Below are positions 1-64,000 of a stretch of 64,000 nt of DNA, piece by piece. Positions within the stretch are counted from its first letter, which is position 1, and each line of letters begins with the position of its first letter. A model generated the notes under the pieces. The model ran no database searches. It was not told the DNA's origin and worked only from the letters and a program-made list of their open reading frames with translations. Source of the stretch: Lingula anatina. Its lineage: Eukaryota; Animalia; Brachiopoda. The stretch is taken from positions 25,318,534-25,382,533 of the forward strand of contig CM120644.1 of NCBI GenBank assembly GCA_051362555.1, given 5' to 3'. The translations under genes were made by a program, and so were the position numbers.

Positions 1-2158
1 AATGTCCAGGTAACATATAACAGTGAGCAATGTCCAGGTAACATGTAACATTTTAGCAATATCCAGGTAACGTAATATTTATCAATGTCCAGGTAACATG
101 TAACAGTCAGCAATGTCCAGGTAACATATAACAGTGAGCAATGTCCAGGTAACATGTAACAGTGAGCAATGTCCAGGTAACATGTAACAGTCAGCAATGT
201 CCAGGTAACATGTAACAGTCAGCAATGTCCAGGTAACATGTAACATGTAACAGTCAGCAATGTCCAGGTAATATGTAACAGTCAGCAATGTCCAGGTAAC
301 ATGTAACAGTCAGCAATGTCCAGGTAACATGTAACAGTCAGCATGTAACAGTCAGCAATGTCCAGGTAACATATAACAGTGAGCAATGTCCAGGTAACAT
401 GTAACAGTGAGCAATGTCCAGGTAACATGTAACAGTCAGCAATGTCCAGGTAACATGTAATATTTAGCAATGTCCAGGTAACATGTAACAGTCAGCAGTG
501 TCCAGGTAACATGTAATATTTAGCAATGTCCAGGTAACATGTAACATGTAACATTCAGCAATGTCCAGGTAACATGTAACATTTTAGCAATGTCCAGGTA
601 ACATGCAATATTTAGCAATGTCCAGGTAACATGTAACATTTTAGCAATGTCCAGGTATCATGTAATATCTATCAATGTCCAGGTAACATGTAACAGTGAG
701 CAATGTCCAGGTAACATGTAACAGTGAGCAATGTCCAGGTAACTTGTAACAGTGAGCAATGTCCAGGTAACATGTAATAGTCAGCAATGTCCAGGTAACT
801 TGTAACAGTCAGTAATGTCCAGGTAACATGTAACATTTTAGCAATGTCCAGGTAACATGTAACATTCAGCAATGTCCAGGTAACATGTACCAGATCAGCA
901 ATGTCCAGGTAACATGTAACAGTGAGCAATGTCCAGGTAACATGTAACAGTGAGCAATGTCCAGGTAATATGTAACATTCAGCAATGTCCGGGTAACATG
1001 TACCAGTCAGGAATGTCCAGGTAACATATAACAGTCAGCAATATCCAGGTAACATGTAACATTTTAGCAATGTCCAGGTAACATGTAATATTTATCAATG
1101 TCCAGGTAACATGTAACAGTGAGCAATGTCCAGGTAACATGTAACATGTAACAGTCAGCAATGTCCAGGTAACATGTAATATTTATCAATGTCCAGGTAA
1201 CATGTAACAGTGAGCAATGTCCAGGTAACATGTAACAGTGAGCAATGTCCAGGTAACATGTAACAGTCAGCAATGTCCAGGTAACATGTAACATTTTAGC
1301 AATGTCCAGATAACATGTAATATTTATCAATGTCCAGGTAACATGTAACAGTGAGCAATGTCCAGGTAACATGTAACAGTGAGCAATGTCCAGGTAACAT
1401 GTAACATTCAGCAATGTCCAGGTAACATGTACCAGATCAGCAATGTCCAGGTAACATGTAACAGTGAGCAATGTCCAGGTAACATGTAACAGTGAGCAAT
1501 GTCCAGGTAACATGTACCAGTCAGGAATGTCCAGGTAACATGTAACATTTTAGCAATGTCCAGGTAACATGTAATATTTATCAATGTCCAGGTAACATGT
1601 AACAGTCAGCAATGTCCAGGTAACATGTAACAGTGAGAAATGTCCAGGTAACATGTACCAGTCAGCAATGTCCAGGTAACATGTAATATTTAGCAATGTC
1701 CAGGTAACATGTAATATTTAGCAATGTCCAGGTAACATGTAACAGTCAGCAATGTCCAGGTAACATGTAACAGTGAGCAATGTCCAGGTAACATGTAACA
1801 GTCAGCAATGTCCAGGTAACATGTAACAGTGAGAAATGTCCAGGTAACATGTACCAGTCAGCAATGTCCAGGTAACATGTAATATTTAGCAATGTCCAGG
1901 TAACATGTAATATTTAGCAATGTCCAGGTAACATGTAACAGTCAGCAATGTCCAGGTAACATGTAATATTTAGCAATGTCCAGGTAACATGTAACAGTCA
2001 GCAATGTCCAGGTAACATGTAACAGTGAGCAATGTCCAGGTAACATGTAACAGTCAGCAATGTCCAGGTAACATGTAACAGTCAGCTATGTCCAGGTAAC
2101 ATGTAACAGTCAGCAATGTCCAGGTAACATGTAACAGTCAGCAATGTCCAGGTAACAT
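1..2158 (+). repeat. 28-bp tandem array (AATGTCCAGGTAACATGTAACAGTCAGC), ~77 copies, continues beyond window start
   Basis: Direct reading; each unit contains CCAG|GTAACA. Confidence 0.95.
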
Positions 2159-2802
2159 AAATGTGGCACATTGCTGTCTGATGGTGCCCTGTTCAAGGCT
2201 CCTGTCAGTCTTTTGACCCCTCCTGTTGTTCTGCTTGCTTGGCAAAGAGTCTAATTTGACAGTGTTTTTGAGTGACATTTCCCTGCAGTTATTGATTGAA
2301 CAAACAGTGGGTGTGGGAGTGAAATGCATGGATTTAAAAGAACATTTGAGCTTTGACAAGTTATTGGTTTTAGCTTAATTTATTTGCTTGCATGAGTAAG
2401 ACATAAAACGCTTATTAAGGGGTTTATTTCAGATATTTTAAGTGTTGAGAAAGTGCATTAAATCTGAATGATTTGGAAGATGCATGAACCGGTTACTTTG
2501 GAACTATATAGGCATTTGCAGTTGTGTTGATGTTTCTCTCCTCCCAGCACTGCTCTTTTATAATTGACAATGAACCAGTAAGGATTGAATTTTGAGTGGG
2601 AGCTAAAAGACCTGTTGATATAATTTTTCATCCTATTTCCATTTACAAATGAGAAAAGCTGGAAGGCAACTCTACCAGACCCCCAAATATAACCATAAAT
2701 TGAGCCTGTCACAATGGTCATTATTCAAGTGCATGAGGAGATCACTTCCACAGGAACTTTGCCTACAACAAAATACTTGACTCTATCATATATTTGTTTC
2801 AG

Positions 2803-2970
2803 AGTGTGAATTCCCATTTATTCCAAATGTTGTTGAAGAACGGGACGGGAATATGACAGGAACCAATATCACCTACACCTGCCTGCCTGGGTACAAAGTG
2901 GTCTCTGGGGACACGACCAGGATCTGTCTAATCAACAGAACCTGGAGTGGCTCACCGCCTGTCTGTGGAT
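2803..2970 (+). CDS. PKD1-like exon: Sushi/CCP domain
   Basis: tttcag|AG...GGAT|gtaag, phase 1-1; CEFPFIPN..GTNITYTCLPGYKVVSGDTTRICLINRTWSGSPPVC has the CCP C-P..YTC..GY..C..W....P.C pattern. Confidence 0.88.
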
Positions 2971-4266
2971 GTAAGAATATGGTGGACAACTCCTAAAATT
3001 TAAACAATTAATGAGTGCCAATATTAAAGCTTGCAAGATTTATTATAGATTCTTTATTGATACACCTTCACAAATAAGGTACAATCAAAGACAGTACTTC
3101 TAACTATAACAGTACAAACAAGTAAATGAATAAATATACATGATTTCAATGTTTACATGTAGAATAATACCAATAAGTTAATTTATAAAGAGATATATAT
3201 GAAATGTATAATGATAATCTATAGGTGATGAATTTAAATAGATACACTGGAAAGAGTACAATCTATTAAGAGAGGACCTGTTCTCTTTGTTGTAAGCATC
3301 TATTTACAAAACACATAACCATTCTAAGAATGTCTATGTCTTGAGCACCCATAAGAAGATTAAACAGTTTATTATTGCTGAGGTCACCTAGGGGTAGGAA
3401 CTCTGACAGCTGCCCTCTGAAGGGATCATGTATTGAATCATATGCTTTGCACTCTAGCAGGAGGTGGAACTCATCTTCTACTTTATTCGAATCACAAAGT
3501 TTACAAAATATTATAATTATCAAAAATTTTACCTTAAAATATTTCACTTTTCAGCAACCTTTTCTATATCTGCTTAAGCTGGAATATCTTAGAAATTATT
3601 TATTTGTCATTTGTTTATTAACAATGCAACAGATGCCATGAACAAGACCTCCTCCCTTCATTAACATTAGAGTGCACAAACCACTTGGCCAGCTTTCATG
3701 TGGACCCTTCTGTCAATACCGGTTGTTTTTCTCAACCCAGGACTAATTTTCAATGATACAATCAATTAAAGCTCTCAAGATTCCTAGTCCTACAAGAGTA
3801 TCATTTTCTCCTCAGTCTGTGTTTGGCAAAAGAGAAAGGATTCTTGGCAACTTCATCAAGCCCCAATAGTTCTTTAATGACAGAATATGAGGAGTGTGAT
3901 CATACTTGTTTTGGTCACTTAGTCCCAATTAAACCTCAAAACAGTCTCAAAAGGTTTTTATCAAACGATATTAAGGCCACACTTTTTTATTTTTATGGAT
4001 GACATCCTCTCGAGACCCTGAAATTGGTGTGAGAGGTTGGGCAAAAAAAGCAGTCAAAAAAAATACTGCTTAAGTAAAGGAATTCTGTTAGTACACAGCT
4101 GGAAACAAATTTACCACAGAAACACGTATCAAACTAACACTATGTCTTTATCCATGCTCTCAAAATATTAAAGCATTGTCAATACTGCGAAGAAAGGTAA
4201 AAAAAGTCATGAATAGATATGCTACATATTACCAAATCTATATTAAGGGTATTTTATGCATTTTGT

Positions 4267-4309
<43 letters not shown>

Positions 4310-5312
4310 AATAAATAAAACTAATAAACAAACAGTGGGTCTTTCTTTGTGCTCTCAGAATATTAAGGCATTATGAACACTTCACAGAAATGTAAAAAAT
4401 CATGCAAAGATATGCTTAATACTACCAAATCTATTAATACTATCAAATTAAAGGTAATTTCGGTCAACGCCGTTTTGTCTACTTTGACTCGCACCAAGTA
4501 GCCAAAGTGTCGGGTGGCCTGTCCGACCTTCAGCCCACCAAATACCTCCACACCCTTGTGGACCCTGTTTTCACTACATAAAAGGTGCTGCTTTGGACAG
4601 AATGTCACTGAAATTTTCACAGCCACCAGCCTTTCTTATAATTATAGAAAGGTGATATCTCCATGCCCAATAACAATGGCATGCCAATCCAAAACGACGG
4701 CCTCACGCCTCTTTATGACTTTAATTGTTGTGTAACTTGACAGTAATCCTAGAGATGAATTTGATGGCAAAGCCACCAATTTCCACGTGGCGATAATACG
4801 CATGTGCAGAAAGCTCATTTTCCTGCAAAATTCAATAAGGACGTTTGCGACAACTGTCTTTTGGGGGTAAGGTTTTTTTTTTGTTTTTTTTTTTCGGAGA
4901 ACAGACAAAAATTGGTGTGCGCGCAGGATGTCATCCATAAAAATAAAAAGTGGGGCCTAATGTATTCATACACATGTAATTAATCCACTGTGCATACCAG
5001 GTATATGTCAGAATTTTACGCTGGACAATCTCCAGTTCATATAGAGAACATAACAAATTTTTAGATGAGCAGATTTATGGTTCATGGACCAGATAGTGGT
5101 ATGCTTGTGGCCACAAAAATTTTACATTCAGGTTCTTAATTGATGTCTTGAGTCATAAATTTGACCGTTCATGCTTACAAATCTTCAGTTCAAGTTTGCA
5201 AAAGTCTCTTCTGTTTATAAGGTCTGACATATATATCTATATTTATTTCTGTAAATACATATTTTAATTAATTAGGCTTAAGCTTTAATTAATTTATATA
5301 TTTGAAGTTATT

Positions 5313-5374
<62 letters not shown>

Positions 5375-8300
5375 AGATGGAGGGAGCTGGTTGGCCTGGG
5401 GAGCCTGGGGTGATTGTTCTGCGCTGTGTGGGACAGGAACCACATCCAGAAACCGTACCTGTCATGACCCAAATGTGCCCAGTGAACAGGCCCTGTGTAC
5501 AGGTGGCGCCACCAACTCAACCCAGACAGCGACCTGCTTGGATCAAATTTGCCCACGTATTTAGAAATATTGAACATATTTTTGAACAAAAATATCACAT
5601 ATTACCTTCAGCCATAGATTTATAGATAATGGTACTATTTTAATATATCAAAGTGTCAGCTGTTAATATCTGAATATGAACTCATGTTATTTTAATAATA
5701 ATAATAATAATTTGTATTTTAAGATACTGTCTCCCTACTATTTTTTCTCTAGTTTTCAAATAAATCAGTTAATAATTAATTTCTGTTTCATATCCAAGCA
5801 CATATGTCAATGGTTATTTCAGATTGCAGCACAATGAACTGCCTAGGGCTGTGTATAGTGAGAGATCTACACTCCTACTGTGTCTGCCCTCACAGTGTGG
5901 AAGACAAAGTTGGCACAGTTGAACACTCAGCGCTCTACATAACACAGAGGTGATTCTTCCTGAGGAAAAGGATTTAACCACTGAAAATTTAATTATCATA
6001 TATTTCCCACTGTCCACAAATTATGAGTTGACATGTAAGATTGGCGTATAAAGTCTGACCCTGAAGCCAAATACTTCTCCAAACTTAATTTTCCAGTTGT
6101 TTCTCTTGGACTGGGTTCCCACACTTAGATCAATCTACCAGGATCGATCCATCTCCAAGGGGTTTCTTGCTAAATTGCTTTCAGCGGAAGAGGCTTTGAT
6201 GCCTGGCTCCCCCAGTGAGGCTGTTAATGATAATTAATTACCTGCTAGCAGTGTAAGTAGGCCTAACAGATATCTGTGCCGCTTAACTTGATTGCAGTTT
6301 AGCAAAAATCTCCTTGTAGATAGATCAATCCACAGTTAGGATGATAGAGACTGGGAATGGTCTCTAGGTATACTGGTCAGTGTTAGCTGTCTATCCCTGG
6401 AGCCAAGGTGTCCATACTTAATTGTCCAGTTGTTTCTCTAGGTGTACTGGTCAGTGTAAGCTGTCTGACCCTGGAGCCAAGGTGTCCATACTTAATTGTC
6501 CAGTTGTTTCTCTAGGTGTACTGGTCAGTGTAAGCTGTCTGACCCTGGAGCCAAGGTGTCCCTAGAGGCTGTGTGTTATCACTGTGACTCCATGGACTAC
6601 CTATGGGACCTCAACCCAGTGAACACCACAGTACAGGGACTGGACTGGAGCCAGGACACCACCACTGAGAGAACAGAGAGAGGACTGAGTATTAAACCAG
6701 GTGTTCTTATACCTGGGGAGCTCTACCAGGTCACAACACATGGTAAGTATTGTGACAACAGATGAATGAATTTTGCTAATTTGAAGATTTAAGATTTGCC
6801 CTTGGGACATACCCATATATTTAAGACTATCTTACACATTTTCTGCAGTGTTATGTCAATATCTTCAGTGTTGTCTACATCATGTCTTGTGTGTCTGTAG
6901 GTACAAGTCAGTCTGCTGGTACAGTGCTGTCTACATCATGTCATGTGTGTCTGTAGGTACAAGTCAGTCTGCTGGTACAGTGCTGTCTACATCATGTCAT
7001 GTGCGTCTGTAGGTACAAGTCAGTCTGCTGGTACAGGGCTGTCTACATCATGTCATGTGTGTCTGTAGGTACAAGTCAGTCTGCTGGTACAGTGCTGTCT
7101 ACATCATGTCATGTGTGTCTGTAGGTACAAGTCAGTCTGCTGGTACAGTGCTGTCTACATCATGTGTCATACAAATGGGGACCAGCCCTAGTCCAGGAAT
7201 ATGCACAGTTTCTCCTTCCACTGGCTTTGAGATTGTCACCAATTTCTCAGTGAATTGCTCTGGGTTCATTGACAGCACCAGTCAACTCCACTACAACTAC
7301 CATTTTTGGGACGGAGATCCTGCTACCAAGAATCAATCAGGTAACTGATCTGCAGTTTGTTGATGAATAGTTTAAAACAAATTTAGATAACAGAATACTG
7401 CAGCTTTAAATGACAAAACAGAACTCGAAATGGCAACAGTTAAAATTGTTAGGCAAGTCTATGTCATATAATCATAGGAATTGCATAACATGGTCTTTTG
7501 AAATCTCAACCAAACCTTAGCTGAATTTCTGAGTCTGATATGTATGCACATATGGAGATGAAGAAGCTTTCATGTATTACACCTGAAGCTCATAGTAATA
7601 TTCCAACAGTAAGGGGTGATCTGTTGGTATCCACCAATATTTGTGTAAAAATGTTCATATTTTCCTCAGGTGTCCTGTTAGGCAGCAGTTCTGGTGGTTA
7701 TATCCACATCTCTGCTCTGTCTGTGTCCCCAGCCAGTGAGAACAGTCAGGGGGAGGTCCGTGTGCATGTTGTCAATGAAGATGGTATGAAGACTGTGGTG
7801 ACTTCCACTGTCCAGGTATGTTAACATTATCTGTGGGGGTTAGAGTGTGTACATGTTGTCAATGACAATGGTATGAGGACTGGGGTGACTTCCACTGTCC
7901 AGGTAATGTTTACATTATCTGTTGGGGTTAGAGTCCCAGACAGCCTCAGTGATCTGGCCCACGTCTGGCCCAGATCTGGCAACGTCTGGCAATGTCTGGC
8001 AAAAGGTATGGCCCACGTATGGCTTGCCACATCTGGCCCAGTCCACATTTGCTCATGTTGCCAGATGGTTCCAGATCTGGCAATATCTGGCAAAGGTATG
8101 GCATGCCGGATGTGGACCAGATGTGGGCCAGATCAAATTCAAAGGGGCCAGATTAGGGCCAGACATGGACCACATATGGCCCAGATTGTTTTTTTGTTTT
8201 TTTTTTTTAATAATTATTTTATATTATTCAATAAGATTACTATAAAAAAAGACATACAAGATTCAAGATTCAAGTATTTATTCTGTGCTACAAACCTAAA

Positions 8301-11300
8301 CAAAATTATAACACATTATATCATCTTGCTGGCAACTTACATGTAACAAATTAAGGGCCACTCCTTGTTTTTTTGTACAAAACAATGTATGTTTGAAAAA
8401 AAAAAAAAAACTTCTCGCAAAAAGGCAAATATACAGACACTTAACAGGAGGAAATGTCACTTACATACATGTTAAGAAAAAAGTAATAACAACAAAAATT
8501 TTTTTTCAACACAAAGCTGCTCATCGAATCTGAATTAACACAAAAATACAAAAATTGTAATTAATTATGTATGTACATGGGGGGGGGGGGGGGGGGGGTT
8601 GAGGGGGAGAAATATTTTTGCACACCTTAACCTAAATAATGTTATACATTGTCATTTTTAAACTAATTCAAACATATCATTAATAATCATAATCACTAAT
8701 GAATATAGTTCTGTAATGAATAAATCTTGAATAATGAATGAAAAAACATTGTTTTTTAGATGACGGAGAGTTATAACAAAATTATAAATAACCATGCAGT
8801 AACTGTTTCAAATCAACTTGCATGCTGGCTACAGTACATACATGTAAACTCTGAAAAAAGAATTATGTATACCCCAGCACAGATATAGATGTACAGTTAA
8901 AAGAGAATTACATGTACACAAAAACAAACCCCAGTATCAATGCTTTTGAATTAAATCACATCACGAATCAAATCACTCAATGAATTGAACCAGTTTGCTA
9001 CGCTTGCGCTTTTTTGTATATCCATAACACTAAGAAATGATACATCCGGCTCCTTGACAAGCTTATAATTATTAAAGGAATTAACAATGGAACAAGTAAC
9101 TCTACCAAGTTAACAACAGTTCATTCAAATGTCAAGTCAAAACACAACATCCCTTCCTTTCATGGAGAGAAACGGTCCTTTCAAAATATGCTAATTGACA
9201 GTTCAGTCTTTAAAATGTCTTTTCAAGCATTTGCAGAATAGCATATGAACTCCAACTATTATTCTTTAAACCACACTGAAAATTCTCAAAACTAATCAAC
9301 TCATATCAAATCCCATGTCCTTTCACTACTACTGGTCTCTTCCTTTGCTTGCCTTTACGTCACATTCAAATGTTCCCTTCACTTTTAAAGGTTTCTCAGA
9401 CATGTATGAATAATACTGTTTGTTTTCTGGGCCTCCACAAGAGCCACATTTATTTTTCTTGGATTTCAGCATTCTCCATGTATTTTCATCAATGATATTA
9501 CAATATGCACCTGAATCTGGTAATACACTGAGATTAACGCCTCCTCTATTTCCACCATGTCTTCTGTGTATATTGCATTGGTTCCCACACCAAATGTATA
9601 TGCACTCCTGGATTATCATGTTCAAAGCTGTCATTTACATGAATAATAGTTTCAGTTTTGCAGACTTTTGCAAAGTGATCCAACGTTCCATGTTTTCTCA
9701 GTCGGGGAGTTTCTACTTCGTTTTTCATGTTTAAACTCGTAATGTTAAGACTGGCTTGGTTTGTCAAATGACTTCGGTTTCATCATACTCACAGTTTCTG
9801 GTGTTCCAATTTCATTTAAAGCGTTAACTGTATATTCATGTTTCTCACCTGTGTTTGGGAGAGTCCTGAAAATATCTTGTACAGTAACTGTACACCTGTC
9901 CCTGCTGAATACAACATAAGCGCGCGTCTCCTCTGACATGTATTTTTAATTTTCTATCTTTGTACATTATTCATGCCGTCCGTTGGGTCTGAAACGATCA
10001 ATCCTTTTCCGTCAGCGAAGAGTTTAAAACTGTCTAGCCATCGCGTGTGACCCTAATGTCTCCGGACTTCTGTACGTTTCGAAATTCGTAATTTCATATT
10101 TTCCTCCATTTTCTCAAAGAAAGTTGGCTCACAGTTTTGCACTAGTGTTAATCCTCGTCGCCAGTGTTGATGCCTTAGAAATAAATCGCATCACGAATCA
10201 AATCACTCAACGAATTGTATCAGTTTGATACGCTTGTGTTTTTTTTCATATCCATAACTCTAAGAAACGCTACATCCGGGTCCTTGACCGGCTTATCATA
10301 AAAAGCGGAATTTTACAACAGCGGAACGAGTAGTTCAAAAAAGTTTTAGAAAGTGAATTCATTCAAATGTCAAGTCAAATTAAACAAACAGCACATTTAT
10401 GAGGGGACTTTGAAAAAAAAAAGAGAGAGAGAGAAATTAAATCAAAATTTATCAAATGATGTCAGTTTAATGCATTCAGCTCACTGGTCAATAAAAAATA
10501 AATAAATAGAAAATAAAAATTGAAAATGAAAGTACCATATCTGGCCCAAGTCTGGGCAGCATCTGGCAAAATGTGGCATAAATGCCAGAATTTGCCAGAC
10601 TTGGACCAGATCTGGTAAGTGTCTGGCAAAATCTGGCCCAGATATTGCCAGACGTTGCCAGATCTGGGCCAGACGTGGGCCAGATTACTGAGGCTGTCTG
10701 GGGTGTGTACATGTTGTCAATGACAATGGTTTAAGGACTGTGGTGACTTCCACTGTCCAGGTATGTTTATATTATCTGTGGGGGTTAGAGTGTGTACATG
10801 TTGTCAATGACAATGGTATGCAGGCATGAGATTTTTCCGTCTTTTGGCGGAATTCCGACTTTTTTCCTTCAAAAATGTCATTTTTTATATCATTGCAAAT
10901 CCGTTGAGAAAATTTCAGGGGGGGGGGGGGGGTAGGGGTACCCTTCCCTTCCCCGGCGAGACCCTTCACTCATCGGCACTCGCATGTTTTCAATTTTGAC
11001 CTTGCCGAAAAACGTTACCAACCGTACATATATATCGATTCTGGGACGCACTGTTATCAAGGGGGAAACTTTTGCGACATCTATACGACATTTATACAGT
11101 CATTGAATGCAATTACCGTAAAACGGCCTGTATCCTGTTCATATAGCGCTGCGCGGTTTTTTCCATGTGGTATCGTGTGTCGCTTTTGCGTTTTGGAAAA
11201 TGAAGCTACTTGAGGCCGGTGTAAACGACGATAGAGTCAGAGAAATCGATAAAGGGATTAAGAATAAATTCAGATAGGTTGTTTTACTAGATCGGTTGTG

Positions 11301-14300
11301 TATATGTCGTATGAAGACATTGAACTTGCATTTGAAAATTTTCATGTTTTGAGTTGTCGACTTGTCGCTCGTTTAAAATTGTGCCCAACTGTTGAATCAC
11401 TAAATCTACTGATCGTCTGATGTGATGACGGTGTTGTCACTAGTAATAGTATAAACGATAGTTGTACTAGATCTATGACATGGTTTAAACGTACATCAAC
11501 AGAATTAAATGCTGAATTAGAGATCAGTAACGTTCTCACTCAGTCACTGGTGTGTGTGTGTGTGTCACTGAGTGTGTGTGTGTGTGTGTTACTGTATTAT
11601 AGTGTATACTGTCAATCAAACTATTCCTACATGTATAGGCCTAGCCTACGTGTGCGTTAAGATTTTTCTTCGAAAAATCTTTCAGACTTTTTTATCAAAA
11701 CCAAATCTCATGCCTGGGTATGAGGACTGTGGTGACTTCCACTGTCCAGGTATGTTTATATTATCTGTGGGGGTTAGAGTGTGTACATGTTGTCAATGAC
11801 AATGGTTTAAGGACTGTGGTGACTTCCACTGTCCAGGTATGTTTATATTATCTGTGGGGGTTAGAGTGTGTACATGTTGTCAATGACTATGGTATGAGGA
11901 CTGTGGTGACTTCCACTGTCCATGTATGTTTATATTATCTGTGGGGGTTAGAGTGTGTACATGTTGTCAATGACAATGGTATGAGGACTGTGGTGACTTC
12001 CACTGTCCAGGTATGTTTATATTATCTGTGGGGGTTAGAGTGTGTACATGTTGTCAATGACAATGGTATGAGGACTGTGGTGACTTCCACTGTCCAGGTA
12101 TGTTTATATTATCTGTGGGGGTTAGAGTGTGTACATGTTGTCAATGACTATGGTATGAGGACTGTGGTGACTTCCACTGTCCAGGTATGTTTATATTATC
12201 TGTGGGGGTTAGAGTGTGTACATGTTGTCAATGACAATGGTATGAAGACTGTGGTGACTTCCACTGTCCAGGTATGTTTATATTATCTGTGGGGGTTAGA
12301 GTGTGTACATGTTGTCAATGACAATGGTTTAAGGACTGTGGTGACTTCCACTGTCCATGTATATTTATATTATCTGTGGGGGTTAGAGTGTGTACATGTT
12401 GTCAATGACAATGGTTTAAGGACTATGGTGACTTCCACTGTCCAGGTATGTTTATATTATCTGTGGGGGTTAGAGTGTGTACATGTTGTCAATGACAATG
12501 GTTTAAGGACTGTGGTGACTTCCACTGTCCAGGTATGTTTATATTATCTGTGGGGGTTAGAGTGTGTACATGTTGTCAATGACAATGGTTTAAGGACTAT
12601 GGTGACTTCCACTGTCCAGGTATGTTTACATTGAATTTGCATTCTTTGCCAAACACTTTCAAACCTACTGGACTTTTGGTACTTTTTTAAAGCAAGTATT
12701 TGCTAAAGGTGGAGGGGGGGGGGGGTGGAGTAAATAAGGCTGGAATATGGAACTGAGTAGGTATGGATGTAGCACTCTTTTCTTCTGTCCATTTATTTAT
12801 ATATCATATCATATCATTTCATATCATATCATATCATATCATATATACATTTTCTTTTTAAGGTCTTTCCATTAAGTGACCATCCTGATTTTGTAGACAG
12901 TGATGTTGGCACATATCTAGAGGAGATAACAGGGGATCAGAACAGTGTCTTGTGGACTGCTGTGAGGGAAGGCGACCAGACAGGTGCTGTCTATTTATAT
13001 AACTGTAAACTTTTAACACTTGGGTTGTCATTATGTGCAGACACAGATGTGCCTGTACATATAGCCGTCATCTGCGTCTGTCGTCGCCGTCGTTGCCGTC
13101 GTTGCCGTCGTCGCCGTGCACTTTTACCGATAACACGATAAGTGGAAAACTGTTTTTTCTTTTGGCTTGAAACTTACAGAAATGATAAATATATGCAGGT
13201 CAAGTTCGAAAATCAGCATGATCGGGTCACTTATAGGGAATTTATGCTGTTTTTTCACTTTTTTCAGCATATAGGCAGCACCGATAACACCATAAATGGA
13301 AAACCATTTAACCTTTTGGCTTGAAACTTACAGAACTGATGAATATTCATAATACGCAGGTCAAGTTTGAAAATCAGCATGATTGGGTCATTTTGAGTGA
13401 ATTTAGGCTATTTTTTCACTTTTTTTCAGCATTTTTGCAACACTGATAACACAATAAATGAAAAGCTGTTTTACCCTTTGGCTTGAAACTTACAGAACTG
13501 TTAAATATTCATAATACTCAGGTCAAGTTCGAAAATCAGCATGATCGGGTCACTTATAGGGAATTTATGCTGTTTTTTCACTTTTTTCAGCATATATACA
13601 GCACCGATAACACGATAAGTGGAAAACCGTTTAACCTTTTGGCTTGCAACCTAAGAACTGATGAATATTCATAATACGCAGGACAAATTTGAAAATCAGG
13701 GTGATTGGGTCATTTTTAGTGAATTTAGGCTATTTTTTTCTCTTTTTTCAGCATATATGCAGCACCGATAACACAATAAATGAAAAGCTGTTTTACCCTT
13801 TGGCTTGAAACTTACAGAACTGATGAATATTTATAATACGCAGGTCAAGTTTGAAAATCAGCATGATTGGGTCATTTTTATGTACAGGCACAGATGTGTC
13901 TGTACATATAGCCGTCATCTGCGTCTGTCGCCGTCGCCGTAGTTGCCGTCGCCGTGCACTTTTACCGATAACACGATAAGTGGAAAACTGTTTTTTCTTT
14001 TGGCTTGAAACTTACAGAACTGATGAATATTCATAATACGCAGGTCAAGTTCGAAAATCAGCATGATCGGGTCACTTATAGGGAATTTATGCTGTTTTTT
14101 CACTTTTTTCAGCATATATGCAGCACTGATAACACGATAAGTGGAAAACCGTTTAACCTTTTGGCTTGAAACTTACAGAACTGATAAATATTCATAATAC
14201 GCAGGTCAAGTTTGAAAATCAGCATGATTGGGTCATTTATAGTGAATTTAGGCTATTTTTTCACTTTTTTTCAGCATTTTTGCAATACCGATAACACAAT

Positions 14301-17300
14301 AAATGAGAAGCTGTTTTACCCTTTGGCCTGAAACTTACAGAACTGATAAATATTCATAATACACAGGTCGAGTTTGAAAATCAGCATGATTGGGCCACTT
14401 TTATGGAAGTTTTTTTCACTTTTTTTCAGCATATATGCAACACTGATAACACAATATAAGAAAAACAGATAGGCCAATTGTCATAATACTCATAGGAGTG
14501 GCCAATCTTACTAAAACGCAGGTTGAGTTGGAAAATCAGCATAATCGGTCCATTATTTTAGAAGTTATGCTGTTTTTTCACATTTCCTCACATTCAATTC
14601 TTAGGCATGTTAACAGTCTCATTATTGAACTAATAAGATATGTAAATGTGTTTGTTTCGCATTTCCTGCATCTTTACAACATTGTTAGTTGATTTTGTGA
14701 AAATGATAGTAATCTTGTTATTGTGTATTGTGTAATAAAGTGTCAAAAATGGAAATAAACACATATCATTGCAGTTTGTCAGATTCAATCATCCACTATG
14801 TTCAGAATCTCAGAATGGAGGAAATTGGACATATAACACTGTCTTATTGATATTTTCCCCATCCCATCAATTTCCTTAGTTGGTAATATAAAAATGGCAG
14901 TAAACTGTTTATTATGTTTTATGTTAAAAATTGTTAAAAATGGAAAAAAAACATTTCAGAACAGTGATGTCTTGTTTACATTTTGGCATTTTCAAGTTGT
15001 GACTTTGAAGTTCCATGGGCCTCAAGACCTTTGCTAGTCACATTTTCTGAATATCCATAATACTAATATTTTATTATTAAAAGTGATGGTCATTATGCTG
15101 TTAAACGTTATGTAATATTGCATCAAAATTTGAAAAAAAAAAAAACTATTTTTGGCACTGCTCCCATGATGACCATTTAAGAAAAACCATGTCACTTACT
15201 GTTCTCAAACTTACAGGAAAGAAACATGGTACTAAAATATAGCTTCAGTAGGCAATGCAGTCTGTTTGATAATTCTTACCGCCAGTTAAACAGTTTTTTT
15301 TTTTGTGAAAATATAATTTTTCACACATTGGCATTTTCAAGGTGTGACTTTGAAGTTCCACGGGCTTGAAGACCCAAGCAGTCACATTTTCTGAAAAGCC
15401 ATGATACGTATATTTTATTATTAAAAATTGACAGTCATTATGCCATTTATAACTATATATATAATTTTATAATTTTATAATTTTAACATTTATAATTATA
15501 ACCATTATGTAATATGGCATCAGAATAGAAGAAAATGCTGCTGCAATGATGACCATTATGGGAAAACCGTGTTACTTATGGTTGCCAAACTTTCAAAAAA
15601 AAAATACAGGGGCCGGTTTCACAAAGCAGTAGTTAGTTAGAACAACTAACTACTGAACTACCTCGCTAACGAGCAAACTTAGCGATTTTCGAGGGGTGTT
15701 TCACGAAGCAGTCGTTAACTCATCGCTAAGTTCAGTCGTAAAGTTCGGTCGTTAGTTCTCTCGTTACTCGCCGTAGTCTCGAAACCGTCTGCCGGAAGTG
15801 GAACTCTTGCGTAAAAGTGTCACGAAAGCACTAACTCTCCAATTTTTGGTGGGTGGAAATGCATAAGAACGTCTGCTTTGAGGTCGTCGTAAAGGATCTC
15901 CACCACCTTTTTGCCGCTCTTTTTGTCACAGCTAGGCGCAACCTCTCGTAAACTGCATCATCGTGTGTATATTCTAATAGATTCTGCCTTTCATGAAAAC
16001 GTCGTAGTCTACGTTGCCGTCTGGCGGTACGGATAGCAAGAAAAGTAGCCGCCATATTGGATACAAAGACAAACGACAGACAACGGTAACTAAGCAACCT
16101 TTTTATTTCACTCATTACGCATGCGTACGATGAAACTCTAGAGTTAGCGACTGGTCTGACCAGTCGTTAAATATCCAAGGCAACAACGAGACAATAACGA
16201 GCGAGAGAACTAGCGACTGCTTCGTGAAACGGCACTATAACTAGCGATAGGCTAACTACTGATCGCTAACTAACTACTGCTTTGTGAAACCGGCCCCAGG
16301 ACTAAAATGCAGCCTGAGTTGAAAAAGCAGTCTAATTGGCTTCTTTTTCTGGAAGTTATACATTTTCAAAGTGTGAACTTGTTACACATTTCACTTACAT
16401 TGGTATTACCTGTTGAGCATAATTAAAATTTGATGGTGAATTTGCAGTTTAACATAATGTACTTTTGCATCAGAATTGACAGTAGCCTATTTTGTGCATA
16501 GTTATTTCCTGTTTTTTGTCTGTACATTTGACAGCTTTGCTGCCTTGTTAGTGAATTTAGGCTATTTTTTTCACTTTTTTTCGGCATTTTTGCAACATCG
16601 ATAACACAGTAAATGAAAAGCTGTTTTATGGAAGTTAAGTTGTTTTTTCACTTTTTTTCAGCATATATGCAACACTGATAACACAATATAAGAAAAACAG
16701 ATAGGCCAATTTTCATTATACTCACAGGAGTGGCCAATCTTACTAAAACTCAGGTTGAGTTGGAAAATCAGCATAATCGGTCCATTATTTTAGAAGTTAT
16801 GCTGTTTTTTCACATTTCCTCACATTCAATTCTTAGGCATGTTAACAGTCTCATTATTGAACTAATAAGATACGTAAATGTGTTTGTTTGGCATTTCCTG
16901 CATCTTTACAACATTGTTAGTTGATTTTGTAAAAATGATGAATTAGATATATAAAAGTGTTGTTTTGACATTTTCTGGTTCTTAACAATATTGTTAGTTG
17001 ATTATATAAAAATGACGGTAAACCTGTTATCGTGCATTGTGTAATAAAGTATCATAAATGGAAAGGAACTCATCATTGCAGTTTGTCAGATCCAATCATT
17101 CACTGTGTTCAGAATCTGTGAATGGAACAAATTGGACATTTAAAATTGTTCTATTGATATTTTTCCTATGTCAACAATTTTTCTAGATCATTTAAAAATG
17201 ACAGTAAATTGATTATTTTGTTTTATGTAAAAAGGTGTTGAAAATGGAAAGAAAATCATTTCAGTACAGTTATCTCTTGTTTACATTTTGGTATTTTGAA

Positions 17301-19539
17301 TGTGTGACTCTGAACTTCCATGGTCTTGAAGACCTTCCCATATCACATTTTCTGAATATCCATGATGCTTTTATTTTTTTATAAAAAATTGATGGTCATT
17401 ATGCTGTTAAGTATTGTGTTATATTGCATGAAAGTTGAAGAAACACGTATTTTGGACACTGCTGCCAGGATAGCGATTAAGGGAAAACCATGTTACTTAT
17501 GATACTAAAATTTACTAAAAAGTTTCATAAGACTGAAGTGCAGCTTGTGTTGGAAAACCAGTGTGATTGTTTTCTGTTTTGGAAGCAATGCAGTTCTATA
17601 GAGTGAACTATGGTGGAATAAATGTATATGGCAGTATATTAATTCAGGGTCAGAAAGTAATTTGCTTAATTGATTTTCAAGTGGCCATTAAATGAGATTA
17701 CATATAACACACGTTCATAAAGTAATTTGCTTAATTAATTTTCAAGTGGCCATTAAATGAGATTACATAAAACACACGATGAGATCTCATTGTAAAGTCC
17801 CCTGGGTATATCTCTCTTAACTGTGTCACATAATTAGGAATCAGTGATTATTGTGCAGGTAAATGTTAGTCATGCTAGTAATTACACAGCTAGATTTAAA
17901 GTTTGAATGGCAGCTTTCATTGGAATTTTTTGTTATGTTTTATTTTACTTTTTTTTTAATTATTTATCAAACACTAGCATCTTCAAGATATCACTTTCAA
18001 CTCCCATCCACCAGAAGCACTGTGCATTTTCTGTTTTTCCACATAAGGAGTTGTGTTGGTTTTTATGTCTTTAAACATTGTGTAATTATATTATTTTATG
18101 CACTGTCATCTTTTTTCACATATTGGGATTTTCATTATGTGAATTTGAACTCTCACATATGGTCCTGAAACTGTAATCTTATTGACCATGTTATTCTGTT
18201 GTACAATTTGTGAAATTTTATCTTTCACATACTGGAATTTTCATTGTGGGACTTATAACTCCCAAGGACATGTAACATTTAACTTTATTGATACTACCTG
18301 TTGTGCAATATTTGCAACTTGACTGTTCTTTTTGGCAAATAATTAATTTTTTTTTTCTAAAAAGTTTTTTTTTTTTTGTTATAATCTTAAGAAATTATTA
18401 CAAAGTATAGCCATCTATGGAGGTCACATGGTCTGATGAAAAGTTCAGATATCAGAATAATAGTTATGACTGCCCTTTTTGTAGTAAAACAAAATATATT
18501 ATATTTCTGTGAGTTGTTTACACTGTTTAAACTCAAGTTGGATGATTCATATCATGGTTATGCAGCTAGACTGAATGGCAGCTTTAGTGGAATATTTTTG
18601 TAATTTTTTCTTTAATTTTTAATTTTTCAAACTGGTATTTTCAAGTTGTTTTCACTTTTCAGCATATATGCAACACTGTAAACACATTTCAAGGAAAACT
18701 GATAGGCCTGTTGTCATGAAACTCACTGGGGTGAACGATCTTACTAATTTGAGGTCAAGTTCGAAAAGCGGCATGATCAGGCCACTATTTTAGTAATTAT
18801 GCTTTTTTTCCCACTTTTCAGCATATATGCAACACTATAAACACAATATAAGGAAAACAAATAGGCTAATTGTCATTAAACTCAGAGGAGTGGTCAATGC
18901 TGCTAAAACACAGGTTGAGTTTGAAAAACAGCATAATCGTGCCATTATTTTAGAAGTTATTTTGTTTTTTCATATTTCCTCAGATTCAATTCTTAGTCAT
19001 GTTAACAGTTTCATTAGTTAACTAATAAGATACGTAAAAATGTTTGTTTGACATTTCCTGCATCTTTACAAATTGTTAGTTGATTTTGTAAAAATAATGG
19101 TAAACTTATTATCGTGTATTGTGTAATAAAGTTTCAAAAATGGAAATAAACTCATGTCATAGCAGTTTGTCAGATTCAATCATTCACTATGTTCAGAATC
19201 TCAGAATAGAAGCAATTGGACATTTAACACTTACAGGAAAGAAACATGCAATTAAAATACAGCCTCAGTAGGCAGTGCATTCTGTTTGGTTATTCTTACT
19301 GCCAGTTCAACAGTTTTTTTGTGAAAATTTAATTTTTCACAAGATATGCTTGAAGACCCGTGCTAGTCACATTTTCTGAAAATCCATGATACGTATATTT
19401 TATTTTTAAAAATTGACGGTCTTTATGCTGTTAACCATTATGTAATATTGCATCAGAATAGAAGAAAACACAATTTTGGGTGCTGCTGCCATGATGACCA
19501 TTATGGGAAAACCATGTTACTTATGATTGCCAAACTTTC

Positions 19540-19570
<31 letters not shown>

Positions 19571-22500
19571 GGACTAAAATGCAGCCTGAGTTGGAAAAGT
19601 AGTCTAATTGGCTTCTTTTTCTGGAAGTTGTTTTCAAAGTGTGAACTTGAACTCCCATGGGCCTGAAGCCTTATGCTTGTTACACATTTTACTTACATTG
19701 TTATTACCTGTTGAGCATAATTAAAATTTGATGTTGAATTTGCAGTTTTACATAATGTACTTTTGCATCAGAATTGACAGTAGCCTATTTTGTGCATAGT
19801 TATTTCCTGTTTTTTGTCTGTACATTTGACAGCTTTGCTGCCTTGTTTTTTATTGATTGTTTATTGCTTTTACCATTATTATGATTTATATTAAATTGTA
19901 TTTTTTAATTACATTTTCCTGTGCTTTTGACTTTTAGCTGTTCTACAGCTGGTTAAAGCTGTCAGTCATACAAAGATCTACATGTTATTAATTTTGGTCT
20001 CACCCTTCTCTGTGATATTTGCTTTTAGTTGTTCTACAGCTGGTTGAAGCCATCAGTTCCTTGCTGAATTCTGGGACAGAGAATTTACCTGACTCAAAAA
20101 GACGGGGACAGGTAAATAAATGTTGATAGATAAATTAATTAAAGTGAAAATAAATGATGATGAAAAAGAAGAGGGTTAGATAAATATAAGAAATGAATAG
20201 ACAAAAAAATCCAATTAAGGTGTTTATATATATAAATAATAATAATAAATTGTGAAAGACACATTACCAACAGATTATAATACCATGCCAGTAGAATTGT
20301 CTGACTGCATGGGCATTTCCAAGGGACTGGCAAATTTGGCTTTGTTATTTTGGCTGATTTTAAATTAGATGAAATTAAAATGATTGTATTTCTCTGATAA
20401 ATGTTTAAAATACCATCATATCAGAGTGTGTTTATTTAGCACTCACTAAAACATATGGCATCAGTAAATCTTTTCTTCCACAGATACGCAGTGATATGAT
20501 GGAGGCAGTGGGTAATTTAACTATTGACAGCCTATCTACTGCCCAGCAAGCAGCAGAGACGCTGGCCAAACTCACAGAACACACCACAGAGATTACTGCT
20601 CACTCACAGGTACTGAACACTGGATGTCTTTTGTATTGAAAATAAATATTTTTAATCCAGTATTTGTAACCGTGATACTTCAATTTTTGTGTTGTTAAGA
20701 GCGCGTCCATGAGAAAGCCAGACAGATCAGTCAGAAGGCGGCAAGGTGGGGGTCAGCAGATTTTAATAATTTATGGTGTGGTAAACCATCAACATAAAAG
20801 ATATTGTGAGCCACTGGCTTTCTTATTTTGGATCATTAGTTTTAGAGATATGGGGGCAGATCTTTTATTGGCAATTTTGCCAAAATATAGCATATTTTAG
20901 CTCTTGAAAAGTTATAATTTTAAATATTCTTTTAAAAAATCATGTACATCATAAGGAATTATTTAGGTAAGCCACATGATAGGTTAAGGAAAGACCTTTA
21001 ATACCCAGTACAGATTTTTTGAAAAGGCACTGTCATGACCACACAAGGTTGATTCTAATAAGGCATGTTTTCCGTATGCTTGACCCCCTCCCCTTCTTTA
21101 AATGCACACAACTTCTTTTTTGCAGGTTGTATCCATATAATTTTGGTATGTGCTGATAGAAAAGGGTTGAAAAATAAATTTTGTAAAATAAAACCTTTGT
21201 TAAACCTTGTAAAATAAGAACTATAACAATTTTAAAAAGGGCCTAAAAACGAAAATTTTTATACTACTTAAATGCTAAACTGTTTCTTCAACTGAATTAA
21301 TAGGTCAAAACCACAGGGGCGGATTTAGGCCGTCTTCTGGGTCTTCCGGAAGACGGTCAGATTTTCAAGTTTACATAGACGGGTATCTAATTTTTTCTGT
21401 CGGAAGACGGTCAAAAAATAGAGGATGGATCAACAAAATATAATATGGAAGACCGTCAGAAAATATCTCTGGATCCGCCCCTGAAACCATGTATAGGTTT
21501 GTGAAAAGCCCTTAAAATAAATATGTTTGCCCTGCAGACGAACTTATGAAGCGAAAATACATTTTTTAAAATTTGTTTATGTTGTAGAAACTAAATGTAA
21601 AATAACGATGCTAACTCTGTGACCTATATTCAACATGGCGGGTACTAGGATTATCACCGGAGCAACTGTAGACCAAAGCACATCGTCTTCACAGTGTTAA
21701 AACATAATACTTTCTTAAATTTATGAAGAACACACACTAGAGATGCTTAGGTACATCTCAGAATGATTGGTGTGCACCAGAATATAACAAGAAATGACCA
21801 TAGCAGCTGGTCGTCCTTAGAATGTGCATTTTTTGGTTGAACCACTTCAGACTGTTGTCAGGCTTGGGTTCCTCAATATATCCATCTCATCGATTTAGCT
21901 CTGGATGTTTGTTGTAAGGTAAGTGATCAGTGGTGGCGTACATATACTAGAATCAGATACACTAAAAAGTCAAACCAGTTTAAATAAGTAGAAAATATTT
22001 ATAAATAAATATTATTTATTTATAATAAATAAACTTAAATAATAAGTTTGAATATTATTCAGTAATATAAAGAATATAAGCAAATTTAAAAGACATACTG
22101 GTATATTTCAATTCACAGATTTTTACTTGATTTCTGTTTCATGGTAAACATGTATGTATGTAACACACATTCAGTTTCAAGGGAATGTTACTAGTGCCAG
22201 TTTTTTATATTTTAGTTTTATATTCACTATGCAGATTCATGTGTGTTTACAATGAAGTTGAAGTTCACCACCTGTGCTTCAATTTTCAAGACTTACATAT
22301 TACACAGGACACTTGTAACTAAAGGTACTTTAGTAAAATCAGGAAAACTTTGCGGTCCATTATGTTGTTCATGTTGCTTTGCAAGGGGGCGTGCCAGACA
22401 ATTAAGCTGATTACAACGACTGAGCCCGAGTGTGATACTCCGCTGAGATAGATTGATCCTGCTACGATAGTTTCTATTCTGAACACAGTAAGCCTCTGTT

Positions 22501-25500
22501 GTTGTAAAACATTTATTGATATTATGTTTATTTTTCAGATTTTACATCCTAGGCCTGGATGTGAACCTTGACCCGGACAATCTTACAGACAATAATAGAA
22601 AAGTCACCTGAAATTGCACAGGCAAATTCATCAGATTCAGATGTGTGCACCAACTTTGTAATGCCTGGAACACTTCCACGAAGAAGAAAAAAGGTTTACT
22701 TTTTTTTCATTTGTTTCTTTTTCTATCATGAAATTCTGGTAGCTACAATCATGCATATTTGATTTCCTTTTTAACACTTATGCAATATGTTTGATCAGAA
22801 TATTATTTAGTAATTGTTCTTATACAGCAATTAACATGAGTTTAAAATATGTTTAATACATTTTCTTTTGACAGCCTGTCCTGCCATCTTCAGGTAGACG
22901 CAGCAGTGGATATCCTGGCAAACCTTTATTGGACTTAGAGCCACCTTGGGACAATCCCCCATAACAAATATGCATCTTAGGCTAGGCAATCTCAATCAGT
23001 TTTGTAGGAAAGGAGGATTGGCGCCATTGAATTGACAAATATTGACAATTGACAGTTCAGTCACACTAAACTATAGTGGCATGTTGCTTCAAGTTACCAC
23101 ACTTATTCTAAGAGTGCTGAATTATCATTACTGTAGGAGACCCTGGATCTCTCAACCAGAAGAAGAAACTTGGGGATCAATCAGTTATAAGATTAAAATC
23201 TGTTGAACACTACCCATCACTGTTGTGTTCAGTATATGGAAAAGATGACCGTGATATTGGAACCTTGGAGATTCATAACTTGATTTCACTCCTGTAAAAA
23301 GTAACTGCTTTGTTCTTTTACTGTCCAATTGATGATATGAAAATAAAGTACTCCTCCTGTCAATGTATGTTGCTGACTCTGTTTTAATTTTCTTTATAGA
23401 AAAAGAATATAGATATCAAGATATCACATGTATTTACAAAGCCTATGAATCATTTGAAAGGAAAAAGAATGGTTGAAAAATGCAATATAAATCATTTCAA
23501 GTGGATTAATTAGTGTTGCACTTGAGAAAACTGATAAAATGAGACAGTCATTCCCTTTTACCTTTAGAAAAATCATTTGTAATTTTTTTTCTCTATTGCT
23601 CCCTGAAAATAAGGTATATACACAATGCTGATGACACTGGATATGCACAATAATAACTTATTAAATTGGGGGGGGGGGGGGGGGGGGATAACTTGTCACT
23701 AGTAATTTAAATTTATTCAGAAGTTGTATGGCTTTGTTTGAAAAGAATATTATTTGAGCAATCCTGTATTACAGATCTCAAAATAAAAAACCTGCAAAAA
23801 TGGGCCTCTTGATTATTTTGAGGAATTAGGGTAACTGTATTTTGGGACAGATTTGATGGCTGCCATTTTGTATTTATAAAAATTGGATAGATTTGCCCTT
23901 ATCAAAGCATAGTTTGAATTCCTGGCTGTGAGTCTTTGATTAAATTTGATTATTGGAAGGTATTATCTCAAAATGTACTGATATCTTGATTTCGGCCGTT
24001 TGGTTTTCTGCTAAAATTGCTAAAGTTTGAGGCACTTTTTCAATGTCTTCTGTTGTGTTTAACACACTTTTTGAATTTTGTATGATTAGACCAATATATG
24101 CTTAGGATCCCTATTAAATTTTATGGCTGTCAAGCCTGCAAAAAGAGAGATATGAATGTTTGAACATTGCTTGGTAGAAAAGTGAGTTTGGGGGGTGGGG
24201 TCATAAAAATGGGCGTGGCTCGTCAGTTTGTGGGTTAAACTGAAATTTAGTTACATATTCTCAATGGCAAATGGCTGGTTTAAATAGGTAAATTTTCAAT
24301 TAATTTTAAAAAGTCATCAGTTTTGAAATATTTGCTTATGAAGTGGCTTTATTGACTGAAGCTGAAAATCAAGCCAAAAATGGCCAAAACATATAATATC
24401 ATATTATAATTATATCCAATGATTTCTTTTGGGATTGTTGCCTTCAATCTTAATATTTCCTATATATGCAACAATATTATGAATTTGGTTGAAATCTGTT
24501 GACCCCCACCTTGCCACCCTCTGACTGGTCTTATCATGGACACACACTTAATTACATAAGAGGATCAAATCCCATTTGTAACTCACAGGTTCCAAATTTT
24601 ACTTAACCATTCTCATAATTTTTTTTCTTTTTTTCTGTTTTTATATGCAGACACTGCAAGTGGATCAATTTCATAGTGTTTACTGTAAATTTTTATAATG
24701 AAGTTAGGGGAGTGGGCCACGGGGTGTTATCTTTCTAGTCTCTGTATGTTTGCTGGTTTATCTAATTTTGTCAATTTTGCTTTAACATACAAAATGGCTA
24801 ACTGTTGAAATAGGTTTTCAAAGCCTGTTGTAGCGTGATGGTGAAAATGTTGTTTTTGAAAAGAATAAACACATTTTTAACCTTATAAGTTATGCCTCAT
24901 AGGTAAAATCATGTTCATTTTTTTTTTTTTTTTTTGAAACAACTGACATTTTCTCATCAGTTTTGAGCTGGCTCCATACATGTACTAATTAGATTAATCT
25001 TCAGACTTCAGGCATGGACACAGTGGAGAGGGTATCCCAGGTGTTGAGCAGTGGACAGACAAATGCCACTTTTACTGAAGTAGAGGACACTGTCACGTAA
25101 GCCAGGATAGAAACTCTTTGAATGAACTTACTTAGAATAATAACAATTGAAGAGACTTCAGTCATCCTGAGCACTAGCAAACATGCTTTAAAATCAGAAG
25201 GGAATCTAAAACTGCATTAAAAATAATGATAAGATAGTAGATAGTCTTCAGTCTTAAAATTTTTGTAAATGTGCCTGATCACCATTACAGTGGTGTATTT
25301 GTTTATTGTTATTATTATTATTGTTTTATTGATTCTCATGGTATATGACCCATCTTATTCTGAAAGTATATTTATATATCATTATATATAACAGTATCAA
25401 TTTACCTTGTCAGTTCTGTGCTTTAAATGTTAAAAGTCAAAATAATTAAGGCAAGCAAGAGGTTATTTCTGCAGTCCATTATCTATGGCTGCCTCAAAAA

Positions 25501-28500
25501 ATATTTAAGAGATAAAAGCTGTTTGTTGTGGGTAAAAAAAAATGGATTTTCCAAGGGTAAACTACAATTTTTCCCAATTAACCAATGGCTAATGAATCTA
25601 TTCCAACATTCAGAGTTAGTCCATGTGCTATTTTATTACAATCTCTTTTACAATTTCTTAAAAGAAATTATTACAGAGGGTAGCCTTCTATGAAAGTCCA
25701 CGAGGTCTGATGGCAACCTGTTGGTAATAAAATAGAATTTATAACATTCTTTGAGTTATTTAGAATTTATTTAATGTGAATCCCATTCAAACAGTTGATA
25801 TACCTTAAAAACCCTTCCTATTTATTGATCATACTTGTAAAAAACAAATCATGATGCAATTATGTTGATCATAAAACAAAAAAACATTGTTCTTTAATAT
25901 ACAGTATGATTCTTCAATCCACGTCCAACCTGTTGAATGCCAGCATGGAGGAGTCAAGAGAAGTGAATATCACCAACATGACACAACCTGAGGAGATGAA
26001 AGTTCTAAAGGTGACGGATAAGATCAGTTGCCTATCAGTTCTATATTTGTTTTAATTTAAAACTTTATCAGCTGACTGACTGATTTCTTAACCTGGCAAT
26101 TTAACAAACAGTGAAACTGCAACCAAACAACCATCCAGATCAAACAAACAGCCAGCTACATCAACCAAACAACCATCCAGATGAAACAAACAACCTGCTA
26201 CATCAACCAAACAACCACCCAGATCAACCAAACAACCAGCTACATCAACCAAACAACCATCCAGATCAAACAAACAACCATCCAGATCAAACAAACAGCC
26301 AGCTACATCAACCAAACAACCATCCAGATCAAACAAACAGCCAACTAGATCAACCAAACAACCGTCCAGATCAACCAAACAACCAGCAAGATCAACCAAA
26401 TGAATCACCTGCTGTACATTGTATAACATGAAAGAGGAATAGAATTAAAGGATTAAAAACAGTATGCTCTTTGCTTAGACTAAACCAGGCAAATACCTCT
26501 ACCAAAACCAGCAACAACTATCCAACCAACAAACCAACTCCTTATCAAAAGCAAGGAGTTAAAAGTTTGTACCAAACATAACAACGACTAAACCACTTCA
26601 ATCAAGATGTAATGTATTTACTTTTTACTCTTGCAGACCAGATATATAGCAAATAAAGCACTTAGTATCATCAGCACTATCTCAGACACTGTGCTGGCAA
26701 AACAGGTACCAGGAGAGGAGCCCACTGTTCTCGCCACCAAGTCGTTCATTGTCAAGGTGTGTGAACTTTATCAAGAACCCCCTCTCCCCTCCCTTCCACC
26801 CTCTGTAGTCAATCTTAACTATTGTGATAGTGTTAACTGTCACTGTTGTTCTTTGCATTGACCCAGTTTCAATAAAACCCCAGATTAGAATGTTAGTTAC
26901 AGCCACACCTGTCAAATTAAAGGTTTTATTGTAAAATTAAGATACATTTACTTTGTCAAGTAATCCTATGTTAATGACATTGACTTATAGCTAAAATCAC
27001 AAGCAATTTCAAAGTAATATGTTAGCAGGAAAGTTTGTAGAAATTTACAGTAAAAAAAAAAATCAAACCCTTTTATGCAATTGTCCTTTTGTTTGATAGA
27101 GAACAAAAAAAAAAAAAAAAAAAAAAAAACTCAATTTTGCACCATTTTTACTGAGGTTCACTCAAATCAACTTCAAGTCAACCATGACATATAAACCTAA
27201 TGCCATGCTTTATTGTGTTTTAGTGTCAAAAATTAGACCTGGACACAATGAGTAGTTCCCAGCAGCTGCAGGTGCCCCAGGTCAGTCCAGCAGAAGGGGG
27301 GAATGATGAGACACCACCATGTATGGTCGGCAGCTTTGCTTTACCTCCTATACAAAATATGCTTCGTGACGGACATGAGAATGTGTCTGCTTCCATTGAT
27401 TTGCAGGTATAAACATTTTTAATTTGATTTTATTTAGTAACACTTATTTGTTAATTTAACGTCCCATTGCTAATATGCTTACAGTTTTTATGAACATTTT
27501 GAGGGGAAGGGGTTGTAATCAGAGACATCGTTCATGAAATTATATTTCTTTTTATTTCATTTGTTTTACAATCTAAAATTGTCAGATGTTCTACATGCCA
27601 AAGAATCCATTCACCTGGGACGTTTCAGCTCAAGATGTCACCTTTGGCTGCTCTGGTATTGTCATGACTATAGATGGCGCTAGGGTCCAGTTCAACTGGC
27701 TACCAGAACCAATGGATATCTTCATCCCTGTTGGAAGTAAGTTTTTCTATCTAAAAGACATCACATCATGGGTGACTTGTTACTACAAAATATTCCAAGG
27801 GGTTCATTTTTGATTGCACTCTTGACATTGGTCTTTGTTGCTAAATCTCAGATTTACTTTACTTTCTGTCAAAACGCTTTAAACAAACATTTCCATGCTA
27901 TTTATAGAAAACATGAACTGACATGCTGCTAAGTGATCCATTTAGAGTTAACAGGACATGAATGTCCAAATACTGCTAGCAAGTTTGCTGACAGCTTTAG
28001 TTGAGAACAAGTGTACCTGAGATTTGAGCAAAACCATGAAAAAGATTTTAAAAAACTTGATATTTTCATGAACAGTGTTCAACATCAATCCTTGATTCCA
28101 GAGGCTGACGTGAACTGTGATATCACCACCCTCCACCTTGAAGGAGGGACTAATGTAAACGTGGAGGATGTTATTTACTTCAAGTTTGATGCTGAGACCA
28201 ACAAATCACATCAGATCACCATCTGGCCAGCAGACAGTAATGCCACCCTGCAAGTTTACCTAAAAGCCAATGCCAGGCCCAGCAAAGAAGAGGTATGCTG
28301 CTAAATGGGTGCTTTTCTGTACATATGTGACAAAAAAGAACAGTTTTGATATTAATCACACATTTTAAATATTTTTCACACAGAAATATTCTTCCTGTAG
28401 TAATGCAAATGGTCAGTTGTTGAATTTAGTACTTCATACTTTTGTAGGTACTTGATTTTAATGTACAGACACTTTAATTGTTTCTAATTGATTAATTTCC

Positions 28501-31500
28501 CAGATCTTAAACAGCACTACAGTTATCCCTGTTCCCGAAGAGATGCGTTATCGTCATGGCAATCAAAGTGCCAGTGGCTATGTTTTGTTTGTCCCAGAAA
28601 ATGAAACCACTGAAGCAGACACTGTTTATTACATGGGGATCACTTTATTTAATACCAGTGATTCTGGGAACAGTGAGTATGGACATAACAATGATTTTTT
28701 TAATTAGATTTCTGTCAATGAATGTGGCCAATTCTTTGTTTTCTATATTCAGTTATAATACAGTGATTTAAGTTTTTTAAGTTAATTGTAAACTTGGTCT
28801 GGAGTGTACCCTCACCAGAGAGTCTCCAACTTCTGGTCACAGTCCACTCCAGTGCCTGTCTGTACTGCGATATTAACTAACAATTATTACTATGTTACAA
28901 TACCACAGGGCACCTTGATGTTAATGAGAGTGTCCAACTTCTGGTCACAGTCCATTCCAGTGCCTGTCTGTTCTGGGATGAGCAGAAAGAAATCTGGAGT
29001 AGTGAAGGATGTAAGGTAGCTATCATTTTGTTAGCTTCTTTATTTTTAAATATATTAATGAATTGATAAACAAATAAATAAATCCCTTAATGGGAAAACA
29101 CTTATCAGCGTTTCAACATTTTATATAACACATTTTCTTGCATATTTTGTATAAGTTTTTGATCAAAATACAATCAAACTGTTTCTCACCTTGCCAATTT
29201 CTTTCATTATCCAGGTCTCTTTCAGTAGCAGATGTCTACTCCAAACACAATTCAACTTTTTCTCACCTAACACATTTCCCACTTTCTGTATCCAAGTCTC
29301 TCTAACACCTGTTGTTTTCTCCAAACACAATCCAACTATTTCTCACCTAACACATTTCCAAATTTCTGTATCCAAGTCTCTCTAACACCTGTTGTTTTCT
29401 CCAAACACAATCCAACTATTTCTCACCTAGCACATTTCCCACTTTCTGTTTCCAGGTTTCTCCTCTCAGCACAGCTGTCACGTTACACTGTGTCTGTCAT
29501 CACATGACTGTGTTTTCTGGCAGTTTCTCTATTCTGCCTAATGCCATTGATATTGTGGCAGACTCTGCTCTGTTCCTGACTTTACTGGAGAACCCATTGG
29601 TGGTGAGCATTGTGCTGTGTGTATGGGGCATCTACCTGGCAGTTGTTATCTGGGCACGCAAGAAGGACAGGGAAGACCTACTTAAGGTGAGAGAACTTTG
29701 TTTCTGATGTTCAAGATTTCTTGGGATTGAAATTGGAATTAACCATCACTAAGTGAATTTCAAAATAAACCGTTTTTAAATTGTTTGAATCGTGAAATAT
29801 GTGGTAAAAAAAAGGGGGTTAAGCACTCCAGGCTTTGCCAAGTAGATTTACAGGCAATTCTGTATACTTTTTTTGGTAATACTGCAATTGAATTAGACTC
29901 AAATTTGGCATTCCTGTAGCATATATTTATGAAATGAGTTGTTTTCATCTCTGCAGGCTGGAGTGACAGTGTTAGAAGACAATGATCCAGAGCACAAATA
30001 TGGCTACCTAATTACTGTCATCACTGGCTGGAGGACAGGGGCAGGAACCACAGCTAACGTGGGTTGTTTTATAACAGGTAACTATGTCTACCCGGTCACT
30101 GACAGAGACCACAGCTGAAGGGTTTTTGTTTATAAAATGTGAATTTTAATCCTGAACTTTAAAAAATTCCATTCCCATTTAAACTTTTATTGTTGTTTCT
30201 TGTTTTCAATTTTTATTTTCCATTTTAAAGGTGAAGATGGTGAAAGTGACTGTCATGTCCTGAGTGATCCCAGACGTCCAGTATTTGAGAGTGGTGGCGT
30301 GGACAGTTTCCTACTGACCTGTGCCCAGTGCCTGGGTGACCTCGTCTCTGTCACCATCTGGCACGACAACTCTGGAACTGCTCCTGCCTGGTTTCTGGAG
30401 AAGTTGACAGTGAGGGACCTGCAGAGAAATGAGGTGTGTGAGTTCCTGTGTAACCGCTGGCTTGCTCTGGACCTGGACGACTTCTGCATCCAGCGTACAC
30501 TGCGCCCTGCCTCAGTGGAGGAGATGAAGGATTTCTCATACCTGTTCTCCAGTAACAGTGGCTTCAGCATGAGGGAGAAACATCTGTGGGTCAGTGTGTT
30601 CTCTTGTCCACCAAATTGTCCTTTCACAAGAACCCAGAGACTGACCTGTGCTCTGACCCTTCTTCTGACCACCATGCTGACCAATATCATGTTTTATGGC
30701 ATCCCAACTGATGACCCTGAAGACCAATACCAGGTCTGCTTAATTTTTGTTTTCACCAATGTATTTATTATTTTTTGTTTTACATAAGAATAATAAGTAA
30801 CAAGAGTTAATAAGTAATATTGTTGCAGGTGGCTTGAAAATGATTGGTTGTGTTTTTATGTTTGATACAATTATAATGTTGTATTGGTTCATTTATTGCT
30901 TCATTGTATTTGCTGTATTTGAAATATTTTGAACATGTTTGTTGTGGTATTTATGGTTGTGACATATTTTATGGTTGCAGCAGTATCTTTATGGCTGTGA
31001 CATATTTAGGATTCCCCATAGGGGAATACTATTGTTTTTGGTAGTATTATTATTCTTTCTACAGGCCTGTAGCCAGGGGGGGTTCGGGGGGTTCGAAAGA
31101 ACCGCCCCTTTTGCTAGAAAAAGGTCCACTTTGGGTAAAATTTGAACTAGGTACATGAGGTTTTTATGGGAAAAGGTCCACTTTTTTAGAAAAAGAACAC
31201 CCCTTTTGAAAATGCTGGCTACGGGCCTGTTCTACTTTTTTTTTTTTTTTTTTTTTTTCTTTTTTTCGCAAAAAATCTGAAATAATTAGCATAGGTAGCC
31301 TATGGAAAGAATATGCCACAGACCCAGTTTCAGTGACCTTGACCTACTTTTCAAGGTCACAGGGGCTTTTCAAGGCAAAATTTGTAAAATTTGAAATTGC
31401 CATTAGGCCTAAAGTATAAGCCATATGGCTAAGGGCCTTATGGCCAATGATACTGAGCTAAATCCCCAGATAATGACCTACTTTTATGTAAGTAGGTCAA

Positions 31501-34500
31501 GGTCACTAATGGCCAAACTGGATCAAAACAGGTTTGTTTCCGAGATCTCAAAAACTGGAAGACCCAGAGCCCTGGCCCCCGTTTCACAAAAAAACTTAAG
31601 TCGGTTTCCCTGACTTAGGGCTTGGTTACCAATGTAATTAAGTCGTTACGTCACTAAGTCCTGTTTCACAAAGAATCTAAAAGGTCGCTTACGTCGTTTT
31701 TTTCTTAGCTGTAAGTTGACGATGTCAAGCCTCCTCGGGAGGAGACTTAAGTCGGCAAGCTCAACTAAAACTCGGTAAATGAGAGCATAAACAACAAAAA
31801 TTTGGAAAGAACATACCTCCTTCAAGATATTGTGTTATAATATCCTTGAATAGCACTGACATTTATGGCATATTAAAATAAAAAATAAAATTCCACTTTA
31901 CCCAGCCGATCGCGTGTTTGTTTATGTTTTTGACCACTAGACGTCCCTCAGTAGTGTTCCACGACAAGCTAATGTTTAACTGTTACTTTGAAGTTGTATT
32001 GAAGTTAAACTTATCAATAAAGTTCAAAAACAAACTTTGTTTGTGTTTTGGCTGACTTTTATTGTTGATAAATGATCGTTCTTGGCCGAAAGAGGCCATG
32101 AAACGTCATGTCTTGTGAAACTTTTGCAATTTTACACCTCCTTTTCTTGAAGAGTTTCTCGTGCGCGTCGACTACGGTAAGCACGCCAAGCTAAGACGTT
32201 AGATTCTTTGTGAAACACTCCAAGTCGACTTCAGCTAAGTCGACCTAGCTAGGCCACCCAGCTCGAGTAAGACGTCTACGGATTTAAGATTCTTTGTGAA
32301 ACGGGGGCCTGATCTCAGTGGCAAATGATGCCCTATATATTTATCTGAGGTTAGCCAAACTTTCGTAGCGACTGCTTAATAACTTTTTTAAATATAGATT
32401 TTTAACTATTTATGACATTGCAGAAATTGTGACTGGCAATTTCTCCATGAAATACTGGTTTTTGGTCATAGCATGCTATAGTAAACTACCCCAAACATAT
32501 ACCCAAAATCCCCAAATTGTATGTCAAATTTGACCTTGACCCTCATTTTCAAGGTCATTTGGCTATTTCATGGAGAAGTATTGACGTGGGCAAAAAAATT
32601 AATGTTTTGTTGACCCCCCCCCCCTCAATTTGCACATGCTCTTTCAGAATATGGGGTCAAATTTAAGCCATGACCTTCACATGACCTTGTAAGTGCCCAT
32701 TGCCTTCAAGTTCAAAGGTCATTTGCAGGGGAATCCTTCGCCACTTGCTGAAGAGCCAGTTGCAAACTAGTTTATGGTTACAGCTGTATCTTTATGGCTG
32801 TGACATTTTTATGTTTACAGTATCTTTACAGTTGTGTTATTGCATCAGGTGTAATTATATTTGTAAAGCTTTCATCATATGTTTTTAGGAATTTGATTCT
32901 TATCCAATCACATAAATGTAATAATTGACATGCCAGATAAATCACATTCCAGGTGGCAGATTTCCAATTTTCTCTGTCTGACATAATAATTGGTATTGAG
33001 AGTGGGCTGCTGATGTTCCCAGTGAACCTGTTGATAGTGCTGCTATTCAGAATGTGTGCTCCAAGACCTGTAATTATTTCAAGTGAGGATCTCACACCCA
33101 CTATGTCACCCAGACCTGTGAGAATTTCAAGTGAGGATCTCACACCCACTATGTCAGCCAGACCTGTGAGAATTTCAAGGGAGGATCTCACACCCACTAT
33201 GTCACCCAGACCTGTGAGGATTTCAAGTGAGGATCTCTCACCCACTGTGTCACCCAGACCTGTGAGAATTTCAAGGGAGGATCTCACACCCACTGTGTCA
33301 GCCAGACCTGTGAGAATTTCAAGTGAGGATGTCACACCCACTATGTCACCCAGACCTGTGAGAATTTCAGGGGAGGATCTCACACCCACTGTGTCACCCA
33401 GACCTGTGAGGATTTCAAATGAGGATCTCACACCCACTGTGTCACCCAGACCTTTGAGGATTTCAAATGAGGATCTCACACCCACTGTGTCACCCAGACC
33501 TGTGAGGATTTCAAATGAGGATCTCACACCCACTGTGTCACCCAGACCTTTGAGGATTTCAAATGAGGATCTCACACCCACTGTGTCACCCAGACCTCTG
33601 AGAATTTTAAGTGAGGATCTCACACCCACTATGACACACAGACCTCTGAGAATTTCAAGTGAGGATCTCACACCCACTATGTCACCCAGACCTGTGAGAA
33701 TTTCAAGTGAGGATCTGACACTTACTATATCACCAAGACCTGTGAGAATTTCAAGGGAGGATCTCACACCCACTGTGTCACCCAGACCAGTGAGAATTTC
33801 AAGTGAGGAACTCACACCCACTATGTCACCCAGACCTGTGAGAATTTCAAGTGAGGATCTCACACCCACTGTGTCACCAATACCTGTGAGAATTTCAAGA
33901 GAGGATCTTACATTCTCTATGTTAGCCAGACCTGTGAGAATTTCAAGGGAGGATCTCACATTCTCTATGTCACCCAGACCTGTGAGAATTTCAAGTGAGG
34001 ATATCACACCCACTATGTCACCCAGACCTTTGAGAATTTCAAGTGAGGATCTCACACCCACTATGTCACCCAGACCTGTGAGAATTTCAAGTGAGGATCT
34101 CACACCCACTATGTCACCTAGACCTTTGAGAATTTCAAGTGAGGATCTCACACCCACTGTGTCAGACAGACCTGTGAGAATTTCAAGTGAGGATATCACA
34201 CCCACTATGTCACCAAGACCTGTGTCACTGGAGCTGGGAGATGGTACTCAGTTCTCAAAGTCTCAGAGTAGAATTAGGAGAGATGTCAGTCTTCAGGAAG
34301 TCTCAGGGAATCTTAAGGGGGATGATGATCAACAGAAAAGACCATTTGATTGTGTGGCATCAGGAAAGGACCAGATGTGCTCCGTGACAGATAGAAATGT
34401 TGAAGTCACACTTAGTAGTGAACATAAAAATGAGACCAATTCACAATCTGGCAGCAAGGAAGGACCAGGAATTGGTCAGGTATTTGGTCAAGTGGCTGAT

Positions 34501-37500
34501 GACCAACCTGTGAACCCAGAACAGACAGCAGCCAGTGTGGAAAACACTCAAGATGCAGATGTATGCAGTGAGTCACATATTCACCTTGGATGGTCAGACC
34601 ATGACTTTCAGTCGTATGAAGACATCCCACTAATACATCTGGTATGTAAAGTACTAAGTAACACTAACAATCCCATATACATGTTTTCATGTGAATAATT
34701 ACAAAACTTTAAGTATATTCTAATTCCAAGATATAATGAGAATTATTCAAACAGTCCTACTAGCTAGTATATTAATACTATAATATTCTTCAGCAGTGAC
34801 TCTCAGTGACTTATAAATTATTTCTGTAATAAACAAGGAAACATTTTTTTTATGTCAATCAAGCGTCAATCACAGGCCGTCTCTGTGCAATCGGTGGAGA
34901 AAGAAACCAAGGCACCTCTCAGGTAAGTGTTGCAACTTTTTTTATGATTTCTGGTTATCTGTCATGAAGTGTTTATAGTGTTGTAAAGTTAGAAGTACAT
35001 GTAAGAAGCTTTAGGTGTAGTATCTTTAGATATATACAGAAACTTTGTAACTGTCTGAATGTATTCTGATCACTGTCTGTTGCCATCGCCAACATTGGCA
35101 ACATCAATCCCTATAACTATTAATTAAAAGGGTAATTTCATTACATCTTTATAACTTTCTCTTCATCCCAGGCTGCCAGTATGGCACGTGTATCTACATA
35201 GCCTGGGTGTTGGCAGTGTTAACTTGTAGCTTTACTTTGTCTTCAGACTACCATGGTGGTGTATCTACATAGCCTGGGTGGTGACAGTGTTAACTTGTAG
35301 CTTTACTTTGTCTTCAGACTACCATGGTGGTGTATCTACATAGCCTGGGTGGTGACAGTGTTAACTTGTAGCTTTACTTTGTCTTCAGACTACCATGGTG
35401 GTATATCTACATAGCCTGGGTGGTGACAGTATTAACTTGTAGCTTTACTTTGTCTTCAGACTACAATGGTGGTGTATCTACATAGCCTGGGTGGTGACAG
35501 TGTTAACTTGTAGCTTTACTTTGTCTTCAGACTACCATGGTGGTGTATCTACATAGCCTGGGTGGTGACAGTGTTAACTTGTAGCTTTACTTTGTCTTCA
35601 GACTACCATGGTGGTGTATCTACATAGCCTGGGCAGTGGCAGTGTCAACCTGTCTGATCTGTTCTTACTTCACAGCGTTGTATGGACTACGATATGGACA
35701 CACGAAGAGCCTGCAGTGGGTGGTCGCCTTCTTTACAGGGTTCTTCCAAAGTGTGTGTATTACACAGCCAATAAAGGTAAAAAGGAACTTGGTGGGATTT
35801 TGATGCTGGCGTAATCTTTTTAACAGTGTTTTCCAATGTGTAGCATTCCACCTCAAAACACAAGGTAATCTGTTTGCTATCTTGGCACCTGGCTGTCTTC
35901 ACAAAGAATCCCTGTCCTTGGACAGAAGACGAGAGAGTATCTAAACATTCACCCTGTAATTATAAGGTTTATTTTGCAATGTTTTACTTTAATAAATAAT
36001 AATTTTACTTCATCTCAAAAAGTTTTGATTTAAAAAAAAAACCTTAATCAGTAATAACAGTTATCACACATTTCCATATTACAGTTTTGATACAGAATTA
36101 AAGATTAAGTTAATTTAGATACAGTGTAACTGAGCTATTAATGGTCAGATCATTTTTCTTTGCAGGTTCTATTGATTGTACTGATTGTGAGCCTGATCTT
36201 GAAGAAACGGATGGGAGCAGATGAAGGACACAAGATTACACCTGAGGGTAAGGCTTTGTGCCTGTCGGTAAAGTTTTGTACCTGTGGGTAGGGCTGTATA
36301 CCCGTGGGTGGGGTGTGTACCCTTTCAATCTCATAAACACAAAAAGGGTTACCAGTTTTCACAGCATTGTTCTGTTCTGTAGGTTAACTGCTTTTGGCAA
36401 CAAGTCACATCCATCTTCACCAGCATCAACTTCTGTCAGTATCGGCATCACTGCATGTGACATAATATTTAGTTTTTCCAGTTGTTCATAGCTTATCATA
36501 TGGTATACTTAAAGAATTTCTAATATCCAGAAACATACTTTTATATTATATCCAACTTGCAAAATGTACAATATTATGTTATATATGACTATGTATGTGG
36601 CCATGTAAACTCCTAAGAGCAGCTAGTCATCATCAACCATTCATCTTTTTTCCAGTCTGTCCCACAAATCTTTACATCTGGTTGTACCAACATAATTGTG
36701 ATAATCTCAGCTAACACAACCTTAATTAACACTCTCCTCAAAGCCACCCCAGGATTTTAACCTCTGTTGATTTTTTCCACAGCTGAAGATGAGAAATACC
36801 TAGATGATGAAAACATGACTCAGTGGCGAAAGAATCTTCAACGAAAGCGTGCTCAGCATGTGTACAAGCCTCTTCCAGAGCCCGTGGTAGAACACATGCG
36901 CCACATACGGATGAAAGAGAGGAGGATGCATCAAATACTGGTGGAGCTGGTGCTCTACGTGACCTTCACCTTGACCCTGGTATTTGTGACGTATGGCCAC
37001 AGAGACCCCATGGCATTCTATGTGACAAAATCTACAGAAGATATGTTTATCACAGTGAAGTATGCAGATGGCCCAGCCTTTACAGAGGTGAGTTACATGG
37101 TACTGGACATTTCAAGGTACTGAATTGGATTTCTTAAAACTTTGAGTTACAACAGACCAATGGGGATTTCTTTGAACCTTCAGATTCAAAGTAAATTGTA
37201 CTGATTGGGATATTTAATGAACCTATAGATTCGAGGTACTGAGGGAAATCTTGCAAAAACATTAGATTCAAGGTACTAAGGGAAATCTTACAGAAACTTT
37301 AGATTCAAGGTACTGAGGGAAATCTTGCAAAAACTTTAGATTCAAGGTACTGAGGGAAATCTTGCAGAAACTTTAGATTCAAGGTACTGAGGGAAATCTT
37401 GCAGAAACTTTAGATTCAAGGTACTGAGGGAAATCTTGCAAAAACTTTAGATTCAAGGTACTGAGGGAAATCTTGCACATACTTTAGATTCAAGGTACTG

Positions 37501-40500
37501 AGGGAAATCTTGCAAAAACTTTAGATTCAAGGTACTGAGGGAAAGCTTGCAAAAACTTTAGATTCAAGGTACTGAGGGAAATCTTGCAAAAACTTTAGAT
37601 TCAAGGTACTGAGGGAAATCTTGCAGAAACTTTAGATTCAAGGTACTGAGGGAAATCTTACAGAAACTTTAGATTCAAGGTACTGAGGGAAATCTTGCAG
37701 AAACTTTAGATTCAAGGTACTGAGGGAAATCTTGCAGAAACTTTAGATTCAAGGTACTGATGGAAATCTTGCAGAAACTTTAGATTCAAGGTACTGAGGG
37801 AAATCTTACAGAAACTTTAGATTCAAGGTACTGATGGAAATCTTGCAGAAACTTTAGATTCAAGGTACTGAGGGAAATCTTGCAAAAACTTTAGATTCAA
37901 GGTACTGATGGAAATCTTGCAGAAACTTTAGATTCAAGGTACTGAGGGAAATCTTACAGAAACTTTAGATTCAAGGTACTGAGGGAAATCTTGCAGAAAC
38001 TTTAGATTCAAGGTACTGATGGAAATCTTGCAGAAACTTTAGATTCAAGGTACTGATGGAAATCTTGCAGAAACTTTAGATTCAAGGTACTGAGGGAAAT
38101 CTTGCAGAAACTTTAGATTCAAGGTACTGATGGAAATCTTGCAGAAACTTTAGATTCAAGGTACTGAGGGAAATCTTACAGAAACTTAAGATTCAAGGTA
38201 CTGATGGAAATCTTACAGAAACTTTAGATTCAAGGTACTGATGGAAATCTTGCAGAAACTTTAGATTCAAGGTACTGAGGGAAATCTTGCAGAAACTTTA
38301 GATTCAAGGTACTGAAGGAAATCTTGCAGAAACTTAAGATTCAAGGTACTGAGGGAAATCTTGCAGAAACTTTAGATTCAAGGTACTGAAGGAAATCTTG
38401 CAGAAACTTTAGATTCAAGGTACTGAGGGAAATCTTGCAGAAACTTTAGATTCAAGGTACTGAGGGAAATCTTACAAAAACTTTAGATTCAAGGTACTGA
38501 GGGAAATCTTGCAGAAACTTTAGATTCAAGGTACTGAGGGAAATCTTACAAAAACTTTAGATTCAAGGTACTGAGGGAAATCTTGCAGAAACTTTAGATT
38601 CAAGGTACTGATGGAAATCTTGCAGAAACTTTAGATTCAAGGTACTGATGGAAATCTTGCAGAAACTTTAGATTCAAGGTACTGAGGGAAATCTTGCAGA
38701 AACTTTAGATTCAAGGTACTGAGGGAAATCTTACAGAAACTTAAGATTCAAGGTACTGATGGAAATCTTACAGAAACTTTAGATTCAAGGTACTGATGGA
38801 AATCTTGCAGAAACTTTAGATTCAAGGTACTGAGGGAAATCTTGCAGAAACTTTAGATTCAAGGTACTGAAGGAAATCTTGCAGAAACTTAAGATTCAAG
38901 GTACTGAGGGAAATCTTGCAGAAACTTTAGATTCAAGGTACTGAAGGAAATCTTGCAGAAACTTTAGATTCAAGGTACTGAGGGAAATCTTGCAGAAACT
39001 TTAGATTCAAGGTACTGAGGGAAATCTTACAAAAACTTTAGATTCAAGGTACTGAGGGAAATCTTGCAGAAACTTTAGATTCAAGGTACTGAGGGAAATC
39101 TTACAAAAACTTTAGATTCAAGGTACTGAGGGAAATCTTGCAGAAACTTTAGATTCAAGGTACTGAGGGAAATCTTGCAGAAACTTTAGATTCAAGGTAC
39201 TGAGGGAAATCTTGCAGAAACTTTAGATTCAAGGTACTGAGGGAAATCTTGCAGAAACTTTAGATTCAAGGTACTGAGGGAAATCTTGCAGAAACTTTAG
39301 ATTCAAGGTACTGAGGGAAATCTTGCAGAAACTTTAGATTCAAGGTACTGAGGGAAATCTTGCAGAAACTTTAGATTCAAGGTACTGAGGGAAATCTTGC
39401 AGAAACTTTAGATTCAAGGTACTGAGGGAAATCTTGCAGAAACTTTAGATTCAAGGTACTGAGGGAAATCTTGAAAAAACTTTAGATTCAAGGTACTGAG
39501 GGAAATCTTGCAGAAACTTTAGATTCAAGGTACTGAGGGAAATCTTGCAGAAACTTTAGATTCAAGGTACTGAGGGAAATCTTGCAAAAACTTTAGATTC
39601 AAGATACTGAGGGAAATCTTGCAGAAACTTTAGATTCAAGGTACTGAGGGAAATCTTGCAGAAACTTTAGATTCAAGGTACTGAGGGAAATCTTACAAAA
39701 ACTTTAGATTCAAGGTACTGAGGGAAATCTTGCAGAAACTTTAGATTCAAGGTACTGAGGGAAATCTTGCAGAAACTTTAGATTCAAGGTACTGAGGGAA
39801 ATCTTACAGAAACTTTAGATTCAAGGTACTGAGGGAAATCTTACAGAAACTTTAGATTCAAGGTACTGATGGAAATTCATCAAGAATTTCATATTTTTAC
39901 CAGTTGCATTCAGGTCTAGTTTTAAAACACTTTTTGAAAGAACAATAATTCAGTCATAAAATAACAACTCTGCTGTCTGCTATACACACAAAAATGACAT
40001 GTTATTTTCCCCACCCTCAGATCAGTGATGCTGACTCCATGTGGGAGTACCTAGAGGAGACATTTGTACCTTCCCTGTTCACTTCTACCTGGTACAATGG
40101 TGACAGTGTGACAGAGAGTGACATCCTGACAGCTGACATGGTGTCACTCCACGTGGGGGCAGCCAGACTCAGACAGCTGAGAGTTAAAGGTAATTAAGAC
40201 TGTCACACACCTGGTACAATGGTGACAGGTGACATCCTGACAGGTGACATGGTGTCCAGTTAAAGATAAGGATATCACTGTCTCTACACAGGGTTTAAAT
40301 GTCTCGATATGGATACTGTTGGCCTCTCTCTCTCTCTCTCTCTCATTTGCAGAAGGCAATATATCTTATATTTCAGATGTCTGTGATGTGCCTCCCACCT
40401 TCCAGTCCCTGATCCACTCCTGTACAGTGAGATATGATTGTATCATATATCTTATATTTCAGATGACTGTGATGTGCCTCCCACCTTCCAGTCCCTGATC

Positions 40501-43411
40501 CACTCCTGTACAGTGAGCTATGAATGGGGCACTGATGACAGCAGGGACTATAACACCTCTTGGACACCGCTGGTCAACACAACTGACCACCCCACTGACC
40601 AGTGGACATACCAGTCTGCTTTCAAGCTGAGGTCACTTCCATTTGCTGGAAAACATGGCACTTACAATGGTAAACTATTTCTCAATGTTACTAGCCATTG
40701 CATTTAACTGCTTAATGCAAACTGCTACCTTGAATTTAACAAATATAGATGTTAATTTATTTTCATTATTTATTTTTGTTCATGTAATTTGATAATGTTC
40801 TTTCTATACATGCATTGCTTTCATAATCTTAACCTGTGAAGATATTAACTATTTAACAATCTCACTCACGATTGCATTTCAATGAAATGGTCCTTGTTGC
40901 GAAAAAAAAAAAAAAATCCACAACTTTGCTGATTTTGTTGACTATCAAAACAATTTTGTTTAGAAAAAAAGCCAATAAAATAAAATTGTACGTTGTTAAA
41001 ATGTTTTAGAGGAGTTGGAATCATTATATTATCAATTATATCTATATCTACAACTTGGGAGGAAACGGTTTTTTGATTTATGTAAGAAAAAAATTCTAGT
41101 AGATAAAAGCCTGTCTCTAGTATTATATGATATTTTAGGTGGAGGATATGTGAAACTTCTTGGTGACACCAGAGATAAAAGCCTGTCTCTAGTATTATAT
41201 GATATTTCAGGTGGGGGATATGTGAAACTTCTTGGTGACACCAGAGATAAAAGCCTGTCTCTAGTATTATATGATATTTCAGGTGGAGGATATGTGAAAC
41301 TCCTTGGTGACACCAGAGATAAAAGCCTGTCTCTACTATTATATGATATTTCAGGTGGAGGATATGTGAAACTCCTTGGTGACACCAGAGATAAAAGCCT
41401 TGCCATACTCGCAGACCTGCAGGAGTCCAAGTGGATAGACCAGAGGACGCGTGCCATGTTTCTGGAGTTCACCCTGTACAATCCCCAGGTGAACCTGTTC
41501 AGTGTGGGACAGTTCCTGCTGGAGTTCCACCCCACTGGGGCTGTGTTCCCTTTCTATCAGATCTTTACTTGTAAATTTTACCAATATGGGTAAGTTATTA
41601 CTGGAGCCATGTTTCCTTTCTATCAAATCTTTACTTGTACATTTTACCAATATGAGTAGGTTACCACTGGGGCTGTGTTCCCTTTCTATCAAATCTTTAC
41701 TTGTAAATTTTACGAATATGAGTAAGTTATTACTGGGGCTGTGTTCCCTTTCTATCAAATCTTTACTTGTACATTTTACCAATATGAGTAGGTTACCACT
41801 GGGGCTGTGTTCCCTTTCTATCAAATCTTTACTTGTAAATTTTACCAATATGGGTAAGTTATTACTGGGGTTGTGTTCCCTTTCTAACGATCTTTACCTG
41901 TAAATTTTACCAATATGGGTAAGTTATTACTGGGGCTGTGTTCCCTTTCTATCAAATCTTTACTTGTAAATTTTACCAATATGAGTAAGTTATTACTGGG
42001 GCTGTGTTCCCTTTCTATCAAATCTTTACTTGTAAATTTTACCAATATGGGTAAGTTATTACTGGGGCTGTGTTCCCTTTCTATCAAATCTTTACTTGTA
42101 AATTTTACCAATATGAGTAAGTTATTACTGGGGCTGTGTTCCCTTTCTATCAAATCTTTACTTGTAAATTTTACCAATATGGGTAAGTTATTACTGAGGC
42201 TGTGTTCCCTTTCTATCGATCTTTACCTGTAAATTTTACCAATATGGGTAAGTTATTACTGGGGTTGTGTTCCCTTTCTATCAGATCTTTACATGTAAAA
42301 TAACCAATATAATAATTTGACTTTGATGTAGCAAAGGCAAAACTATTGGTTTTACATAAATACGGATTAGTGTAGTTTGGTTATTTTAAACTCTTTCCCC
42401 AAAATTTCATGATGTCTTGCCAGAAGAAAGGCGTTAACTCTGGCCTCTGTTATTGTGCCTCAGAATCTTTTTTTTTTTTTTTTTACTGAATTGCATGTAT
42501 GAGATGTTTTTAAATATATTGTTGTTGAATATTTTTGGTAAAGTCCTCATAATACATATTCGTTTATTTTTTATTTCAGGAATGGTTTGGAAATTTTTGT
42601 CGCAGTTTGTGAAGTTATGTTTATCCTGTTTATTCTGACCTCCACATACAGAGAGTTCAGTAAATTCAGAAACACTGGTTCTAAGGAATACTTCTCAGAT
42701 CCCTGGAGTTATGTAGAGGTGGCAATTCTCTGCCTGGGATACTCAGCTATTGGTCTGTTTTTTCAACGTTTAGTCACAGTAAACTTCACCATTGCCAGTT
42801 TCCATGAACATGGCAGAGAAGAATTTGTGAACTTTTTTCCAGCAGCATTCTGGGACTACATCCTGGGCTACACCTTGGCTGCTATGCTGGTGCTGACAGT
42901 GCTCAAGGTTTTCAAACTGCTACGGTTTAATGTCAGCATGAACATGTTGTCTGCCACTTTGAAGAAATCTTGGAAGCCTACACTACATTTTTATCTAGTT
43001 CTAGTTGTCCTAATGATGGCCTATTCCTTCTTTGGGCAATGTGCTTTTGGTCACTACATCGAACACTTCAAGTCCTTATTGGACTCCTTACAGACTTTGT
43101 TCACTCTGATCATGGGAGGATTTGAGTTTGCAATTCTGGGAGACTCAAACCGTGTCATTGGTATCATGTTTCTGATCACCTTTGCCATGATAGTCCAGGT
43201 GTCGCTGATCAATATTTTCATTGCCATTATAAACGAATCATTCAGATGTGTTCAGAAGACCACCAATGAGACGTCCAATGAGCTGGAGATGGTGGACTTT
43301 ATGTGGACGAGATTACTGGTGATTCTTGGTCTCCACACAGGGGCCGGGGTCACCATTCCTTCCACTATTGACCCAAAGATACTGCAACAACTGGACAGGA
43401 AGCAAAATTAG
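2803..43411 (+). CDS. Polycystin-1 family (PKD1L2/PKDREJ-like) multi-exon gene, 5' end outside window
   Basis: 29 GT-AG exons joined in consistent phase: 2803-2970, 5377-5556, 5823-5949, 6516-6742, 7125-7340, 7670-7815, 12863-12983, 20029-20111, 20484-20609, 25005-25096, 25905-26010, 26637-26756, 27224-27406, 27586-27736, 28102-28292, 28504-28672, 28909-29015, 29456-29686, 29957-30077, 30231-30733, 32953-34641, 34876-34922, 35602-35776, 36166-36247, 36783-37087, 40021-40189, 40463-40669, 41355-41589, 42580-43411. Family motifs: GPS (CLFWDE..WSSEGC..C.CHHMT.F), PLAT (YLITVITG..GAGTTANV, WHDNSG..PAWFL), FTRTQRLTC, LPWWC, RLRQLRV, WIDQRTRA.F.EFTLYNP.VNLF. The exact paralog cannot be assigned by eye. 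Confidence 0.92.
3045..3512 (-). mobile_element. 3' fragment of a non-LTR retrotransposon (LINE)
   Basis: Minus-strand CKLCDSNKVEDEFHLLLECKAY matches the C..C....EDE.H....C..Y C-terminal zinc-knuckle of LINE ORF2; followed by an AATAAA-containing tail near 3050. Confidence 0.75.
3975..4957. mobile_element. Non-autonomous DNA transposon, PIF/Harbinger-like
   Basis: ~34-bp TIR GGCC(A/C)CACTTTTT(T)ATTTTTATGGATGACATCCT at both ends; TAA on both flanks. Confidence 0.8.
4269..4307. repeat. (TA)n microsatellite
   Basis: Direct reading. Confidence 0.95.
5318..5372. repeat. (TA)n microsatellite abutting a splice acceptor
   Basis: Direct reading; ends 2 nt before CAG at 5374-5376. Confidence 0.95.
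5377..5556 (+). CDS. PKD1-like exon: thrombospondin type-1 repeat
   Basis: GGSWLAWGAWGDCSALCGTGTTSRNRTC..C....TQTATC....CP shows WxxWxxW, CSxxCG and RxRxC; phase 1-1. Confidence 0.88.
5823..5949 (+). CDS. PKD1-like exon: short EGF-like cysteine module
   Basis: tttcag acceptor; CSTMNCLGLCIVRDLHSYCVCP; phase 1-2 fits both neighbours. Confidence 0.7.
6360..6561 (+). repeat. Acceptor-spanning tandem repeat, 74 bp x3
   Basis: TCTCTAG|GT ending at 6367, 6441, 6515. Confidence 0.9.
6516..7815 (+). CDS. PKD1-like exons 6516-6742, 7125-7340, 7670-7815: REJ-like region
   Basis: CTGQC..VSLEAVCYHC..YLW; PSPGICTVSPSTGFEIVTNFSVNCSGF..LHYNY; VRVHVVNEDG..TVQ are REJ-module-like motifs; phases consistent. 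Confidence 0.85.
6867..7165 (+). repeat. Acceptor-spanning tandem repeat, 56 bp x5
   Basis: CTGTAG|GTACAAG with AG ending at 6900, 6956, 7012, 7068, 7124. Confidence 0.92.
7935..10702. mobile_element. Non-autonomous DNA transposon, CACTA/EnSpm-like
   Basis: ~60-bp TIR CCCAGACAGCCTCAGT.ATCTGGCCCACGTCTGGCCCAGATCTGGCAACGTCTGGCAAT; TCTGGC-rich subterminal repeats; 2-bp TSD GT deduced against the 87-bp unit. Confidence 0.82.
8935..10390 (-). mobile_element. Internally deleted Gypsy (Mag-like) LTR retrotransposon
   Basis: Diverged direct repeats 8935-9149 and 10165-10390; PBS TGGCGACGAGGAT (10151-10163, complementary to the tRNA-Ser(GCU) 3' end); PPT AAAGGAAGGGA (9150-9160); broken gag (RWLDSFKLFADGKGL, VQDIFRTL, HFAKVC) and protease (VLPDSGAYCNIID). 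Confidence 0.85.
10821..11716. mobile_element. Non-autonomous TIR element (hAT-like CAG termini, 6-bp TSD)
   Basis: TIR CAGGCATGAGATTT / AAATCTCATGCCTG; GGTATG on both flanks, inside an 87-bp unit. Confidence 0.85.
12800..12845. repeat. (ATATC)n microsatellite
   Basis: Direct reading. Confidence 0.85.
12863..28672 (+). CDS. PKD1-like exons 7-16: GAIN-domain region
   Basis: Ten phase-consistent exons including IRSDMMEAV..AQQAAETLAKLT, VPGEEP.VL.T, NPFTW, and LQVYL....RPS. Confidence 0.8.
13879..16548 (+). mobile_element. Second copy of the same HINE-like family nested in the first
   Basis: Same 5' head and 3' end; flanks rejoin to the host unit GGTCATTTTT^AGTGAATTTAGGC. Confidence 0.7.
15610..16296. 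mobile_element. PIF/Harbinger MITE with transposase N-terminal remnant
   Basis: TIR GGGCCGGTTTCACAAAGCAGTAGTTAGTTAG; TSD CAG; empty site TACAG^GACTAAAATG in the paralogous copy at ~19568; minus-strand RRFHERQNLLEYTHDDAVYERLRL resembles Harbinger transposase N-termini. Confidence 0.88.
20699..24547. mobile_element. Kolobok-like DNA transposon (TTAA target, purine-start termini), decayed
   Basis: TTAA at 20695-20698 and 24548-24551; imperfect ~65-bp TIR G.G.G.GTCCATGA..CAGTCAGA.GG.GGCAAGGTGGGGGTCA.CAGATTT. Confidence 0.72.
21314..21483. mobile_element. 170-bp MITE (hAT-like)
   Basis: TIR CAGGGGCGGAT(TT/CC)AG; AAACCA on both flanks. Confidence 0.82.
26120..26402. repeat. Intronic 21-bp minisatellite (CAACCATCCAGATCAAACAAA-like), ~13 copies
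   Basis: Direct reading. Confidence 0.88.
28909..29686 (+). CDS. PKD1-like exons 28909-29015 and 29456-29686: GPS motif and TM1
   Basis: SACLFWDEQKEIWSSEGCK|VSPLST..LHCVCHHMTVFSG..NPLVVSIVLCVWGIYLAVVIWARKKDRED. Confidence 0.92.
29170..29466 (+). repeat. Acceptor-spanning tandem repeat, ~80 bp x4
   Basis: TTCTCACCTAACACATTTCC.ACTTTCTGT.TCCA(A/G)GT at ~29214, 29295, 29375, 29455. Confidence 0.82.
29957..30733 (+). CDS. PKD1-like exons 29957-30077 and 30231-30733: PLAT/LH2 domain and TM2
   Basis: LEDNDP..YGYLITVITGWRTGAGTTANV; FESGGVDSFLL..LGDL..IWHDNSG..WFL; FLCNRWLA; HLWVSVF..FTRTQRLTC. Confidence 0.93.
31062..31229. mobile_element. 168-bp MITE (hAT-like, 5-bp TSD)
   Basis: TIR CAGGCC(T/C)GTAGCCAG; TTCTA on both flanks. 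Confidence 0.82.
31575..32308. mobile_element. PIF/Harbinger-like MITE
   Basis: TIR GCCCCCGTTTCACAAA; TSD CTG; subterminal GTTTCACAAAGAATCT repeats. Confidence 0.82.
32953..34641 (+). CDS. PKD1-like large exon: TM3 plus cytoplasmic loop with 24 x 16-aa repeats
   Basis: ccag|GTG, IIIGIESGLLMFPVNLLIVLLFR, then an open frame through the repeat to CTG|gtatgt; 1689 nt, phase 0-0. Confidence 0.75.
33061..34224 (+). repeat. Coding 48-bp minisatellite x24 (PRPVRISSEDLTPTMS)
   Basis: In frame within exon 32953-34641; no indels or stops. Confidence 0.92.
34876..37087 (+). CDS. PKD1-like exons 34876-34922, 35602-35776, 36166-36247, 36783-37087: TM4-TM6
   Basis: RLPWWCIYIAW..YFTALYGLRYG..SLQWVVAFF..QPIK|V; RMKERRMHQILVELVLYVTF..YGHRDPMAF. 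Confidence 0.88.
35165..35645 (+). repeat. Acceptor-spanning tandem repeat, 71 bp x6 plus one decayed copy
   Basis: TTTGTCTTCAG|ACTAC with AG ending at 35246, 35317, 35388, 35459, 35530, 35601. Confidence 0.93.
37225..39876. repeat. Intronic 37-bp satellite (CTTTAGATTCAAGGTACTGAGGGAAATCTTGCAGAAA), ~72 copies
   Basis: Direct reading. Confidence 0.95.
40021..43411 (+). CDS. PKD1-like exons 40021-40189, 40463-40669, 41355-41589, 42580-43411: TOP domain and polycystin channel, stop TAG
   Basis: GAARLRQLRV, GKHGTYNGGGYV, WIDQRTRAMFLEFTLYNPQVNLFS, KLLRFN, LINIFIAIINESF. Confidence 0.93.
40360..40517 (+). repeat. Acceptor-spanning duplication, 86 bp x2
   Basis: CTTATATTTCAG|ATG ending at 40376 and 40462. 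Confidence 0.9.
41100..41401 (+). repeat. Acceptor-spanning tandem repeat, 72 bp x4 (in frame)
   Basis: ATATTT(T/C)AG|GTGG ending at 41138, 41210, 41282, 41354. Confidence 0.92.
41534..42310 (+). repeat. Donor-spanning tandem repeat, ~66 bp x12
   Basis: ACTGGGGCTGTGTTCCCTTTCTATC..CCAATATG(G/A)|GTA(A/G)GTT; the first copy is the true donor at 41589. Confidence 0.92.
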
Positions 43412-43944
43412 AACGTTTCATCTGATATAGATTTTAAAATCAGACGATTTAAGTTTTTTTACTACAATATGTTTATAAAGACATTAAATGCTCCATCAAT
43501 GAAAACAAGGTGATACTATTTCAAAGCCAGTTTTTTATGTTAACCAATAATGTGGGACTGCGCAGGATTGGAACATGATGCCAATGTGTTAAATAGCAGA
43601 CTATGACAGATATGAATTAAGTAGCAGTTGTACATGCAATTATGACACTTTAATTGCCTCAAATAGGATGCTATTGCAAAATTGTGTAAATACATGTATA
43701 AATTTTAAAGGAAGTCCTACAGGTACTTTTAAAATACTGATACATGTATCTTAAACAATGTTTAAGAATTTTCCATTTGAAAACGTAAGAAAAGCAAAGC
43801 TTCATCTTGTACATAAAAGCATTTTAAAGTGTCAGATGTCATTTGGGGTCACAGGTCACCCAGGGTTCAGAGGTCACATTCTGTGTACACAGATAGCAAT
43901 TAGTTAAAGGGATAATAAGTCTTCGTATGAGATCTATATTTTAC

Positions 43945-43950
43945 AATAAA
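43945..43950 (+). promoter_or_regulatory. Candidate polyadenylation signal of the PKD1-like gene
   Basis: First AATAAA noticed, ~530 nt after the stop; untested. Confidence 0.3.
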
Positions 43951-44799
43951 AACATTGTGAGTAACTCATATAAATATAATATATTCTGTTTTACCACAAA
44001 AACGGCAGTTATAGCTATTATTCTGATATCTGAGCTTGTCTTTAGACCAAGTGACCTCCATTGATGGCTATACTCTGTTAAAATCTCTTAAGAGATCTTA
44101 ACAAAAAAAACCAAACTTTTTAGAAAAAAAAAACAGGGACTAACTTTGAATGTAAAAATGGATTCATTAACCATTGGTAAGTATGGGAAAATTGTTGTTT
44201 ACTCCAGGAAAATTCATTTATTGGCCGAAACAAAGAGTTATTATCCCTTTAAGATCTTAAAATATGTTCTCAGTGCAGTTAATGCTCAACTCTGGAAATA
44301 AATCATTTCTTATCAAACCAGCATTATCAGCTTTTAATAAAGGTTGTTATTCTAGATTGTTCTGCTATTTTGTTGACATTTGTCGACATTTCTAATCAAA
44401 CCAGCATTATCAGTTTTCAATAAAGGTTATTATTATGCTAGATTGTTTTGCAATTTTGTCGACATTTGTCCCATAACTGCTAAACCATATTTTTGTTTCA
44501 CTTTAAATAAACTGAGTGGCTTTTTTTTTTTTTTTTTTTTTGGTAAAGAGGCAGGTTGCTTTCAAAAATTGGTATGATCGTTTAATATTTATGGCAACTT
44601 TTTTTTTTTTTTACTATATATATTTTTTCACACATTTGGACTTTCAGTGGCTTTTATATCCCGTGGAATTGGATCACTTGCTAGTTTTTCAATGTCCAGG
44701 TTACCTGTAGTATGTAATGTAAGTGGGCAAGAGTTACAGTACATCAAAATTGACCAAAACATTATTTGGTGCACTTTTTTCTGGGTAATATCTGAACAC

Positions 44800-45268
44800 T
44801 TGTCAGCTTTACTTTCTGTAGTGTGTCTGTATATTTGCCAGCTTTGCTTTCTGTATGGTGTCTGTATATTTGTCAGCTTTGCTTTCTGTATGGTGTCTGT
44901 ATATTTGTCAGCTTTGCTTTCGGCATGGTGTCTGTATATTTGTCAGCTTTGCTTTCTGCATGGTGTCTGTATATTTGTCAGCTTTGCTTTCTGTATGGTG
45001 TCTGTATATTTGTCAGCTTTGCTTTCTGTATGGTGTCTGTATATTTGCCAGTTTTGCTTTCTGTATGGTGTCTGTACATTTGTCAGCTTTGCTTTCTGCA
45101 TGGTGTCTGTATATTTGTCAGCTTTGCTTTCTGTATGGTGTCTGTATATTTGCCAGTTTTGCTTTCTGTATGGTGTCTGTACATTTGTCAGCTTTGCTTT
45201 CTGTATGGTGTCTGTACATTTGTCAGCTTTGCTTTCTGTATGGTGTCTGTATATTTGCCAGCTTTGCT
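44800..45268. repeat. 35-bp minisatellite (TTTGTCAGCTTTGCTTTCTGTATGGTGTCTGTATA), ~13 copies, between the convergent 3' ends
   Basis: Direct reading. Confidence 0.92.
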
Positions 45269-46907
45269 GGGGGGGGGGGGGAACACCCCTTTCTGCTGGG
45301 TAAAGGATCCGCTCTGGGTAAATTTTATCTAGGCAAACTAAGGCTTCATGACAAAAGAACCACCCTTTTACAATTACTGGCCTATGTACATAAGCACAAA
45401 CCAGCACAACTTTTAATATTTGCGTCTTTATTTCCCCATGACATTTTGAACATTGTGTCATTTTAGGGTCTTATCTTGTGTACTTTTAAAAATTGTATTA
45501 CAGAAAGTTTTTTTTCTTCTTTAAATTAAGACATGATTATTGAACTTTGCATTTTAACTAAGGGTAAATATACAGTCTTATACAGGCTTTGGGAAACTAG
45601 TTCTCTAAATAAAATCATGAAAATGCTTCTATGAACCGTTCTATAATTTATTACACTGCAGTTTACAAAAGCTCAACAGTGGCGTGATCAGCAGGCTGTA
45701 TGACATGCTACTCATTTCCTTCACTTTCAGTATGTATGACATGGGCAACCAGTGACCAGAATGAAGCCGATTCTGTACATAATATAGAATTGTTTAAAAT
45801 TCAATGAAAATACAAATGAGTCTTCCTTATTTATGTCAAATTTCACCACTGAAATAAATCAATAAGCGCAAAGATGAACAACTGGACTGTAAGCCAATGT
45901 GCCCAGGCAAGGGAAGCCAGTACTCAAATTCTGGTTAGCTTTTGATAAAAAACCCAAGTTCCAGCTGAGACTCTTCTGTTTGTGTAGCCATCAAAAAAGT
46001 TTGTCTCAGCTTTGACACACGGCTGTTGACACACGGCTGTTGACATACGTACAGTGATCAGAGACAGCAGGGAGCTGGGAGAATTTCTTTCTATCATCTG
46101 GAATTCTGAGGCTTTCTTAACTAATTACTGTCCATGTGTTTTTTATTGATATAGCCACTGTCACTGGGGACTTGTCTGGAGCCCACTTCTTTCCCCTTGG
46201 GACTTTTTGTATCTTAAAACAGTGTCATTTTTTCCATGAATCCAGTCTGCAGCTACTGCCCTCTGGTGAGAGGTGCTCACACTGCCCTCTGGTGAGAGGT
46301 TCTTACAATTCACTTCCATTCTAAAATACTTCAATGCACGAAGTCCACTTTTACAGAGAAGAGTGGAATTTCATAGTCCATTGTTTTCTTACATGTGGAC
46401 ATCTACCATTCTGAGCCTTGTTTTATGTTCAACCCTTCGTTGTTGACAGTGTTATTCTGTGCTATCTACAGAAGCCAATGGAGGATCTGCACTCAGTTAC
46501 AACGTGTTCATTTAAACATTTGTCCCATGGACGGTCTGCGTCTGCCAACACAGAGGATCAAAGCACAGACACAATGTGGTCACTTCCGCAGACAGTAGCT
46601 GTGTTCCAGGTAATCATCAACATCGTCATCTCCACTGCAGTAGACTGTCAACATCATTAATTAGGTGACTCCACAATTAGGCTTCCATACCCTATGGTCC
46701 TCCATGGTACCGGCAAACTCACTGATGTGCTCCAATAAGAAATGTGTGGGCGCCCAGAGCAGAAATCTATTTGCCACTTCTTTGTGATCGACTTTCGGTA
46801 TTTTGCCATAGAGCTCCGTGTTTGGCACCTTGTCCAGCCCAAATGATGAATATAAATTGTAATACTGATGAGGTAAGCAACCTTCATGTCCAAACCTTCT
46901 TCATGTC

Positions 46908-47090
46908 TCAGTCCACTTTCTCCAAGACAGACGGGAAATGGACAATCCTCAGCTCATTGCCATAGTCACTGATGATAACAGAGTTGCCAACGGTGACCAG
47001 ATTTCTAACAAAGACTGAGTTGTCCCAGTTTCCAAGTCTGACTGTGCGCAAGTGCTGTCCCTTGGAGAGATCCCACAGTACAATACAACC
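46908..47090 (-). CDS. SCAP: SCAP terminal coding exon
   Basis: tttccag|[20 protein letters not shown]...[22 protein letters not shown]. Confidence 0.92.
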   Translation of the reverse strand, partial: GCIVLWDLSKGQHLRTVRLGNWDNSVFVRNLVTVGNSVIISDYGNELRIVHFPSVLEKVD

Positions 47091-50000
47091 CTGGAAACAT
47101 GGGATACAGAATATTATACATTAACCCTAACACAGTACAATACAACCCTGGAAACATGGGATACAGAATATTACACATTAACCCTAACACAGTACAATAC
47201 AACCCTGGAAACATGGGACACAGAATATTACACATTAACCCTAACACAGTACAATACAACCCTGGAAACATGGGACACAGAATATTATACATTAACCCTA
47301 ACACAGTACAATACAACCCTGGAAACATGGCACACAGAATATTATACATTAACCCTAACACAGTAGGATACAACCCTGGAAACATGGCACACAGAATATT
47401 ATACATTAACCCTAACACAGTACAATACAACCCTGGAAACATGGGACACAGAATATTACACATTAACCCTAACACAGTACAATACAACCCTGGAAACATG
47501 GGACACAGAATATTACACATTAACCCTAACACAGTACAATACAACCCTGGAAACATGGCACACAGAATATTATACATTAACCCTAACACAGTAGGATACA
47601 ACCCTGGAAACATGGCACACAGAATATTATACATTAACCCTAACACAGTAGGATACAACCCTGGAAACATGGCACACAGAATATTATACATTAACTCTAA
47701 CACAGTAGGATACAACCCTGGAAACATGGGACACAGAATATTATACATTAACCCTAACACAGTACGATACAACCCTGGAAACATGGGACACAGAATATTA
47801 TACATTAACCCTAACACAGTACGATACAACCCTGGAAACATGGGACACAGAATATCATACATTAACCCTAACACAGTACAATACAACCCTGGAAACATGG
47901 GACACAGAATATCATACATTAACCCTAACACAGTACAATACAACCCTGGAAACATGGGACACAGAATATCATACATTAACCCTAACACAGTACAATACAA
48001 CCCTGGAAACATGGGACACAGAATATTATACATTAACCCTAACACAGTACAATACAACCCTGGAAACATGGGACACAGAATATCATACATTAACCCTAAC
48101 ACAGTACAATACAACCCTGGAAACATGGGACACAGAATATCATACATTAACCCTAACACAGTACAATACAACCCTGGAAACATGGGACACAGAATATTAT
48201 ACATTAACCCTAACACAGTACGATACAACCCTGGAAACATGGGACACAGAATATTATACATTAACCCTAACACAGTACGATACAACCCTGGAAACATGGG
48301 ACACAGAATATTACACATTAACCCTAACACAGTACGATACAACCCTGGAAACATGGGACACAGAATATTACACATTAACCCTAACACAGTACAATACAAC
48401 CCTGGAAACATGGGACACAGAATATTACACATTAACCCTAACACAGTACAATACAACCCTGGAAACATGGGACACAGAATATTACACATTAACCCTAACA
48501 CAGTACAATACAACCCTGGAAACATGGGACACAGAATATTACACATTAACCCTAACACAGTACAATACAACCCTGGAAACATGGGACACAGAATATTACA
48601 CATTAACCCTAACACAGTACAATACAACCCTGGAAACATGGGACACAGAATATTATACATTAACCCTAACACAGTACAATACAACCTTGGAAACATGGGA
48701 CACAGAATATTATACATTAACCCTAACACAGTACGATACAACCCTGGAAACATGGGACACAGAATATTACACATTAACCCTAACACAGTAGGATACAACC
48801 CTGGAAACATGGGACACAGAATATTATACATTAACCCTAACACAGTAGGATACAACCCTGGAAACATGGGACACAGAATATTATACATTAACCCTAACAC
48901 AGTACGATACAACCCTGGAAACATGGGACACAGAATATTATACATTAACCCTAACACAGTACGATACAACCCTGGAAACATGGGACACAGAATATTATAC
49001 ATTAACCCTAACACAGTACGATACAACCCTGGAAACATGGGACACAGAATATTATACATTAACCCTAACACAGTACGATACAACCCTGGAAACATGGGAC
49101 ACAGAATATTATACATTAACCCTAACACAGTACGATACAACCCTGGAAACATGGGACACAGAATATTATACATTAACCCTAACACAGTACGATACAACCC
49201 TGGAAACATGGGACACAGAATATTATACATTACCCCTAACACAGTACGATACAACCCTGGAAACATGGGACACAGAATATTATACATTAAGCCTAACACA
49301 GTACAATACAACCCTGGAAACATGGTACACAGAATATTATACATTAACCCTAACACAGTACAATACAACCCTGGAAACATGGTACACAGAATATTATACA
49401 TTAACCCTAACACAGTACAATACAACCCTGGAAACATGGGACACAGAATATCATACATTAACCCTAACACAGTACAATACAACCCTGGAAACATGGGACA
49501 CAGAATATCATACATTAACCCTAACACAGTACAATACAACCCTGGAAACATGGGACACAGAATATCATACATTAACCCTAACACAGTACAATACAACCCT
49601 GGAAACATGGTACACAGAATATTATACATTAACCCTAACACAGTACAATACAACCCTGGAAACATGGTACACAGAATATTATACATTAACCCTAACACAG
49701 TACAATACAACCCTGGAAACATGGTACACAGAATATTATACATTAACCCTAACACAGTACAATACAACCCTGGAAACATGGGACACAGAATATTATACAT
49801 TAACCCTAACACAGTACAATACAACCCTGGAAACATGGGACACAGAATATTATACATTAACCCTAACACAGTACAATACAACCCTGGAAACATGGGACAC
49901 AGAATATTATACATTAACCCTAACACAGTACAATACAACCCTGGAAACATGGGACACAGAATATCATACATTAACCCTAACACAGTACAATACAACCCTG

Positions 50001-53000
50001 GAAACATGGGATACAGAATATTATACATTAACCCTAACACAGTACAATACAACCCTGGAAACATGGGATACAGAATATTATACATTAACCCTAACACAGT
50101 ACAATACAACCCTGGAAACATGGGACACAGAATATTATACATTAACCCTAACACAGTACAATACAACCCTGGAAACATGGGATACAGAATATTATACATT
50201 AACCCTAACACAGTACAATACAACCCTGGAAACATGGGATAGAGAAATATATGTTATAGGTTTATGAAAAACAACGCAGTACTTCTGTGAAATCTGGGCA
50301 TGAGTGAAGATGTAATTTAGGAATACTACTAAGAAAACGTGTTCTGCAAATTTGATGTCATTTTGGGAACAATCAAGTGTTTGTTTTTAATGATGTTATA
50401 AGAGTCTTTCACTAACCTGACCTCCTGATACCAATAGATTACTGGTCAACATGGAGAGAGCGTTACAGCAGGCAGATTCCTGAAATCAATACACAATGAT
50501 ATCACTTTTGTGAGGGAAAAAAAATAATAATAATCACATATTGAACAAAAGTGAAAGTCAATAAATATTTTAATATTTGATATGTTTTATTATCTTTCAA
50601 ATGTTATTTTAATCTGAACATCAATGCCGTCCAAGATGAAAAGTTCCAACCTTGCTGAAATCTGCCAAATTGTTTGCCGACTGTTGACACAATTCCTCTG
50701 CTCTGATTGGTCAAAAACTAGGAGTTACAAGAGTGATTTATGTTTAGTGTTGACACCAGGAGTAGTTTTATCAAAGCTCATATTTCCACAAGGTCTTTAT
50801 GTTAATTTCATATAACACTGACTCATTAGCCTCTTCATATGTCCACCAGTAACTTACCATCTGTACATAATGTAACAAGTGTCCTCCACATCTCTCCCAT
50901 ATACACAATATATCATCATATGTCTGTGTTTATATAACTATATGTCTACCAGTAACTTACCATCTGTACATAATATAACAAGTGTCCTCCACATCTCTAT
51001 CATATACACAATATATCATCATATGTCTGTGTTTATATATGTCTACCAGTAACTTACCATCTGTACATAATATAACAAGTGTCCTCCACATCTCTCCCAT
51101 ATACACAATATATCATCATATGTCTGTGTTTATATAACTATATGTCTACCAGTAACTTACCATCTGTACATAATGTAACAGGTGTCCTCCACATCTCTCC
51201 CATATACACAGTATATCATCCATGCCAGTGCTGACCACATAGACAGGGGTACAGACCAGAGAGGTCACTGTGGCTTGGTGGAACAGCAGTTTGTGTACAC
51301 AGGCCCCAGTCAGCAGATCCCACAGCCGCACTGAACAGTCTTCTGAGCCACTGGCGGCAGCTAGAGGAGCACCCTGAGAATCACAGAGATGTTATATTAA
51401 TGAAATCACTGGCGGCAGCTAGAGGAGCACCCTGAGAATCACAGAGATGTTATATTAATGAAATCACTGGCGGCAGCTAGAGGAGCACCCTGAGAATCAC
51501 AGAGATGTTATATTAATGAAATCACTGGCTGCAGCTAGAGGAGCACCCTGAGAATCACAGAGATGTTATATTAATGAAATCACTGGCTGCAGCTAGAGGA
51601 GCACCCTGAGAATCACAGAGATGTTATATTAATGAAATCACTGGCGGCAGCTAGAGGAGCACCCTGAGAATCACAGAGATGTTATATTAATTAAATCACT
51701 GGCGGCAGCTAGTGGAGCACCCTGAGAATCACAGAGATGTTATATTAATTAAATCACTGGCTGCAGCTAGAGGAACACCCTGAGAATCACAGATATGTTA
51801 TATTAATGAAATCACTGGCGGCAGCTAGAGGAGCACCATGAGAATCACAGATATGTTATATTAATGAAATCACTGGCGGCAGCTAGAGGAGCACCCTGAG
51901 AATCACAGAGATGTTATATTAATTAAATCACTGGCTGCAGCTAGAGGAACACCCTGAGAATCACAGATATGTTATATTAATGAAATCACTGGCGGCAGCT
52001 AGAGGAGCACCATGAGAATCACAGATATGTTATATTAATGAAATCACTGGCGGCAGCTAGAGGAGCACCCTGAGAATCACAGAGATGTTATATTAATTAA
52101 ATCTGCCAACCACAAATATAATATTACGTAACAAGTAAGAATGATATTACAGCAGTAAAGTCTGATGAACTTTTAACACAACAGATGGTGGAACACATCT
52201 GATGTTTTCAAACTGATTTCAAATTAATTAATAAACAAACAGTGATACAATTTAAAATGCAGATTTTATTATAAACCACTTACTTCAAACAAATGAATAA
52301 AGAAACAGAGAAACAATTTAAAGTGCAAGTATAATTATATGTAGTTACAGCTAGAAGGAAGCAATCCCATACCTTATCCAGGAATAGAGCAGTCACACTG
52401 GCTGTATGTCCATGTAATGTATATAAACACAAAGAGTCTTCTATCCTGTAGACCTGTAATAGGAAGAATACACAGTTATAACAGAATAGAGCAGTCACAC
52501 TGGCTGTATGTCCATGTAATGTATATAAACACAAAGAGTCTTCTATCCTGTAGACCTGTAATAGGAAGAATACACAGTTATAACAGAATAGAGCAGTCAC
52601 ACTGGCTGTATGTCCATGTAATGTATATAAACACAAAGAGTCTTCTATCCTGTAGACCTGTAATAGGAAGAATACACAGTTATAACAGAATAGAGCAGTC
52701 ACACTGGCTGTATGTCCATGTAATGTATATAAACACAAAGAGTCTTCTATCCTGTAGACCTGTAATAGGAAGAACACACAGTTATAACAGAATAGAGCAG
52801 TCACACTGGCTGTATGTCCATGTAATGTATATAAACACAAAGAGTCTTCTATCCTGTACACCTGTAATAGGAAGAACACACAGTTATAGTTGCAACAAAT
52901 GTCAGAAATAACTGAAGGGCAGTTTTCTCATTTACATATTTATCTAAAATGAACTGCAATTGTCTGTCACTTAATGCTCAGTGCCAGCAGATAACTGGTA

Positions 53001-56000
53001 ATTCTCACTGTTGGACTCGTCTGTTTTGTACCTTTAATGTCTGATCTTGACTGGCAGTTACGACACGCCCCCCTGCCATCTCCAGGATGTTGATTGGCTG
53101 TTGATGTGCCGTTACCGTGACAATATGTGAACAGTGTATGATGTCATCCCATGGTTTCATCTCTGTGTTGGCCATAGTGGAACCTAGCTGTCTGCTGGCT
53201 GCACGGTGAGATAAACCTGAAGTTAGCACATAGCTACAGAATAATGGCTGGGTAAAGCCAATAATAAGATGCTCTCATTAAAATGTAGCCAAGGGCTGTT
53301 TCATATCAAGAGCACAGGTAGACAATTATCTTGTGAACCTGTGACCTCTCCACTCACATACACTGTTCATAGTCATTCAGTCACCACTCCTCATAGGAGC
53401 TAGACAGGACTTCTATATCTGAGGTTAATTTGACTTTATTTGTTTCAATCTGTTTATATGTTTATATCATTATTTGTTAGTTCTTTTAATTTTCTGTTCA
53501 ATCTGTTTGTACAATATAATTATTTATATTTTCAGTCAACATTGGTTCCAGTGAATAAAACTGGAAAAACCAATAGTATCGTAGTTAATAACTGACCATC
53601 GAGATAGACCTGAAGTCATCACACTTCATTAGAAAGATGAAAAATACTGTAACACCTTGAATGAGCAAGACTGTTGCCACCTTTTTAACAAATCAATGTT
53701 AATGCAGGTCATAAAATACAGGAACAACACTAAGATTCACAATCCTGATACTGACCCCTGTTGTGGAGTACGGAAGGCGGAGTGGTCGAGGAGGGGACAA
53801 CGGGAGAATGCGTGTATGTTTCCAACTCCAAGAAATCTAGAGTACCATCCAGTCTGGCCGCTATCACTCTGGGAAATAAAAGGAACAAAAATTCACGTAA
53901 AAATGTCAAAGCCAGTTGGCTCATCTTGCTTCATAAAAGTGGATTTAAACACAGTTCTGTTGCATGGAACACAGAGAAGGCAGTGAACATATGTCCTAGT
54001 TAATTAACTACCTGTTACTGGTTTACTTAAGGCCTCCTGCTAATTCTGGCACAATTCTGAGTTCCAAGTTGTATTTTTTAAAGTATTCACAACAACAACA
54101 CATTCCTCTCCCTTCATAAAGCACTCCCAGACTTGATGTGTAGACAGACATCCACCTGGAGGACACAGCAACACACTGGTGGCAGCGGTGGGATACTTAC
54201 TTCTTTCCCTGGAAACATATCCCAGTAACACCAGACCTGCTATCTTCATATAGACACTTCAGGCTGCCTGACAATACATCCCAGATACTTACTTCTTTCC
54301 TTGGAAACATATCCCAGTAACACCAGACCTGCTACCTTTATATAGACACTTTATACTACCTGACAATACATCCCAGATACTTACTTCTTTCCCTGGAAAC
54401 ATATCCCAGTAACACCAGACCTGCTGCCTTCATACAGACACTTCAGGCTGCCTGACAATACATCCCAGATACTTACTTCTTTCCTTGGAAACATATCCCA
54501 GTAACACCAGACCTGCTGCCTTCATACAGACACTTCAGGCTGCCTGACAATACATCCCAGATACTTACTTCTTTCCCTGGAAACATATCCCAGTAACACC
54601 AGACCTGCTGCCTTCATACAGACACTTCAGGCTGCCTGACAATACACCCCAGATACTTACTTCTTTCCCTGGAAACATATCCCAGTAACACCAGACCTGC
54701 TACCTTCATACAGACACTTCAGGCTGCCTGACAATACATCCCAGATACTTACTTCTTTCCCTGGAAACATATCCCAGTAACACCAGACCTGCTACCTTCA
54801 TATAGACACTTCAGGCTGCCTGACAGCGCATCCCAGAACTAGAACAAAACACATGGACTTTATGTCAGAAAGATATCTCAGATTTAGACTGTGTATGTTA
54901 CTAAAGCTGTTCTGCAAAGCTTTGAATTCAGTACCTGATGCTGAAGCCACTGAATTTTTTAAAATGCTCTCAGAAACTAATAAAACATTCAATTGTACAT
55001 TAAACAAAAACTGAAAATTGAAATATTTCAACTGCAGGCACACCCTCCACTCTGTCCACATTTACCTCTATTTTGCCATTTCCACAACCAGCTACAATCA
55101 AGTTGTCCTGTGACTCCAGACACCAGATGGCAGGAGCTGACCCTCTCACAGCAAGACAGTCTGGTGTCACAGCCTCTACTGGGCCATCATTGGTGCCTAA
55201 ACTTCTACTTCTGTACCTCCCCTGATCTCCAGGGCGCTGTGTCGTGGCCTCCATGTCTCCCAGAGATCTCCTGTGCTGCTCCTTCATCTGTTCGTACCTC
55301 CTGCTCTCCACCTGCAGCTGCTGGTGCTCTCGGTAATACGGGGAAAACTTGGAGGCAAAGTCATAGCCAGGAGCAATGGACGCAATGCTGCCTGGGGACT
55401 GGGGATTGGGGCTGTCTTGTTTAGATCTTCTGTTTAGAAGACTTGAAAAGTTAGTGTCAATGGTTCCTGTAAGATCAGGAATGCTGGTAAACCTGTCCTG
55501 TCTGCGGTGGATGACAAACTGGGTGGAAACGGGGTCTTGTGCCACTGGTTTGTGACCATCTCGTCTTTTCACAATGTCAGATGGTTCTGGTTTTAGCAGT
55601 GGTGCCTCATGGTACTCGGCATATAAGTCCATGTCGCTGTCATTGATGTTTCTACCTGGTATAGGAGTGCGATCGTCAGGGGGAGTTATCCTGGAAAAGT
55701 GTGCCCAACACATTATGTTTAACTTTTGTTTCTATTTTAGTATAAACATTTGTCTCACAGGTAGTACACGTATTTATGGCTTGCAAGTGAGACGCAAGTT
55801 CAGTTATTGTACAGTATGAAGCGCCAGTTGTGGGGTATGTAAATAAAACAGTGAAGCAGTTTCTGGGTATGACTCACCATTTTCTGTGTATGACAGTGAG
55901 GCACTCGCCAGAGGTGGTGTCCCAGACACGTAACTGTCCCCCCAGACAGCAACTGATGAGCAGGGGGCCGTCTGTCACCATACACTCTATCTCCTGAAAT

Positions 56001-58677
56001 CAACAGTTCTCCGTCAATAATGTCTACATATTTGTAATTTAATGGAAGAACAATCATTCTGATAAGGTGAGTGGCTGACTCAAATTGTAACCAGGAGAGG
56101 AAATAAAAATTCTGATTAAAGTATTATTAGTACTAGTAAGTACACTTTCTGTACCTGGTTATGGCCTATCAGCCTCAGTGGCAGTGCCTCTTTGATCATC
56201 TTAAAGTAAGGGCTTGCCTTGGTTCTCTTCTTTGACTTACTCCAAGAACTTCTCCACTTGGCATAGTTCCTAGAACACACACATCTGAAACACAGACAGC
56301 ATGGAGAAATTATATAGGAATAATAAGATAAAAGTATGAACAGACATATTAGTACATGCTTTTATTGCAAGTGCTTATAACTTTGACACATCACTAAGAC
56401 TTACTTTGATGATGTTATCAGAAGATGAGGAATTTTATGAATTGATACAACCTGATGCTTTCTTTTATTAGATAGTATCATTTGAAAATGGCTTAAAGTC
56501 CAACATATCTTCAACACATCTTACCTGTACAATATCATCATGAAGTAGATACCTACCTGTACAATATCATCATGAAGTAGATACCTACCTGTATAATATC
56601 ATCATGAAGTAGATACCTACCTGTATAATATCATCATGAAGTAGATACCTACCTGTATAATATCATCATGAAGTAGATACCTACCTGTACAATATCATCA
56701 TGAAGTAGATACCTACCTGTATAATATCATCATGAAGTAGATACCTACCTGTACAATATCATCATGAAGTAGATACCTACCTGTACAATATCATCATGAA
56801 GTAGATACCTACCTGTACAATATCATCATGAAGTAGATACCTACCTGTACAATATCATCATGAAGTAGATACCTACCTGTACAATATCATCATGAAGTAG
56901 ATACCTACCTGTACAATATCATCATGAAGTAGATACCTACCTGTATAATATCATCATGAAGTAGATACCTACCTGTACAATATCATCATGAAGTAGATAC
57001 CTACCTGTATAATATCATCATGAAGTAGATACCTACCTGTATAATATCATCATGAAGTAGATACCCAGGAAGACACTCATGACACCCAGGATGACTGTAA
57101 TCACCAGTTCTCTGGTAGAGTGAGCATATAGTGGCAGGGGCCCCTGCACATGACTCTGAGGAACCAAGTTCTCTCCATTGAAGTACGTCTTGGCCTTAAT
57201 GAGGCGCTCCTCCATCTCTTCCTGCTCCTTGGGGTGACGCATCCGTATGGCAGCCTCGGGATCAGCCACAATGGACAGATGGACGGAGGGAAGAATGCTC
57301 ACATAACTGAATGTATCAATGTGAGTATATGAATTCAAAATTAAAAATAATAATTAACAATGTTATTAAGATATCACGGCAACAACTAAGGTTTACACTG
57401 TTTTCTTTGTCTTACTAGATGTAGCATGTATATTGAACAGAAATATCATTCTGTTTAAAATAGAAGATTGAGTTCCACCCCTACTTATATTAATATAATT
57501 CTATTCAAGATGGAGGACTGAAGTTACCTTCCAGATGTACTTATGTTATACATCTCCAGCAGAGAGGGCCAGTGTTGGTACGATAACTTCCGCCACATCT
57601 GGCCATCAGAGTGAACTAACTGGGACGCCACCTGGCTACCTCCAACTTCAAAAGAGCTCTCCTTCATTCCCCTTGTGGAGTAGTCACCAGGGTCATCTGT
57701 GTAGGCATGATAGTCAACCTCACGCCCGATAAATTTCTCCACATTTTGAGGCAGACTGTAACTCTGACCTTGACTGTGACCTTGACCTGGAAAGGTGCTG
57801 GCGTTGTGTTTGACAAGGTGTTCTACGAGTCCACTCTTGTACACTATCAATGCTATCCAGATCACTGTGCTGACCTACAACACACAAAGATACAGATCCA
57901 TAGCAAAACTTTCTAAGTCAAGTTGTTATACATTAGGCGAAGCATTTTTCCATGATAACAATGCCTGTACCAGTCTAAATACCATGATAACTCTCTGTAC
58001 CAAACTAACACAATATCTGTACCAGTCTACATACCATGATAACTCTCTGTACCAAACTAACACAATATCTGTACCAGTCTACATACCATGATAACTCTCT
58101 GTACCAAACTAACACAATATCTGTACCAGTCTACATACCATGATAACTCTCTGTACCAAACTAACACAATATCTGTACCAGTCTACATACCATGATAACT
58201 CTCTGTACCAAACTAACACAATATCTGTACCAGTCTACATACCATGATAACTCTCTGTACCAAACTAACACAATATCTGTACCAGTCTACATACCATGAT
58301 AACTCTCTGTACCAAACTAACACAATATCTGTACCAGTCTACATACCATGATAACTCTCTGTACCACCCTGGTTCTTGCCCAGAAGTAAATAAGGCGTAT
58401 CCTGCGTGGCAGATCACTGTCTGGGTCTGTATACATATAGATAAACTCGTCCTGGCCGTAGGGGGATGGCGGTGGTGTGGGGGGACGGCCAATACTTCTC
58501 TGTGGGGTGTGGAAGGCAGGGGCTGATGTAGACTTGGGGAGACTAGAATGTGATCTTGTGGGCTGAAGTGAAAACAAGCATTATTTCATTCTCATTATCT
58601 CTGAATTTCTACAATGAATATATTTTTCTTTAAAATTTTAGGTTTCCTGATAAATACTGAATGAGTTGACAAAACAG

Positions 58678-58716
<39 letters not shown>

Positions 58717-61700
58717 CGTACAGGTGCCAAAGCCAATATGTGTGTATGTGTGTGTGCAAGAGCCAGTGTGCGTGTGTGCGTGTGTGTGTGTGTGTGTGTT
58801 ATGGGGATGAGTGTGCAGGGATCATGGAGGGATAAGCTAACCTGCTGCATCAACTGAGGTCCTTTAAAACAGTCCATCACAGGGCAGTGAAGTAACATCC
58901 CTGGGGCTGGGCTGGGCGTGGCACTGGGCGTGACACTGGGCGTGGTTCGCTCCTTGGGGCTCATCTGCAAGTGCTGCTTGTGGAGGTCATTCAGCTGAAA
59001 GAACAATAGTAGCCATGGTTACCTGTGACAACAAAACCTGTAACCATGGTAATCCTTGGCATCAAAATGTGATGATATACACTTCAGGGTCTGAGAGTGA
59101 AATTGTGTTACATCTGCCAAGATCCTAAAAGCTACTATTTATGTAATGTATTCGTAGAGACCCTTAAAGATCACGATAAGGTACTTGCCAAGTGATCATG
59201 GAAGGAAGCTGTGTAAGAATTTAGCTAGAATTTACAAAGAATTTGTATAGAAATTCTGCAGCTGTTTTACTTTGAAAAGTTACAAATAAAAATAATGTTT
59301 ATATCTGAGTGTTTTATTAGTAAATGTTAAGATAGCTCAGTGGATATATCTAGAGGTGGTTTAATGTATACTACATTAATGTTAAGACAGCTCAGTGGAT
59401 ATATCTAGAGGTGGTTTAATGTACACTACATTAATGTTAAGACAGCTCAGTAGATATATCTAGAGGTGGTTTAATGTATACTACATTAATGTTAAGACAG
59501 CTCAGTAGATATATCTAGAGGTGGTTTAGTGTATACTACATTAATGTTAAGACAGCTCAGTGGATATATCTAGAGGTGGTTTAATGTATACTACATTAAT
59601 GTTAAGACAGCTCAGTAGATATATCTAGAGGTGGTTTAATGTATACTACACAAAGCACACTGTACCTCCATTCTGCGGATATCAATGGACAAGACGGTAA
59701 CAAAGAACCCCATCTGGAGGAAGAAATCTGTGAACAGACCAACCACAGCAAACAGACAGAACTCCTGGATGGCAGGGATGAAGGTGAAGAAACCTCCCAC
59801 CACGATCAGTAACTCCAGACAGAAGTTCTTGGTGATGGACCAGCTCTCTTTACTAAGACCTGGAACATATGGAAAATGGCAGTTTAATATCAAGGATTCA
59901 CAATTCTTGGAGCTTTCTTTAGGTCTCTTTATGTCTTTCTTTCTTTCATTCATTCATTTTTCCAAGTTCCACCATTATACAAAAACAAAAGATTCCTATA
60001 ACAATAATCTCTTTCCAGACAAACATGATCATAAATGATCTTAAACAATACATAAAGAACCAGTCAGCTTGCCGAGGGCAGTTCTATTTTCTCCCTTTCC
60101 TTACTTACTTACTTTCTTTCTTTCTATTACCCCCCCACACACACACACACACACAAGTCCCATCAGTACACAACATAAGATTCATGTAGAGACAAGCACA
60201 ATCATTGTGTACTGTATAGTTCTGTTCGATGCAGTTAAATCACACAAAGGGAATATAGAAATGTGATTTTTGTGATGATAAAATTAATCATCTGCAAGTT
60301 GGATAATTTTGTCCATTGGAAAGATTGAGACAATACATCCTATCCTCATGATCCACTCCATGGAGGGCAGAGTACCTACCTTGAGCCACGCGTATCTTGA
60401 CATCCAGATCTATAGGAGTGGAGACCACAGACTTGGTGAGTACGAGGACATTTTCCAGGCCTATCACCACCACCAGGTATGGGAAGATTTCTCTGAAAGT
60501 CAGGAAAACAAGGAAATCATAATTTGTGTCACTGGATAACATTTTGTAGTCCATCATGAACATGTCTTTAAATGTTCTCAAAATAAGTATACAGCATAAG
60601 AAGTACAAATTTTGAGAAACTTTCAAGAAATACTTACACCATTGTTGATTCTTATATTCAATGAAAGAAACTAACCCTCTGTTAATACTGGGATGGAGAC
60701 CAAAGAATGTACATATGGACAGTGACATGAGTAAAGACGCCAGGACCATAGCTACAGCACTGAATGCCAGACCCCACTTGGACTTCACCATCTGAATCTT
60801 ACCTGGAATATAACAGAATAGACTTAGCTTAAGATATATCTGAATCTTACCTGGAAATGATAAAATACACTTAGCTATAAAATTTTATATCTAATTATAG
60901 TGGAGCAGACTTATGTTAAATATTTTACCTGGAATAGGGTGGAACAAACTCAGCTTTAAATTTTATACCTAATTACAGTGGAGTAGACTTAGGCTTTAAA
61001 TTTTATTCCAAATTACAGTGGAGTAGACTTAGGCTTTAAATTTTATAGCTAATTACAGTGGAGTAGACTTAGGCTTTAAATTTTATACCTAATTACAGTG
61101 GAGTAGACTTAGGCTTTAAATTTTATACCTAATTACAGTGGAGTAGACTTAGGCTTTAAATTTTATACCTAATTACAGTGGAGTTGACTTAGGCTTTAAA
61201 TTTTATACCTAATTACAGTGGAGTAGACTTAGGCTTTAAATTTTATACCTAATTACAGTGGAGTAGACTTAGGCTTTAAATTTTATACCTAATTACAGTG
61301 GAGTAGACTTAGGCTTTAAATTTTATACCTAATTACAGTGGAGTAGACTTAGGCTTTAAATTTCACACGGAAGGCTTAGATTTTAGATTCCATATTAATT
61401 ATAGAAAGACAAACCAAGTTTCTGGATTTCATATCATATTTTCAGTGGAACAGACTTAACCTTGCAAATGAAGGAAGACTCACTTACAATACTTAGATTT
61501 TTCATCACACAAACTCGGATAATTTACTCTCATTCAGTATACAAGGCAGTTTATCAATATAAGTTGCTGCAATTGTTAATTAGATTGTAATTTGGTTCTA
61601 GTATACTAAACAGAGTATGGTTGATAAACATACAAAGTACTTACACACAGAGAAGTAGAGGTATAAAAACAGCACCACATAGGCCACCACTAGAGGGATA

Positions 61701-62533
61701 TATTCCATGAGGAAGTTGTGGACATCTTTGAAGTAGATGTTCTCCACAGTGTCTGCGGCTGTGGAGTTAAAGCTGGTCGCACTGTGGGGGTACAACTGGT
61801 GAAGCTTCTCCTTCAGAGCACTGAAGAAACTGAAAGAGAAAGAAAGAGAATCCTCATAACTGACATAGCAAGGTGAGTATGGTGTCTCTGCCACTGCATT
61901 GATGAAACTTAACTTAGGCAAAGATAAAAATGAAGACAATATTATTTCACACATTTTCTTAAATACATATAATTATTACATAAATGTTTACAGATGAGGT
62001 TTTTAAAACCATCAATCAGTGACATATATTTGATTATTACAAGAATTATTAACATGATTATTATTGACCAGTTTCTTTAGACACCATGATTTCATAAAAC
62101 TCCCACTAAAAACTTGTCCCCACCTTTCATTGTAAGACTGCAGCATGATAGTGACAGCATATGAGATGACACGCTGACGATTCCTGAGGAAATATCTGGA
62201 TATCCCCGTCTCTATCCAGGCCATGCCAAACAGCAACTCTGACAGGAAAGAAGACCAAATTTTAATTTTCTTTTTTGGATTAAATTGTTAAATTCCAGTA
62301 AGTATATCAATTTCTTTCATCAAGTTACCCCTTGATAAATATCACCTAACTGTGAACACTTCCCTGATGAAGTAATGTCTTTTAATTCTGTAAACCTTCT
62401 TGTCATCAACTATTACTAGTCTACTAAAGGTAATGTCTCCATGTTCTCACCTCTCAATGGTGGTACCATCTCCATGTTGCTGGCACCATAATTCTTGTAA
62501 ATGGTGTTGATGATTTCCCCATCGGACTGAAAC
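46908..62533 (-). CDS. SCAP: Sterol regulatory element-binding protein cleavage-activating protein, 5' exons outside window
   Basis: 20 phase-consistent minus-strand exons: 62451-62533, 62124-62238, 61645-61829, 60676-60802, 60380-60492, 59666-59859, 58842-58994, 58347-58562, 57528-57874, 57037-57306, 56155-56284, 55878-55993, 55066-55690, 54753-54838, 53756-53868, 53032-53216, 52373-52453, 51161-51373, 50417-50479, 46908-47090. Sterol-sensing domain motifs [67 protein letters not shown]; WD40 repeats; C-terminus PSVLEKVD*. Confidence 0.96.
47074..50240 (-). repeat. Acceptor-spanning tandem repeat of the SCAP terminal exon, 57 bp x ~56
   Basis: Minus-strand unit TTAGGGTTAATGTATAATATTCTGTGTCCCATGTTTCCAG|GGTTGTATTGTACTGTG; the last copy continues into the exon. 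Confidence 0.96.
50417..55993 (-). CDS. SCAP: SCAP WD40-domain exons
   Basis: [25 protein letters not shown]; [21 protein letters not shown]; [21 protein letters not shown]; [17 protein letters not shown]; [20 protein letters not shown]. Confidence 0.93.
50838..51221 (-). repeat. Donor-spanning tandem repeat, 97-103 bp x4
   Basis: CAGATG|GTAAGTT at 51160 (true), 51057, 50960, 50857. Confidence 0.9.
51348..52102 (-). repeat. Acceptor-spanning tandem repeat, 58 bp x13
   Basis: GATTCTCAG|GGTGCTCCTCTAGC; two copies have CAG mutated to CAT. Confidence 0.93.
52382..52888 (-). repeat. Acceptor plus near-whole-exon tandem repeat, 102 bp x5 (in frame)
   Basis: CTATTACAG|GTCTACAGG at 52454, 52556, 52658, 52760, 52862. 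Confidence 0.93.
54192..54837 (-). repeat. Near-whole-exon plus donor tandem repeat, 92 bp x7
   Basis: GGAAAGAA|GTAAGTAT at 54752 (true) and every 92 bp down to 54200. Confidence 0.93.
56520..57065 (-). repeat. Donor-spanning tandem repeat, 32 bp x17
   Basis: ATCTACTTCATGATGATATT(A/G)TACAG|GTAGGT; true donor at 57036. Confidence 0.93.
57965..58365 (-). repeat. Donor-spanning tandem repeat, 52 bp x8
   Basis: GTACAGAGAGTTATCATG|GTATGT; true donor at 58346. Confidence 0.93.
58679..58799. repeat. Interrupted (TG)n microsatellite
   Basis: Direct reading. Confidence 0.9.
59323..59650. repeat. Intronic 55-bp minisatellite x6, starting ~15 bp from a SCAP donor
   Basis: TTAATGTTAAGACAGCTCAGT(G/A)GATATATCTAGAGGTGGTTTAATGTATACTACA. 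Confidence 0.9.
59666..61829 (-). CDS. SCAP: SCAP sterol-sensing domain exons (61645-61829, 60676-60802, 60380-60492, 59666-59859)
   Basis: [20 protein letters not shown] (YIYF-type motif), [33 protein letters not shown]. Confidence 0.95.
60880..61363. repeat. Intronic 40-bp minisatellite, ~11 copies
   Basis: TTTTATACCTAATTACAGTGGAGTAGACTTAGGCTTTAAA. Confidence 0.9.
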
Positions 62534-62954
62534 CTGGAAAATTTTGGAACACATATGAAATACTTTTCCTTCAAATATTTGAACAGTCATAACAACTGAC
62601 TGCCATGTGTCCATCTAGTGTCAACCTGCTGATAAACTGACCACATCTTGCAGCTCAAGGTGAATCCACATGTTAATGTCGCCTGAATTGGTCAATATAG
62701 CTTTTCCCCATTTATCTTTAAATGTAAATTACTTATCTACATATTAGCTCAAAAAATGTAATACCTTTAGAGGGAAAATTCCCCTTTTCATTGTTTTAGT
62801 CACCATGCAACATTCTTTTCAGCTATAAAGCCATTTATCCTCAATTCAACTGCTTTGTTAATTTGTGGAAGATGGTGATCAGTTTAAACACTTTACTCCA
62901 GATCTATATAAGATATTATCATATCAGTATCTTCACTTCACACAGTACAGGATC

Positions 62955-64000
62955 TCCTACCTTGCTAGGTCTCTGTTCCACAGATTGGCAGGAGATAAGA
63001 CCAGACAGCTATATTATCATATCAGTATCCTACCTTGCTAGGTCTCTATTCCACAGGTTAGCAGGAGATAAGACCAGACAGCTATATTATCATATCAGTA
63101 TCCTACCTTGCTAGGTCTCTATTCCACAGGTTGGCAGGAGATAAGACCAGACAGCTATATTATCATATCAGTATCCTACTTCTCCAGGTCTCTATTCCAC
63201 AGGTTGGCAGGAGATAAGACCAGACAGCTATATTATCATATCAGTATCCTACCTTGCTAGGTCTCTATTCCACAGGTTAGCAGGAGATAAGACCAGACAG
63301 CTATATTATCATATCAGTATCCTACCTTGCTAGGTCTCTATTCCACAGGTTAGCAGGAGATAAGACCAGACAGCTATATTATCATATCAGTATCCTACCT
63401 TGCTAGGTCTCTATTCCACAGGTTAGCAGGAGATAAGACCAGACAGCTATATTATCATATCAGTATCCTACCTTGCTAGGTCTCTATTCCACAGGTTAGC
63501 AGGAGATAAGACCAGACAGCTATATTATCATATCAGTATCCTACCTTGCTAGGTCTCTATTCCACAGGTTAGCAGGAGATAAGACCAGACAGCTATATTA
63601 TCATATCAGTATCCTACCTTGCTAGGTCTCTGTTCCACAGATTGGCAGGAGATAAGACCAGACAGCTATATTATCATATCAGTATCCTACCTTGCTAGGT
63701 CTCTATTCCACAGGTTAGCAGGAGATAAGACCAGACAGCTATATTATCATATCAGTATCCTACCTTGCTAGGTCTCTATTCCACAGGTTAGCAGGAGATA
63801 AGACCAGACAGCTATATTATCATATCAGTATCCTACCTTGCTAGGTCTCTATTCCACAGGTTAGCAGGAGATAAGACCAGACAGCTATATTATCATATCA
63901 GTATCCTACCTTGCTAGGTCTCTATTCCACAGGTTAGCAGGAGATAAGACCAGACAGCTATATTATCATATCAGTATCCTACCTTGCTAGGTCTCTATTC
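62955..64000 (-). repeat. Donor-spanning tandem repeat of an upstream SCAP exon, 73 bp x >=15, runs off window
   Basis: Unit encodes CLVLSPANLWNRDLA(R)|GTAGG, resembling SCAP loop-1 CLLLSPGNFW..D..RF; phase 2 matches exon 62451-62533. Confidence 0.9.

Follow-up and report, generated by a model that had tools for sequence, protein, structure and literature searches.

Minisatellite-like duplications of intron-exon boundaries have been described in a few genes of amphioxus under the name of mirages. The available part of that report (PMC3087553) describes them at both ends of introns, with sizes of 10-160 bp, as variable among haplotypes and harmless to splicing, and calls their mechanism unclear; the genes named there are Adh3 and the globins BflGb6 and BflGb9, and the cluster boundaries of the globin mirages are reported to be excluded from homogenisation. 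Further amphioxus mirages, in troponin C and PGBD5, appear in the accessible portion of PMC3902484. The 37-bp VNTR of human F7 intron 7 has a first unit that spans the exon-intron boundary, and the most upstream donor is used while the identical downstream donor pseudo-sites are silent (PMC1557585, in the text available). Internal tandem repeats at exon-intron boundaries are likewise recorded for genes in human segmental duplications (PMC2812944, in part), and intron gain by tandem duplication is the subject of the Rogers model as cited in the available part of PMC3087553.

Here we describe arrays in a 64,000-nt stretch of the brachiopod Lingula anatina (the window) that are very probably mirage minisatellites. 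They share with the amphioxus mirages the spanning of both boundary types, locus-specific units, variable copy number and, in SCAP, largely normal splicing with intact decoys. They differ in that the host is a brachiopod and not a chordate, that their density was measured, at 16-20 array-bearing junctions among 96 in the window and 14 among 38 in a SCAP stretch compared over five genomes, that enrichment was tested, that origin recurred at one junction and that variants are shared with exon alleles. As at F7, as far as that report was available, the most upstream donor is used at SCAP donors 51161 and 57037; unlike F7, a single locus with the donor side only, acceptor arrays occur here too, and in these splicing takes the copy lying furthest downstream, out of as many as 56 assembled ones. 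Minisatellite expansion over exon-intron boundaries is also common to the repeats of human duplicated genes and the Rogers model, but those cases, in the portions of the sources available, change gene structure or create introns, whereas the Lingula arrays merely lengthen existing introns.

The preliminary description of this DNA knew of no genome-wide system of this kind. The structure itself is already known, as the mirage (PMC3087553, PMC3902484) and from F7 (PMC1557585), each as available in part, while no genome-wide mirage survey and no report for Lingula or brachiopods were found in the open literature searched. The main text of PMC13121700 does not contain the word "tandem", and PMC4595640 uses it twice, both times of collagen genes. 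The repeat type is a known one, and what is new is the brachiopod host, a test of enrichment outside the original sample and a first indication of exchange between alleles.

Data and gene models

The window, which contains no Ns, carries two convergent genes, PKD1L2-like and SCAP (Table 1). Exon models were built from tblastn matches and RNA joints and gave 96 junctions in total, all of them (96/96) AG/GT. The PKD1L2-like reading frame is open in exons 1-7 and, for 1970 aa, in exons 8-29, with a phase clash between exon 7, which ends at 12983, and exon 8, which starts at 20040. Its exon 30233-30730 matches a partial polycystin-1-like-2 protein of L. anatina at 100% identity and a paralogue at 95%, and the model is 100% identical to P0001 over 364 aa. 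The SCAP model comprises 1198 aa without a stop and is 43-48% identical to spiralian SCAPs; exon 59666-59857 belongs to SCAP, and the majority of the SCAP introns within 50300-62900 were supported by RNA joints. A homologue search with one variable SCAP exon gave no matches.

DNA and RNA read evidence was derived from 8 of 21 listed same-species runs and covers the region 50300-62900, on the SCAP side. Four RNA runs were sampled at 6-25% of their reads, which gives low depth. Contigs of four further DNA runs (X2, X3, X6 and X10) were aligned to 50300-62900 with 85% likeness required. Arrays were detected with TRF and by an exon-blind scan, a search for nearby direct repeats that gave zero matches in three local shuffles.

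Table 1. Genes and junction-associated tandem duplications of the window, with strand and basis of each assignment
Feature	Positions	Strand	Basis
PKD1L2-like gene	2803..43411	+	29 modelled exons, each AG/GT
28-bp array with donor-like site in the phase required by exon 2803; probably the donor array of an off-window upstream exon	1..2158	+	TRF; excluded from counts
74-bp array on acceptor 6516; unit of 46 exonic and 28 intronic bases	6361..6561	+	TRF, unit anatomy
56-bp array on acceptor 7125	6866..7165	+	TRF, unit anatomy
87-bp array on donor 7815, two inserts within	7760..12632	+	TRF, sequence comparison
Decayed ~91-bp duplicate of acceptor 20040	19925..20058	+	Exon-blind scan, anatomy
Decayed ~108-bp duplicate of acceptor 28909	28815..28981	+	Exon-blind scan
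80-bp array up to acceptor 29456, with degenerate copies and 7 exonic bases	29239..29462	+	TRF, anatomy
71-bp array on acceptor 35602	35188..35653	+	TRF, anatomy
Decayed 20-bp array on donor 36247, absent from the preliminary description	36240..36321	+	TRF, anatomy
Decayed ~111-bp duplicate over donor 40189	40082..40259	+	Exon-blind scan, anatomy
86-bp duplicate on acceptor 40463	40359..40523	+	TRF, anatomy
72-bp array on acceptor 41355	41101..41400	+	TRF, anatomy
66-bp array on donor 41589	41534..42310	+	TRF, anatomy
SCAP gene	46909..62533	-	20 exons in window; 5' part beyond 64000
57-bp array with about 56 assembled copies, on the acceptor of the final SCAP exon (47090)	47074..50246	-	TRF, RNA loose ends
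~103-bp array on donor 51161	50837..51220	-	TRF, RNA
58-bp array on acceptor 51373	51349..52103	-	TRF, RNA
102-bp array on acceptor 52453	52382..52888	-	TRF, RNA
92-bp array on donor 54753; unit contains nearly all of the 86-bp exon	54192..54837	-	TRF, anatomy
32-bp array on donor 57037	56522..57065	-	TRF, RNA
52-bp array on donor 58347; array-free alleles in X6 and X10	57958..58366	-	TRF, other DNA runs
48-bp duplicate on acceptor 60802, passing via decayed copies into a 40-bp intronic array at 60880-61363	60789..61363	-	Exon-blind scan, anatomy
73-bp array at the donor of an off-window SCAP exon	62955..64000	-	TRF, RNA loose ends at 62535

Arrays at exon-intron junctions

TRF and analysis of unit anatomy indicated that all 16 arrays of the preliminary description are present. 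Acceptors 6516, 7125, 29456, 35602, 40463, 41355, 47090, 51373 and 52453 and donors 7815 and 41589 matched the gene models exactly; the positions given for the SCAP donors, 51160, 54752, 57036 and 58346, are those of the first intron base, and the exon ends lie at 51161, 54753, 57037 and 58347. Copy alignment and anatomy confirmed that the unit consists of the gene's own exon edge, the splice site and the adjoining intron, as had been proposed. The estimate that one junction in six carries an array agreed with the TRF result (16/96) and proved an undercount by the exon-blind scan (20/96), which added junctions 20040, 28909, 40189 and 60802. The 20 in-window array junctions comprise 8 donors and 12 acceptors, both boundary types being affected.

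Units are 20-111 bp long and locus-specific, and the longest cross-match among 24 arrays was 12 bp, in keeping with the earlier statement that they are mutually unrelated. Within the window the junction units match their own locus only, which bears out the view that they are not a mobile repeat family; a dispersed repeat family or a transposon-derived satellite was rejected, as the units have no matches at other window loci. Copies are 91-99% alike, AG or GT is intact in 136/142 decoy copies and remnant copies flank several arrays. The weakest of the listed cases is that at 29456, where AG is kept in 0/3 aligned copies and just 7 exon bases are included. The donor 7815 array is a single array in three pieces (7760-7934, about 10700-10820 and 11717-12632), split by inserts at 7935-10702 and 10821-11716 that show terminal inverted repeats and target duplications of 2 bp and 6 bp. 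RNA loose ends (4+5 reads) identified the unit of array 62955-64000 as the end of an off-window exon.

An in-frame 48-bp array at 33064-34224 persists inside a loose coding linker of the PKD1L2-like gene. Breakpoint microhomology was seen by eye at some arrays, where it is inseparable from decayed older copies, and at none of the "goes back" joints of the other DNA runs.

Enrichment at junctions

For the null model each array was collapsed to one unit, a duplication of the same length was placed uniformly and only the placements preserving the mRNA were counted. The resulting count of 25 arrays omits periods <20, arrays 1-2158 and 62955-64000, the coding array 33064-34224 and the intergenic arrays 44304, 44800 and 46255, and 11717-12632 and 13967-14456 were merged with neighbouring arrays. 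In this one window, which was selected for array richness, 16 of the 25 intragenic TRF arrays spanned a junction compared with 4.08 expected under the uniform null (3.9-fold, P 5.5e-8) and 5.02 expected under the GC-matched null (3.2-fold, P 7e-7). The enrichment suspected in the preliminary description thus holds against matched composition, and a GC or composition effect was rejected as its cause. Masking of transposon-rich blocks left 16/22 spanning arrays of the TRF list against 5.66 expected, and for the genes taken separately this list gave 9/14 against 1.8 expected and 7/11 against 3.5 expected (P 0.02). The more sensitive exon-blind list gave 20/37 spanning events against 7.35 expected and, with large intron interiors masked, 20/25 against 8.0 expected (2.5-fold, P 5e-7). 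With introns, whose median collapsed length is 294 bp, cut down to at most 300 bp or 200 bp, P for the TRF list was still 0.004 and 0.046, respectively, while the sensitive list with all events retained fell to 1.24-fold (P 0.11) and 1.0-fold; such capping over-corrects, since interior events stay while their territory goes.

The exon share of the unit ranged from 0.09 to 0.92 and a uniform distribution was not rejected (24 units pooled, KS p 0.57), and 6 of the 9 non-spanning TRF arrays lay within 15-132 bp of an exon. The splice-site-targeted mechanism of the preliminary description is not supported by this pattern. As the junction is uniformly placed in the unit and the excess fades under 200-300 bp capping, the bias looks exon-proximal and is not shown to be splice-site-targeted. 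For the same uniformity, and because of the non-spanning arrays near exons, neither breakage right at the junction nor templating by spliced mRNA is likely; a break exactly at the splice site was rejected because breakpoints are not clustered there, and spliced RNA as template because no unit joins exon to exon.

Variation among animals

Eight tandem duplications absent from the window were found in X2, X3, X6 or X10, and all eight span junctions (3.1 expected, P 4e-4), a figure to be read with an 85% likeness filter that favours exon-containing joints, yet long intronic pieces align even in the most diverged run. They affect acceptors 56284 (two different units), 60492 and 55993 and donors 55878, 57528, 59666 and 60676. 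The close samples alone gave 3/3 spanning duplications (P 0.05). Joint depth was near background for 5/8, which points to few copies and agrees with a bias that operates when duplications are born. At acceptor 56284 duplication occurred twice, with a 52-bp unit in X2, X3 and X6 and an 80-bp unit with different breakpoints in X10. This double event, together with the enrichment repeated in independent samples, is in line with the earlier suggestion of a locally recurring process. The acceptor 60492 duplication is old, as its breakpoints are near-identical in X2 and the more diverged X10.

Comparison across individuals revealed that the arrays differ in presence, copy number and breakpoints, and 14/38 junctions of the SCAP stretch 50300-62900 are array-bearing in one or more of the five genomes compared. 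A 909-bp contig of X6 crosses donor 58347 without the array, skipping 374 bases, which is not a multiple of 52, and single-copy alleles at this donor retain a decayed repeat of the exon end. Shorter forms were present in X10 at 57958, 59266 and 60855. Joint depths across runs span 25 to 5736, the highest being that of X10 at donor 59666 (about 45 nearby), and copy number differs between individuals; X10 also showed a depth of 800-1340, compared with about 40, on the array bins at 56194-57035.

Splicing

RNA reads showed that the exon-proximal copy is used at donor 51161 (10+1 reads), acceptor 51373 (23+5+1 reads) and donor 57037 (4+1+2 reads). At acceptor 47090 the last of about 56 copies is used, as indicated by 12 loose ends at 50416 (agreement 1) and 3 more in X15. 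With 11, 29, 7 and 12+3 reads on the functional copies of 51161, 51373, 57037 and 47090, the proposition that the spliceosome ignores the decoys was mostly borne out. For 52453, 54753 and 58347 no joint was present among the RNA joints listed.

A further 14 reads mapped to other copies, at 50857 (4 reads), 51720 (4) and 52861 (6). These reads carry the variants of those copies, and their sides of 55, 24 and 69 letters lie within the exon parts of the units (60, 25 and 72), so that they fit alleles of the true exon rather than decoy use; at most one X12 read extends into intronic unit sequence (50925). Minor RNA joints were accordingly not read as decoy use, which at this low depth may still occur at a low level. 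If the 47090 array were spliced at its most upstream decoy, translation would run into an early stop, and the possibility that the 47090 decoys give in-frame insertions was rejected on this ground. RNA joints followed the protein-supported structure with no new intron or exon formed from copies at the limited depth, as intron gain by tandem duplication would require.

Variants shared between intronic copies and exons

Among the 8 listed RNA variants in the exon parts of units, 6 are variants of the window's intronic copies, all 6 synonymous and distributed over 4/4 arrays with such variants; these shared variants are linked in pairs and the nominal P of 4e-6 is therefore overstated. Two of them occur in just 1/12 and 1/4 intronic copies. 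Variant 51181 is weakly supported, and 51214, one of the 8, was rejected as an exon allele since it stems from X18 reads of the intronic array. Copy variants in SCAP were synonymous in 15/25 cases compared with about 28% expected (P 8e-4), and those of the PKD1L2-like gene in 13/43 cases (P 0.43), without excess. Array copies share variants that are absent from the functional copy, and also share variants of the exon alleles of other animals. Variants present in every copy could simply be the ancestral state. From the variants that intronic copies share with exon alleles of other animals we infer that arrays and exon ends were exchanged between homologues.

Discussion

We tentatively propose, at a confidence somewhat short of even, that the arrays originate by recombinational repair that starts in well-matched exons and slips at their edge. 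Local tandem duplications of 20-120 bp straddling the exon edge would be born more in or near exons than in intron interiors. Heterozygosity of Lingula is given as 1.6% in the available part of PMC4595640, and in a heterozygous genome exons would be the best-matched stretches of the homologues, so that repair would start there and slip on entering the mismatched intron. Unequal exchange between homologous chromosomes would be the likely route of amplification. Duplications lying entirely within an exon would be purged by selection unless they keep the frame in a loose linker, as at 33064-34224; those that straddle a junction would persist at little cost, and a junction with decayed remnants could be duplicated anew from them.

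The evidence consists of standing arrays, with no de novo events, and bias at birth and bias in survival are not directly separable here. Should duplications arise anywhere and those in intron interiors be lost by deletion or transposon insertion, exon-anchored arrays would be shielded, as deletions cannot cross the functional copy, and remnants would re-seed them. Survival bias alone agrees with the drop of the enrichment to 1.2-fold and 1.0-fold under capping, with the decayed remnants at junctions, including that in the single-copy 58347 alleles, and with the age of the 60492 duplication; it is nevertheless a less likely, though serious, alternative, because the low-copy polymorphic duplications also lie on junctions (0/8 in an intron interior) and masking of both events and territory, which avoids the over-correction, leaves the 2.5-fold excess at P 5e-7. 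A mechanism in line with the preliminary description, in which damage coupled to splicing or transcription (pausing, R-loops or exon chromatin) causes breaks repaired with a short duplication, is compatible with an enrichment that survives GC matching, with donors and acceptors alike affected and with recurrent hits on the same junction. We consider it about as probable as survival bias alone, as breakpoints do not cluster at the junction, no unit runs from exon to exon and it does not alone explain the variants shared with other alleles; pausing or R-loops may act across a zone broader than the junction. Recombinational repair from the exons remains our preferred reading.

That an assembler repeated the exon edges is extremely improbable, since the array copies hold their own variants, the 7815 array is interrupted by two elements with their target duplications, depth over the array bins is raised in independent DNA runs, which also have arrays of their own, and X18 RNA reads with a loose end at 51120 run from one unit of the 51161 array into another. 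Selection that keeps the arrays for splicing tuning or alternative isoforms could account for the high retention of AG or GT by the decoys and for the few reads that sit on other copies, but intact dinucleotides are expected anyway in copies so closely alike, those reads fit alleles of the true exon by their variants and side lengths, the most upstream 47090 decoy leads to an early stop and the arrays come and go between animals; we regard it as very improbable.

It is possible, although doubtful, that exon-edge duplication acts genome-wide in highly heterozygous marine invertebrates, in which case a large share of junctions would carry a polymorphic array and exon ends would be recycled with intronic copies by unequal exchange, the coding termini evolving within a minisatellite. 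Arrays mislead read mapping and gene annotation, as reads of exon alleles land on decoy copies and mimic alternative splicing. The density, polymorphism and recurrence of the arrays in a brachiopod for which population DNA and RNA data are public make the question of birth versus survival bias directly testable, and the arrays offer natural experiments on how the spliceosome chooses a site when as many as 56 are nearly identical. Should sequence pass between exon ends and intronic copies, coding variation and intron growth would have a local source in the arrays, and intron gain a supply of raw material.

Repeats adjoining splice junctions and inserts within the 87-bp array

The positions of the repeats and inserts are given in the table. 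When 25 intragenic TRF arrays were scored as spanning or not spanning the 96 splice junctions, the 37-bp intronic array of the PKD1L2-like gene was placed in the non-junction class; it may be a mirage, that is a minisatellite whose unit spans the gene's own exon-intron boundary, which has drifted away from its own junction. The TA and ATATC microsatellites of the same gene exclude the acceptors that they adjoin. The two inserts found in the 87-bp donor array (a mirage on a donor site) are probably non-autonomous DNA transposons; the terminal inverted repeats of the first insert are 65 nt long and 97% complementary, and the target duplications are of 2 bp and 6 bp. Outside both genes, the 35-bp array shares 40 bp with a dispersed repeat, found at 16502 and 19800.

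Repeats and inserts near splice junctions or between the two genes
Feature	Position	Remarks
Microsatellites TA, ATATC	5318-5376 and 12801-12844	directly adjoin acceptors 5377 and 12863
Two inserts inside 87-bp donor array	7935-10702 and 10821-11716	terminal inverted repeats
Intronic array, 37-bp x 72	37088-39876	decayed edge extends back toward donor 37087
Array, 35-bp x 13	44800-45268	between 3' ends of PKD1L2-like gene and SCAP
55-bp array	59323-59675	begins 16 bp past donor 59666, donor excluded

Coding array and exon model of the PKD1L2-like gene

Twenty-four copies of a 48-bp unit lie in frame within a coding exon (33064-34224) and encode a 16-aa repeat in the linker of the protein; no alignment of the paralogue P0002 to this array was obtained. 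Exons 7 and 8 clash in phase (12863-20111), and the 7-kb intron between them, which is full of repeats, begins about 40 bp past the proposed donor; a missing exon, a different donor or a broken gene are possible explanations. An exon-like segment with an AG acceptor (22540-22720) resembles part of a REJ region, carries an in-frame stop and is not required by the gene model, and is possibly a dead exon.

SCAP arrays in other samples

Reads of the oligo-dT RNA library X18 pass through the intronic copies of the array at 50837-51220 and none crosses the spliced joint there, which points to RNA left unspliced, to retention or to carried-over DNA in this sample. Over the bases of the 55-bp array, the DNA sample X10 showed a unit of about 81 bp that includes donor 59666, at very high depth. 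At 60668-60721, X2, another DNA sample, and X10 have extra letters next to the duplication at the donor end of an exon. These letters are similar to the 40-bp array found at that exon's acceptor end, a hint of an older event, either a whole-exon one or a template switch.
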